Assembly: GCF_964213995.1 (NCBI RefSeq)
Contig: NC_135805.1
Location: 140,616,001-140,680,000 of the forward strand
Direction of reading: 5' to 3'
Length of the DNA stretch: 64,000 nt
Source: Mustelus asterias
Lineage: Eukaryota
Both the position numbers and the translations under genes were made by a program. The notes under the pieces were generated by a model. It made no database searches, had not been told where the DNA came from, and saw nothing but the letters and a program-made list of their open reading frames with translations. Below, piece after piece: positions 1 through 64,000 of the stretch (positions are counted from its first letter, which is position 1; each line of letters begins with the position of its first letter).

Positions 1-80
1 TGCCAGTCCTGGAGGCCCAGATGCGTCTGCCCCATGATCTGTGATCCCCCAACCCTGGCCCTCTGAGACTGGGCCAAGCT

Positions 81-1663
81 CTAGAGCCTCTCCGCTACAG
101 CATTCTGTGAGCGAGCCAGGCTCTGGAGTCCCTCAGCAGTAGCCCTCTGAGCCTGGGTTAAGTAGTCGAGGCTCACGGCCACCATCTGCCGTGTCTCCAG
201 AATGCCAGCGAGAATCCCAGCCATGACCAGCCGTGTCTCCCACATGTCCCTGACACCCATGGCCATGGAATGCTGTGCCTCCTGGATGCTGGCAGGACCC
301 CCCCCCCCCCCCCATGGCTCGTTGTGTCTCCAGGATGGCCTGGACCTGTCACCCATGAGGACAGACCCCTGAGCCAGACTTTCCACTGTGGTCCCCCCCT
401 TGTAGCATTGGCCTGGTTTGCATGCTGTGTTGGCACCACCTCCTGCAACAGCACTTTGTTGGACTCCCCTAAACAGCCTTGCAGTCACAGCATGGTTGCT
501 GACAGCCCTTCCACGATTTCCCGGGTTTCCTGATGCATTTCCACCAGCCTTGAGATGAATACATCCCGAGGCCTGGCATCTGGCTTGGAGACAGCTGAAT
601 CCAGGCCTCCGGCAGACCTTGGTGTGCCCGAGCCCTCAGATGTGCCCGTCTCCACCTGATGTGCATCAGTGTCTGTGATGTGCTCACCAGTTAGTGACCC
701 AGAAGCCTCAACACTAAAGGTATCACTGTGGTGATAGTCTCTATGTTGGTGGGTTATGTGGTACATGCCGGTGCCGCTTCAGTGGTGCTCCCCTCAGAGG
801 ATTCTTCAATGCCTCTCTCCGAAGTGTCATCCAGGGGTCGTGGGCAGTTTGCTTCAGAGCAGCAGGGGCAGCACCAACACCCGAAGGGCTGGGTTCCACT
901 GGGTCCAGAGCTGCAATAAAGAACACACGTTAGGGGAAGGGGGTAATACATTCTATGCAACATTGCACTTACTTTGAGGAGGACCTAGGTTGAGGGCTAC
1001 GCTTCTGCTCACTTGCATGCTGGACGCCAACACGGCTGTCCATGACAATTCTGGATGCCCCATCACCCCATGCCAGCTCCATGGCATGCTCTTCAATGCT
1101 GGTCAGCTGTCACAGGTCTGGCACACCACCACCAGTCTGTGCAGTTTCATGTATGTTGTAAAGGTGGATAGCAAGCATTAATATATTGCAGTGCAAGGTG
1201 TGCAATGTGTGCCTGTGTCTTGGGTATTGTGCTGGCAGTTTCGGGGAAAACAGTCACCACTGAAGGGTGCTCGGTGAGGGAAAGGGGTTGGATTCCATTC
1301 CTGGGGGAAGGGTAACTTGTTCCATGCCCTTCAGGTGTATAAGCATGGTTTGAGATCCGTGCCGAGCATGTATGGGGTTCCAAGTGGGATGTTCACTCAC
1401 CCTTGCTGCTCGAAGAAGGTCATACAGTTTTTTCTGACATTGTTGGCCAGACCGCGGTGTCAGGCTTCTGGCATTCACTGCTTCTGCCACCTCCTCCCAC
1501 AATGCCATGGCAGATGTACCCCTTGGGCGAGGGCCCTGGCCGGGGAAGATCTGCTCACGTCTCTCCTCCACGGCATTTAGCAGGTGCTCCTGGTCAGCCT
1601 CAGTGAATCTGGGTGCTGCTGTCCTCACAGACACCTTCGTGGCCTGACTGGCTGTGTATCCAT
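81..1663 (-). pseudogene. Spliced Myb/SANT-like (NAIF1/MSANTD-type, Harbinger ORF2-like) pseudogene
   Basis: Exon 1663-1401: APRFTEADQEHLLNAVEERR..WEEVAEAVN..RSGQQCQKKLYDL, ending AGG|GTGAGT. Exon about 1143-1013: QTGGGVPDL*QLTSIEEHAMELA, ending A|GTGAG. Exon from 910 after TTTATTGCAG: acidic then coiled-coil sequence. Contains stops and frameshifts. Confidence 0.8.
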
Positions 1664-2233
1664 TCCTGCAGCTTATATAAAGCTCTGGCTTATTAGGGGA
1701 GATGCCGGTGGCATCTCCACATTATTAGAGTGCAGGTGCAGTGACTGTGGCCAGTGAAGGGCCAGTTGGCAACAAATCCTTGTGAGAAATTTTGAAGGCT
1801 GCTTTCAATTGAGTGTCATACATCCCTTGGGGTGCTGATTGGCTGCCATTCAGTAAGCTGCTGTGTCCAGGGGGCTGCAATACCCAAGGCTCCCATTCGA
1901 GAGGGAATGCTCGCAAGCTGGGGTTGTGCATGTCAGCACAACGCAAGTTCTCTGCAGGGCTGCAATGAGGTCAGTATGTTCGAGGGATGGGGTACCTGCA
2001 TTATCCGGATCCATGGGGGCATGGGGTGAGCAGGCAGCCTTCTCTGTGTGTGGGGGCCCGCAATGTCTGTATGGGGGTGTGGGGGGATGAGGGCAGAAAC
2101 GATTTCTGGATGAGGCCAGCGATGTCTGTATTGGGGGAGGTGGGGGGCAGCCATGTCTGTGTGGGGGGGACACACAGTAAGAAGTTTAACAACACCAGGT
2201 TAAAGTCCAACAGGTTTATTTGGTAGCAAAAGC

Positions 2234-2270
2234 CACAAGCTTTCGGAGCCTTAAGCTCCTTCTTCAGGTG
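2234..2270 (-). ncRNA. Minimal hammerhead motif (inverted pLTR copy)
   Basis: Reverse complement is identical to 2769-2805. Confidence 0.75.
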
Positions 2271-2768
2271 ATTGGGAATTCTGTTCACAAACAGGGCATA
2301 TAAAGACACAAACTCAATTTATAGTCTTGCCTGGTGTTCACCGCTCGACAATCACCAGGCAAGACTGTTCTCTTCCTGTTGGGGAGCACTTCAGCGGTCA
2401 CGGGCATTCGGCCTCTGATATTCGGGTAAGCGTTCTCCAAGGCGGCCTTCACAACACACGACGGTGCAGAGTCGCTGAGCTGAAACTGATAGCCAAGTTC
2501 CGCACACATGAGGACGGCCTCAACCGGGATATTGGGTTCATGTCACACTATCTGTAATCCCTACAGCTTGCCTGGACTTGCAGAATTTCACTGGCTGTCC
2601 TGTCTGGAGACAATACACATCTCTTTAACCTGTCTTGATGCTCTCTCTCCACTCACATTGTTTGTACCTTTAAGACTTGATTAGCTGTAAGTATTCGCAT
2701 TCCAACCATTATTCATGTAAATTGAGTTTGTGTCTTTATATGCCCTGTTTGTGAACAGAATTCCCACT

Positions 2769-2805
2769 CACCTGAAGAAGGAGCTTAAGGCTCCGAAAGC
2801 TTGTG
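2769..2805 (+). ncRNA. Minimal type-I hammerhead ribozyme motif in PLE pLTR
   Basis: CAC-CUGAAGA-A-GGAGC-UUAAG-GCUCC-GAAA-GC-UU-GUG. Confidence 0.75.
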
Positions 2806-3016
2806 TGGCTTTTGCTACCAAATAAACCTGTTGGACTTTAACCTGGTGTTGTTAAACTTCTTACTCTGTTTACCCCAGTCCAATGCCAGCGGGGGCAGGG
2901 GGGCAGCAATGAGGCCAGTGATATCTGTATGGGGAGGAGTAACAGCGATGTCTTGGTGGGGGTTTGTGGGGGGCGGCAATGAGGGCAGCGATGTTTGTAT
3001 GGGGAGGGAGGCCAGC

Positions 3017-3748
3017 GAATGGCAGAGTCATCAGGAGTATAGAAACACAGAGGGACCTAGGTGTGCAAGTCCACAAATCCTTGAAGGTGGCAACACAGGT
3101 GGAGAAGGTGGTGAAGAAGGCATATGGTATGCTTGCCTTTATAGGACGGGGTATAGAGTATAAAAGCTGGAGTCTGATGTTGCAGCTGTATAGAACGCTG
3201 GTTAGGCCACATTTGGAGTACTGCGTCCAGTTCTGGTCGCCGCACTACCAGAAGGACGTGGAGGCATTGGAGAGAGTGCAGAGAAGGTTTACCAGGATGT
3301 TGCCTGGTATGGAGGGTCTTAGCTATGAGGAGAGATTGGGTAGACTGGGGTTGTTCTCCTCGGAAAGACGGAGAATGAGGGGAGATCTAATAGAGGTATA
3401 CAAGATTATGAAGGGTATAGATAGGGTGAACAGTGGGAAGCTTTTTCCCAGGTCGGAGGTGACGATCACGGGGGGTCACGGGCTTAAGCTGAGAGGGGCG
3501 AAGTATAACTCAGACATCAGAGGGACGTTTTTTACACACAGGGTGGTGGGGGCCTGGAATGCGCTGCCAAGTAAGGTGGTGGAGGCAGACACGCTGACAT
3601 CGTTTAAGACTTACCTGGATAGTCACATGAGCAGCCTGGGAATGGAGGGCTACAAACGATTGGTCTAGTTGGACCAAGGAGCGGCACAGGCTTGGAGGGC
3701 CGAAGGGCCTATTTCCTGTGCTGTACTGTTCTTTGTTCTTTGTTCTTT
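3017..3748 (+). mobile_element. 5'-truncated CR1 (RT C-terminus open, (TGTTCTT)n tail)
   Basis: QRDLGVQVH..LYRTLVRPHLEYCVQFWSP..RTFFTHRVVGAWNALP in ORF 2964..3668. Confidence 0.95.
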
Positions 3749-5526
3749 GATGTCTGTGGGGAAGGGGGGGGGGGGTGTTGTGGCTGCCAGCAATGAGGCC
3801 AGCGATGTCTGTATGGGGAGGGGGGCCAGTGATGTCTGTATGGGAGGGGGCAGCGATGTCTGTGGGGGTGGGATGGCAGTGATCTGGATGCTGGGAGGTG
3901 TCTCAGCGATGTGCACATGCGTGGGTTCCCACTCATCCTGCCGATTTCAGACTCTTTGGCGTAAATAGGCCCCCCCCCCGGCACCCCGAGCGTTTAATGA
4001 TATTCGCGATTGTGCATTGCAGAGTGGGGAGATTAGGGTCTGAAGTTGCACTGAAAAAAGAGTCATGATCTAGACCAGTTTACTCGCCAATTCAGCACTT
4101 TTGGGAGAATCACCCCCATAATGTGGGAAAAGGTGAACTTGTCCTCTTTGCAGGAAAAATACGAAAGCTGCTTATTATTTAAATCAGACTTTTTCAACCC
4201 TCAGCAGTGAACCTATCAGCCCTAACGTGGGAGAGAAACGAGCAGCGAATACTGACAGCTGTGAGTATGTGGAGAGAAAAGGAGAAGACTTTAGGAGGAG
4301 GAGAGAATGCGGGGCGTGTGGGGCCTCAACCTTTCCCCAGCCTCTCCACTCCCCTCTTTCCTTGCTTCAGGTCTCTCTCTTCCCGTCTCTTTTGCGAATG
4401 AGTGAGGGTGAGTAAGTGTGATGGGTGAGTGAGTGTTGTTTTGAGATTGGGTGGGTGGTAGAGTGAAGATGCTTGGATGAGTGAGTGTGATTGGGTGATG
4501 GTAAATGAGTGGCTGATAGTGAGTCAGACTGTGTGTGTGTGTGAGGATGTCCAGGTGCAGCAGGCTCATCAAGGTGACATTTTTCTCGATGATTTTCCAT
4601 TCAGGCTTAGCTTTCCTTGCCTGTTGTCCACAGCCAAGCTGGGGACTCCTCCATTTGGCTCTTCCATCTCCATTTAGGTAATTAGGGATGGGTAATAAAT
4701 GCTGGCCAGCCAGTGATGCCCATGTCCCACGAATGAATAAAAAAAAACATTTCTTCCTCTCCATTGCTATTGTCCCAATTCTCCATACTTATTAGCTTTC
4801 AGTAATCCTGACTGTGTATAGTCAGGTAGCAATATAGATCACTGGCTGGATATTTTAATGTTGGTGTCTTTCTTTAAGAAATGCATATCACTATGCAACT
4901 CGGCAGACTGTCAGGACTGGAAGGGAAGGTTAGAGCAAAAACCGGATTGGCTGTGCAGACATCTTGCACCAAGTGTGTACCAGTACTGGGAATCCAGGCA
5001 GCCATGGTCTCAGCCACATCTCTCCCAATTTCTTATGTCTTTGTGTACAGTTCAACATTTGGAAATTCTCCATTTGTTGTCAATTATGTCGCCTGTATAC
5101 TTTCACTTGGTTCTATTTCTGAATTTTTCTGTGCAATGATCATTCACCTTAATGGATTTTTATTTTGTAAAGGGATATTCTCGGCCCATGGAATACCTGG
5201 AATATTGTGTGTGCGCGTGTGTCTGAGACTGTGAAAGTGTCTGTGTGTAAGAGTGCATGTGTGTCTGTGTCACTCCCAGTCTCAGGATTCTCATTCACCC
5301 CCACCCCTACACAGCAACATATACTCTCCACCCGCTCTCAGTAGGTGGGGGTGAGTAAATCAGCACCCTGAGACTCGGAGTGAGCTGGAAACACACACAC
5401 CCCTTCACAGTTTAATGGTCATCTTTATTAATTGCTCTTTTTAATTATCATCGCATTGCTTTGACATTGCTTTATTTTTGCTCAGCAAGTAGTTTATTTG
5501 TTCATAGTTCATTCTTTTAAAACAAA

Positions 5527-6097
5527 TAATGTTTAATGCTCCAGTTGTACAGGGTATTGATGAGACCACATTTGGAGTAGTGTGTGTAGTTTTGATCTCC
5601 TTATTTAAGAATGGATATAAATATATTAGAAGCAGTTCAGAAAAAGTTTACTCGACTGATGTCTGGGATGGGGAGGTTATCTTGTGAGGAAAGCTTGGAC
5701 AGGCTGGGCCTGTATCCAATGGTGTTTAGAAGAATGAGATCTGATGTTATGTAAGACCCTGAGAGGACTTAATAGGGTGGATGGTGAAAGGATCTCTTGT
5801 AGGAGAGACTACAACTAGAGGACACATTTAAAAATAAAGGGTCTCTAATTTAAGACTGAGGAGGTGAGAAGAATTTTTTTCACTGAGGGTCATGACTCTT
5901 TGGAATTCTCTTCCCTAAAGAAGAGGGTCATTGAATATTTTTAAGGCAGAGGCAAATAGATTCTTGACTAAAAACAGAATCAAAAGTTATCAGAAAGTGG
6001 AGTTAAGGCCACAAATAGATCCGTCATAACCTTATTGAATGGTGGAGTAGGCTCGAGGGACTGAATAACCTACTCCTGCTCCTAATTCATATGTTTG
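5527..6097 (+). mobile_element. Old, degenerate CR1 3' fragment
   Basis: LYRVLMRPHLE*CV*F*SPYLR-like sequence; 3'UTR ..GGAGTAGGCTCGAGGGACTGAATAACCTACTCC.. Confidence 0.85.
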
Positions 6098-6683
6098 TGA
6101 CTGACCCTTCCTAAACTTAACCTGTCTATCACTTTGCACGTCTACCACCTTACACGTCTACCATCTTGCCCACATTCAAAGACTGGTCCTTAAATATGGC
6201 AGTTGGTGCCGTAAAAAGGCAACACATTCTGTCTTCCCCGATTCCATTCAAATGATGCTGCAATGTGCGTTTCTGTGACAGCTGGGATTGGAAGAAACGC
6301 ACAGCAGCATTTAGTCAGGGAAATTTGTGTGCAGTGGTAATCTGACTATCATTGCAGATCTGGGCCAATAATTTTACCTTATGAAGGAAAGACTATTGTA
6401 ATATATATATAATAGTCATCTTTGGTGCAATATCATTCTGGTGCTCAAATACATAGATATTATGCCCAATCTATTTGTACCTAGATATCTCAGAAGGCTA
6501 AGGGGGAAGTCAGATTATATAATTTGTGCAACACGATGAAATCAGGAAACTGACTGTGCAAGTACAGCAACTGTGAGAATGCATCATAAATATGCCTTTT
6601 TGCTTTGAGACTATTAAAATTTCCAAAGATGTGCATTTATATATGATTTTAAAGATAATGGCCCCTATCATGATTATTTCCCC

Positions 6684-6965
6684 AACAACAACCTGTATTT
6701 ATATAGCGTATTTAATGTAATGAAACATCCTAAGGTACTTTACAGGAGCATTATAAGACATGTATGACATTGAGCTACATAAGGAGATAATAGACCAGAT
6801 GACCCAAATCTTGGTCAAAGAGGTCTGTTTTAAAATGTGTCTTAAAGGAGGAAAGCAAGCTAGAGAGGCAGAGAGGTGCAGGAATTGAATTCCAGAGCTT
6901 GGGCTAAGGCAACTGAAGGCATGGCTACTAATAATAGTTGAACAATTGTGAATGCACAAGAGACT
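6684..6965 (-). mobile_element. L2-like LINE 3' end (related copies at about 55010-55690 and 62990-63130)
   Basis: Shared motif ..TATTTATATAGC..CATCC(C/T)A(A/G)GG..CTT(T/C)ACA..CAGATGACCAAA..GGTCAAAGAG at these loci. Confidence 0.55.
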
Positions 6966-8218
6966 TGCATTAGTCATATTTTCACCAAATACCAGATAAA
7001 ACAAAAAGCCTCACTGGAGTGGAGCAATTACAGATGAAATGGAAACAAAAGAGCTTTAGGTACAGGACAGGTTATTTCCTGCTGACTGACACCAGTGTTA
7101 ATTATTTTGCTTAAGGGGTTCACAAAATAGCTGGTTATAATGTGACAGATATTCAGTGCTTTCAGACGTGTGAAATCATTAAAATGACAAGTTTAATCAA
7201 ATGTGTCACCAAAAGATATAGCTCCTAAAATAACTAATGCAAACATCAAAATTTAGCTTTTCCAAGGAATGTGACCTTTTTTCTATCCTTGAATTCAATT
7301 AACAAGTAAAAATCCTCTAATCTATTATGCCACAAACATACAGTGGTTGAATCCAATAGAAAAGAATCTATATTCTCTACAGACTTTTCAGTAAAATTTA
7401 TCAATTCTGTGGCATTCATTGATTAAAGTGAACATGTTTTCTGCTTTGATAAATAGTGTGTTACGATCTTATTTGGGACTGTTAATACCTGAAGTAGAGA
7501 CCTGAACACCTTGTAATTAACTGAGAACTACGCCACATTATTAAACAAGAATTAAACAAAACGGGGACTATTAACAACACTGCAGCTTATCAAGATTGTC
7601 CTATAACTTCAGTTATAACCCTCCCAGGAGTTTCCTTACCTCTCAAAATCTTCATTCATTTGAATCCAACCCCAAAAGTATGCCACAGACTTCTGGAATT
7701 TACTTTAATTCGCCTTGCTGTTCCAACTATTCCTCCGAGGTTAGATTCTGAGAGTCATTCCATTTGCTTTTGTCTATGTGAACCTCCAATTTTTCCTTTA
7801 CCGGCTGTGGATATCTCATCATCTTGTTCAGGCTAATGGCAGATACTGAATTGGCTTCCTAAGTTAACTCTCCTGACTGCTTTTTGCCACAATGTTGTGT
7901 GAGGACCATTGTAGCTTTCTTCCATGAGCTTTAAACTAGCCAATCTTCTGGCTATTTTGCCATCACAAAATCTAAACTGAGATAGAGCTCCACCCACCTT
8001 CCATGTGGTGATCAATGAAGTAAGGTTAAGGAAACCTTGTGAATAATTCCGACCTCTAATGGAATTTTAGGGCCCCTTTTCCAGAATTGCTGGCTTTTAG
8101 CTTTTTTTATGGAGCTACCCTGACTCTACCAAGAAGTCCAGAAATGAGTCATCTATTGTTCAAGTTCTTTCATCATCAACACAGATCTTGCATGTTAAAC
8201 ATAGGTTAGTGTAGTAAC

Positions 8219-8402
8219 TTTTACAGATGCACAGTAGAAAGCACTCTTTCTGGTCGTATCACAGCTTGGTATGGCTCCTGCTCTGCCCAAGACCACAAGA
8301 AACTACAAAAGGTCACAAATGTAGCCCAATCCATCACGCAAACCATCCTCCCATCCATTGACTCTGTCTACACTTCCTGCTGCCTCGGCAAAGCAGCCAG
8401 CT
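8219..8402 (+). mobile_element. Rex1/Babar LINE fragment
   Basis: FYRCTVESTLSGRITAWYGSCSAQDHKKLQKV; homologous to about 63460-63650. Confidence 0.8.
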
Positions 8403-8798
8403 TAGTGTGACATGAACCCAATATCCCGGTTGAGGCCGTCACACTATTTGTAACCCCCACAGTTGCCTGGACCTGCAGAGTTTCACTGGCTGTCTTGTCT
8501 GGAGACAATACACATCTTTTTAGCCTGTCTTGATGCTCTCTCCACTCACGTTGTTTTGTTTCTTAAAGACTTGATTAGCTGTAAGTATTCGCATTCCAAC
8601 CATTATTCATGTAAATTGAGTTTGTGTCTTTATATGCCCTGTTTGTGAACAGAATTCCCACTCACCTGAAGAAGGGGCTTGGAGCTCCGAAAGCTTGTGT
8701 GGCTTTTGCTACCAAATAAACCTGTTGGACTTTAACCTGGTGTTGTTAAACTTCTTACTGTGTTTACCCCAGTCCAACGCCGGCATCTCCACATCATG
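8403..8798 (+). mobile_element. 5'-truncated PLE with short 5' inversion
   Basis: Matches 2545-2890 and has the full 3' end ..GGCATCTCCACATCAT. 8404-8440 is an inverted copy of the GIY-YIG tail. Confidence 0.9.
8663..8699 (+). ncRNA. Minimal hammerhead motif
   Basis: CAC-CUGAAGA-A-GGGGCU-UGG-AGCUCC-GAAA-GC-UU-GUG. Confidence 0.72.
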
Positions 8799-8799
8799 T

Positions 8800-9830
8800 C
8801 AGCCACCAAAGCCAGAGGTCGCCTTGGTCACCACTGTGGGCATCGAAATCTCTAGCTCAGATGCTTGTACATAAGAACTTGTTGCTCTCCTGTGTAAGTG
8901 GTTGACATGCTCTTTACTCGATGGTCCTGTGCCTCCAGCACATAAGAGACTGGCCCCGTCTTCTCCACAACTCTCCCTGGCACCCAGGCAGGTACACACC
9001 AAGATTCCTTGCCAAAACAAGGCCATCAACATTAAACAACTTGTCCCTTTCTGAGAACATGATACTGTTTCTGAGAGGTTTGCCTAGCCTTCACCCTCCC
9101 CAACAAATTTGAAACACAAAGTCTAAACAGGTACGCAGGTGCCGACCCCTCAGCAATTCTGCAGGCATGACCCCAGTGGTGGTGTAAAGTTTAGTGTTGT
9201 AAGGTAGCAAAAAACTTGACAATTGCAATTGCAGTGGCTCCTATGAGCTTGCTTCTTCGTTGAAGCCTTGAACATCTACACAGCTTGTTCCGCCAAGCCA
9301 TTCGAGGCAGGATGGGAGGGTCCAGACCTGAGATGACGAATGCCATTATATTTGTCAAAAGTCTGAAATTCGACAGCCGGGAATTGCCACCTCGTTGTCT
9401 GATATCAACACTTTGGGAAGACTATGAATTTGCAAAGATCTGGGAAGACTATGAATTTGCAAAGATCTGTCTCAGTTTTTCAATAGTAGATATAGTTGCA
9501 GTGGATCTCATGAGCTGAGCATCCACACATTTGGAATGGGCATCTACTACATGTGCCCCAAAAAAAGGCCCAACAAAACCTACATGAAACCATGACCACG
9601 AATGGTCTGACCACTCCCAGGGGTGCATGTTCGCTAATGGCGGTAATGGTTCCTGAGTCTGAAAACTTTCATACAGCCCAACCATTTGTTCAATTTCTCT
9701 GTCATTGCCAGGCCACCAGACATAGCTTCTGGCCAGCATTTTCATTCTGCTCCGGCAACGATGGGCATCATGAAACTCTTGGAGCAGTGGCCTCTCAAAT
9801 GGCTAAATAGCCAATTAACTAATTAAGTAA
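8800..9830 (-). mobile_element. Decayed Gypsy LTR retrotransposon integrase region
   Basis: MKMLARSYVWWPG.DREIEQMV..PWEW..HVGFVGPF..VVDAHSK; further on TTGVMPAELLRGRHLRT. Confidence 0.85.
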
Positions 9831-11821
9831 ATATCATCGATTTAGTGATGCAATGGGAACTGGAGATTGAGAAGAGTAACAAATCGCCAAAGTCCAAGTT
9901 AGTTCAAACAATTTTTGACATATAGTCTACTCTTGATTTTCAGAGCTTTTTTGTGCACTGAAAAAAATTAAATTGTCCAAAGTTTTCAATTAAGTAATGT
10001 ACATAGCATAGACAAGTAGAAAAATAATGCTGAAACATTGAATGAATAGATAATTTGAATTAAGTAACTTATAATTAAGAGGAGTAGACTGAATCTCAAT
10101 AACTGGGTAATTTGGCAATTGAGTGTAACCTTCATGGGAATTTCCCAAGAAGTTTCAACTTCTGATGAGCAATTCCCCTGTTCCCCAGGACCTTCCATCA
10201 ATGTCTTCAACTCTGAGTTAGAGATTTCACGCGATCCAATGTTCTTACCAGATGGTTACCCAGGAAATGTCTGACAAATTAAAATCTAATCTAATTCCTG
10301 GGTAACTTCGCACTGACCCCCGCCCCCTCCAATTACTCACAAGGACATCCCAACTACCCCTTTCCCCAACCCAGCCTGAATACCCCCAACCACTGATTAC
10401 CCCTTTGAGTACTCTGACTAGATCTGACTAATCCCCAACTACTTCCTGACCCAACTCAATTTTGCTGACGTGACCATGCCTTGACTACACGTCTAACCCC
10501 CAGACCCAACTTCCACCTCAGCCACACTACCCACCTCACCCACCAATACACCCTATTCACCTACCTACCAGCCTCACCCATCCCGTCCACTTACCTCACT
10601 TACCCGACCACATTACTCTTTCACAAATTCATCCATTGACTCATTGAATAGCATTCGTTAATTTAGCCGTTCACTAACATTCAAGCTGGACATTTAAACT
10701 TGCATATGGCAAGTGGTGCTATAAAGAGGTGTGTGTCCTGTCTTCCCCTTGACTCTACTCCGCTTAGACAAAGCTGTCCGAGGGATGCTGCTTTCTACAT
10801 TTCTGGAAAAGCCAGCTTGGAAAGTCCTGGAAGAAATGCAGAGCGGCATCAGATTGGGGAAATTTTGAGCAGAGCGGCAATCCGATGATAACTACTCCTC
10901 AGAATACCTGAACCAATATGTCATGCATACTGGGCAGGAATTAAGGTGGAGTATACCTATGTATTTCAGGCAACACCTAAATTTAGTAGTCAATTGAATG
11001 AAAGAGGCAGAGATAGACAGTCTTGGTAAATAGCCTGGAGCACTTCAAATATGTTGGGAAGAGGCAACCACAAGTGGTGTCAGCCCCAGCTAGCCGTAAA
11101 GAGTGGAAGAACTTAACTGCATGGGATGGGGAAGGGGACAGAAGACCATGGAAAGGAGGAAATAGAGGATGGCAAACGTGCTGCTACGAGGGCAATGAAA
11201 GTATTGGAGGAAGCAGGCAATCTGGGGCAACAAGCTACTGAGCTTGGAAGAATTAAACACCAAGCATTAGATAACTTAGACTTGCATGTCCACCCAATGG
11301 TGATATGAAGCAGGAGGGACAGTTTGTTGGAGCAAGGGGCCAACTAAGAATGTTGTACATTTTCAGGAGGGAGGTTGCTGTGTTATTAAATGCCATCTTT
11401 AATCCTAGGACAACTTTGTAGTGCAGGAAAAAGCAGCCAATGTAAGAGCTGTCTGTTCCCCTGACCATTCCTTTGGCCTCTTTATATATGGAGCAATTCT
11501 TTATTTATTATGCTGACAATTTCAAAGGCAAAGTGGCACTTGACTGTGAGGAGGGGGGTGAATGCGCGACTGAAATAGTTGCTGAGCATGTTGACTCACA
11601 TCTCAGATGTGCTGCTCTAAAAATAATATTGGATCAACAGGCATGAAGGCATTGTAGACAAACTCTGAGGTCTTGAGACAAATGGTAGGATGGCTTCAAT
11701 CAGATAAAGAGGCAGCACATGGCTAAAGAAGCAATTTTGATTCTTTATAAGCAGCAAAATCAATAGTTAGGGATTGGTTAACTCACTTTGCTAGGTGGTG
11801 AGCATGTTGTTCAGAATAATG

Positions 11822-12147
11822 ATGTGGAGATGCCGGCGTTGGACTGGGGTAAGCACAGTAAGAAATCTCTCAACACCAGGTTAAAGTCCAACAGGTTTAT
11901 TTGGCAGCACTAGCTTTCGGAGTCTCCAGCTCCGTCATCAGGTGAGTGAGGACTTGTGTTCACAAACAGGGCATATAAAGACACAAACTCAATTTACAAG
12001 ATATTGTAAATTGAGTTTGTATCTTTATATGCCCTGTTTGTGAACACAAGTCCTCACTCACCTGATGAATGAGCTTGAGACTCCGAAAGCTAGTGCTGCC
12101 AAATAAACCTGTTGGACTTTAACTTGGTGTTGTGAGACTTCTTATTG
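11822..12147. mobile_element. Fold-back mini-PLE (two inverted pLTRs) with 14-bp TSD
   Basis: About 11858-12000 and 12004-12147 are inverted repeats. TGTTCAGAATAATG at 11808-11821 and 12148-12161. Inserted in a tRNA-like SINE head. Confidence 0.88.
11908..11944 (-). ncRNA. Minimal hammerhead motif
   Basis: CAC-CUGAUGA-C-GGAG-CUGGAGA-CUCC-GAAA-GC-UA-GUG. Partner copy on + at 12059-12095. Confidence 0.7.
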
Positions 12148-12969
12148 TGTTCAGAATAATGCCAGGCAGCATAGGTTTGATTCCAGTTCCAGTTGAGGTG
12201 GACTTGGGACCTACCCATTAACCCTGCCCCGAGAGTGGAAGGAAATGACAAACCTTCAAAAATAAAAACTGTCAAAAAAAAACAGCACAGGATAAAGCAA
12301 CAGCAGACAATGAGCTACCTTCGGGCACAGCACACATCATGTCATGCCAAAATCAACATTACAATGATGATCAATCTGTCTTGCAGACAGGTCAACTGAA
12401 AGATTTGTAGATAATGGTACAAATAAATGTGTTTCTTAACAACATGTTACTGAGGAAACTGGATAATCAGTTTTTAGTCGCAATTTTGATGAAGTATCAG
12501 ACTTCCACGTGAGGGATCACCTAGGTAACAGGGACCACAATATAATTAGATTCAACTTGATCAGAAAAGTTGGGGGAAACGGTGTAATTTGGATGTCACA
12601 AACATTTGTGTGGGTGAGCAAAATAGATTACAGGTCGTGGAAGAGATTCAGAGGAGGACCACTATATTAGTATCTAGTATAAAAGGCCCTCTGTTATCAT
12701 GATAATATTTATCTTTCTATCTTAGAAAATTATAGAATTCAGGGAGCTTACACTGAGGTCTTATAAATAATGAAAGTATTAGACTTGCTCCATGTGTACA
12801 GGCTATTTGAATTCCATAGGTACTGAGGGTATGGGGAGGCGGGGAACACATAAAAGTTGCTTTAGCATAGTAGCAGGTCAGAATAGACCTTGGACTTTTT
12901 TCCTGCAATTCTACCTCTCTCATGGGATTTATTGGCTCTTGAAGGGGCAATGAATGTTGCGGTGTTATA

Positions 12970-13910
12970 AGAGTACAGGAAATAGTAACAGCAGTATACC
13001 ATATGGCCCCTAGAGCCTGTTCAGCCATTTGGTACAATCATGACTGATCTTCTGCCTCAACTCCACTTTCTTGCCTGCTTCCCATATCCCTTGATTCTCT
13101 GAGAAACCAAAACACAATCTATCTCAGCATTAGACTTTACTCAATAGTGAGCAACCACAGCCTTCTGGGGTAGAGAATTACAAAGATTCATAAGCCTTTG
13201 AGTGAAGAAATTCCTCTTCAACTCAGTTGTAAATAATCAGCTCCTTATCTTAAGACTATGCCTCCATGTTCTAGATTTCCCAGCCAGGGGAAACAGCCTC
13301 TCAATGTCTATCATGTTAAGCCACTTCAGAATCTTCTATGTTTCAGTGAGATCATTTCTCATTCTTCAAATCTCCAGAGAGTCAAGGACCAATTTAATCA
13401 AACTTTCATCATATCTCATCCCAGGAACCAATTCAGTGAATCTTCATTATAAACTCTGGCAAATTTACCCTTCCTTTGATATAGGAACGCTATTCCAGGT
13501 GTAGTCTCACCAACACACTGTGTAGTTGTAACAAGACTTCCATATTATTGGTAATTAGGCCATCATGTTATTTGCCTTTTTAATTGCTTGCTGTACCTGC
13601 ATGCTAACTTTCCCTGTTCCTTGTACGAGTACATCCAAGCCTCTTTGAACATCAACATTTACAAGTTTCACATCATTTAAAAAATATTATGCTTTTCTAT
13701 ACTTACAACCAAAGTGACTAAACTCAGACTTCCCTACATTCTCCTACATCTGCCATCTGTCTCCATCTCTTGTGTCCTCTTTGTGTCCTCACAGCCTACA
13801 TTTCCACCCAGCTTTGTATTGTCAGCAAACTTGGATACATTGCTTTCTGTATTTTTGCCTCATGTATATTGCAAATAGCTGAGGCTAAGCATTGATCTTT
13901 ATATTGCACC
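12970..13910 (-). mobile_element. Old, degenerate CR1 3' fragment
   Basis: The reverse strand shows SKFAD and VRLHLE-like motifs and a CR1-type 3'UTR. Confidence 0.75.
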
Positions 13911-13964
13911 AAGATTGAATGGAACAAACACAATGGACTGACTGGGTTGTGTTTTTCCTATCCC

Positions 13965-14230
13965 GGTGGCACAGTGGTTACCTCTGCTGCCTCACAGCGC
14001 CAGGGACCCAAGTTTGATTCCCGGCTTGGGTCACTGTGTGGAATTTGCATGTTCTCCCTGTGTCTGCGTGGGTTTCCTCCGGGTGCTCTGGTTTCCTCCC
14101 ACAGTCTGAAAAACGTGCTGGTTAGGTGCCTTGACCCGAACAGGCGCAGGAATGTGGCGACTAGGAGATTTTCCCATTTACTTCATTATAGTGTTAATGT
14201 AAGCCTTACTTCTGACTAATAAACAAACTT
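13965..14230 (+). mobile_element. tRNA-derived V-SINE/HE1-like SINE
   Basis: A/B-box-like head GGTGGCACAGTGGTTA..GTTTGATTCC; core TTTGCATGTTCTCCCTGTGTCTGCGTGGGTTTCCTCCGGGTGCTC. Confidence 0.85.
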
Positions 14231-14696
14231 ATAATTATTCTTGTATGTTTCAGGCAAAGTTTATGGACATTCAAAGCTGTGAAACTCAGTTACTTCCTGA
14301 TTTGATCAGTCATGCAGGTAATCGCCCTGCTTTTCTGCAGGTTTAAGACTAGTGCAAATGTGGTGTAAATGGTGGAATTTCCGGGACTGAAGCTTTGCCT
14401 CTCATTAGCCTCTACTTTGCAGACATGAATTCCTAATCAGGATAGGCATCTCTCAGTTCTCGGAATTTTGGTCCCTGAGACCTAGAAGTCCAATTATTCC
14501 TGAAGTTCAGCTATGATGCAGCTAAATTTATAGAATACGGTTGAGACGTTGGAAACCCAATGTCGGGGATTGTATCTGGGTCCTGACCTCATTCAACATT
14601 GTGATTTCCAACTAAATTTTACAGGAGATGACCAATTAGTGCACTTCTGCACCTGCCATTTAATATGGGGTGGTAGACTCATTCAGAAGGTGGAGT

Positions 14697-17097
14697 TAGA
14701 CATAGAACAGCACAGTACAGGCCCTTCGGCCCTCAATGTTGTGCCGAGCTTTGTCCGAAACCAAGATCAAGCTATCCCACTCCCTATCATTCTGGTGTGC
14801 TCCATGTGCCTATCCAATAACCACTTGAAAGTTCCTAAAGTGTCCGACTCCACTATCACAGCAGGCAGTCCATTCCACACCCCAACCACTCTCTGAGTAA
14901 AGAACCTACTTCGGATATCCCTCCTATATAGTTTTTTGAGGAAGTGACAAAAACGGTTGACAAAGGAAGGGCCGTGGATGCCGGCTATATGGATTTCAGT
15001 AAGGCATTTGACAAAGTCCCTCATGGCAGGTTGGTTAAGAAGGTTAAGGCTCATGGGATACAAGGAGAGGTGGCTAGATGGGTAGAGAACTGGCTTGGCC
15101 ACAGGAGACTCAGGGTAGCAGTCGAAGGGTCTTTTTCCAGCTGGAGGTCTGTGACCAGTGGTGTTCCGCAGGGCTCTGTACTGGGACCTCTGCTATTTGT
15201 GATATATATGAATGATTTGGAAGAAGGTGTAACTGGTGTTATCAGCAAGTTTGCGGATGACACGAAGATGGCTGGACTTGCGGATAGCAATGAACATTGT
15301 CGGACAATACAGCAGGATATATATAGGCTGGAAAATTGGGCGGAGAAATGGCAGATGGAATTTAATCCGGATAAATGCGAAGTGATGCATTTTGGAAGAA
15401 CTAATGTAGGGGGAGTTATACAATAAATGGCAGAGCCATCAAGAGTGTAGAAACACAGAGGGACCTGGGTGTGCAAGTCCACAAATCCTTGAATGTGGCA
15501 GCACAGGTGGAGAAGGTGGTGAAGAAGGCATATGGTATGCTTGCCTTTATAGGACGGGGTATAGATGTTGCAGCTGTAGAGAACGCTGGTTAGACCACAT
15601 TTGGAGTACTGCGTCCAGTTCTGGTCGCCACACTACCAGAAGGATGTGGAGGCTTTAGAGAGAGTGCAGAGAAGGTTTACCAGGATGTTGCCTGGTATGG
15701 AGGGTCTTAGCTATGAGGAGAGATTGGGTAAACTGGGCTGCTTCTCCCTGGAAAGACGGAGAATGAGGGGAGACCTAATAGAGGTGTACAAAATTATGAA
15801 GGGTATAGATAGGGTGAACAGTGGGAAGCTTTTTCCCAGGTCGGAGGTGACGATCACGAGGGGTCACGGGCTCAAGGTGAGAGGGGCGAGGTATAACTCA
15901 GATATCAGAGGGACGTTTTTTACAGAGAGTGGTAGGGGCCTGGAATGTGCTGCCAAGTAGGGTGGTTGAGGCAGACACGGTGGCATCGTTTAAGACTTAC
16001 CTGGATAGTCACATGAGCAGTCTGGGAATGGAGGGATACAAACGAATGGTCTAGTTGGACCAATGAGCGGCACAGGCTTGGAGGGCCGAAGGGCCTGTTT
16101 CCTGTGCTGTACTGTTCTTTGTTCTTATAGTTATGCCCCCTAGTAACAGCTACATTCACCCGAGGAAATAGTCTCTGAATGTCCACTCTATCTATCTCCC
16201 TCATCATCTTATAAACCTCTATTAAGTCGCCTCTCATCCTCCTCCGCTCGAAAGAGAAAAGCCCTAGCTCCCTCAACCTTTCCTCAAGACCTACCCTCCA
16301 AACCAGGTAGCATCCTGATAAATCTCCTCTGCACTCTCTCCAATGCTTCCACATCCTCCTTATAGTGAGGTGACCAGAACTGCACACAATATTCCAAATG
16401 TGGTCTCACCAAGGTCCTGTACAGTTGCAGCATAACCCCACGGCTCTTAAACTCAAACTCCGTGTTAATAAACGCTAACACACTATAGGCCTTCTTCACG
16501 GCTCTATCCACTTGAGTGGCAACCTTCAGAGATCTGTGGATATGAACCCCACGATCTCTCTGTTCCTCCACATTCCTCAGAACCCTGCCGTTGACCCTGT
16601 AATCCGCATTCAAATTTGTCCTACCAAAATGAATCGCCTCGCACTTATCAGGGTTAAACTCCATCTGCCATTTTTCGGCCTAGCTCTGCATCCTATCAAT
16701 GTCTCTTTGCAGCCTACAACAGCCCTCCACCTCATCCACTACTCCACCAATCTTGATGTCATCAGCAAATTTACTGATCCACCCTTCAGCCCTCTCCTCC
16801 AAGTCATTGATAAAAATCACAAATAGCAGAGGACCCAGCACTGATCCCTGTGGTACACCGCTAGTAACTGGTCTCCAGTCTGAAAATTTTCCATCCACCA
16901 CCACCCTCTGTCTTCTATGAGATAGCCAGTCACTTATCCAATTGGCCAAATTTCCCTCTATCCCACACCTCCTTACTTTCTTCATGAGCCGACCATGGGG
17001 AACCTTATCAAACGCCTTACTAAAATCCATGTATACGACATCAACTGCTCTACCTTCATCTACACACTTAGTTACCTCCTCAAAGAATTCAATCAAA
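14697..17097 (-). mobile_element. 5'-truncated CR1 (same subfamily as 33721-35441) split by an antisense CR1
   Basis: RT ORFs 16680..17096, 16284..16664 and 15920..16387, with the 3' end at 14697-14930. Confidence 0.92.
14931..16126 (+). mobile_element. 5'-truncated CR1 (same subfamily as 3017-3748)
   Basis: ORFs 14944..15426 (DFSKAFD, QGSVLGP, FADD) and 15601..15960; 3'UTR nearly identical to about 3670-3745. Confidence 0.95.
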
Positions 17098-17179
17098 ATA
17101 CATGGCAGTGTTTAAAGGGATACTTTTTGACTTATGAGAAAGTGTGCAAGAGGAGAGAGTAACAACACGGCAGTTGTGA

Positions 17180-17397
17180 AAAAACGGACCAACAATTCAG
17201 CAGTGCATCCTTGGTTACGGTAGAGGTGGTCAGAGTTTTGAGAAATGTGCTGTTCCAGAGAGGGAAAATGGAGGCCAATCAGCCAGACTAAGCAAACATG
17301 ACTAGAGGTTGTTCAAAGGGTAAGCAGTTGCAATTTAGTGAGAAGTACATGGATCCACTGCAGGAAATGCTTCAATGACCACCTGAGGTTTGGTAAG
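17180..17397 (+). pseudogene. Myb/SANT exon of a second Harbinger-like element
   Basis: From 17281: SQTKQT*LEVVQRVSSCNLVRSTWIHCRKCFNDHLRFGK followed by GTGAGT donor (17398). A probable C-terminal exon lies at about 18977-19470 (STSIDTHTLVGP..ERVANLRE). TIR-like end near 20867. Confidence 0.75.
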
Positions 17398-17877
17398 GTG
17401 AGTACCAGTCAATACCTAACTGACAGTCTGAAAGTTATGAAATGATCAGCACAATATGGTCTCGAGGCAGACCATACGTGTGTCCAGGTCCAAGAAAAGT
17501 TGCACTGAGACTAGTTTCATTGATGGAAGAGGTAAAACAAAACTTCTCGCCCCGTCGGCCAATGGGCAGAGCAAGCCAGTAAGATGCAAGAGAACCAAGA
17601 AATCGGGTTTGCGCCCAATTTCTCGCCTCTCGTGATCTTGCTGGCACCAGATATCCAGTAAGGTCAGCCTCGCACCCGAACAGGGTGCAAGTCTGATTGT
17701 AATATTTAAATGCTATGTTAAATGGTATTTAAATATTACAAGTGAGCCTGGGACACAATTGTCCGGGCTCACTTGCCTCTGTGACCTTGCTAGTGAATGT
17801 TCTCTCAGGCGAGGATTACATATGGTTCCCCATTGATGCTTAAGCCTAGCACCCCGGCATTGCCAGACTGGCACAGT

Positions 17878-18510
17878 AACAAAGAACAAAAGAAATTACA
17901 GCACAAGAACTGGCCCTTCGGCCCTCCAAGCCTGCACCAACCATGCTGCCCGACTGAACTAAAACCCCCTACCCTTCCGGGGACCATATCCCTCTATTTC
18001 CATCCTGTTCATGAATTTGTCCAGATGCCCTTTAAAACTCACTATCGTATCTGCTTCCACTACCTCTCCCGGCAGCAGGCTCCAGGCATCCACCATCCTC
18101 TGTGTAAAAAAAAACTTGCCTCGTACATCTCCTTTAAACTTTGCTCCCTCGCACCTGAAACTTATGTCCCCTAGGACATCCTGGGGACATACCTATGTTG
18201 TTAGTACCAAGATGTACCACGACCACTGGCTGTTCACCCTCTCCCTTCAGAATGCTTTCGGCTCGTTCAGAGACATCCTGGACCGTGGCATCAGGGAGGC
18301 AACATACCATCCTGGAGTCTCTTTCACATCCACAGAAGCACCTGTCTGCACACCTAACTATAGAGTCCCCAGTAACTATTGCTCTTGTACTCTTTGTCCC
18401 TCCTTGCTTAACAACAGAGCCAGCCATGGTGCCACTGCTCTGACTGCTGCTGTTAACCCCTGATAGGCCACCTCCCCAACAGTATCCAAAATGGTATACT
18501 TGTTAGAGAG
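17878..18510 (-). mobile_element. Internally deleted CR1: ORF1 esterase fragment joined to the 3' end
   Basis: AIVTGDSIVR..VCCLP..VVVHLGTNNIG (18427-18190), directly followed by the last ORF2 codons, 3'UTR and tail. Confidence 0.85.
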
Positions 18511-19489
18511 CAGTGCCCACCAGTTCCTGAGGGAGCAGGGCCAGACAGGAATGGGCCGTTCGGGGAGAGGTGGGTGACCGCTACTGCACTATAGCAGTAT
18601 CGATTGGGGTGGGGGGGGGGGATGGGATGGGGTTTTAGGGTGATTTCCTCCCTCCTGCCCAGCCCAATCAGCCACGGAGCCCTGTGGCAGGGATGGGGTG
18701 GGGTGATTTGCCAGCTATAGCTGGGGGTGGCACATCTCTTGCTCTCAGAGATCTGCACATGCATAATGGCACCCTCTGCTGCTATCAGCCTGCTTTGGAG
18801 CAAGCTAGGCCCTTCCCACTCTCTCTACTGGTGGAAACAAAGTTTGGCCTCATTTTTCTGACAGAGTCAGGTAAGATTTGATTTTTAAATTGTCCAAAAA
18901 AGCAGCACGAATTTCTCCTGTTTTCACAATCGTTTGCAGCTCCCCCCTCCCCCCCCCAAACTTGTGTCTCATACAGTTCCAGTGTTGGAGCAGTAGGCAA
19001 CTATGGTGGATGTAGCAACATCAAAGAATGAGGTACGATGTGAGAATTCATCATCAAAGACCTCTAGTTCACTCTCTACTAGCATAGATACACATACTTT
19101 GGTGGGGCCTCAGACACATTTAAATGAATGGCACAAGGTGAGTAGCATGCCACGTGAACATGAGCAGGTGATAGAGGCAGCAGCATCTGTAGACAATCTC
19201 CATTGGGGGACGGAAGATCATTCCCATGTTCATCTAGCTGGAAATGCTGAACTTTCAGGGCCTTATACAAAGTGGTGTTTCTGGAGCACACAACAAGATG
19301 CATGACCATTTGTCAGAGTTTCCTGAGGCAGTACAGACCCTTGGGAAGAGAATACAGGAGTCCATGACATTTGCACTGCATTATCTGAGGCATATAAGCG
19401 CACTGAAAGAGTGGCTAACCTGAGGGAAAGCTCTCTGCAACAGTCCACCAATTGCACTGCCATGTATAGAATGTATGAGAAAGCATGTA

Positions 19490-19880
19490 ATGATGGTAAT
19501 GACACCTGGCTAGTAATCCAGAGGCCTAGGCCTAATGCTCTGGAGCCATTGGTTCAAATACCACCATGCCAGCTGGTGGAATTTAATTTGAATTAAGCAA
19601 AGAAATCTGGAATTGAAAGCTCATCTTGGCAATGATGACCATAAAACTATCGTCAATTGTGGTAAAAACCCATCAGATTCACTAATGCCCTTTAGGGATG
19701 GAAATCTGCTGCCCTTACTGGCTCTGGCCTACATGTAACTCCAGACAGACAATAATGTGATTGACTCTTAACTGCCTTCTGTGTGGCCTAGTGAGCCATA
19801 GTAACTTAAAAGTATAACTAGGAATGGGCAACAAATGCTGGCCTTGCCAGTGGCACCCCATCCCTTCAAAGAATAAAAAA
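19490..19880 (+). mobile_element. SINE with LINE-derived 3' tail (second copy at about 43465-43845)
   Basis: Colinear with 43465-43845; tail GGGCAA(C/T)AAATGCTGGCC..GCCAG..CCCA.ATCCC is shared with the LINE at 41280-42450. Confidence 0.75.
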
Positions 19881-20105
19881 ACACATTCTGCTGCATAGAC
19901 TGGCCTTTGGCAGTACACCTTGGATAACCCCTTCATGCACCCTCTAACCCTCAGCCAATACCTTTGTGTCCCTCTGTACCAACGTACATTGTCAAAGCCA
20001 CTGCTTCTCATTATTGTTCCAGTTCATCTAAATCAGTGGGTCACATCCTGAGGTGGCCTTATTCTAACCAGTGCAGCTGCAAGTCTCCCTGGCTCATTGT
20101 ACTGA

Positions 20106-20426
20106 GTAAGAAGTCTCTCAACACCAGGTTAAAGTCCAATAGGTTTATTTGGTAGCACAAGCCACTAGCTTTCGGAGCACTGTCCCTTCATCAGGTAAGT
20201 GGGAGTTCTGTTCACAAACAGGGCATGTAAAGATAATTCATTATTTTGTAAATTGAGTGTGTGTCTTTATATGCCCTGTTTGTGAACAGAACTCCCACTT
20301 ACCTGATGAAGGGGCAGCACTCTGAAAGCTAGAGGCTTGTGCTACCAAATAAACCTGTTGGGCTTTAACCTGGTGTTGTGAGACTTCTTACTGTGTTTAC
20401 CCCAGTCCGACGCCAGCATCTCCACA
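20106..20426. mobile_element. Fold-back mini-PLE with 12-bp TSD
   Basis: About 20105-20233 is inverted relative to about 20263-20392. TCATTGTACTGA at 20094-20105 and 20427-20438. Confidence 0.88.
20163..20197 (-). ncRNA. Minimal hammerhead motif (degenerate stem II)
   Basis: UAC-CUGAUGA-AGGGACAGUGCUCC-GAAA-GC-UA-GUG. Partner copy on + at 20300-20334. Confidence 0.6.
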
Positions 20427-21869
20427 TCATTGTACTGATACAGACTGACTACAAAACCTCCATCCTCCTGCACTTTCACCAGGATCAGTCTGACAGCTCT
20501 GCTTCTGCCTATTAAAGAGATCCTCTTGGTTAATCCCCCCATTTAAACAAATGAATGAATTGCTGCTGCTTTGCTAAATGGTTTCCTGAGGTGCAGCTGC
20601 CTCATTTTCTTTTTACGCGGCACAAAGTGTGGGGCCCAAAAGTGCTCCTTAAGACTCAAAATACCTGTCAATTGATTTATTAATGCCTTTAAGATTGAGT
20701 AATGGCCTTATCTGACCACCCGCTGCTTCTGGCAGGAAGCAGCCACCTCCAGAAAAATTGCTAGTAAACAACAACACATCAGGCTACTGAAATGCCATCC
20801 TCTAATGTGAAATAGCCAATGCTCCTGCCCCAAAAATCACCTCTTAGGTTTTGGGAAAATTCCCCCCATAGTGTTTAGATCTGTTAGTCTTCTAGGGAGC
20901 ATCTATTTTCTAATGGTCAATGTTGGCCTCAGGTTTTAGCAGAATTAGTGCAGGGCTATGTTAGAGAAAGTCAAGGATCAGTGTTGTTAAGATGAAATTC
21001 CACTATCATGCTGAAACATCCAGTTATGTTCTGCGATACGTAGCCAACGTTTGGCTCTGTTCCCTGGGGCCTAAAAATCTTCTTATTAAAGACTCGCCAC
21101 AGAAACCTCAGGAATATCTTAACTCTATGATCAACAAGTAAAGAGACATGATTATTTACCATCAATACAATAATCTATGAATAAGGGCAAGAAGAGGACA
21201 ATAAGTCCATCTCCGATCAAATGTGACCAATTTCCAACCTGCACCAGACTTGTATCCTCCTGCTTACTGCTGACTCAGGAATGTTCTGAAATCTTCTGGA
21301 AACTCCTATTGAGTATAGAACTTGCTGCAGTATAGAACTAGGTGGCAGCCAAGTCTATCGATTGAATGCTGTATGCAGGGAGGAGCTATTTGTCATTTTG
21401 TTTAGCTGTGCTTTCTTCAGCTTATCATCTTTGGTTTGATCAAGGTTTTTCACAAAGTACCTTTCTAATTCAAACTGCTCAATTTATTTCATTTTTAAAA
21501 GTTAGCTGGGAAAATAGCCAGCATAACTCAAGAACGATATATCATCTTGGAAATAGTAGTGTCTCCTGTTTGCAACAGAAGAGGGTGTTGCACCCACAAT
21601 GATCGCATCAATGTGCACCTCCAAATCTTGTACAAATTTTAAAAGATACTTTGTTATTTAATACAATACATTGTTATTTAATGTTTGCTTTTGGATTAAT
21701 GGCACCATTGGAAAAAAATCACATTGCTGACATATACCTTGCACGTTATTGACACGAAGACTCCAATAACTTTTAGTTATAATCTAAAACAGTATTTGGG
21801 TTTTGTTGTGCCTGCTGCACAGTATGTTTTAACCCTTATATGGTGAACAAAGAACTGCAAGTTGACTTC

Positions 21870-22620
21870 TTGTTAATACAGTAATATTTATTCATGCACA
21901 GAATCAATGTTAACCATACAATCAATATGAGCTATTTTACAGAATACTGAAGTTCAAGTTCAATACTAGACCTTGACTTAACTTTTGCGTGACTGGCAAG
22001 TACCCAGGCAGATACTGGCCTTTATGTTCATGCTGGTCTCTATTGTCTTCGGTACAATCTGGTCCTTCGGTCTGGTCTGATATTCTGGCTCTGGTCTCCG
22101 TTTCGTCGTTAATGTGGTGGCTCTTCTCGTGGTGGCAGTTGCTGGTGCTGATCACCGCTGTTCTGTTCTGGTCTGTTCCTTATCCTTGTGGTCGTGCCGT
22201 TCGTGAGAGAAAAAGTTTCTTCCTTTGTGCAGCACCTGTTTTTGGTTTTGCGCCCTTTTGGGCGGTCTCTTGATTAATATCAATCAATCAGGGCTTCATC
22301 ATCCTGATCAATAGAGTCCAATCAGGTGATGCTGGAGGCACGTAGGTGACATACCTCCCTCCCAAATAAGGGCCTAAGGCTCTTTTTTTTGTCTGGTAAA
22401 CAAGTATGTTTGACTAGAGTGTGTCCATTGTCTTCGGGATGGCCTATTTCTTGTGTATTCTGTAGTCTGGAGCTGCAGCCTGTCCGTTTCTGTACTTGGC
22501 CAACTGTCCCAGCTTTGTAAATCACCATTTTGGGTGGCCCGTTTGGCCACAATTTGTTTTGTTCTAACCCTGTTTCAGGTTCCCCAAAGTGCCTCTTTTC
22601 TTCAACAAACATTCGCAGTT
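21870..22620 (-). mobile_element. Possible LTR plus 3' internal fragment of a Gypsy-like element
   Basis: GPPKMVIYK..GQVQKR resembles an integrase C-terminus; a purine tract TTTGGGAGGGAGGTA precedes an LTR-like block ending ..TAACA on the minus strand. Confidence 0.45.
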
Positions 22621-23999
22621 AACTAAAATAACTAAGGATGGTCTGACGAAGAGTCATCCAGACACAAAAGACTAGCTCTGTTCTCTCCCCACAGATGCTA
22701 TCAAACCTGCTGAGATTTTCCAGTATTTTTTGAGGATGTTTCTTCCCTGTTTTATTTATCATTGGGAGAGCAACTCATTACCTCGTCTTTAGATCAAACA
22801 CTCGGGTGAAGACCAGTAATCCACATTTTAATTCAAGACTGTGTGTGTACTTCCACCTTAGTAACATGACCCCCCTATCACACCCACTGTTCACTCCCGT
22901 CTCAGGGTCTTTGCTTCCTTAACTTCCACTTCAGTGAAATCCCACCACTCCATCTCCATTGTTAATTCCCACGTCAGTGACATCCTCCCTCAAATACTCT
23001 CACTCTTACTGTTCAGTTCTGTACAAGCCTGAAACTCCCTTAACAGCATTGTAGATGTAACTACACCAGATGGACTGCAGCAAGTCAAGAAAGTGGCTCA
23101 CCACCACCTTCTCAAGGGCAATTAGGGATGGGAAACAAATGCTGGCCTTGCCAGCACTGCCCACTTTCCAAGAAAGAATAACATTTAAGGTTATTTTTTC
23201 AGTGGAAACTGCTCAGCATTCTGGGTTTCTTTCTTATTATCACTTGATACACCAGTTACTTATTTTAGAAATTACAAACAATGTATTCTTATCTACCATG
23301 TCTGCTAGACTCAGATACTAATTGATATTTTGCTAACCTTGCCTACACTCTTTTTAGTGAGAATATATGACTGCTCCCATGCTTGACATCTAGCCAGGAT
23401 AATTCTACAACTCATTCTCCCATAGACTTCAAAGCAATGTGAATTAACTCCTGTTGTTACAGAAATCTCAGTGGAATACGATTGCAAAATAATTACAGAT
23501 GAAAAAGGCCATTCAGCCCATTTTAAGTCGTCCATACAAAGAGATGCCAACTCCACCCCCCCCCCCTCCATTTTAGCATTAAATGATTTCAAGATTTTTA
23601 CCTCCACCATTCTGAGTTTGTTCTGCACATTGATCATTGGTTGAATAAGCATTTCCTACTTTCAGTCCCAAAATCAACTTTTACTCGTTTGAACCTATGT
23701 GCCTTTGTTCTTTCTGCTCTCACATTTTAGTCATATGCTGAGTTAATTTTTTTATACCTTGAACAATTCTGTATTCCCTTTAAGATCACCACTCAGCTAT
23801 CTCCTTTCTCGACTAGAAGTCATAGTTGCTCCGATCTATCCTCTTAATTCAAATTCCTGACATTGAAGTATTAGCCTTGTAGCTCTTTCTCTCTGCAATG
23901 CCTCCAGCCACAGAACTCTTATCAGTACCCTAACAATCATAAGTTCTATATCTATCTTGGTGACAAGACCAGCTGAACATGGATACTCTATTAAGTTCT

Positions 24000-24340
24000 G
24001 CAAAAGGATCAGTGTTCAAACCAGCTCTTTTCAATGTCTAGGTGGTAGACTTGCTCTGTGCCAGATCCTGAAAGTTAGACTATGCTGATGACTTACTATT
24101 GGTGACACAGGCGTCAACATGAGAGGAAGTAGTCAGTTTTCTCACAAATGACCTGGATCTACCTGAAACCTACCTCCAGACTTCGCATCTCTGTTCTAAT
24201 CCAGAGAAGAGAATTGTGTCAGCATTCCATCTGAACAACAACAAAACTGTTGGGAAATAACTCAATTTTTTTCTTCAAAGAAAGACAACTTGCCGATTAT
24301 TTTGACCTCAAATACTTGGGTGTCACCCGGATAGGATTCT
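24000..24340 (+). mobile_element. Ancient non-LTR RT fragment (Daphne/Jockey-group-like)
   Basis: GSVFKPALFNV..DYADDLLLVTQ..NPEKRIVSAFHLNN..LKYLGVT. Confidence 0.65.
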
Positions 24341-24359
24341 CCATAATAACCCTTGCCTC

Positions 24360-26180
24360 ATCAACACAAACCAAATGTCAGATCGCCTTCTGATGTCCCA
24401 ACAACCCTAATATCATGCCATCATCAACATATCTTCTCCTCCCGTAGCTGTCAGCATTCCAAAAGAACCATACCCTCCACAATACCTTGGTCCCTTTCTT
24501 AATCATCCCTGACACCTCATATCTTTCCCATATGGCATCTACCAATTTAAATTCAGGAGATGTAACACCTGCACTTTTACCTTCTCTCTCTTCACTGTCC
24601 CAAGCCCCAAACCCTGCTTCCAAATGAAACAATGGTTCATGTGTACTTATTTCAATATAGTATACTATATTTGTTGCACACAATCCAGTCTCCTCTACCT
24701 AGGGGAGACCAAATACAGATTGGATAACCACTTCATAAAACACCTCAACCTTAGCATTACCTGAATGTGGCGTTACCTTGCCATTTTGAATCTTTGCCTT
24801 GTGGAAAATGGATCTTTCGGCCTCAGCTTGTTACATCATCCCAGTGCAGCTCACGGAAGCTTGAAGAACAGCACCTCATCTTTCAATTAGGCATTTTACA
24901 GCCTTCTGGACTTAACATTGACCTGAATTTTTTAGAATGCGAGTCTTGGCTCCCACCATCCAAAGAGACAGTTTGGAACACAGCCACGCTGACTACAGCA
25001 ACTCTGATGCTGTATTACATTCGTTTGGGAGGAAGTCCTGCCTTAAAGAGCTGCTGGTCAATCAGATTGGCTGGGGGCCCTCCAATCCTTCCAGGCACAG
25101 TGTTGCAGTAGCTAAAAGAAGCACTGCAGAGAGCTGCCTGGAACCAAGTTCCAGGACCCTAGAGGTCAGGTAAATAGCAGGGGTCCCAGGTTGGGGAGGG
25201 TAGGAAATGTATTGGGGGGTTTTTGCCAAGGGGGGCACAAGCCGGTTCGTAGGAGGTTGGGATGTCACCAACCTTAAGGGGAGAGCACCCCCAGTCAGAA
25301 AGGGCCTTCTGATGGAAGTGTCTTCCCCCAGCTTTCTGCTCGGTATTGAACTTTTTTTTTGCTTTACCTCCCCCCCCCCCCCCCCCCTCCAAAACTGTCA
25401 TCCATCCACTAGGAAAAAACTAATTCTGGGAAAGAGACCACTTAAAGGCCTTAATTGAGGCAAGGGTGGGCTTCCTGTCTGAGGCCCTACCCATCCAAGT
25501 ATGAAATCGCAACCAGATTGGGGCATAGGAAACCCAGATGGAATCCTATTTAGTACTCCACCCGCCCCCCCCCCCCACCCCACCCCCTCACCTATGGAAA
25601 AAGAATAGAAAGGTCATCCAGACTCAAAACATTGGCTCTATTCTCTCTCCCTAGATGCTGTCAGACCTGTTGAGTTTCTCCAGCATTTTCAGTTTGTTTC
25701 AGATTCCAGGATCTGCAGTATTTTGCCTTTAATTTTGGACTAAGAACTGTTTCCCAATTTTGTTTCAGTTTTTTTTAAAAACTGTGCTGGTCTTAATCTT
25801 CCTTTACATACTTTTGCTTTCAGAAACAGCTGTTCATTATTCTGCCGTTCACATCTACTTTGTACAAATATTATGTTTCTTTACCAAAACCATTACTGCT
25901 CTCTTTGCCTTTTGTACAATGAATTTTTTGTCAGTTAATTGCACCCACCCATGCCTTATCACAGACTTTCACAGATTTTCCCTTTTTGTTCTTCCTCCTT
26001 CATTGCCCCCTTTCATTTGCTTAGAACCTGTTACATTTCAATATCACCTTGCAGCTCAGAAGAAAGGTCCTTGATCTGAAACGCTAACTTGGTTTCTCTT
26101 TTCACAAATGCTGCCAAACCTGTTGAGTATTACCAGTATTTTCTGTTTATTTCAAATTTTCAGCATCAGCAGAATTTTAC
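24360..26180 (+). mobile_element. Second PLE family (GIY-YIG) interrupted by a MITE-like block at about 24935-25590
   Basis: YLGETKYRLDNHFIKHL and KLEEQHLIFQLGILQPSGLNID; pLTR-like repeats at about 25605-25730 and 26050-26180. Confidence 0.75.
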
Positions 26181-28849
26181 TTTTTCATAAAATTTGTGTT
26201 GCCTATATATCCTGGCCAGGGCTATAACTTGTTGACATTTTGCTGCTGGAACCGTGGACGCGCTTTGCTTCTTCACTCTAACTTGGCCTGAACCAGGAAT
26301 GCTGGGCAAGACAGGTACTTTACAATTTAGGCACCTTTCCATACTGTTGCTCCTCTTACTTTGGCATTGTCTGCAAATGTAACCGGATTGCTATGCCTCT
26401 CAAAGGCCCACCCAGCAAACCTTGTCAATTTTGCCAGCAACCTACCAGGGGTCCCTTATTGACAGGCTCCCAATGCCTGATTCAGAGGCAGGATGCCACT
26501 GAAATTCAACCCCTGTTTACATCCAACCCCCTTGCCCCCTCCCTGCAACTCCAATATTGCCCCACTCATGTCCCCAGGGATCCAGCATTGATTCCTGATG
26601 AAGGCCTCAGGGCATAAGGGTTGGACTGCCAGCAATGGAGACTTCCTGCTTCTGATTGGTCAGAGACTTTCGGGGCAGGCCCAATGCTGGCAAGTTAAGT
26701 GTCTGATTCTGTTCAGGCCTTCTAGACTGAAGTCATGTGAGCTCCCACCGATTCACCAACTGTGGCGGAGGGGAGAATCTTAATTTATCCCAATGTTTCC
26801 TTCCACCCCCACTCAGTATGCATCCCCCACTTAGTACTTCACCCCAGTCCCTTCTTGCCCCCCATTCACTACTCTCCAACTACTTTGTGCTGCTCACTAT
26901 TTAACCTCCTCTCACTACATTCCCTCTCCCACTTACTACTTTTGACCCCACTTACAACTTCCTCCCTCCACTCTACTTTTTCACTTACTCAGTACTTTGC
27001 TGGGCTCAGTACATTTCCCCCCCCATTCGCTACTTCATTCCCCACCTGGCATCCCTCTCTTGTCAGTACTCCTCTGTATTCAGTTTTTCATACATCCCTC
27101 TGCAAATCAATTTCCCCCACACAATTTAATTATCCACTCACTTTCACCCAATCACATCATCTTTCTCACTCAGTACATCCCCTCGCTTAGTAACTTTCCC
27201 TCTGGTGTTCCTCTCACCAGTCCCACCATTACCTACTCTCCAGGATGAGTAATTTGGAACTAACAATGATGCCAATCTCCTGTTAAGGATGTTAGCAGAT
27301 TAGCATGTCTGAACTAGAGTGGACTCTGAACAGTTTCAGGTTGGTTGCTAATTATAATTTCATACTTTCTCCATGATAGTCAAGTCTTAACATTGTATTT
27401 TGCTCAGTTTACAACATTCATATCACCTTAGCAATGACGACTCCTGTTGGCTTACTGAAGAAGCATGCCATTTGTTTAGTCCCTGACCTGTGCTGAGTTT
27501 GCAGACATGCCTATTAACCTCAAAGATCTTGGATTAGGAAGGAGGAATGGCTGCTTGAATGTGTTTGGCCATGGGTTCCGCTGTCGGTTCGGCCATGGGC
27601 CCTGAGAAGAGCCAAGGCCGATGGAGCACGAGAGGGGGGGTGAGGCTGAGAGTGGTGAAGAGGCGAGAGTGGGTGTGGTGAGAGAGTGGGTGCTCCCATT
27701 AAAAATAACCAAATGAAGGTAAGACATGGAAGCATTTGTTGAATAACATAACTTTATTATAATAAATGTGTACATGTAAGACATAGAAACATCTTTTATG
27801 TATGTTTTTGTATATTTGTACTTGTGGCAATAATCATTTTTCTGGTTTAATTTTTCAATACAATACGAATATTTCTCAGGACTTCCTTCAGCGCTTTTGG
27901 GAGGTCAAAAGGTTTCGCAGCTGGAAAAGTTTGGGAAACCCTGTGTTTACAGATTGAGTTAAGTTGTTGTGCTTTACAGCCCGCTAACCAAAAGGAGGAA
28001 ATGTCACAAACCAACTGACTTTAAAAAAGGTTGCATTGCAGTGAAAGCATGTCACAGACAACCTGAACAAGCAGAGAGTAGGAATCCTCCACTAAGTCAG
28101 AGGAAGTCCTGACCTCGACAGTTGCTGACCAACCTGATTGACCAGCAGCTCTAGCAGTCCTAACCACACCAGAGGTCAGTAATGTTCCCACAATGAAGAA
28201 AGCAATGGATCTTGAAATCCGCTAAGTCTTGAACAGGGGGGAAATCAGACAGCTTTGGGAGGGAAGTGAGGAAGATGGAGGGGTGAGTTTTGGAATCCAG
28301 ACAGAAACCACAGACGAGGGATGTCATCTGGAGGGGGTGCCCCGATACACACCAGTGACCTCCTGAAAGATATACAACTTCATCCTTTCAGTTTCCTCAC
28401 CTCAGATAGTGAAAAAGTGGACACCCTACTTTTGCCCCTGCCTTCCCATGCCATGGGTGGGCAGTGTAATAATATTCTGGTCAATTGGCTTGTTCTGGTT
28501 GCTGAGAAATCACAGCCTGTTGAGTTGAATGATTATCGGCCAGTTACTCTTGCAAGTCATAAAATGTTTCAAGCACATTGTGCCAAAACGTCTTTTTGAC
28601 CCTTTTGTTCCACATATTGATTAGAAACAATTTGTCTATCAACCTCGAAAGTCAATGGACAATGCTGTTCTGACCGTGGTCCACTTGATCCACAGCACAC
28701 GGATAAATTAGGCAACAATGCTTGTGTTACGGTTGTTGATTTCTCTTCAGTTTCAATATCATGCAACCATTGAAGCTTATTAAAAAATTGAAAAACCTTG
28801 ATGCTCTCCTGCTTTGGATCAGAGAGTTCCTTTGCAACAGGACCCAACG

Positions 28850-30000
28850 CTATTTAAAAACAGAGGTAGCAGGAAAACAGGAATTATAAACCAGTAAACC
28901 AGACGCCAGTAGTGGGGAACATTCTAGAATCCTGTATACTGACATGGATAGGAAACTGGTTGGCAGACAGGAAATAAGCAATAGGAATAAACGGATCTTT
29001 TTCCTAATGGCAGGCAGTGACTAGTGGGGTACCGCAGGAATCAGTGCTGAGACCCTAGCTATTCACTATATAAATTATTTAGATGGGGGAGCTAAATGTT
29101 ATATCTCCAAATATGCAGATGAGACAAAACTGGGTGGGAGGGTGAGCTGTGCGGAGGATGCAGAGATCCTTCAGTGTAATTTGGACAAGTTGAGTGAGTG
29201 GGCAAATGAATAGCAGTATAATTTGGATAAACCTGAGATTATCCACTTTGGTAGCAGATTACTATCTGAATGGCCATAAATTAGGAGAGGGGAATGTGCA
29301 ACAGGACCTGGGTGTCCTTTTACACCAGTCACTGAAGGTAAGCATGCAGTTGCAGCAGGCAGTAAGAGGCAAATGGTATGTTGGGCTTCATAGCGAGAGG
29401 ATTCGAGTGTAGGAACAGGGGTGTTTTGCTGTAATTATACAAGGCCTTGGTGAGACCACACCTGGAGTACTGTGTGCAGTTTTGGTCTATTTATCTGAGG
29501 AAGGATGCTCTTGCTGTGGAGGGAGTGCAGAGAAGGTTTACCAGACTGATTCCTGGGATGGCAGGACTGAAGTATGAGGAGAAATTGAGTCAATTAGGAT
29601 TGTATTCGCTGGAGTTCAGATGAATTGAGGGGGGGATCTCCGAGAAACCTATAATACTCTAACAGTAGTAGACATGGTAGATGAAAGAAGAATGTTCCCG
29701 ATGGTGGGGGTGTGTAGAACCAGAAGTCACAGCCTGAGGATACAAGGAAGACCATTTAGGACAAAGATGAGAAATTGTTTCACCCTGAGAGTGGTCAGCC
29801 TGTGGAATTCACGACCACAGAAAGTAGTTGACACCAAAACATTGCATGTTTTCAAGAAGCAGTTGGATATAGCATTTGGGTTGCAGGAGATCAAAGGATG
29901 TGGGGGAAATGCGGGATCAGGTTATTGAGGTCGATGATGATAATGAATGGCAGAGCAGGCTTGAATGGCCTCCTCCTGCTCCTATATTCTATGTTTCTAT
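28850..30000 (+). mobile_element. Older degenerate CR1
   Basis: NYKPVN, GVPQESVL and LVRPHLEYCVQFW motifs, CR1 3'UTR and TTCTATG tail. Confidence 0.85.
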
Positions 30001-30006
30001 ATAATA

Positions 30007-30320
30007 CGGTGGCTCAGTGGTTAGCACTGCTGCCTCACAGCGACTGGGTTTAATTCCAGCCTTGGGGACTGTCTGTTTGGAGTTTGTCCGTTCTCTCGGT
30101 GTCAGCTTGGGTTTCCTCCAGGTTCTCCAGTATCCTTCCACAGTCCAAAGATGGGCAGGTTAGGTAGATTGCCCATGCTAAATTGCCTCTTAGTGTCCAA
30201 ACATGTGTAAGTTAGGGGGATTAGCGAGATAGATGTTTGGGGTTACGGGGATAGGGCAGAAGGTCTGTCGAAGAGTAGGTGTTCACTTGATGGGCCTCCT
30301 CCTGTACTATAGGGATTCAA
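30007..30320 (+). mobile_element. V-SINE/HE1-like tRNA SINE
   Basis: GGTGGCTCAGTGGTTAGCACTGCTGCCTCACAGCG head; core as in the 13965 copy. Confidence 0.85.
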
Positions 30321-30479
30321 TGAATCTGAAACAACATGAGTTCCTCCCCCGAATTTACTCGGAGCCCATGTTAACGAATACTGGATCTTCTCAGGGCTCT
30401 GTACTTTCACCTTTGCTTTTCATCCTCTATATAAATGATTGTTGATCAGAGTAAAATGATATAACAATCCTGAAATGAC

Positions 30480-32600
30480 GGGTAAATTGGAAGGAGGCAT
30501 TCTTGGGGAAAAGTACCGAAGGAAAGTGGAGGATTTTCAAGGAATGTTTGTCTGGAGCTCTGCATGACAACGTTCCGATGAGACAGGGGGGTGTTGGTAG
30601 GGTACGGGAACCGTGGTGCACGAAGGTTGTGATGAACCTGGTGAATAAGAAAAGAGAGGCGTACAGAAGGTTCAGAGAGCTAGGAGGTGTTAAGGATTTA
30701 GAGGAGTATACGGGATGTAGGAAGGAGCTTAAGAAGGAAATTAGGAGAGCGAGAAGGGGTCATGAGAAGACCTTGGCGGGTAAGATTAAGGAGAATCCCA
30801 AGGCTTTCTACAAATATGTCAAGAGTAAAAGGATGAGATGTGAAGGCATAGGACCCTTAAAAGGTGAAGGGGGAAAAGTTTGTGCGGAACCGTTAGAAAT
30901 GGCGGAGGTGCTTAATGAATACTTTACCTCGGTATTCACGGTGGAAAGGGATCTGGGTGGTTGTTCTGCTGGTTTGCGGTGGACAGAAAGGACAAAAAGG
31001 ATCGAGCATGTGGACATAAAGAAAGAGGATGTGTTGGAACTATTGAATGGCATCAAGGTTGGTAAGTCGCCGGGACCGGATGGGATGTACCCCAGGTTAC
31101 TGTGGGAGGCGAGGGAGGAGATTGCGGAGCCTTTGGCGATGATCTTTGCATCGTCGATGGAGACGGGAGAGGTTCCGGAGGATTGGAGGATTGCAGATGT
31201 GGTCCCTATATTCAAGAAAGGGAACAGGGACAGCCCGGGAAATTACCGACCGGTGAGTCTAACCTCAGTGGTTGGTAAGTTGATGGAGAGGATCCTGAGA
31301 GACAGGATTTATGATCATCTAGAGAAGTTTAGTATGATCAAAAGTAGTCAGCACGGCTTTGTCAAGGGCAGGTCGTGCCTTACGAGCCTGGTTGAGTTCT
31401 TTGAAAATGTGACCAAACACATTGACGAAGGAAGAGCGGTGGATGTGGTCTATATGGACTTCAGCAAGGCGTTCGATAAGGTCCCCCATGCAAGACTTCT
31501 TGAGAAAGTGAGAGGATCCAAGGGGCTGTTGCCTTGTGGATCCAGAACTGGCTTGCCTGCAGAAGGCAGAGAGTGGCTGTGGAGGGGCCTTTCTCTGCAT
31601 GGAGGTCAGTGACCAGTGGAGTGCCCCAGGGATCTGTTCTGGGATTTTTGCTGTTTGTCATTTTCATAAATGAGGAAGTGGAGGGATGGGTTGGTAAGTT
31701 TGCTGACGACACCAAGGTAGGTGGTGTTGTGGATAGTTTGGAGGGATGTCAGAAGTTGCAGCGAGACATAGATAGAATGCAAGACTGGGCGGAGAAGTGG
31801 CAGATGGACTTCAACCCGGATAAGTGTGTAGTGATCCATTTTGGCAGATCCAATGGGATGAAGCAGCAGTATAATATGAAGGGTACCATTCTTAGCAGTG
31901 TAGAGGATCAGAAGGACCTTGGGGTCCGGGTCCATAGGACTCTTAAATCGGCCTCGCAGGTGGAGGATGCGGTCAAGAAGGCGTATGGCGTACTAGCCTT
32001 CATTAATCGAGGGATTGAGTTTAGGAGTCGGCAGATAATGCTGCAGCTTTATAGGACCCTGGTTAGACCCCATTTGGAGTACTGCGCGCAGTTCTGGTCA
32101 CCTCATTACAGGAAAGATGTTGAAGCCATTGAAAGGGTGCAGAGGAGATTTACAAGGATGTTGCCTGGATTGGGGGGCATGCCTTATGAGGATAGGTTGA
32201 GGGAGCTTGGTCTCTTCTCCCTGGAGAGACGAAGGATGAGAGGTGATCTGATAGAGGTTTACAAGATGTTGAGAGGTCTGGATAGGGTAGACTCTCAGAG
32301 GCTATTTCCAAGGGCTGAAATGGTTGCTACGAGAGGACACAGGTTTAAGGTGCTGGGGGGTAGGTACAGAGGAGATGTCAGGGGTAAGTTTTTCACTCCG
32401 AGGGTGGTGGGTGAGTGGAATCGGCTGACGTCGGTGGTGGTGGAGGCAAACTCGTTGGGGTCTTTTAAGAGACTTCTGGATGAGTACATGGGATTTAATG
32501 GGATTGAGGGCTATAGATAGGCCTAGAGGTAGGGATATGATCAGCGCAACTTGTGGGCCGAAGGGCCTGTTTGTGCTGTGGCTTTCTATGTTCTATGTTC
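30480..32600 (+). mobile_element. 2.1-kb 5'-truncated CR1 ORF2 with one frameshift near 31515
   Basis: ORFs 30503..31612 and 31534..32520 together give the linker and complete RT; (TTCTATG)n tail. Confidence 0.95.
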
Positions 32601-32679
32601 TAATATGGTACTTGTGGGTCTCGTAAGGAATAAAAAAGGAAACTGTAGGATCTCGCAGTTTGTAAAATGGTATGAATTT

Positions 32680-33208
32680 TTTTTAAATTCACTTGTGGGA
32701 CATGGGCATTGCTGGCTGGCTAGCATTTATTGCCTATCCCTGGTTGCCCTTGAGAAGGTGGTGGTGAAGTGCCTCCTTGAAACACTGTAGTCTACGTCTG
32801 TGGGTTGACCCACAAAGCCGTTAGGGAGGGAATTCCAGGATTTTGACCCAGCGACTGTGAAGGAACGGTAATATTTTCAAGTCAGGATGGTGAGTGGCTT
32901 GGCAGGGATCTTGCAGATGATGCTGTCCCCATGCATCTGCTACCCTGTCCTTCCAGATCAAAGTGATTGTGGGTTTGGAAGGTGCTGTCTAAGGATCTTT
33001 GATGAATTGCTGCAGTGCATATTGTAGATAGCACACACTGCTGCTACTGAGCGTCGGTGGTGGAGGGAGTGGATGTTTGTAGATGTGGTGTCAATCAAGC
33101 GGGTTTCTTTGTCCTGGATGGTGTCAAGCTTCTTCAGTGTTGTTAGAACTGCACTCATCCAAGCAAGTGGTGAGTATTCCATCACACTCCTTACTTGTGA
33201 CTTGTAGA
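32680..33208 (-). mobile_element. 3' fragment of the LINE family at 41280-42450
   Basis: MMEYSPLAWMSAVLTTLKKLDTIQDK. Confidence 0.85.
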
Positions 33209-33720
33209 TAATTCTCTTAAATTGAATGAAAACAAGACATAATAACTAATTATAGACTTTACGAAAAAGCCAGTTAATTATATTGTTCCTTGAAGATTCA
33301 TAATGTGGACAGTGAAATAGTTACTATGATTACCTAGGTATCAAAGTAGATGACAAGTTGAATTGGAGGGAGGGAGCAGTACATAATGTACTGTGGTGAC
33401 CAAGGAACATACAAATTTATGCTACATTAGAAAATTAAAATCTTTTTGAGTAGACCCCACAATCATCTGACTCTTCTATACTGCTCTAGTTTGCAGTGTA
33501 AAGGTTAATGTGGGACTGAGTCCAATATCACCCAGTGATGGAGGAGAATATATTACCTACACCCAGGATCAGTTGAGTGTTAAACAGTTGTGTGAACCAG
33601 CAAGCATGGAGACAGCTCGTAGCTTGTTCCCTTCACTGTGCATTTGTAAGTAGTTCTAAGAGTCAATAAAGACTTGCAGTTAACTTACTTATGATTACAA
33701 AGATTTCTTCAGACGTACTG

Positions 33721-35441
33721 GGAACTTGTGTATGGAGTCAGTAAAGATAGGCGAGGTGAAGAATGAATACTTTTCTTCAGTGTTCACCAAGGAGAGGGGC
33801 CATGTTTTTGAGGAAGAGAAGGTGTTACAGGCTAATAGGCTGGAGGAAATAGATGTTCGGAGGGAGGATGTCCTGGCAGTTTTGAATAAACTGAAGGTCG
33901 ATAAGTCCCCTGGGCCTGATGAAATGTATCCTAGGATTCTTTGGGAGGCAAGGGATGAGATTGCAGAGCCTTTCGCTTTGATCTTTGGGTCCTCGTTGTC
34001 CACAGGGATGGTGCCAGAGGACTGGAGAATGGCGAATGTTGTTCCTCTGTTTAAGAAAGGGAATAGAAATGACCCTGATAATTATAGACCGGTTAGTCTT
34101 ACTTCGGTGGTTGGTAAATTGATGGAAAAGGTCCTTAGAGATGGGATTTACGACCATTTAGAAAGATGCAGATTAATCCGGGATAGTCAGCACGGATTCG
34201 TGAAGGGCAAGTCGTGCCTCACAAATTTGATAGAATTTTTTGAGGAGGTAACTAAGTGTGTTGATGAAGGTAGGGCAGTTGATGTCATATACATGGATTT
34301 TAGTAAGGCGTTTGATATGGTCCCGCATGGTCGGCTTATGATGAAAGTGAGGAGGTGTGGGATAGAGGGAAAGTTGGCCGATTGGATAGGTGACTGGCTG
34401 TCTGATCGAAGACAGAGGGTGGTGGTCGATGGAAAATTTTCGGATTGGAGGCAGGTTGCTAGCGGAGTGCCGCAGGGGTCAGTGCTTGGTCCTCTGCTCT
34501 GTGATTTTTATTAATGACTTAGAGGAGGGGGCTGAAGGGTGGATCAGTAAATTTGCTGATGACACCAAGATTAGTGGAGTAGTGGATGAGGTGGAGGGCT
34601 GTTGTAGGCTGCAAAGAGACATAGATAGGATGCAAAGCTGGGCTGAAAAATGGCAAATGGAGTTTAACCCTGATAAATGTGAGGTGATTCATTTTGGTAG
34701 GACTAATTTAAATGTGGATTACAGGGTCAAAGGTAGGGTTCTGAAGACTGTGGAGGAACAGAGAGATCTTGGGGTCCATATCCACAGATCTCTAAAGGTT
34801 GCCACTCAAGTGGATAGAGCTGTGAAGAAGGCCTATAGTGTGTTAGCTTTTATTAACGGGGTTGGAGTTTAAGAGCCGTGGGGTTATGCTGCAACTGTAC
34901 AGGATCTTGGTGAGACCACATTTGGAATATTGTGTGCAGTTCTGGTCACCTCACTATCAGAAGGATGTGGAAGCGCTGGAAAGAGACTTACCAAGATGCT
35001 GCCTGGTTTGGAGGGTAGGTCTTATGAGTAAAGGTTGAGGGAGCTAGGGCTATTCTCTCTGGAGCGGAGGAGGCTGAGGGGAGACTTAATAGAGGTTTAT
35101 AAAATGATGAAGGGGATAGATAGAGTGAACGTTCAAAGACTATTTCCTTGGGTGGATGGAGCTATTACAAGGGGGCATAACTATAGGGTTCGTGGTGGGA
35201 GATATAGGAAGGATATCAGAGGTAGGTTCTTTACGCAGAGAGTGGTTGGGGTGTGGAATGGACTGCCTGCAGTGATAGTGGAGTCAGACACTTTAGGAAC
35301 ATTTAAGCGGTTATTAGATAGGCACATGGAGCGCACCAGGATGATAGGCAGTGGGATAGCTTGATCTTGGTTTCAGATAAAGCTCGGCATAACATCGTGG
35401 GCCGAAGGGCCTGTTCTGTGCTCTACTGTTCTATGTTCTAT
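33721..35441 (+). mobile_element. 5'-truncated CR1 with 6-bp TSD GTACTG
   Basis: RT ORFs 33726..34514, 34390..34872 and 35035..35364; GTACTG at 33715-33720 and 35442-35447. Confidence 0.95.
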
Positions 35442-37234
35442 GTACTGAACCACAACCAACACCCTACACAACGGTGGCAGCTTGTGGAAAACCCAAGATC
35501 TTGCAGATATTAGAAAGGAAAGCTAAGATGCTCAGAAAAAAATTAACAATGCAGTCTGACCTGAAAATAAGCTCCAGGAGTAGAGGCACAGGGGAAACAT
35601 CACCAGGAAAAAACTACAGAGAAAGGCTTGGAAGCTGAAGGCAGAAATTTAAAATTCCTTACTGAAGCAGAAGAATCCATTGAATCTCCTTTGGGAGTCC
35701 AGCTTCAAATCCCAGACTACAGAGCTTGCAGGTTAAGCAGAGGTGAGCTAAATCCTTGAAAGTTCCAAGCAACAGCAAGTCCTGAGAAATCTTTAAATAA
35801 TTCAGAGTCAGAAGTACAGTTTGAACAAACCTGTTGCTAAAATCTGATTACTGAGTTGTAGATAAACGTGTTGTATCTGAGCTTTGTCACGAAGGAAAAA
35901 AAGAATTAATTAAAAAACATCCTGGAAAATTGCAACTTCTAAACTCAGCTGAGAGCAAGCAAAAGCCAGGATTCACCAAATATGTGTCTTTAAAGTAAAA
36001 CACTGAGCGACAAAATTCAGCAGGCAGTCAATATAGGAAGCAATTGTTAACATTTTCTTTTTTAAGCTGAGTACAATTGCCCTAATAATGGAGCTTCAAG
36101 ACCTGGCAAGCAAAGGAAATCCCTTTGTCTCCAAGTGAATGGTGACACCATCTTGATATTCAGACAGCTCTTAAAGCAGAACCAACATGGATCGGAATCT
36201 TCACTTACAAATTAATTTGGAATAATCCAAGCCCCAGTTCAATCACATAATTGGGGACTTTGGGAGGATAAGATTCCTAATATACAGCATCACTTCAAAG
36301 TCAGAAGCAGTGTCGGCTTATCACACTGCTTTATTCAGTTGGCCCAATTGAAGAAGATATTATTGCAAGTCAGGGAATCAAGGAAGTATCTGTCAAATTT
36401 GAAGTACTAAAATAATTTGACTCTTATACTCAGAAGAGTGAAATTTAACAAGTGAGTTCAGCAGCCTGTTGATATGTTCATCAATGGTATGTGCAGTATG
36501 GCAGAAGGTTGCGAATATGGAGTCTTAAAATTTGAACTCAGAACAGCGGTAGGAATAACAGATGATACATTCTGATCTCATACAAGCAAAGGAATATCTA
36601 ACCCTGGAAAGGCAATCCAGGTAGTTACATAGTCAGAACTCTGTGAACAGCACTAAATTATTTTAAGGGGAGAAAAGGCCAACCCACAGTTCAGTTAGTT
36701 AAGCAATAAAAAAAACTAGGACATTCCAGGCCAAGGAAAGCAATAGCTGTACCAGGTAGCAGAGCAACTATGCCACACTGTGGAATAAAGCGCCTTCAAA
36801 GTGAAATCAATGTCCTGCAATTTCAGCCTATTGCTTTCAGTGCAATAGGATTGGACACTACGGCTGCAGTTTTAACAGCTCACCCGCCCATCGATGGGTG
36901 GAGTGAGCTGATAAAATCACGCGACAGCCGAGAAATAAGGATCATGCCCGATTTCTCGACTCTCGCGATCTTACTGGCACCGGATTTCCGGCACGGTCAG
37001 CCTTGCCCATTTCTGGCGAGAGGCTGAATAATTTATTTAAATAGTGATTTGCATCTGTTTGGCGAACCCGGCACTCAATTGTCCGGGCTCACTTGTTTTT
37101 ATTACCTTTTCGGGAGAGGTTCCCTCCGGGGAGGAAAACACCTGCTCCCCATGATGGGGAACAGTCGTGTTGCCTTCACTGGTCGAACTGGAGGCCATTG
37201 AGGCTCCCCTCGGGAGGTCGATAGCTAGGGGGAG

Positions 37235-37994
37235 GGTAAACACAGTAAGAAGTCTCACAACACCAGGTTAAAGTCCAACAGGTTTATTTGGTAGCAAATA
37301 CCATAAGCTTTCGGAGCACTGCTCCTTTGTCAGATGGAGTGGAAATGTGCTCTCAAACAGTGCACAGACACAGAAATCAAATTACAGAATACTAATTAGA
37401 ATGCAAATCTCTACAGCCAGCCAGGTCTTAAAGGTACAGACAATGTGGGTGGAGGGAGCATTCAACACAGGTTAAAGAGATGTGTATTGTCTCCAGACAG
37501 AACAGCTAGTGAGATTCTGCAAGACCAGGGGGCAAGCTGTGGGGGTTACTGATAATGTGACATAAATCCAACATCCCGATTTAGGCCATCCTCATGTGTG
37601 CGGAACTTGGCTATCAGTTTCTGCTCAGCGACTCTGCGCTGTCGTGTGTCATGAAGGCCGCCTTGGAGAACACTTACCTGAAGATCCAAAGGCTGAATGC
37701 CCGTGACTGCTGAAGTGCTCCCCCACAGGAAGAGAAGAGTCTTGCCTGGTGATTGTCGAGCGGTGTTCATTCATCCGTTGTCGTAGCGTCTGCATGGTTT
37801 CCCCAATGTACCATGCCTCGGGACATCCTTTCCTGCAGCGCATCAGGTAGACAACGTTGGCCGAGTTGCAAGAGTAGGTACTGTGTACCTGGTAGATGGT
37901 GTTCTCACGTGAGATGATGGCATCCGTGTCAATGATCCGGCACGTCTTTCAGAGGTTGCTGTGGCAGGGTTGTGTGGTGTCGTGGGAGGGTGGC
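37235..37994 (-). mobile_element. 5'-truncated PLE with most of the GIY-YIG endonuclease, inside a Harbinger-type MITE (about 36862-38666)
   Basis: NVVYLMRCRKGCPEAWYIGETMQTLRQRMNEHR..AEQKLIAKFRTHEDGLNRD*, followed by a pLTR. Confidence 0.92.
37301..37337 (-). ncRNA. Minimal hammerhead motif with a core substitution
   Basis: CCAU-CUGACAA-A-GGAGC-AGU-GCUCC-GAAA-GC-UU-AUGG; G8>A, likely CpG decay. Confidence 0.65.
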
Positions 37995-40900
37995 AGTGCT
38001 TCAAATTTGACAGATACTTCCTTGATTCCCTGACTTGCAATAATATCTTCTTCATTTGGGCCAACTGAATAAAGCAGTGTGATAAACCGACATCTGAAGT
38101 GGGTGGGGCATATGGGGCAGGGCCAAGCCATGGTAGCCCGATCGGGGAGGGGGGCGGGGTGGGGGCTGCTGCACATTTTGCCAGCGATTGGTGGAGAAAG
38201 GGGGAGGGTCCACTGCCGCTGTGTCGGCAGTCAGTGGGGGGAGGGAGAGGAACCTGCTGCTGCTCTACAGCTGTGATTGGTGGGGGCAATCGGTCTGGAC
38301 GGCGGGAGGGACAGTGGCAGTGAAGCCCGCGATCAGCCGCAGGCCCCGCGATTGAGAGGCTGGGGACTGGATTAAGGCTAGCTCCAGCAGCAGAGGCCAG
38401 ACAGTGCTCGCTCTCTCTCTCTCTCTGTGTCAGACCTGCTGTTGGAATTGTGTCTGCACATGTGCAATAACTTCCTCTGCTGCCTGATCAGCTAGATGGT
38501 GAATTAAGCTGCCCACTGACTCTAGTAGCTAAAAACAATCTAGTCCCTTTTATCATGCACTAAATGCATAAGATTGGGATTAAAAACTTGCCCAAAAAAC
38601 GGATCTGCAACACTCCCATTTTCACGCTAGCTGGACACTTAGAATTTTTCTCGTAAAATTCTGCCCTGCTGCAGCAAACTGTGCAAGGCAAAACTCTGAA
38701 ATGCATAGAAGGCCCAAAGATTATCCATGAGGTAAAGTCTACAAGCCTGGAAGACACACAGCCATGCTTCTTGGATGAGGTAAAATATCTTGGTTTCTCA
38801 TGTTGAAATGAGGACAAATTTTTAACGTATTTTAAATTAGACACAGGAATTAGTGTAACAGTCCTGTCCGGCAAAGAACCATGGCTGGTGAACCAGCGGC
38901 CGATGCTTCCCATGACACACCTATATGGGGCAGAAGGCATAAAGCTCCTGGTGAAAGGCATTCTGCAGGAGACACTGTTCAATCTGTGAGAGCCTCTTTG
39001 TGATCTATAACCAGGACTGTTCATTACTAAACTGTAAAGCTTGTGTTTAATCTGTCATAGAAGACTGATGAGGTCGGCCAGCAAGGACCTGGCTCAAAGT
39101 GCAAAAGTGAGCCTCTGAAACTCTTCACAGGACTTTGGTAACTGAAAAACACATACAGGAGAATACAGAGACAATGCTAAATCTGTGTGCCTATTCATAC
39201 CACATAGGATCCCACAACCACTCATGAACCAGGTGCAGCAACAGCTGGATGAGATGACAAACATGGGAGTCATCTCCCCAGTCACACAACCAACTGCACG
39301 GTATTCAGGGGTGGCGCCAGTGCCAAAACCGAACAGGTGCATCTATACCTGTATCAACCTGACACAGCTCAGTAAAGCCATAGCCAAAGAAACATATCCG
39401 ATGTCCTTAGTGGACAAAAGCCTGACGAAACACTCAAAGAGCATGATTTTTTTCAAAACTGGATGCAAACAGCAGCTTTTGGCAAATCCCTGCTAATTAA
39501 ATGTTCAGGCTGCTGACAACATTTATTACTCCCTAAAGCAGATTATGCTTCAACTCTCTGCCATTTGGAATTATGTCGGCACCAGAAATATTCCAATGTA
39601 AGGTGTCAGCCATGTTCCATTCCCTTTAGGGGGGTCATTTGCCATATGGACAATTTATTGGCTCATGGTGCAATGGTGGATAAACATGAAGAGAAACTCT
39701 CAGCAGTTTTGGAACATCTGCAGGTGGAAGGGCTGACGCTGAATTTCATTCCTGAGCCATATTGGCAGGAATAAAAGCAGACCCACAAAAAAAATCAAAA
39801 CTCTCAGCGAGCTCTCAACCCATCTTCAATTCCATACATACAGCGATTTGTAGGGATGGTCAACTAGCAATATTTTTACTGAATTTGGCGCAGGTTACAA
39901 GACCCTTGAGGCATCTACTTAAGAGAGACCAAGCATGATGCTAGGACTCATATCAGGGGCAGTCCCACTACGACCCAATCCTGCTCACCTCCATAGCAAT
40001 GGATGCATTATGCACAAGTCTGAGAACAGTCGTATTCCAGGAAGAATTGGATGGAAGTCACTGACCTGTGTACTACATGTCCAGAAGGTTGTCAGACACA
40101 AAGATGCGTATGCCATCATAGAAAAGGAAGCTTTTTCAGTCACCTGGGCATGCAAAATGTTTTCAGACTCTATCATGAGCTTCAAGGTTACAATCGAAAC
40201 ATACTACAGGCCACTAATCTCCTTTATTGGACAAGAAGGGGCTAGCAAAGATGCCTCCCAGAATATAGAGATCTGTCCCTTGTTCCTTTGTGTGGTTGTT
40301 GTATTAAATGTTGGGGAACGTTACCAGGGCTTTGAGAGCAGATGAGAGGTTGTGCTAGCACTGAGAACACTAGGAGTGACTTGCCCTTCAAATATTATAA
40401 TCTGTACAAGAACACAAACCCAAAATAAAATAAAATACCTTTATTAATGTCTTCTTAAACATAAAACTCAAATACATTTCATAGATTTGAAAGAGTAAGA
40501 AGTGCCTTTAAATGTTCTATTTGCTGTATTAGGGCTTGCATTTATCTTAGTCTGATGTAGCCCCACATGTTGCACAGCACTGAATCATGGCTCGATAGGA
40601 TTAAGACATTGAGCACAAAGTAACATGAAACAGCAACAACAGGAATCTGAATAACACAAGGCAATATATTGCTGCTCCTTTATCAGAAAGTGCAGTGTGT
40701 CAGGCTGTTCTTATCAACAGCTTTGGACTAGTCATTTTTCTTCCCACAATCCTTTGGTACTGAGGACAGGGTCACAGTCTGGAGTTCGTCATGACTGCAT
40801 GTTCTTTTCAAAGAACTGATGCTGCGAGGCATATATATTTATTAATAGGTACAACACAGGATGCAATTCAACATTTTCACAAAGTCCTACAATAATTTTC

Positions 40901-41279
40901 CTCATACACGTTTAATGTGGTGAGAGACAGCAATGTTGGGAATTGCAGTCAATGAAACATTTTGTAATTAAACATAATGATTTAAAATAACTTGCTGTGG
41001 AGGACACTAATGTGTAAAACAGTTCCAAATAGCTACGGCAGCAATAATGCACTAAGTAAAGTGCTTTATAATTAAAGTGGCAAGATTTGTAATTATTTTA
41101 TAGGGCAGCATCGCAAAACTGCCTATTGTGTGTAGCCAGCAGGAAAAGTCAGTAAAGTTGGTGGTAAACAAGTGCAGTACACTGCAGCCTTCAGACTATT
41201 CATGTCTTACTGTCATCAAAGAATATTGCAGAATTTATTCTGTCAAAAGTATATGTATATATACATTTTTAAATTTCGA

Positions 41280-42450
41280 TTTTGGGACATGGGCGTCGCT
41301 GGCTGGCCAGCATTTATTGCCCATTCCTAGTTGCCCTTGAGAAGGTGGTGGTGAGCTACCTCCTTGAATCACTGCAGTCCATGTGCTGTGGGTTGACCCA
41401 CAATGCCGTTAGGGAGGGAATTCCAGGATTTTGACCCAGCGACTGTGAAGGAATGGCGATATATTTCCGAGTCAGGACGGTGAGTGGCTTGGAGGGGAAC
41501 TTGCAGGTGGTGGCGTTCCCATGTATCTGCTGCCCTTGTCCCTCTAGATGGAAGTGGTTATGGGTTTGGAAGGTGCTGTTTAAGGATCTTTGGTGAATTG
41601 CTGCAGTGCATCTTGTAGATAGTATACACTGCTGCTGCTGAGCATTGGTGGTGGAGGGAGTGGATGTTTGTAGATGTGGTACCAATCAAGCGGGCTACTT
41701 TGTCCTGGATGGTGTCAAGCTTCTTGAGGGTTGTTGGAGCTGCACCCGTCCAGGCAAGTGGAGAGTATTCCATCACACTCCTGACTTGTTCATTGTAGAT
41801 GGTGGGTAGGCTTTGGGGAGTCAGGAGGTGAGTTACTCACTGCAGTATTCCTCGCTTCTGACCTGCTCTTGTAGCCACTGTGTTTATGTGGTGAGTCCAG
41901 TTGAGTTTCTGGTCAATGGTGACCCCAACGATGTTGACAGTGGGGGATTCAGTGATGGTTACACCATTGTATGTCAAGGGGTGGTGGTTAGAGTGTCTCT
42001 TATTGTTGATGGTCATTGCCTGTCATTTGTGTGGCACAAATGTCACTTGCCACTTGTCAGCCCAAGCCTGGATATTGTCCAGATCTGGTTGCATTTGAAC
42101 ATGGACTGCTTCAGTATCTGAGGAGTTGCGAATGGTGCTGAACATTGTGCAATCATCGGCGAACATCCCCATTTCTGACCTTATGACGGAGGGAAGGTTA
42201 TTGATGAAACAGCTGAAGATTGTTTGGGCTGAGAACACTGCCCTGAGGGACTCCTAGAGAGATGTCCTGGAACTGAGATGACTGATCCTCCACAACCATA
42301 ACCATCTTCCTAAGTACCAGGTATGCCTCCAGCCAGTCGAGTGTTTGCCCCCTGATACCCATTGATTCCAGTTTTGCTAGGGCTCCTTGATGCCACACTC
42401 ATTCAAATAAGGCCTTGATGTCAAGGGTTGTCACTCTCAACTCACCTCTA
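41280..42450 (-). mobile_element. CR1-group LINE (distinct subfamily) RT 3' part
   Basis: [31 protein letters not shown]. Further fragments at about 4670-4750, 23030-23180, 48275-48385 and 55770-56080. Confidence 0.88.
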
Positions 42451-45400
42451 TATACAAAAAATGTCACAATGCAGGATTGAAGTAAAACTGTCTGCAGGTG
42501 AAAATAATTTATCGAGAGAGGTGAAGCAAAACTCAACTTAAAGACCATAAATTGAAAAAGGCCAGGTCAGAACCAGTACCCAGCACACTGAAATACGCTG
42601 TCAAACATTCGCTCAGAGAGCTGCGAATGTTATTTTTATACCTTTCTCTTATTTGCAATCCCCCAGCTGAAAATGTATTTTGTTTCATTTCTTATGTTGC
42701 AAAGCAAATTCAAATCTCAGATTTCCATTGGTCCACCCCTCGTCATGAAATATAATTAGGGCAAATGGTTTCACTCTTGCAATGTGTCAACAACAACCCC
42801 ATGAATTTTCTACACTATAGAACAGCAGAAAATACAAGACTATGTATTCTGTCATCTATCTATCTGGTCCCAAAAATTAACCTCTAATGAATACTGTACT
42901 GTTTCTTGAACTTTTGATTTGGAAAATGTTTGGAAACACTGCCTTGTTTGGAAGTAGAGAACCTTTTTATGACTTTGTTCTGTGTACTTTTTGCACTGAT
43001 GTAATTAATTTATTTTCCCCTTCTGTTTCTTTGTTTACCTTTTCTACCCTCTCCGTCTCATTCATTGCCTCCCTGTTTCCATGCCACTGTGAAAAGTACA
43101 AAAAATAACCATCATCCACTATCTGGTGGGAATTGCAGATGTAAAGAGATTGGATATCCATGGTGAAAAGGAGATGGTTAGGACCAGCCAGTTAATCTCT
43201 CCTGCCTTGCATCCCTTTGCAGACTATGGGTGGGATTCTCTGGTCCTGATGCAGTGAATGGAGATCTGGCTGAGCGCCAAATTTTCTGTCCTCACTGGCA
43301 GCAGCAGCAGGGCATGAATGGCCAGGGAATTCTGGACCTTGTCTTTTGTTCTTCCCTACTCCCCTACTTTCTATGCATTTGTATATCTCCAAGGTCATTA
43401 ACCTGGAACTTTGGGTCAGATTTTAATTGTGTATGAGTAGTTGGTTTTGAATGAGCTAAAGGGGAAGCAATGGTATAGTGATATTGTCACTAGACTAGTA
43501 ATCCAGACAGCCAAGGTAATCCAGAGATTCAGGGATCTGGGTACAAATCCTACCGCAGCAGATGTCGAAATTTGAACTCACTATAAATCTGGAATTAAAA
43601 GTCCAATGATGATCATGAAATCATTGTTGATTGTTATAAAAGCCTATTTGATTCATTGATGTCTTTTAAGGAAGGAAATCTGCCACCCTTACCTGGTCCG
43701 GCCTACTTATGACTCCAGATCCACAGCAATGTGGTTGACTCTTAAATGCCCTCTGAAATGGCTTAGCAAGCCACTCAGTTCAGGGCAATTGGGGATGGGC
43801 AATAAATGCAGACCCAGCCAGTGATGCCACATTCCAATAAAAAACAATCTTGCTCTTATTTCAGTTTCTCTCTTCAGAGATGCTGCTAAGTGTTATCAGC
43901 ATTTTCTGTTTTAAATATAGATATTGATCTCAGACCGGTAAACTAAGGGTTCCAGCTTATCAGTAACTATTTATATTGTAGATACTGGTCTCCAATGGGA
44001 TATTTTAGGAGTTCCAGCCCATTAGTAGCCCTCTATACAGCTCAATAACAGTAAGGGTTCCAGCCCACCTGTACCTGTTTATGCATTTTCACTGTTCCAT
44101 GTACATAACTGAACACACAACTCCTGCTGTAGGGTTTAGGGAGTGTGGCTTCCCATTCTAAGCATTTAACTCAGCCTTGGTAGTTTAAGTTATATGCTTT
44201 ATTTCCACACCTTGCAGCATGGGACTGTCTTCTCTGACGTGTTTCACAGAACTTGGACTGAGCTCCAGCTATACATTAGATTTGAGCATTGTATTTGGGC
44301 GAAACAGGATCAGAGAGAGGCTTGGGGATAATAGGACTAGGGTATGCAGGTGTAGTTTACTCCCCATTTTGCCTTTATTGTTTCATAAATCTCTATGTCC
44401 ACGTTTATAATGATAACTGGCTCTGTATGTTGCAAGGGCACACTGCTTTGCATCTGAAGCTGCTTTATAAATACACTCTTAATTAGTTGACCACTGTTTT
44501 CTTTACACACTTTGAAACATCATTCAATTCACTTATCTACTGCTGACAACTGCTGGAGCCCATGCTATTGTGAAAAGATAATCTCATTTCCACTGAGTTG
44601 GTACACCCTTTGCTTATCTATAATGCATTAATAATCTTGGGCCTCAAACTCCTGCTGGTCTTCTGATATTAACTTTGGCAGGAGACAAGCGGAACCCCAA
44701 GGGAGTTTGTGCCAAGGCTATTTTTAGCTTGTTCCATGATGTTCTGATGGTCTCACACTGAAGTAATGTCAAGAGACCAAGAGATTTCCATTTTGTCTGC
44801 ACTCACTTCCTATCAACTTTTCCCATTATAAATTTCTATGTCCAGGTTTGTAATGGAAACTTACCACACTGTCATTAAGTACTCCTTCCCTCATTTCCAG
44901 TGGAGTCACTGCAAACCCGATACTGGCAGGAAAGTTAACTGGACAACTTTACAGAGGCAGTTACTAATATGACTATTGACTTAAGGATATATAAAGAATA
45001 TATAACAGTAATAATGGAACAAAATGAGGACTAAATTACGTCTGTTTACATGGTCCTAATATCCCCCATTTTCTAATCTTACACAGCACAATTTATTTTT
45101 ATTTTCTAATCTCCCTATCCACTTTCCTCCCTGAAAAAATTTCAAAAACTAAAAGCTTTCCTTTATGTGGATATCTCTTCATTCTAACATTCGCACTATA
45201 CATTTGAAAGGAGTTACCAGGCCTCGTGTAAGTGCAAGTAATATGGACAAATAGAACTAAAAGCTGTGAAAGATCTGTTAAGTGTGGCTCCCCCTAAAAT
45301 ATCTAAGAAGAGAATTAAAAAACAGCATGATAAACAAGGACACTATTTTCTTTCACAATTGATATGTAAACAGCATATTCCAGCTCAAATGCGGTGCAAA

Positions 45401-47329
45401 ATTTAGCCACTAGGCAGTAATAATCTTCAGAAGCATGTTGGAGCAAAGTGACATCCAATATGCCTCCAAGCAGCTTCCACTAAAATATAATGATAGCAGT
45501 GTCACCACCATCCCCAACAAATTCAAATTTCGGACACGAAAAATCTGTAGCATGCCAGTTCATATATCAGTAAAGAATGTATCATGTCCACTCTCAATGC
45601 ACTGAATCCTGCACTTGATTCCACAGAAATAAAAATGTAATATAAAGATTAAATGAAAATAATAAACAAAATATAACACTGTTCCAGTTCCAGTAAGTTG
45701 TCCATTAAAACTGTCCTATCAGAGAAGTAAGACAAAAGGAGTTTGGATACAGAACCTGAAATTAGATCGGTAGCATTTAAATCTCATAGATTTATCTGAA
45801 ATTCCTCTCTGCAATGTTTTATTGGAGAAACTAACAAGTTTGCAACAATTTTGATTGATTAAAAACGTCCACTAAATGACACAGCAGAAAATATTGTGTT
45901 CATACATAGTATTCCACTGTGTAATTTGTTTAGAAAGGAAATTCAAAATGCAGAAAATTATAACTAGATTGAGAGATTATAATAATACAGATAGATAGAC
46001 TGAAGAAGCTAGAGTTGATCCCCTTAGAGCAAAGAAGGCTAAGAGGAGATTTGTTAGAGGTATTGAAAATCATGAAGGGTAAAATAGAGAAAATAAAGAG
46101 AAACTGGACAGAATTTTCCCAAAAATGGCAAAGTGTCAGGTTCTGATTGAAAATGGCGTGTTTCTCCCCAGAGAAACGGGCAGGTTTTCTCTCCAGATCT
46201 TATGATAATTTGCCATTTTAAAACAGAGGGCATATTTTGCACTGTCTTTAATCTTGGGGTCTAAACACTCCACAGAGATAAAAATGGTGCCCCAGCTCAA
46301 ATTAAACTTAAAGAGTACCTGTTCCCCCCCACAATTTGCCAGCATTGAGGTATTGGCACCCCCCCCCCCCAATTGTCGGTATTGGGGCCATCAGCGCTCC
46401 CCCCCCCCCCCCCCCCATCTCCCATTCTTCCACCTCCCCGTCTCTTCCTCCCCACCCCACGTGAAGCAAACCTCACTTTGGAGTCACCTAAAGGCTCAGC
46501 CCATTTAGGCCCTGCACCCTATAGGCCCCATTTCTGTGGCAGTGCCAGCCATACCATGTCCCTGACCACTACTTGGAGCTGCACTGACCTCTGTGCCCCC
46601 AGGTGTGGTCATCACAACTGGAAACCAGTAATGATTCCCACCAGTGTGACGTCAAGGCAGTTTTTATAGAATTAATGGAATGAATGGTTAGAATATGGAA
46701 TGCATTGCCTCACGGGATAGTAGATGCATATTAATTGTAACCTTCAAAAGAGAATTAGATAAATATTTGAAGAAAAAGTTGCAGAGATATGGGGAAAGAG
46801 CGAGGGATTGGAAGTAACAGGACTGCTCTATGAAAGAGCCTTGATGGGTTGATGGCTTCCTTTTGTGCTGTACTCTTCTATGATTCTGGAGGCTGGTTAG
46901 CTCAGTTGACTAGATGTGATGCAGAATGATACTAGCAGTGCAGGTTCAATCCCTGTACTGGCAATGGAAAATTATGGAGGCCCTGCCTCCTTGCTTTGCC
47001 TCATGTGATGCTTCAAGCCAAAATGTATTTTCTGTAATGGAGAGGAATACTAGATAATAATTATATGAGATTGCTTGTGCAAAAAGATGGTACTGGAATC
47101 TATGATCTTGGTGCAAACAATTGCAACCACAGGCAAAGTTAAAATAAATTCAGTTAAAATGTTCAGAAATCCTATTCCTTTTCCTTGATCATAGTTCACA
47201 TTGAAGTCATACGTCATAAGATGGAGAATTCTGGTGGACTATTGGCTGACAGTGACTGAATTTGGGATGAACCTAGTTCACCCAACTTTCGATGTCATTT
47301 AGGTTGAAGTGTAAATAGCAAAGAAAGAA

Positions 47330-47705
47330 AGCATTGACTTTTATCCAGCAACTTTTCACAACATCAGGATATTCCAAAGTGTTTTACACCCAATAAAGCA
47401 CTTTTAAAATAGTCACTCTTGTATTGCAGGAAATGTGACAGCCTATTTGCTCATAGCAAGCTCCCATAAACAAGATGTGATGAACGACCAGATAATCTGT
47501 TTAGGTGTTGACTGAGAAATAATTATTGGCCAAGAGACTTAAGAGAACTCCCCTGCCACGGGATCTTTTATATCCACCTGAAAGGACAGATGAGACTCAG
47601 TTTAACATCTTATCGACAGACAGCACCTCTCTCAGTACTGCACTGGCACTGATGTGTCAACCTAGATTTGGTGCTCAAGTTTCTGGCATGGGACTTGAAC
47701 CTAAT
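47330..47705 (-). mobile_element. Deu-domain SINE (SacSINE1/AmnSINE1-like)
   Basis: CCACCTGAAAGGACAGATGAGACTCAGTTTAACATCTTATC..GCACCTC..CAGTACTGCACTGG resembles the reverse complement of the Deu core as I recall it; B-box at 47692-47701; L2-like tail. Confidence 0.7.
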
Positions 47706-47942
47706 TATCCTCCGGATATTGTGCTAACAAAGTACCCCCAAACATCACCAATAAGATTACTGATAGAGTTGGAGTGTGACCTTACGAAAAAAATTCGAAG
47801 CGCTGAAGGAGTGAGAAAGCGGGAATGAATGGTGTCAGTTATTTCAGCGAGCCATGAGACACGATCTTGTGGCACTTAATGCAATAAGAGAGCCTCAATG
47901 CTATACGCGTTAACAACAGAGAGCTGCATATAAGCACCAACT

Positions 47943-48650
47943 ATGGACACACCAGAAGAACTGCTCCAAGGTTCACAGTGGGAGATGGGCCAGCTGCTGG
48001 ATGCAGTGGAGGAGAGGAAGGATATTTTCTTCTTTCCAAATGGGCAACGAGGCCTTGGAGGCAATGGCAGGAGCAGCCAGTGCCTGTGCACTGGCACAGA
48101 GGACCAGTTGCCAGTGCCGGAAGAAACTGCTGCCCGAACGAAGTCATTTGATGTGTGTCCAGCCCACCTTGCATCTGTCGTGCCTGCAATGTCAATTCAC
48201 TCCCTGACACCCCACGGTCTTCCAGCACCTGGCCCCCTAGTACCTGCCTCCAACCCCTGCACCCTCCCTCCCCCACTGACCGTTTCAAGAAGGCAGCTCA
48301 CTACCGCCTTTTCAAAGGCGACCAGTGATGGGCAATAAATGCTGGCCAGCCAGCGAAGCCCATATCCCATGCATGAATTAAAAAAGGGAGGGACAGGATT
48401 TTGGCAGCATGCTGCTGAATTAAAATATGTCATATGAATTAAGGTTTTGCGGATGCACTCCCTTGCACTGAACTTTGTCTTTCATTGCAGGGGATGACCC
48501 TGATACACCCGGCCTGTCTGGCATCTGCGTCTGCAGCCCCCACTCCCCCTGCTGAGATGCCCCACGACAGCTCAGAGGAAACCTAGGAGGAAGGCCCAGA
48601 GGAAACTACTGAGGCCAACACCAGTCAATCACACAGGCTTCCACCGGATA
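47943..48650 (+). pseudogene. Third Myb/SANT (Harbinger-like) pseudogene, homologous to 81-1663
   Basis: MDTP..TAPRFT..LLDAVEERKDIF..AQRTSCQCRKKL across frameshifts; acceptor TTCATTGCAG (48481-48490) precedes an acidic exon. Confidence 0.7.
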
Positions 48651-48699
48651 GCTATGAATGATGAGGACAGTCTTGAGAGTGAGATCTACCTGGTGCTAG

Positions 48700-49295
48700 T
48701 GGCATGATTTCAGATGTCTCCAGGCCAGTTTGTGGCATGGTTTGGTTCGGAAGTAGCTGTTTGTCACACACACTTCATGGTAACAGCATTGCTCCAGCAA
48801 CCTGCCAATTTTTGTTCTTCATGCCAATTCCCTGGTGCCCTATGCACATTGCCTAAGCTGCATAGTCAGTACTCACCCTTGTGTTGATGTTCCCTGGAAG
48901 TTACAGTCCCCTGGTGCTGAAAATGCTGCTGATGGTAGCTTCATGTTCTTCATAGAATTGATCCTTGACATCTGGGGTGAAGGTGAATGTCACAACATAG
49001 ATGCACATGAGGTTAACCTTCTGCAGATTGATGACCCATGCAAAATAGCTGTGATTGACAAAGAACTCATAAGGCTCCAAGCTTAAAGTGGACCCCTTAA
49101 AGAGAAACACTACAGATCCTTCTGGGAGGGGAAAACACAAGAAGCAACACGTGAGCTTGGAGTCGGTTTTGCAGTAAACAAAATTCTACTCCCCATGGTT
49201 GAACCCTCACAAAAGGCTCAGAAATTTCTTACTGTTGGGTTGTCAACAAGCACAGGCTCAGGTAACCCATGTGCATCTATGCCCCATCATCACCT
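48700..49295. mobile_element. RTE-clade LINE endonuclease remnant with internal inversion
   Basis: Plus strand: KIAVIDKELIRL..KEKHYRSFWEGK..GVGFAV..CIYAP. Minus strand: VNLMCIY..TPDVKDQFYEE.. Confidence 0.65.
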
Positions 49296-49513
49296 CCAAT
49301 CTGAATATTTGCAGCTTCCATTTTCAGTCCTGCATCAAATATAAAACACCTTCTGATTTATTTCCTATCCAGAATCCCCTACTATTTAATATCATGGCAT
49401 ATCAATTATAGAACATAGAACATAGAACATAGAACATTACAGCGCAGAACAGGCCCTTCGGCCCACGATGTTGCACCGACCAGTTAAAAAAAAAAAAACT
49501 GTGACCCTCCAAC

Positions 49514-52333
49514 CTAAACCAATTTCTTTTCGTCCATGAACCTATCTACGGATCTCTTAAACGCCCCCAAACTAGGCGCATTTACTACTGATGCTGGCAG
49601 GGCATTCCAATCCCTCACCACCCTCTGGGTAAAGAACCTACCCCTGACATCGGTTCTATAACTACCCCCCCTCAATTTAAAGCCATGCCCCCTCGTGCTG
49701 GATTTCTCCATCAGAGGAAAAAGGCTATCACTATCCACCCTATCTAAACCTCTAATCATCTTATATGTTTCAATAAGATCCCCTCTTAGCCGCCGCCTTT
49801 CCAGCGAAAACAATCCCAAATCCCTCAGCCTCTCCTCATAGGATCTCCCCTCCATACCAGGCAACATCCTGGTAAACCTCCTCTGCACCCTCTCCAAAGC
49901 CTCCACATCCTTCCTGTAATGTGGGGACCAGAACTGCACACAGTACTCCAAGTGCGGCCGCACCAGAGTTGTGTACAGTTGCAACATAACGCTACGACTC
50001 CTAAATTCAATCCCCCTACCAATAAACGCCAAGACACCATATGCCTTCTTAACAACCTTATCTACTTGATTCCCAACTTTCAGGGATCTATGCACACATA
50101 CACCTAGATCCCTCTGCTCCTCCACACTATTCAAAGTCCTCCCGTTAGCCCTATACTCAACACATCTGTTATTCCTACCAAAGTGAATTACCTCACACTT
50201 CTCCGCATTAAACTCCATCCGCCACCTCTCGGCCCAACTTTGCAACCTGTCTAAGTCTTCCTGCAAACTACGACACCCTTCCTCACTGTCTACCACACCA
50301 CCGACTTTGGTGTCATCAGCAAATTTGCTAATCCACCCAACTATACCCTCATCCAGATCATTAATAAATATTACAAACAGCAGTGGCCCCAAAACAGATC
50401 CCTGAGGTACACCACTTGTAACCGCACTCCATGATGAATATTTACTATCAACCACCACCCTCTGTTTCCTATCCGCTAGCCAATTCCTGATCCAATTTCC
50501 TAGATCACCCCCAATCCCATACATCTGCATTTTCTGCAGAAGCCTACCATGGTGAACCTTATCAAACGCCTTACTAAAATCCATATATACCACGTCCACT
50601 GCCTTGCCCCCATCCACCTCCTTGGTCACTTTCTCAAAAAACTCAATAAGGTTAGTAAGGCACGACCTACCTGCCACAAAACCATGCTGACTATCACCTA
50701 TCAATTCATTACTCTCCAAATAACTATAAATCCTATCCCTTATAATTTTTTCCAACATCTTGCCGACAACAGAAGTGAGACTCACCGGTCTATAATTCCC
50801 GGGGAAGTCTCTGTTCCCCTTCTTAAACAATGGGACAACATTCGCTAACCTCCAATCTTCTGGTACTATACCAGAGGCCAACGACGACCTGAAGATCAGA
50901 GCCAGAGGCTCTGCAATCACTTCTCTTGCCTCCCAGAGAATCCTTGGATAAATCCCATCCGGAGCAGGGGATTTATCTATTTTCAGACCCTCCAGAATAT
51001 CCTGCACATCCTCCTTATCAACTGTAATACTGTCTATTCTACTCCCTTGCAACCCAGTGTCCTCCTCAGCTATATTCATGTCCCCTTGCGTGAACACCGA
51101 AGAGAAATATTGGTTCAATGCTTCACCAATCTCCTCCGGTTCCACACATAACTTCCCTCTGCCATCTATAACTGGCCCTAAACTTGCCCTAACCAACCTT
51201 CTGTTCTTGACATACCTATAGAACGCCTTAGGATTCTCTTTAACCCTATCCGCCAAAGTCTTCTCATGTCCCCTTTTAGCCCTTCTAAGCTCGCTCTTCA
51301 ACTCCCTCTTAGCCAATCTAAAGCTTTCTAGTGCACTACCCGAGTGCTCACGTCTCATCCGAACATAAGCCTCCTTTTTCTTTTTAACCAACAAAGAAAT
51401 TTTTTTGGTGCACCACGGTTCCCTAGCCCTACCAATTCCTCCTTGCCTGACAGGGACATACCTATCACAGACTCGCAGTAGCTGCTCCTTGAAAAAACTC
51501 CACATGTCGGACGTTCCCAGTCCCTGTAATCTCCTAGTCCAACCTATGTTTCCTAATTCTCTCCTAATAGCCTCATAATTACCCTTCCCCCAGCTAAAAC
51601 CATTGGCCCGAGGTTCATGCCTATCCCTTTCCATCACTAAGGTGAACGTAACCGAATTGTGGTCACTATCACCAAAATGCACACCAACTTCCAAGTCTAG
51701 CACCTGGTCTGGCTCATTTCCCAGCACCAGATCCAATATAGCCTCACCTCTAGTTGGCCTGTCTACATACTGAGTCAAAAAACCTTCCTGCACGCTTTGA
51801 ACAAAAACTGACCCCTCTAACGAGCTAGAGCTATAACAATTCCAGTCAATATTAGTCAAGTTAAAATCCCCCATAACAATTGCCCTATTACTTTCACTCC
51901 TAAGCAGGATTGACTCCGCAATCCTTTCCTCAACCTCTCTAGAACTTTTAGGAGGTCTATAAAAGACTCCCAACAGGGTGACCTCTCCTCTCCTATTTCT
52001 AATCTCCGCCCATACTACCTCAACAGATAAGTCCTCATCAAACCTCCTCTCTGACACTGTGATACAATCTCTGACCAATAATGCTACCCCTCCCCCTCTT
52101 CTACCTCCTTCCCTACTTCGACTAAAACATTTGAACCCCGGGACCTGCAGCATCCATTCCTGCCCCTGCTCTATCCATGTCTCTGAAATAGCCACAACAT
52201 CGAAGTCCCAGGTACTGATCCACGCTGCAAGTTCACCCACTTTATTGCGAATACTCCTGGCATTGAAGTATACACATTTCAAACCCTGCTCCACCCCACC
52301 TCTGCAATGCCGTGCATTGCAGTCCCCATCCAT
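49514..52333 (-). CDS. CR1 ORF2: APE endonuclease plus reverse transcriptase (939 aa from first ATG)
   Basis: APE motifs YFNARS, ISETW, GDFN, DLVL, SDH. RT motifs YRPVSLTS, DFSKAFD, QGSVLGP, FADD. No internal stops. Confidence 0.97.
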   Translation of the reverse strand: MDGDCNARHCRGGVEQGLKCVYFNARSIRNKVGELAAWISTWDFDVVAISETWIEQGQEWMLQVPGFKCFSRSREGGRRGGGVALLVRDCITVSERRFDEDLSVEVVWAEIRNRRGEVTLLGVFYRPPKSSREVEERIAESILLRSESNRAIVMGDFNLTNIDWNCYSSSSLEGSVFVQSVQEGFLTQYVDRPTRGEAILDLVLGNEPDQVLDLEVGVHFGDSDHNSVTFTLVMERDRHEPRANGFSWGKGNYEAIRRELGNIGWTRRLQGLGTSDMWSFFKEQLLRVCDRYVPVRQGGIGRAREPWCTKKISLLVKKKKEAYVRMRREHSGSALESFRLAKRELKSELRRAKRGHEKTLADRVKENPKAFYRYVKNRRLVRASLGPVIDGRGKLCVEPEEIGEALNQYFSSVFTQGDMNIAEEDTGLQGSRIDSITVDKEDVQDILEGLKIDKSPAPDGIYPRILWEAREVIAEPLALIFRSSLASGIVPEDWRLANVVPLFKKGNRDFPGNYRPVSLTSVVGKMLEKIIRDRIYSYLESNELIGDSQHGFVAGRSCLTNLIEFFEKVTKEVDGGKAVDVVYMDFSKAFDKVHHGRLLQKMQMYGIGGDLGNWIRNWLADRKQRVVVDSKYSSWSAVTSGVPQGSVLGPLLFVIFINDLDEGIVGWISKFADDTKVGGVVDSEEGCRSLQEDLDRLQSWAERWRMEFNAEKCEVIHFGRNNRCVEYRANGRTLNSVEEQRDLGVCVHRSLKVGNQVDKVVKKAYGVLAFIGRGIEFRSRSVMLQLYTTLVRPHLEYCVQFWSPHYRKDVEALERVQRRFTRMLPGMEGRSYEERLRDLGLFSLERRRLRGDLIETYKMIRGLDRVDSDSLFPLMEKSSTRGHGFKLRGGSYRTDVRGRFFTQRVVRDWNALPASVVNAPSLGAFKRSVDRFMDEKKLV

Positions 52334-52383
52334 GCATCCCTCACTTTCAGCCCCACTACTCAGGATCCCTCCCCCCCCCCGAA

Positions 52384-53313
52384 TCAGTTTAAACCTCCCT
52401 GCATGGCCTTAGCAAATTTACCCCCCAGGATATTGGTCCCCTTCTGATTAAGGTGTAGACCATCCTTCTCATAGAGGTCACACCTTCCCCAGTACGAGCC
52501 CCAATTGCTTAAGTACCTGAACCCCTCCCTCCTGCACCATCCCCTCAGCCATGAATTCAAACCTTCCCTCTCCCTATTCCTCTCTAAACTATCCCGTGGT
52601 ACAGGCAAGAGTCCAGAGATAACCACTCTGTCAGTCTTGGCCTTTAGTTTCCACCCCAACTCCATAAATCCCTGCCTAATATCCCCTTCCCCTATCCTCC
52701 CTATGTCGTGTGTCCCCACATGTACAATAACTTGTGGTTTATCTCCCTCCCCCCTAAGAGTCCTGAATACCCTGTCAGACACATCCCGGACCCCAGCCCC
52801 TGGTAGGCAACACACCAACCCTGAGTCCCTACCTTTAGTTCCGACCCTCCTATCTGTCTCCTTAATTGTGGAGTCCCCAATCACAAGGCCCAGTCTTTTA
52901 CAGCCCCTAACCACCTGAGCTTTCTCACTCGGCTCACCCCCAGAGATCTGCTCTCTATGCTCAGTTGATTCCTCCTCAACTGTAGCCTCCAGCACCGAAA
53001 ACCTATTATGGAGGGGAACCGCCCCAGGGGATTGTCTTCCCGATTGCTTCTTACCCCTCCTCCTGGCATTGACCCAAGCCTCATTTCTAGGAGTTACTAT
53101 TTCTCTATAACTCCTATCAACTTCCACCTCCGCCTCCCGAATTATGCGGAGTTCCTCTACCTCCCCCTCCAGCTCCTTTACACGCTCCTCCAGAAGCTGC
53201 AATCTAATGCACTTCTTACAACTAAAATCTCCTGAAACACTACTGGATTTCCTCACCACATACATCCCACAGGAGATGCAGCATACTGCCTGAACTGCCA
53301 TCCCTGAAGCCAT
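52384..53313 (-). CDS. CR1 ORF1: Cys-pair zinc finger, coiled coil and SGNH esterase-like domain (309 aa from ATG at 53313)
   Basis: CISC..CKKC, coiled coil LQLLEERVKELEGEVEELR, SGNH blocks GDS / GAG / GTHD / DGLH. First ATG is MASGMAV. Confidence 0.93.
   Translation of the reverse strand: MASGMAVQAVCCISCGMYVVRKSSSVSGDFSCKKCIRLQLLEERVKELEGEVEELRIIREAEVEVDRSYREIVTPRNEAWVNARRRGKKQSGRQSPGAVPLHNRFSVLEATVEEESTEHREQISGGEPSEKAQVVRGCKRLGLVIGDSTIKETDRRVGTKGRDSGLVCCLPGAGVRDVSDRVFRTLRGEGDKPQVIVHVGTHDIGRIGEGDIRQGFMELGWKLKAKTDRVVISGLLPVPRDSLERNREREGLNSWLRGWCRREGFRYLSNWGSYWGRCDLYEKDGLHLNQKGTNILGGKFAKAMQGGLN
52387..52393 (-). promoter_or_regulatory. Candidate -1 ribosomal frameshift slippery heptamer U_UUA_AAC
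   Basis: ORF1 ends GGT TTA AAC TGA; the -1 frame is open into ORF2. Confidence 0.65.
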
Positions 53314-53360
53314 TACCAGCAAGAAAAAAAGAAAACAAAAAAACTTCCCCACACTTCCCC

Positions 53361-53469
53361 AACTGTCACTCTCTACTGCAGCCCGAGCAACACTCCCACA
53401 CTGAGACACCAACTGTCACTCTCCACTGCAGCCCGAGCAACACTCCCTCACTGAGACACCAACTGTCAC
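53361..53469 (-). repeat. 50-bp tandem monomers (about 2.2 copies) in the CR1 5'UTR
   Basis: 53361-53410 and 53411-53460 differ at 2 positions; a partial third copy spans 53461-53469. Confidence 0.9.
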
Positions 53470-56400
53470 ACTTCATATATATGAAGCAGAAGTACACATT
53501 TCAATAATAACCTCAATGTGACACAAGATATTTTGACATTATGTGTAACTCCATGTGGTTGTGAATGGTCATAGCTCCAGTTACATGCAATGATATCAGA
53601 GAGCAGATCAACCATTGCTTCTGCTCCTTTCGTTCATCAAACTGATTGAATCAAACGCCTCCAAAATGTCTTCTATACGAAGTAGCTGCCAATTGTTGCC
53701 TCAGGAAGGGTCAGAAATGATGCTGAAGGCATGAAGGAATTTTGCACAATAAATCTTTCTCATAGCCCCCAGCTGTAAGCTGCTAAGTTCGTCAAGTGAC
53801 AGTATGGGTTGCAGCAGTGTTCTCATCTGATGTGATACTTCAACTTGTAACATCACAGGACAGGATGTTGCATAACAGAAGGGGGCAGACAAGAATCAGA
53901 CTTGTCATACCCTTAAATGTGTTTGTAAAGGTCTCACAGGAACTAGTCAGCTATAAGACCAACATGGAATGAGAAAGCTCAGGGATATTTCCATGAAGTC
54001 CTTGTTGTGTTTTGGATCTTATTTAATGGCTTACCTATTAATTTACTTGTCACTGAAGCATTCACTCAATTGTGAACTCCATCACTAAAAGCTAATTCAC
54101 CAATTCATTTACACACTCCATCTCTCTCGCTCATTCCCTCTTAGTCATAGAGGTTTACAGCATGGAAACGGGCCCTTTGGTCCAACTGGTCCATGCCACC
54201 CTTTTTTTTTAAACCCCTAAGCTAATCCCAATTGCCCGCATTTGGCCCATGCAGGGTTGCGTTTCAGCCGCGAGCCCACAGTAGTACTGGATGGGAGGTG
54301 GGGGGAGCTGGTGCCAGGTTTAGGCCATGGAGGCCAGCTGAAAGCAGCAGAGGCTGTGGTCTCTCTGTTGCTCAGAGCAGAGAGACTTGCACATGCACAA
54401 TTGTGCCCTCTGCTGCTAGCAGTTGGCCTTCTGGTGATTTAAGCCCTGCCCTACAGGCAGAAATCAGATTTCAGGATTTTTTTTAATGCACTAAGAGCAT
54501 AAGATTTGGACTCACCAATAAAACAGATCTGAAACCCCCATTTTCATGCTCGTTCTATGGTTAGAAATGTTTTCATTAGATTGCCCCCTTAGTTTTAATA
54601 GAAAATTGCATAAGGCTTTCCTCATTGTTCATCTGCGCATGTGGCCTCAAATAGCTTTAACACCTAGTTACCTTTGCTGAATTAGCTATTCTCAGTGACA
54701 GAGCATTTCTGTTATTCTCAAGGACCCTGGGTTAGGAGCAGTGGAATCACTCTTTGAGATCCTGTTCTTCACTGTAAAGTTATTAGTACTAGCAAGTGCA
54801 TTCATGGTATGATGGGGGTCAGGATTAGGCTTCGCTGTAATGCTTCCACAGACAGCCTACCAATGAATGAATGACCGCCCAAATAGAGATTTTGAAAAAC
54901 TATTCACCTGGAGACAATGCAATGGAACAGTCTTGAGGGCCTGAATAGCCTACCTTTGTTGCTATGTTACTAAGATTAATCTCCTGGGCACTTCTGTAAG
55001 CAATTGAACAATAACTTATATTTATATAGCTTAATTAATGAAGCATCCCAGGGCACTTCACAAGGACATTATAAAACAAAGTATAACATTGGGCCACAGC
55101 AGATACTACGTCAGATGACCAAAGGCATGGTCAAAGAGTTAGGTTTAAGGACTATATGAAAGGAAGAATGCGAGTTAGAGAGGCAGGGAAATGTAGAATG
55201 GAAATGGAAGAGCCTGGCAACTGAAGGCACGGCTGCCAACAGGGGAGCAATTATGAATTAAAAATTCGCAAAAAGTCAGAATTAGAATGTAGATATCTCA
55301 GAGGGTTGTGGAGCTGGAGGAAATTAAAGGTATGGAAGGTTAAGGCCGTGATGGATTTGAAAACAAGGATCAGAATTTTAATGTCAAGATGTTGCTGAAC
55401 TGGAAGCCAATGCAGGTCAACAATCACAGGGAAGAAAAGGGAGCAGAATTTGTTTCAAATCAAGACATGATCATTAGAGCTTTGGATGACCTTAAGTTTA
55501 TGGTGAATAGAATTTAGTAGACCAGTCAGGAATGCATCGGTATATTTGAGTGAATAGGAAACAAGGACATGAATGAGCTGAGACAGGCAAAGTAATGCCA
55601 TACGGAGGTGGAAATAGATAGCCTTGTGATGCATGAATATGAGGTCAGAGGCCCATTTTGGGATTAATTGTGACATCAAACTGAAGGAACAAAATCATAG
55701 GGGAATTTTCTTCTCCATGTTGAATGCTGACACAGGATGCAATGCCACACCAAGACTACATGTTGTAAACACTATAAATACTATGGCTACAAAAGCAAGT
55801 CAGAGAATCCTGTGGTGGTTAACTTGCCTCGTGGTTCCCCAAAACCTGTCTATCACCTACAAGGCTCAAATCAGGAGTGTGATGGAATATACTCCATTTG
55901 GTTGGATGCGTGCAGTTCCAACAACATTCAAGAAACTTGACAGCATCCAAGACATAGCAACCCACTTGATTGTCCCAACCTCATTCACTCCTTCCACCAA
56001 AGCGACAGCAGTGTGTACAATTTACCTGGAAGAACTCAAGCCTCCTTGGACAGACCTTCCAAATCTATGACCATCTAGAACAGTGCTGGGCAATCTGTGG
56101 CTGTTGCCCACGAGCAGGGATTTGTTGACTGTTGCCTCTGAGCAGTGTTGCCACATTCCACTGATTTCCATCCGCCTAATTTTTGTCCTACGGGTGTGAT
56201 TGATATGATATACACGTGAAGTAAAGTGCATGTTGATTGCACACATCATTTTATTTATACTCCAGTTTTTTACTTACAGTATATACATGTATAGTATATA
56301 CTGTATATACATCAGTATAAACATGATGGCGCCCTGAGCTGCCGTCCTCTCTGGAAGGCTTATGCTCCGCCCTCCCCCACTAGCATGAATCTCCTGACGG

Positions 56401-59400
56401 CCTCTGCATTGCACAGAGTATTGTAAATAACTGAGAATCAGCTCACCAAAAAAGCGGCTTAGAATTATTTTGGGAAAATCCCCCCCCCCCATATCTTCTT
56501 GTTCCCACAAGAGGAAATGGCTTGCAAGTATTATCAGATTTTAAAATGAGCCAAGGAATGAAATGCAGTCGACTGGTCACTGTTATTCAATGTTCTGAAC
56601 AATTTGCCATAGGGCACTAGGATATAGATTTGGCTCTGTCACAGCTCCTATGGTCATTTCTTTTGTTTCAAAGAATTATGATGTTCTATTCTGATCCTCT
56701 AGTTCTCACCCCACATGCTATTGATCACACTGCTGTACCAACAGCAACAATGCCACACAGTGGCTGCATGCACAGACATCTATCATGTGGAATAAAAACA
56801 GAAAATGCTGGAAAAAGCAGGAAATTTGGCAGCATCTGTGGAGAGAGAAACAGGGTTAACATTTTCAGACTGTATGACTCTCCTTCAGGTCGGAAGCAGG
56901 TCCACAGATGATGCCAGACCTGCTGAGTTTTTTCAGCATTTTGTTTTTATTTCAGATTTTCAGCATCATTTTGCTTTGATCTATCACATTTGGTATCAAT
57001 GCCCCTTCCAGCTTTCTCACATCCCACTCCTTATTTCTACCCAGATTAATCCAAGGATCCAGCTGGAACTCAAGTCTTAAGCAAATGTTACTCCAGTAGT
57101 ATTTAATTTCACCCTGTCCTTTTAAAGAACTTAAAGTTTGAAGTTCTGTGTTATGGGCTGAGAATGGTTGGTGCAGTCAAAATAGATACTGATCTCATCT
57201 AGAAACAGCCAATCTGTGTCAGATTACTGGGTGACTCTGGACAGAAGTATTGACTCTGAATTGTATCAGTGCAGCTATTTGGCCCAAAGTATCACAGCAT
57301 AAATATTCATTATAGGAAAGTTGTGCAGAAATAAGGGGTTTGCTGTTCTCAAGATCATTGTTGTAACCCCAGTTGGAGCTTTGACAAGTGAAGGAGAAAG
57401 AAAGGAATGTATTCATGCTTAGCAAAGTAAAAGAATCATAGCCAGGCCCTAATTATGCTGTTTATCAAATCCATTTTGTATTACAACTTGCAGTTAGAGA
57501 GATATTTATTCCTACAATCTGCTCCCCATCCTAACCTCCCATTTCCCGTTTCAAATTCTTAACTTTATTTTCAATTTCCTCAATGGCCTTGTCCCTCCCT
57601 TTCTCAAAGGGTCATCAACCTGAAACATTACCTCTGTTTCTCACTGCTGATGCTGCTTGACCTACTTTTCTGGTTTTATTTTAAATATCTCCTCCTTTGG
57701 CTCAGTGTTTGTTTGTTTTTTGTTAGCATCTCTGTGAAGCCCTTGGGTTTTTCCAACGTTGAAAGTGCTATATAATTTGAGGTTTCTTTTAAGTACTCGG
57801 ACTGATATGGATGATTGAGAAATTTCCACCTTTTGGTGGAATTCTGATTATTTAATTCTGGAACTCCACTTTTTAAATATTTTTCCTATATGTACCTCTG
57901 TAATTACAGCAGAGTTTTATTTGAAATGTATTATGAAACATTTTTAAAAGTATGCACTATGACTATGAACTTCTGAACCCAGCAACAGAAAGGAAATAAA
58001 CAGATGTGCGACTGAACTGTGTATGGTGTCTGCTACTGGCTGCCTGTGCAAGACAATTAATCATTCTGAAACTACGGGGGCAACTCCCTGACCTCGCTAT
58101 GCCTGGCCCAGATCACGCTGATCCCGGAGTATAGCGTGTGGGCCTAAAAATCGGTTTTGCGCCTAGTGTCAAACAGTTTGCAATTCTCCTGGCCCCCTTC
58201 CTATTGATGCAAACCAGATTGGGCACGATGCTGATTAGCATGAGATTAACTGGATTTCAATCCCATTAATGAGTTTGGCGTGCGATCCTTCCTCCTCCCG
58301 GAATGCACCCACCTCTCCGGCATCATGTTACACAGGCATGAATCACTACAGTTGCGAGGGTGAGCAAGGAGGTAAGTACCGCTTACCTCCAGGCTGCAAG
58401 AGGGCAGGTCAGCCACTGCCATGCTGAGGAGTGGGGTGGGGGGCCCTATGGGTGCCTGGGCTTGGCCAGGAGTCCTCGGGTTGGGGTTGCTGCTGGGTTG
58501 GGACTCCCTGCCTGCTGAAAGATTTCGAGAGGTTCCATATGATGTTGAGTTCAACTGCCTTTAATGTTGCACTCTCAACCTGATCTCCCAGTATATGCGC
58601 GATGGCACCCTGAACACTCTGCTGCCAGTCTCTTTGGCAGGTTTAGGCTCCATCCCCCCACTACTGGTGTGAATCTCCTGACAGTCTATGCATTGCATAG
58701 CGTATGCTGTAAATAACACTCCTGATTGCTTGCCATTTTAATTCTGTTCTACTTCCATTATGACCTCTTTGTTCAGCTACCTCCACTTCTGACACTTGTC
58801 AAGAACAGCATCTCATCTTTCACTTAAGCACTTTAAAATCTTGCAGCCTCAATGAAAGGGTTAAAAATCACAAGCTGCAAGCTGAACCTCAGTCACACAG
58901 GGAAAGCAATGTGCAAATGACAGGTTTTGATTAAAGTAAGCCCAGATAAAGCTCAAGGACTATCTAATCGAATGATGTGCAACTGCAGTTCATGTCTGCC
59001 CATTACAACGAGGAACAATGGAAAGGGAGGTTGAGATACCATTGGTCAGAGATATAGCTATCATTGATATAACATGCACACGTTTTAATTGGATATTATA
59101 CCCTTATGCATGCATGATGTAACCATAATGATGATTGAACAGAGATAACTCCTATTCTGTTATTGGTGTATGCTAATTACTTGTAATTGATGCTGAGTCT
59201 TTAATTGCCTACGTATTTCTGAATTTTTCACTCTGAATGCCCTGAATGGACATTGTGTCCAATGGCTAGCTATAGTAAAGCTCATCTTGGAACCACTCTG
59301 TTACTTTGTTTGGCTACTTAAGGGGAATGATAGTTTTAAAATACAACAAGAAAATCATTGTGACAGCCCCTAAACACTCAAAATTGAGTTCAATAATTCC

Positions 59401-60364
59401 AGATCATAACTGCTGCTTCCATTTTTTTCAGACAGCAGGTTCTGATGATCTGCTATTACCATTTACAGAAACTCTAGACCCATTTTCTGTTTCTTCATTA
59501 CCATACTTTTTGCCTTGTACCATCATCCTTGGTTATTTAATCACTCCTTTTTCCATCCTATCATAATGTGGAGATGCCAGCATTGGACTGGGTTGAGCAC
59601 ACTAAGACTCACAACATCAGTTTGAAGTCCAACAGATTTATTTGGAATCTGCTCCTTCATCAGATGAGTGATGAATATTGCATGTGCAATAGCACCTTCT
59701 AGCAATCAGCAGCCGGCTTCCTGGCTTGAATAGACTCTGTCCACTCCCTCTATCAGCGAGAATCACACTTTGGCTCTTTTTTTCCCTAGTGTCATGAGGT
59801 TTGATGTTTTCTCTTGTAAAAAGAAATGGGTCTGAAACTCTCCCATTTTCATGCTCATTGGACACTTCAAATGTTTTTGGTAATATCACGCCCCAGGAGT
59901 TTACTCTGCATACTCTAACCACAAGGTTTCAGCCAATCCTCACAGATGTGGCTACAAAGGCCCCTGTACTGCTTCCCTTTATGTTACTCACCTTGATTAA
60001 CAGTGGGGATTAAAATTGAATCCTTTAATGTTGTTCACGCTCTCAGTTTGTGCTCTGGGAAAACGGTAAGTTTAGCTGGATCCATTGTCAACAGTATTCT
60101 TGAACCATCTGAGAGTAATGGCTGTTGTTTGTTTTCCCGGCATCTTTTCAAATTATGTGGCTTGAAAAAAAAACAGCTTTCTCTCGCTAACTTATTTAAT
60201 AAGTCATTGTTTGTGCTGTTTGGAAGATCAAGCATGAACCTATTGATGTATTATTACATATTAATAAAGTGATTATATAACCCAGGACAAAGAGACAGAA
60301 GCTGCTCCTTTTAGGTCATGACCTCTGACTGAAAATATAAAAATAGCGGAACAAAAGATTCAGC

Positions 60365-61264
60365 AAATAACTTTATGTTCTACATTTATTAAAAAAGCAA
60401 CTTTATGTCACATTTTAAATGAAGTAGTTTAAAAAGAACACATTTCTCAAAGCATACAAACCATGAAATATTATATACTAGCAGCATCCAAATGTTAGAT
60501 TTACTACAAACCATGACAGTCTTTGTACTGACAAACTACAGACAACACAATTTACAGCAAACTGTTTTTCATAGTGCAGATAAACAAATCTTAATAAATT
60601 TAACAATTTAAGGTTAAATAATTTTAAATAACTGTTAAATACAAGACACTTTTCATTTAGAGCTTCTGTACAAAGATAAACAAATTTGGCATTGTACAAA
60701 TGGCTTGCTGGCTCACTGTGCACACACTATTGAGAAAGGTGCACCATTGATCCTATAGCCTTAAATGAACTATACAAAAATCAGTGAAATTGTTGATTAA
60801 GTAGTGAGCCATTCAAAAGGCAAGTGTAGCATTAAACATTAGACACTGCTTGTTTCAGGCACCAATGTTTATTCCTGCAAATGAACATTCCCCTAAAGTA
60901 ATTGTATCTAAACCTGCTCCATCATACTAGTGCTAAATTTCAAATGAAGCCCTGCGAGTATTACTAAAGTCTTATTGCTATGACACTGCAACAATGAAAA
61001 GAAACTAATTACAAAAAATAGAGCACCTTTTACATTGAAGTTACTGTCTCAGGATTCTATCTTACAATACAAAGGGCTGCAAGGCAAGTTCAGCCGCTGG
61101 GTTTAACTGTATTCTTGTCATTGGTGTATTTGAGTGAACAGAATCAGACACACAAATATAGCTACAACACCTATACCTATTTCTGAACAGATTAGTATAA
61201 CATTCTAGGAATTAATGTTTTTTTCATCTAGTGCTTTTTAATCACGGTCCTCAGTGTCTGTATA
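60365..61264 (-). other. SIPA1L2: SIPA1L2 3'UTR with poly(A) signal
   Basis: Repeat-free, AU-rich sequence after the stop codon. AATAAA on the minus strand at 60390-60385. Confidence 0.7.
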
Positions 61265-61411
61265 TCAGGATTTCTTGTCAATGGTGTTGAAAAACCATTC
61301 AGTAAATTTTCTTAACTGCGCCGCAGCAGTCTGGGACTCCTCTTGAAGCCGCAGGTTATCGTGTCGCAGGTGGTGAACCTCAGCCTGGAGCATCGCCTTG
61401 TCTTCCTTTTC
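61265..61411 (-). CDS. SIPA1L2: Last coding exon of signal-induced proliferation-associated 1-like protein 2 (Rap GAP), C-terminal coiled coil
   Basis: Manual translation after the acceptor (..TACTTGTCTGAGTAG|) gives [48 protein letters not shown], matching my recollection of the vertebrate SIPA1L2 C-terminus (..[17 protein letters not shown]). It is not in the ORF track. No other exon was recognised in the window. Confidence 0.92.
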
Positions 61412-62039
61412 CTACTCAGACAAGTATTACATGAAAAAAAACAAACTAGGCTGTTAGCTTTGTTGCATTAAATGAGATTTTGCCAGATTAGGTCTTACCC
61501 AATGTGATTTGGTAACATGGGCCAGGATATTTAGGATGGCGGACCTGAAGAGTCAGTGGAGAACGCACTGCCGCCAATACGGGCTGCCCTGCAACCATTT
61601 TATGCTCAAAGGAGCTGTAGTTGACTGGAGGAGGGACTTCTGCCCCTCAGTTGGGAGGAAGTCCTGTCTCAGAGAGCTGCTAGCCAATCTGACTGGTTGG
61701 CAGCTCTCGAATCCGGAAGCTACAGTGAACGGGACTGTGACTACAAGCAGTCCCCAGAATCTGAGCCTAGGGCCAGGTAAGTGTGTGGGTCTCAAGGTTG
61801 TGCGGAGACATGAGGCCTCTGGGGTGGCGGTGAATAGAGTGTAGGTGGGGTTGTTGGTGGAGCGGCTAGGAGGGGAGGGAGCATCTGCATCTAGACCATA
61901 TGGGGTCAATGGGGGTGTCTGATGTTGATGGATATGCCCAAACCTCTCTCCCCTTGAATAAAGACTTAAGATTTTACAAAAAATATTCTATTTTCAAATT
62001 TGTAAAACTTTAGATACACTATATGTGCACAAGTAGCAG

Positions 62040-62790
62040 AGTGTGTGCATGGAGAAAGGTGAGGAGAGTGGGATGTATGAGGAAGTGAAGGAAGGAAGGA
62101 GAGTCAGGGAGGATCGATGGGGGAGCAGAGAGGTGGAGGGCCGAGGGGTACGGAGAGAGGGAGGGTTGAGGGCAATAAGAGTGAGGGAGAGTCAAGTGAA
62201 AACAGAGCAAGAGAGACTCAAGACGGTGCAGAGGGAGGTGCGGTTTAAGAGGGAGAGAACATAGAGGATGATGGAGGTGTGGAGGAACAAGTGAGTATAG
62301 ATGGAGGGACAGGCAGACGGAGGAGGGTAGTGAGGAATAGAAGAGAAACAGGGAGGGATGGAGAGGCTTATGGAGGGAGGAAGGGTGGAGGGGGTATGGA
62401 GGGAGGAAGGGATGGAGAGAGATGCAGAGGAGAAGGTGTGAACAGAGGGAAAGACGAATGGGTGAGGAGGGCAGGAGGATCAAAAAGGATATGGAGGGAG
62501 AGATGGATGAGGGAGTTTTGAGGGATGGATAGATGAGTGGGTTACAGAGGAAGGGGAGGACGAGTAGGTTACAGAGGAAGGGAAGGATGGGGACTTGGTT
62601 GCGGAGGGATAGAGCGTCAAGGGGTTTTGGAGGGTGGGAGGGTAAGACATGTGAGGGAGTCACATGGGAGCAGAGGCAGGAGGGATGAGAGGCATGGAGG
62701 AAGAGACAGAGTGGAGTATGGAAGGGACTAGTGGGTATTGGTAGGGAAGGTGATGTATAAAGGGAGGATGGGTTTATGAAGGGAAGGGAT
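62040..62790 (+). repeat. Purine-rich (G/A) low-complexity tract in the SIPA1L2 last intron
   Basis: About 750 bp dominated by G and A; mirror-image C/T-rich tracts at about 26790-27240 and 10320-10620. Confidence 0.85.
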
Positions 62791-63129
62791 TATATTTTAA
62801 AACTACTACAACATTTTGCCTGGTGAAAACCATACCTTTCGTAGGTCATCCTGAAGCTGAATGAGAATAGTCTCCAACTGATTCACTTTCCCAGTTATCG
62901 TGTTGGCACTGTTTCCCCTAAATGAAATCAGCAAAAGAAAAAATAATTAGGCACTTCACAAACATTAACTGATCATTCCATCAACAGCATCTTATTTTTA
63001 TGCCATTTTTAATAACATGTCCCAAGGCACTTCACAGGAATACTGTGAAACACAATATGATACTTGAGTCACAAAGAGATAATAGGTCAGATGATCAAAA
63101 ACATAGTCAAGCTATATTTTAAGAATCAT

Positions 63130-63948
63130 CCAACTCCATTTTCAAGTTTGTTGAATGACACCACCCGTTGTGGGTTGGATCTCAAACAATGAAAGAGTAC
63201 AGGAAAGAGATAGAGAATCTGGTGAAATGGTGCCACGACAATAATCTCTCCCTTAATGTCAGCAGGAAGCATAGTGAATGACATGCCCCTACCTATGTCA
63301 ATGGGGATGAAGTGGAAATGATCGAGAGCTTCAAGTTTCTAGGTGTCCAAATCACCTGTCCTGGTCCCTCCACGCCGATGCTATAGTTAAGAAAGCCAAC
63401 CAATGCCTCTACTTTCTCAGGAAGCTAACGGAATTTGGCATATTGCTACGACTCTCATTGATTTTTACAGATGCACTAAAGAAAGCATCCTTTCTGGATT
63501 AGGGTTAGCTTGATATGGCTCCTGCTCTGACCAAGACTGCAAGAAACTACAAAGGGTTGTGAACGAAGCCCAGTCCATCATGCAAATCAGCCTCCCATCC
63601 ACTGACTCCATCTATACTTTCCGCTGCCTTGGAAAAGCAGTCAGCATAATCAAGGATTCCACATGTTCTGGACATACTCTCTTCCACCTTCTTCTGTCAG
63701 GAAAAAGATACAAAAGTTTGAGATCACGTACCACCTGACTCAAGAACAGTTTCTTCCCTGCTGCCATCAATTTATTGAATGGACTTACCTATATTAAGTT
63801 GATCTTTCTCTATACACTAGCTATGACTGTAACACTACATTCTGCACCCTCTCCTTTCCTTCTCCCCTATGTATTCTATGTATGGCATACTTTGTCTGTA
63901 TAGTGCCAGAAACAATACTTTTCACTGTATACCAATACATGTGACATA
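63130..63948 (+). mobile_element. Rex1/Babar LINE 3' fragment
   Basis: LVKWCHDNNLSLNVS, FKFLGVQIT, VKKANQCLYFLRKL, FYRCTKESILSG. Confidence 0.88.
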
Positions 63949-64000
63949 CTTGAAACTTATACGTCTGATGTGCTAAGTGTAATTTTACAAGATGTAAACT

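Follow-up and report, generated by a model that had tools for sequence, protein, structure and literature searches.

Hammerhead motifs in the terminal repeats of a Penelope-like element of Mustelus asterias and a pile-up of genomic copy ends at their predicted cut site

Hammerhead motifs in the window

The window analyzed here is a 64,000-nucleotide stretch of the Mustelus asterias genome (NCBI RefSeq assembly GCF_964213995.1, contig NC_135805.1, positions 140,616,001 to 140,680,000 of the forward strand). A first-pass annotation of this window had described eight minimal hammerhead ribozyme motifs with covarying stems in the terminal repeats (pLTRs) of Penelope-like elements (PLEs). We located all eight motifs at the positions and on the strands it had given (Table 1), and the observation as a whole was partly confirmed. 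The motifs belong to five truncated insertions of one repeat family, three of which are head-to-head pairs, and so do not represent independent occurrences.

Table 1. Insertions, hammerhead motifs, and associated features in the window
Position	Strand	Feature
2165..2321	-	Insertion 1, inverted short arm of pLTR, ends at short 3' end
2234..2270	-	Minimal hammerhead with intact core, cut predicted at 2237/2236
2339..2890	+	Insertion 1, main arm: broken GIY-YIG C-terminus, 3' UTR/pLTR, part of tail
2769..2805	+	Minimal hammerhead with intact core and stems, cut predicted at 2802/2803
2821..2826	+	AATAAA, candidate poly(A) signal (from sequence), 18 nt past cut site, then GU-rich tract
8403..8798	+	Insertion 2: inverted ORF piece (8403-8440) and pLTR with full tail
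8663..8699	+	Intact minimal hammerhead, cut predicted at 8696/8697
11808..12161	.	Insertion 3: head-to-head pair with its long end on - and its short end on +
11908..11944	-	Minimal hammerhead with intact core and 4-bp stem II
12059..12095	+	Minimal hammerhead with intact core, lacking G10.1
20094..20438	.	Insertion 4: head-to-head pair
20163..20197	-	Minimal hammerhead with intact core and a single stem II mismatch
20300..20334	+	Decayed hammerhead with broken stem I (UAC/GAG) and G10.1-U11.1
37231..37985	-	Insertion 5: 5'-truncated CCAU/AUGG-subfamily copy, 5' boundary approximate
37301..37337	-	Hammerhead with G8-to-A, predicted inactive, 4-bp stem I
37693..37948	-	GIY-YIG endonuclease remnant, PF01541, E=1.5e-4, 22.4 bits (cut-off 22.6)
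59560..59690	-	Ninth, older, internally deleted pLTR copy

In the main arm of insertion 1, a stop at 2555-2557 breaks the C-terminus of the GIY-YIG domain, and the tail of insertion 2 ends at the position of the ORF start codon. Target duplications flank insertion 3 (11808-11821 and 12148-12161, including bases common to the element ends) and insertion 4 (12 nt, at 20094-20105 and 20427-20438). Insertion 5 spans the Cys linker, the GIY-YIG domain, and the pLTR. The ninth pLTR copy has kept CUGAUGA and the 5' strand of stem II, and it has lost the GAAA half. These window copies are truncated fossils and likely inert.

Seven of the eight motifs conform to the consensus CUGANGA...GAAA...UH that had been assigned to all of them; the exception, 37301(-), reads CUGACAA and thus differs at G8. 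A G8-to-A change in this context is typical of CpG decay. G8 is required in the hammerhead (PMC11167929). Four other motifs have stem defects: 20163(-) and 11908(-) each have an A-C or C-A mismatch in stem II, and 12059(+) and 20300(+) have the defects listed in Table 1. The covariation reported for stem I is real, but it is a difference between subfamilies. The position proposed for end mapping, 2802/2803, corresponds to H17/N1.1 of the 2769-2805(+) motif.

An A-U pair closing a two-nucleotide GC loop is impossible by established hairpin geometry. Stem III, which had been described as such a pair, cannot form in the monomer, and helix III is therefore confined to dimers, as an AGCU/AGCU duplex. 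The two motifs of a head-to-head window pair are on opposite strands, which prevents them from dimerising within a single transcript. When monomers were folded and compared with shuffles, z ranged from -0.72 to +0.59 across all eight motifs, and none was significant. The double-hammerhead pairing can be drawn, at -16 to -20 kcal/mol versus -34 to -40 kcal/mol for competing dimers; it was not the lowest-energy dimer in any of the four copies folded, under a model that ignores core contacts. None of these computations supports action as a dimer.

The host element

The PLE context held up. Upstream of the 37301 copy there is a GIY-YIG remnant, and near-full-length relatives carry RT and GIY-YIG in one ORF, with frames of 887 and 898 aa that match PF00078; the C-terminus of these relatives is the same as that matched to PF01541 on the window fragment. 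The element unit is ~3.0 kb long, with a single ORF that encodes RT and carries a GIY-YIG domain at its C-terminus, and tandem units forming pLTRs have periods of 2,971-3,012 nt. The hammerhead lies ~100 nt upstream of the ORF start and is wholly untranslated. Between RT and endonuclease we identified C-x4-C-x2-C, which fits the motif CX2-5CxxC by which the Neptune clade is defined in passages of PMC8557442. Based on this Cys motif, which is also present in Nematis, the element appears to be a Neptune-type PLE.

Genome-wide, there are at least 186,026 pLTR ends, and the 3' half of the motif has 12,490 exact matches versus 0 for a reversed control, so its occurrence is not due to chance. The family is also present in three contig sets from sequencing runs. 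The 3' ends of copies fall into two classes, ~62-66 and 98-102 nt downstream of the cut site. A long end is combined with a short one in 60 of 69 head-to-head pairs, and a duplication of ~10-14 nt flanks inverted pairs. With an inverted 5'-truncated copy, a 30-40 nt tail at one end, tandem pLTRs, and one ORF for RT and GIY-YIG, the element fits the EN+ type of PLE.

Conservation of the core and covariation of the stems

The reading of the motifs as PLE-borne ribozymes calls for core conservation above that of flanking pLTR sequence, and this was found. Across five subfamily majorities, none of 13 core positions differs, versus 44 of 91 neighbouring columns (Fisher p=5e-4, with columns that are not independent); N7 and H17 do differ between majorities. 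The CUGANGA...GAAA...UH core is present in 105 of the 133 genomic copies spanning the motif that were used for this test.

Covariation was assessed in 129 parsed copies. H17 is U in 71, A in 51, C in 7, and G in none, and the first pair of stem I is C-G in 73 and U-A in 51. Stem II shows exchanges among G-C, G-U, and A-U. Helices I and II thus show covariation that rests on few independent events. G10.1-C11.1 is G-C in 113 copies and G-U in 14, and the palindromic positions 15.2-16.2 are G in 126 and C in 127 copies, respectively. The extra nucleotide noted between 9 and 10.1 is A in 128 of the 129 copies and is a published PLE feature (PMC4209133). In an Rfam covariance-model scan, the nine matches at E<=5 included no hammerhead family, and they were miRNA-like only, on inverted repeats.

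Copy ends at the predicted cut site

The predicted cut site is the exact end point of thousands of genomic copies, and this pile-up of 5' ends at the predicted scissile bond adds to what had been annotated. In subfamily A, the first mismatch falls at -1 in 2,306 copies genome-wide; 22 of 30 checked were true breaks, which corresponds to ~1,691 breaks at the scissile bond (95%, 1,248-2,023). At -2, 12 of 30 checked among 898 copies were breaks (~359), and at -3, 17 of 40 checked among 827 copies (~351), whereas a matched T|GTG control at -52 yielded 165 copies, 13 breaks among 20 checked, and ~164 breaks after scaling of the pools 49:32. These direct counts cover -1, -2, -3, and -52, and the 30, 30, 40, and 20 loci checked were not picked at random but taken from the top of the listing for the largest contigs.

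Of 187 sampled arms, 165 (88%) read through the site and only 6 begin at most 1 nt from it, including one doubtful case, so that the unselected sample is not decisive by itself. We also sought a sharp, cap-derived start just upstream of stem I; instead, ends there form a broad zone 1-14 nt upstream of C3 (41 of 216 ends, ~1.4% per position). The peak at the cut site (3-4%) is only 2-3 times this zone.

Two other subfamily groups peak in their own ribozyme register, less sharply than subfamily A. The peak tracks that register, whose distance from the downstream block is 2 nt greater in subfamily A than in the other subfamilies. The CCAU subfamily has 371 breaks at its own site, and among the first 100 of these, 33 are arms fused there (counted by eye). 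The raw count at +1 is higher (441); judging from the 84 of the first 100 that begin with G, the +1 breaks appear to be contaminated by GUGG-type copies, and 10 of 20 checked "CCA" junctions came from GUGG subfamilies, whose N1.1 is that position. Among C-preceded breaks, the counts are ~260 at site 0 versus ~71 at +1, a ratio that drops to ~1.9 without palindromic junctions. Breaks at +6 are not a control independent of site 0, because the sequence before 77 of 100 listed is complementary to an arm that starts at GUG; 14 of 34 lie next to a subfamily A copy with its first mismatch at -1. The pile-up of copy ends across the genome lends indirect support, at the level of sequence, to the predicted cut position.

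Explanations of the copy ends

We consider it probable that these type-I motifs, within the repeat of a Neptune-type PLE, form a ribozyme that cuts a minority of germ-line template RNAs, and that this cutting explains the ends. Under another explanation, which is unlikely but retains some weight, the fold is conserved and the pile-up is a junction hotspot, arising from RT pausing or fold-back at stem I or from microhomology adjacent to AAGCUU/AGCU, with no cutting in vivo. The palindrome does end at -1 in the U variants, but no AGCT-folded junction was found in the loci searched, many of them selected, and the peak persists with G and with A at N1.1. Self-complementary AT is used by a third of the CCAU site-0 junctions listed, and the broad zone upstream of stem I has non-random ends without a cut site; however, some site-0 ends join host DNA without a partner arm (loci L172 and L178, and L301 with a 12-nt duplication). 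Partner arms are also bounded by the site: of the partners of inverted-insertion arms that stop there, 2 of 20 pass it, versus 18 of 28 control arms (p=2.5e-4). For an RT coming from the 3' side, moreover, N1.1 would be the far end of the stem I strand, not its base.

It is improbable that the ends reflect a real RNA end from a different source, such as a protein nuclease, a splice donor (GU), or the start of transcription. At the site, the sequence begins with GU in subfamily A and in the GUGG subfamilies, but with AU in the CCAU subfamily, which shows the same ends. A branch-point-like CUUAC and a CCCCAG acceptor can be recognized downstream, and D. virilis Penelope is known to have an intron in its pLTR; however, the long arms contain sequence past this acceptor, and an excised intron therefore cannot be their template. 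No GT..AG joint occurred among the 15 joints listed of 18 in sequencing-run contigs, and under this explanation the exact match with the scissile bond would be a coincidence. An intron enclosing the ribozyme was likewise rejected, as the donor-like GTAAGT is not kept across subfamilies and the joints listed include no canonical one.

It is very improbable that the motif is a passenger of a successful element, conserved by recent common descent only, even though the eight window copies are one family, covariation comes from few independent events, the downstream block (which served as the selection anchor) is also invariant, and Naiad PLEs spread without canonical hammerheads according to passages of PMC8557442, because 0 of 13 core columns differ versus 30 of 71 columns upstream and in stem/loop II, and variation is found at N7, at H17 (never G), in loop II, and in stem I as a compensatory double change.

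Comparison with known systems

The motif class is already known, and the motifs as first described are ordinary. Minimal type-I hammerheads are a published class in metazoan PLE pLTRs, including those of Xena, Poseidon, and Neptune in fish, according to passages of Cervera and De la Pena 2014 (PMC4209133), and the first-pass interpretation of PLE-borne minimal hammerheads is supported. Resemblances to the min-HHR in the same passages include the core boxes, the unpaired base between 9 and 10.1, G10.1-C11.1, the palindromic 15.2-16.2, a short helix I, the pLTR location, the predominance of solo truncated copies, and close pairs on opposite strands. Helix II has 5 bp here versus 7-8 in the Schistosoma min-HHR described there, and helix I has 3-4 bp. 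Copy number is far above the 4,000-9,000 given for coelacanth and Xenopus, which were counted by a different method. Those passages also state that metazoan minimal hammerheads cleave poorly in vitro, and they present no in vivo evidence.

In the Poseidon element PAc of Anolis carolinensis, RT starts at two internal sites (Frangieh et al. 2024, PMC11167929), and the long and short ends joined in the head-to-head pairs match them. The present element appears to share with PAc two RT start sites bounding a 30-40 nt tail and the cutting and extension of both target strands, and it likewise has a hammerhead upstream of the start sites. However, the PAc ORF starts inside the hammerhead, with start sites 111-118 nt into the ORF, whereas our hammerhead is untranslated and the tail ends at ATG. 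No RNA reads of PAc, the one PLE system studied biochemically, began or ended at the cut site, where genomic copies do so here, and PAc ribozyme mutants still inserted in vitro (PMC11167929).

As described by Eickbush et al. 2013 (PMC3774820), genomic 5' junction types of R2 likewise track the self-cleavage site of an HDV-like ribozyme. Ribozyme and element class are different, and the R2 cut sets the 5' end of full-length copies; a cut here would yield dead ends of 65-100 nt unless the RNA were re-ligated. Non-LTR retrozymes also carry pLTR-derived type-I hammerheads, in one case in a chondrichthyan genome (Li et al. 2026, bioRxiv 10.64898/2026.07.22.740005), but they are non-coding units arranged in tandem, and the window copies are scattered, truncated ends derived from an autonomous element. 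A retrozyme has two or more tandem units in succession, every one with a complete hammerhead, and membership in this group was rejected; the nearest same-strand window motifs are 3.4 kb apart, in separate insertions.

Proposed mechanism and implications

Under the ribozyme explanation, both strands of a staggered target cut would prime cDNA at the two RT start sites. On cut RNA, both cDNAs would run off at N1.1 and be joined head-to-head via 1-2 nt microhomology or added A's, leaving dead-end arms of 65-100 nt, and copies that pass the site would need uncut or re-ligated RNA. Following the literature, we assume that cutting depends on a partner hammerhead, engaged via the AGCU palindrome, and is probably aided by the element's own protein.

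We lean, with some reserve, towards reading the genome as a fossil record of PLE germ-line self-cleavage. Because both cDNAs of an insertion would stop at the cut, cutting would cap insertions at 65-100 nt. Both RT start sites are downstream of AAUAAA, so that long copies would require either read-through RNA or a circle running from hammerhead to hammerhead. In the literature searched (titles and opening abstracts), we found no report of a pile-up of PLE copy ends at the ribozyme site, and passages of PMC8557442 describe the cellular role of PLE hammerheads as unclear. If this reading is true, it would provide in vivo evidence on that role, readable base by base from ~10^5 copies. The pile-up suggests a role for cutting in limiting copy length or in supplying a circular template. 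With a vertebrate family this large, whose truncation map has its peak at the scissile bond, computation alone can test the question.

Hammerhead motifs in the window

All eight hammerhead motifs proposed in the first-pass annotation were found at their window positions (copies are named by start position), and the predicted cut of the 2769 copy falls at 2802/2803, as proposed. The core and stem pattern said to be common to the motifs is intact in the 2234, 2769, and 8663 copies; it does not hold in the 37301 copy, where G8 is replaced by A. Stem I is broken in the 20300 copy, G10.1 is missing from the 12059 copy, and the 11908 and 20163 copies have one mismatch each in stem II. In the hammerhead of the anole Penelope-like element (PLE), G8C abolished cutting (PMC11167929). 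Self-comparison of the window resolved the motifs into five insertions and identified a ninth, degenerate copy of the terminal repeat (pLTR) near 59.6 kb. An Rfam scan of the window returned no hammerhead match, and monomer folding of the window motifs was no better than that of shuffled sequences. The motif almost certainly belongs to a known kind of hammerhead; the window copies, which are solo or in antisense pairs, are likely inert.

On the opposite strand of 2761-2775 and equivalent positions, the 5' strand of stem I plus CUG forms a consensus splice donor (CAG/GTGAGT or CAG/GTAAGT), which is present in the CAC/UAC subfamilies and absent from the CCAU subfamily; many copies could act as antisense splice donors. 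The window also holds other elements (see table), and CR1-like fragments of the same kind as the LINE are numerous elsewhere in it. The Myb/SANT-like ORF is possibly derived from a Harbinger-type transposon.

Other elements identified in the window
Feature	Position	Strand	Content
Apparently intact CR1-like LINE	49514-53415	-	964-aa ORF2 (RVT_1, Exo_endo_phos) and 343-aa ORF1 (GDSL esterase)
Myb/SANT-like domain ORF	1254-1721	-	PF13873
RT RNase H-like remnant	39923-40345	+	PF17917

Host element and insertion anatomy

The PLE setting ascribed to the motifs was supported by a GIY-YIG remnant upstream of the 37301 motif; used as a query against its own 3.68 Gb genome, this remnant yielded 56,930 candidates, of which 150 were scored. 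As read from sequence, the element layout is that of Neptune/Nematis, as described in PMC8557442. Judged by its repeats, the host is probably a cartilaginous fish. In tandem units the ORF ATG directly follows the tail, so the hammerhead is untranslated. A 24-nt block just downstream of the hammerhead has 186,026 exact genome matches (reversed control, 0). One tandem array (L081/L082, G000:C14:4434000-4450000) contains at least five near-full-length units with a period of 2,971-2,995 nt, and at G000:C9:32535887-32536099 the tail/ORF-start junction is matched three times at 90 nt spacing.

In pLTR subfamily A, 3' ends are bimodal, at about 62-66 and 98-102 nt past the cut site. One long and one short end are joined in 60 of 69 head-to-head pairs, and in 54 of the 69 the two flanks have a word of 10-16 nt in common, a few bases of which may belong to the element; such duplications are present in window insertions 3 and 4. 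These two 3' ends and paired arms fit the two RT start sites and two-strand priming that PMC11167929 describes for the anole element, and by analogy we infer that a two-site, two-strand priming mechanism may operate here.

Conservation of the motif

Among 190 ends picked solely by the downstream block, 133 extend across the hammerhead, and 129 of these could be parsed with one mismatch tolerated per box. The core is intact in 105 copies, and both stems are intact as well in 93; parsed copies have U, A, or C at H17, and G does not occur there. The covariation proposed for stem I was borne out: of the 129, 73 have C-G at pair 1 and 51 have U-A. Conservation of the core above flanking pLTR sequence was likewise found: across five subfamily majorities, 0/13 core columns differ versus 23/56 upstream, with 7/15 differing in stem/loop II and 14/20 in the linker. 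Because the subfamilies were partly defined by this same linker, and because the changes represent few events, the column comparison supports selection on the motif, short of proof.

Copy ends at the predicted cut site

Should the ribozyme cleave the template RNA, cDNA primed downstream is expected to run off at N1.1, that is, at the H17/N1.1 bond (site 0; negative offsets are upstream). Of the 187 arms in the unselected sample, 6 begin ≤1 nt from the site and 165 pass it. Because this sample was not decisive, we counted subfamily A genome-wide, directly at -1, -2, -3, and -52. Copies with their first mismatch at -1, -2, and -3 numbered 2,306, 898, and 827; by context, 22/30, 12/30, and 17/40, respectively, were true breaks, for estimates of about 1,691, 359, and 351. 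Chance T's following site-0 ends would contribute about 423 at -2 and 106 at -3, and added T runs are present at several junctions. At the -52 control, which has the same T/GTG context, 165 copies were counted and 13/20 were breaks, for about 164 after pool scaling, about ten times fewer than at the site. Relative to a pool of about 56,600, the ends at the site make up 3-4% of subfamily A arms. Of 216 ends, 41 fall in the zone 1-14 nt upstream of C3, so the site peak is just 2-3 times that zone. In sampled copies, the 5'-end excess 1-20 nt upstream of C3 is broad, with a conserved YCACTC nearby and a TATA-like stretch about 30 nt upstream; this zone upstream of stem I possibly reflects dispersed transcription starts.

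Arms that stop at the site have a partner extending past it in 2/20 cases. For control arms from unselected pairs, which end between -30 and -3 or between +3 and +18, the partner is the longer of the two in 18/28 (p=2.5e-4).

The CCAU subfamily has 371 breaks at its own site, with arms fused there in 33 of the first 100 listed (tallies of listed CCAU copies were made by eye). Its +1 count is 441, with G as the first base in 84 of 100 listed, and by sequence these G-starting breaks look like GUGG-type copies. Breaks preceded by C number about 260 at the site versus 71 at +1, or about 137 versus 71 without the palindromic class. The +6 control gave 601, mostly partners of arms beginning at GUG (77 of 100 listed). 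In one junction class, 10/20 checked derive from GUGG subfamilies, whose N1.1 is the base concerned.

At locus L301 (G000:C4:98883750-98884450), a piece spanning N1.1 to the short end lies between 12-nt repeats. Three head-to-tail 111-nt repeats, each starting at the predicted cut site, follow a longer copy of subfamily A there, and a 12-nt host repeat separates the units.

Probable ribozyme cutting in the germ line

We consider it probable that the ribozyme acts in the germ line, cutting a minority of the templates there. Counting against this, most arms read through the site. In 4/4 copies the predicted best dimer is 14-23 kcal/mol more stable than the double-hammerhead fold, and the anole study found no RNA ends there and a ribozyme not needed in vitro (PMC11167929). 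Among titles and opening abstracts from a literature search, none describes PLE copies ending at the hammerhead site.

In the proposed mechanism, a tandem-source transcript would have hammerheads in both pLTRs. The RNA would be cut after H17, likely by AGCU pairing of two motifs with the element protein's help, and the resulting end would lie 65-100 nt upstream of the RT start sites. Used as template, the cut RNA would give inverted insertions that are very short and stop at N1.1, and longer copies would come from uncut or re-ligated RNA. Because AAUAAA, 18 nt past the site, precedes both RT start sites, we speculate that ORF-length copies would need read-through RNA or a circle of the kind proposed by Cervera and De la Pena (PMC4209133).

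What the first reader, a model, noticed from the sequence alone, without database searches (positions are those of the whole stretch)
52333..52410. Candidate programmed -1 ribosomal frameshift fusing ORF1 (esterase) to ORF2 (APE-RT) in an intact CR1 LINE
Seen in sequence: on the minus strand ORF1 ends GGA GGT TTA AAC TGA, so the heptamer U_UUA_AAC (52393-52387) sits in X_XXY_YYZ phase directly before the stop. A -1 slip reads TTT AAA CTG ATT CGG GGG GGG GGA GGG ATC CTG AGT AGT GGG GCT GAA AGT GAG GGA TGC ATG GAT, in frame with ORF2 and without stops. That -1 frame is closed by a TAA only five codons upstream, so the overlap is little more than the slippery site. Six nt downstream begins G10-A-GGG-N12-GGGG. 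Established: UUUAAAC is the coronavirus slippery site, a 5-9 nt spacer is typical, and G-quadruplexes can stimulate -1 frameshifting; mammalian L1 ORF2 is instead made by termination-reinitiation. Inference: this LINE may make a Gag-Pol-like ORF1-ORF2 fusion protein. I cannot tell whether this has already been reported for CR1.
Basis: partly seen in the sequence, partly recalled or inferred. Interest (0 to 1): 0.85.

Follow-up and report, generated by a model that had tools for sequence, protein, structure and literature searches.

The report
Conserved frameshift signal in CR1 LINEs
An abundant jumping gene ends its first gene with the same seven-letter slippery sequence in every lineage examined, and its second gene continues one letter back, often with no start codon of its own, so ribosomes likely slip back one letter to make a single fused protein, as retroviruses do for Gag-Pol.

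Summary
This intact, very young CR1 LINE ends ORF1 (esterase) with T_TTA_AAC_TGA, and ORF2 (endonuclease-RT) is open in the -1 frame from that site. The exact heptamer plus stop occurs in 157 of 174 copies: five lineages of this genome and distant metagenome copies at about 30% ORF1 identity. Other synonymous sites differ at 35-82% between lineages. All 11 distinct lineage-level linker lengths (95-248 nt) keep the -1 phase. Two lineages lack any in-frame Met before the endonuclease's catalytic Glu. A G-block starts exactly 10 nt downstream in all six groups. Programmed -1 frameshifting to an ORF1-ORF2 fusion is the best explanation (about 0.82; inferred, no protein evidence). Two corrections. 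The G-run length breaks the phase in about a quarter of young copies, but as recurrent slippage, not as a lineage. The three-tier G-quadruplex fits only this family (1 of 18 representatives). I found no CR1 report in eight searches; the classic CR1 papers were not held. Dictyostelium TRE5-A/TRE3-A is a non-LTR precedent. This scan noted the same signal before on another genome (e1-8041403).

The parts
53359..53469 (-). 5' end of the element: about 2.2 copies of a 50-bp unit
52384..53313 (-). ORF1, 309 aa: Cys-rich N-terminus, heptad-like stretch, SGNH/GDSL esterase domain (about 52806-52438); ends ...GGLN-stop
   Evidence: the N-terminal features are read from the sequence
52409..52411 (-). 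TAA that closes the -1 frame five codons upstream of the heptamer; a stop at this place (-22 from the ORF1 stop) is the usual state in all five main lineages of this genome
52387..52393 (-). Slippery heptamer T_TTA_AAC, predicted -1 shift site
52384..52386 (-). ORF1 stop codon directly after the heptamer (TGA here; TAA or TAG in other lineages; reads CTR = Leu in the -1 frame)
52367..52376 (-). Conserved G-block GGGGG-NN-GGG starting 10 nt 3' of the heptamer; candidate stimulator. In this family it lies within G10 (52380-52371) + A + GGG
52351..52354 (-).
52280..52393 (-). Linker, open in the -1 frame (38 codons) up to the endonuclease domain; 107 nt from the ORF1 stop to the domain start
52331..52333 (-). 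In-frame ATG in the linker; not conserved in other lineages
49514..52408 (-). ORF2, 964 aa stop to stop: APE endonuclease (about 52270-51659) and reverse transcriptase (about 50821-50168)
49408..49437 (-). 3' tail of 7-bp repeats, 4.3 copies

Best explanation
This CR1 LINE carries a conserved slippery site, U_UUA_AAC plus stop, at the very end of ORF1, and ORF2 is likely made by a programmed -1 ribosomal frameshift there, giving a predicted ORF1p-linker-endonuclease-RT fusion. Most ribosomes would stop and release ORF1p (309 aa). A minority would slip one base (tRNA-Leu UUA to UUU, tRNA-Asn AAC to AAA) and read on as ...GGLN-LIRGGGG..., about 1,266 aa in this copy. The G-block 10 nt downstream is the likely stimulator; its mode of action (weak two-tier G-quadruplex or protein-bound motif) is unresolved, and the adjacent stop may add pausing. 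Shown: heptamer, phase, open frame, missing AUG, G-block position. Inferred: slippage, fusion protein, stimulator role.
For: (1) Nucleotide-level conservation. The heptamer is identical in 9 of 9 lineage representatives, while only 1 of 13 other invariant amino-acid columns keeps one codon. Four-fold sites differ at 33-82% in all pairs, and at 61-81% between this family and each other lineage. The codon supplying the first U encodes G, S, C, A or D but always ends in T. Exact heptamer + stop in 157 of 174 loci. Terminal LN invariant in 25 of 25 aligned ORF1 proteins, while the residues before it vary (25 of the 35 hits were aligned, chosen as those ending at the esterase C-terminus). (2) Phase. 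Modal linker lengths are 107, 131, 137, 140, 122 in this genome and 95, 95, 95, 137, 248 in metagenome copies. Further lineages, picked by the motif alone, give 116, 128, 167, 206. All 11 distinct lengths equal 2 mod 3 (about 1e-5 if independent). In that motif-picked set 25 of 27 loci with an endonuclease hit are in -1 phase and all 25 are open. (3) The -1 frame is open in 101 of 110 modal-length copies, while the other two frames typically hold 1-5 stops. (4) No conserved AUG: none in the linker of 20 of 20 D and 19 of 22 B copies; the commonest first Met lies 35 (D) or 102 (B) residues into the endonuclease, past the Glu at residue 32 that aligns with L1 endonuclease E43. 13 of 25 motif-picked copies have no Met. 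(5) The G-block is at +10 nt in all six groups found without selecting for it, with G at third codon positions. (6) U_UUA_AAC is listed among the most shift-prone heptamers on mammalian ribosomes (PMC5009743).
Against: No protein, reporter or ribosome-profiling evidence. About 23% of young copies are off-phase: among the first 100 listed, 77 are -1, 18 are 0 and 5 are +1 (hand count). Across all groups 118 of 156 scorable copies are in -1 phase. No canonical stimulator was found: local folding is no more stable than shuffles (60-nt z between -1.0 and +1.1 in 22 sequences), no downstream pairing partner recurs at a homologous place, and a G-quadruplex is in the predicted structure of only 11 of 18 representatives, three-tier in 1 of 18. 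The invariant G-tract starts at 10 nt, outside the 6-8 nt optimum reported for G-quadruplex stimulators (PMC3919603). One lineage (C) has a SART1-type UAAUG stop-start with an in-frame Met, and this family and lineage E have a linker Met. Lineages share ancestry, so the probabilities are upper bounds on the evidence.
Confidence: 0.82

Rival explanations
1. Termination-reinitiation, as in mammalian L1 (AUG-independent) or silkworm SART1 (UAAUG): the ribosome stops at the ORF1 stop and restarts in the -1 frame, so ORF2p is a separate protein. The conserved letters would be a reinitiation signal.
For: It is the established route for L1 and SART1 (PMC2881922, PMC5972666, PMC5009743). Lineage C has UAAUG with an in-frame Met. 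This family (codon 21) and lineage E (codon 26, 36 of 43 copies) have a linker Met; the five metagenome copies have a Met within the linker.
Against: It does not predict a perfect X_XXY_YYZ heptamer in phase. The Met position is not shared (codons 4, 21, 26 or none). UAAUG/UGAUG occurs in 1 of 18 representatives and no UGGGA (TURBS motif 1) lies 35-85 nt upstream of the stop in any of 18. The near-cognate CUG over the stop is found only in this family; the other 17 have CUA. The frame stays open from the heptamer across 95-248 nt.
Confidence: 0.09
2. Mixed mode: frameshifting is the ancestral and general route, but some lineages (C, perhaps this family) also or mainly make free ORF2p from a nearby AUG, so off-phase G11 copies could still express ORF2.
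For: UAAUG in lineage C; ATG at 52333 in 20 of 20 modal-length copies of this family; 18 of the first 100 copies are in the 0 phase.
Against: No sub-lineage is defined by G11: the shared SNPs at 51603, 51047 and 52859 each mark groups with both G10 and G11 (6:3, 6:3 plus one G16, 3:3). One group (53160) had 5 of 6 off the modal length, in a sample enriched for G11. A close relative of lineage C lacks the UAAUG (L256).
Confidence: 0.05
3. The conservation is protein-level (terminal Leu-Asn of the esterase; Gly-x-Gly in the linker) or reflects a DNA/RNA element unrelated to decoding, such as a splice branch point (CTRAY-like) giving a spliced ORF2 message.
For: Leu-Asn is invariant. CTGAT/CTAAT resembles a branch-point consensus in some lineages (consensus recalled). 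The strand is G-rich (G3 0.37-0.40).
Against: TTA is 2 of 24 Leu and AAC 0 of 8 Asn codons elsewhere in this ORF1, yet both are fixed at the end in 9 of 9. Protein constraint does not fix the phase of ORF2. TAG lineages lack the branch-point spelling and there is no pyrimidine tract. No joints were seen in 8 runs laid; this is weak, since nearly all are contigs, RNA status is mostly a guess, and the one raw RNA run had 1 read.
Confidence: 0.04

Closest known systems
Dictyostelium TRE5-A / TRE3-A (APE-type non-LTR retrotransposons)
   Same: [quoted passage not shown] Same ORF1 / APE-RT layout.
   Different: Amoebozoan tRNA-gene-targeting elements whose ORF1 is unrelated to other non-LTR ORF1s (PMC5006619 passage). 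I did not see the primary evidence or their shift site. Here the site is U_UUA_AAC + stop + G-block in vertebrate esterase-type CR1.
Coronavirus (IBV) 1a/1b and retroviral gag-pol -1 frameshifting
   Same: Same heptamer as IBV, U_UUA_AAC (PMC5009743 passages); structural-type protein in the 0 frame, polymerase in the -1 frame.
   Different: No pseudoknot or stable hairpin was predicted at 5-9 nt (pseudoknots were not searched directly). The stop follows the heptamer directly. The host is a non-LTR element, not a virus.
Arterivirus (PRRSV) protein-stimulated -2/-1 frameshifting
   Same: A short unstructured motif at a fixed distance: CCCANCUCC 11 nt 3' of the shift site, bound by nsp1-beta and PCBP (PMC5009743 passage). 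Here a G-rich motif sits 10 nt 3'.
   Different: The motif is G-rich, no binding protein is known, and the resemblance is positional only.
Mammalian L1 and Bombyx SART1 ORF2 translation
   Same: Bicistronic LINE RNA; ORF2 depends on ORF1 translation (PMC2881922 passage).
   Different: They use termination-reinitiation to give a separate ORF2p (63-nt spacer in L1, UAAUG in SART1; PMC5972666 passage). Here ORF2 overlaps the ORF1 end in a fixed -1 phase and has no conserved AUG.
G-quadruplex-stimulated -1 frameshifting (synthetic and 5'-UTR G4s behind UUUAAAC)
   Same: Same heptamer; G4s gave up to about 7% at spacers of 6-8 nt (PMC3919603 passages). This family's G10 starts at 6 nt.
   Different: Those were three-tier G4s in reporter constructs; fewer tiers gave less shifting. 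A three-tier G4 fits only 1 of 18 representatives here.

Membership tests
Esterase-type vertebrate CR1 LINE | ORF2 with APE endonuclease and RT | tested here: met
   Pfam Exo_endo_phos and RVT_1 above cut-off; L1 endonuclease structures hit
Esterase-type vertebrate CR1 LINE | ORF1 with SGNH esterase | tested here: met
   PF13472 E 1.9e-7, 0.7 bit under the cut-off; 31 of 35 homologues checked by eye carry PF13472 or are close relatives, named ones from sharks and rays
Esterase-type vertebrate CR1 LINE | 3' end of short tandem repeats, no poly(A); frequent 5' truncation | tested here: met
   7-bp tail; many copies lose similarity upstream
Esterase-type vertebrate CR1 LINE | RT phylogeny within the CR1 clade | not tested
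   No reference RT set was fetched; the name CR1 rests on architecture and recall
Programmed -1 ribosomal frameshift signal | X_XXY_YYZ heptamer in 0-frame phase | tested here: met
   (last ten codons read ...LN-stop in 30 of 30 motif-picked loci)
Programmed -1 ribosomal frameshift signal | Downstream ORF in the -1 frame, open from the site | tested here: met
Programmed -1 ribosomal frameshift signal | Conservation beyond protein constraint | tested here: met
Programmed -1 ribosomal frameshift signal | Stable stem-loop or pseudoknot 5-9 nt downstream | tested here: not met
   No hairpin beyond shuffles, no recurring downstream partner; a conserved G-block is there instead
Programmed -1 ribosomal frameshift signal | Measured frameshifting and transframe product | not testable with these tools
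   Needs reporter, Ribo-seq or mass spectrometry
G-quadruplex stimulator | Four G-tracts able to stack, conserved across lineages | tested here: inconclusive
   Three-tier pattern 1 of 18; two-tier pattern 13 of 18; in the predicted structure 11 of 18
Termination-reinitiation (SART1 / calicivirus type) | Overlapping or adjacent stop-start AUG; TURBS UGGGA upstream of the stop | tested here: not met
   UAAUG 1 of 18; upstream UGGGA 0 of 18

The most novel reading that the evidence does not exclude
Vertebrate esterase-type CR1 LINEs, from cartilaginous fish to distant amniote-like copies, make their reverse transcriptase only as a Gag-Pol-like ORF1p-ORF2p fusion by -1 frameshifting at U_UUA_AAC-stop. 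The shift is driven by a new kind of stimulator: a two-tract G motif fixed 10 nt downstream that acts through a bound protein or a non-canonical quadruplex rather than a stem-loop or pseudoknot.
Probability: 0.4. Interest if true: 0.88.

Novelty: new variant of a known kind. Interest (0 to 1): 0.72.

Why it matters
How LINEs translate ORF2 is an open question, and the reviews I read give reinitiation for the two studied cases (L1, SART1). CR1-group elements are described as the dominant retrotransposon in most vertebrate species (PMC13343379, start of abstract). A Gag-Pol-like fusion would tie the RT to the ORF1p particle, set the ORF1p:ORF2p ratio, and put CR1 under host factors that act on frameshifting. 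It would also change annotation: ORF2 models that start at the first Met are truncated, and 'intact' should be judged from the heptamer. It gives a design rule for CR1 retrotransposition assays. The signal is about 30 nt and can be tested in one reporter experiment; this genome holds about 2,000 near-identical in-phase young copies of the junction.

Tried and rejected

The first 30 loci suggested that G11 (0 phase) dominates: 22 of 30. That list is ordered with a bias towards longer G-runs; position-ordered and whole-genome counts give 75% G10. L001-L030 were therefore dropped from the phase counts and used only in the sub-lineage test.

Stop-codon readthrough by 0-phase copies: rejected as the family mechanism, since every lineage's modal linker is -1.

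Local hairpin and downstream long-range partner: not found. A C-rich stretch about 640 nt upstream ranked among the top duplex hits in several lineages, but it is the P-x-x-V-P-L coding motif and its Pro codons vary; not pursued.

TURBS-like UGGGA: occurs downstream of the stop inside the G-block of some lineages, the wrong side for tethering.

Splicing: no joints in 8 runs, weak evidence. X21 had 1 read and is uninformative. Expression of the element was not shown.

One search's alignment was swamped by flanking DNA of truncated copies and was redone; the higher substitution rate of G11 copies there (7.9 vs 3.0 per kb) was not followed up and may be end-of-alignment noise.

18 of 28 metagenome loci had no ORF1 C-terminus and were dropped; the scan by sequence of earlier findings returned nothing. 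No structure or complex prediction was run.
Full report
Observation. On the minus strand ORF1 (53313-52384, 309 aa) ends GGA GGT TTA AAC TGA, with TTTAAAC at 52393-52387. The -1 frame is open from 52408 to 49514, is closed five codons upstream by TAA, and encodes an APE endonuclease and an RT; ORF1 carries an SGNH esterase domain. The element has a 50-bp repeat at its 5' end and a 7-bp repeat tail. Named ORF1 relatives come from sharks and rays, so the host is probably a cartilaginous fish (inference).

The young family. The junction pattern matches 2,654 places in the 3.68-Gb genome, and 1,997 of them (75%) have the window's spacer length. Among the first 100 in position order, 77 are in -1 phase, 18 in 0 and 5 in +1 (hand count). 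The difference is G-run length. I asked whether G11 copies form a lineage. In 54 copies the shared SNPs at 51603, 51047 and 52859 each mark groups with both G10 and G11 members; one group of six had five off the modal length, in a sample enriched for G11. Contigs from four other runs bridge the junction with no gap against the window's G10. Off-phase copies are thus best read as recurrent slips in a G10 run, in copying or in sequencing.

Other lineages. Searches of the genome with divergent ORF1 C-termini (only one search's query held the terminal GLN) gave four more lineages, B-E. A metagenome scan gave distant copies at about 30% ORF1 identity; they resemble amniote CR1, a label from recall. 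Of 238 loci held, 19 had no ORF1 C-terminus, 30 were dropped as a biased list and 15 as duplicates. Of the 174 left, 157 have the exact heptamer plus stop: A 29/29, B 34/38, C 6/7, D 25/30, E 56/60, metagenome 7/10, where two of the three misses are contig ends and one is decayed. B-E are older, mutated copies.

Nucleotide versus protein constraint. Across nine representatives (five lineages, four metagenome copies) the last two codons are TTA AAC in all. The codon before them encodes five different residues but always ends in T. Only 1 of 13 other invariant columns keeps one codon, and four-fold sites differ at 61-81% between this family and each other lineage. Among the five lineages of this genome alone, 14 of 55 invariant columns keep one codon. 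Local codon usage gives about 0.01 per lineage for this spelling.

Phase and start codon. Modal distances from the ORF1 stop to the endonuclease are 107, 131, 137, 140, 122 and, in metagenome copies, 95, 95, 95, 137, 248; per copy, 118 of 156 are in -1 phase. In modal-length copies the -1 frame is open in 101 of 110, while the other frames typically carry 1-5 stops. As a held-out test I took the first 30 genomic matches to the motif alone. All 30 read ...LN-stop at the site; 27 had an endonuclease hit; 25 of these are in -1 phase and all 25 are open; new lengths are 116, 128, 167 and 206. The motif fixes the G-block spacing, so this set excludes most G-run slips. All 11 distinct lengths equal 2 mod 3. 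No AUG is shared: lineage D has none in 20 of 20 linkers and B none in 19 of 22, with the commonest first Met 35 and 102 residues into the endonuclease, beyond the Glu that aligns with L1 E43. A predicted ray protein (P0031) runs from the esterase through FKL into the endonuclease; it is a gene model, so it shows only that the -1 frame is open there too.

Stimulator. In all six groups GGGGG-NN-GGG starts exactly 10 nt after the heptamer, with G at third positions of -1-frame codons. No hairpin beats shuffled controls and no downstream partner recurs. Published G4 stimulators behind UUUAAAC work best at 6-8 nt and with three tiers (PMC3919603). A protein-bound motif at 11 nt is known from PRRSV (PMC5009743). 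The G-block is real and position-locked; how it acts is open.

Mechanism. Shown: heptamer, adjacent stop, fixed -1 phase, open linker, absent AUG in some lineages, G-block. Inferred: tandem tRNA slippage, a fusion of about 1,266 aa in this copy, and a stimulatory role for the G-block and the stop. I put frameshifting at 0.82. Reinitiation remains the main rival (0.09): it is the known route for L1 and SART1, and lineage C has a UAAUG. But it explains neither the heptamer nor the Met-less lineages.

What is known. Paper searches for a CR1 frameshift showed no title or abstract reporting one; one search was for G4 stimulators. I read passages, found by term, of PMC5009743 (first 300,000 characters held; no CR1 mention there), PMC11835228, PMC13343379 (no 'frameshift' in the main text), PMC2881922, PMC5405496, PMC3919603, PMC3708506, PMC5972666, PMC4120745, PMC5911963 and PMC5006619; no supplements. 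PMC5911963 states that Dictyostelium TRE5-A and TRE3-A need a -1 frameshift for ORF2, and PMC5405496 suggests +1 frameshifting or reinitiation for Paramecium elements, so frameshifting in non-LTR elements has precedent. The L1 and SART1 primary papers and the original chicken and turtle CR1 papers were not held; the latter may already mention this site, so novelty in print is not established. This scan noted the same signal on another genome (e1-8041403) and a related one (e1-9568866); these are unchecked AI notes and count as leads only. The first gave me the TRE5-A lead.

Verdict. A real, deeply conserved signal, most likely a programmed -1 frameshift; a new variant of a known kind; interest 0.72.

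Noticed in passing
G000:C1:44400161, 44404150, 44408139: Three junctions of the young family spaced exactly 3,989 bp apart on one strand, about one element length: possibly a head-to-tail array of full-length copies.
   Followed up: no
L017 and L058, linker: The same in-frame 30-nt deletion in the linker, between short direct repeats, in one G11 and one G10 copy; the -1 linker frame downstream is kept.
   Followed up: partly
L114, L107, L201 (lineage C junction): The stop overlaps an in-frame AUG as UAAUG, the SART1 stop-start, on top of the intact slippery heptamer; a close relative (L256) lacks it.
   Followed up: partly
window 52371-52380: This family has turned the interrupted G-block of other lineages into an unbroken G10 run, so about a quarter of its copies carry a length change there, mostly +1.
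   Followed up: partly
P0010, P0027: LINE ORF1 esterases carried in databases under other names: 'SGNH/GDSL hydrolase [Pseudomonas aeruginosa]' (likely host contamination) and '40S ribosomal protein S24 isoform X2 [Pristis pectinata]' (likely a gene model absorbing the LINE).
   Followed up: no
window 3015-3632, 5530-5981, 14851-17096, 18191-18379, 29366-35346: Several older, broken fragments of related ORF2s (51-74% identity) and one ORF1 fragment; none includes an ORF1-ORF2 junction.
   Followed up: partly
window 13150-13838, 28942-29868, 41387-42434: More distant RT fragments (22-46% identity), probably other LINE clades.
   Followed up: no
runs X15, X16, X18 (organisms E, F, H) and X1 (organism A): Contigs from differently labelled organisms match 52000-53342 with 1 difference (X15, X16, X18) or a few (X1): a very recent shared family, mislabelling, or horizontal spread.
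   Followed up: no
about 640 nt upstream of the ORF1 stop (window near 53020-53000): A C-rich P-x-x-V-P-L coding stretch ranks among the best duplex partners of the G-block in several lineages; may be only Pro codons.
   Followed up: partly
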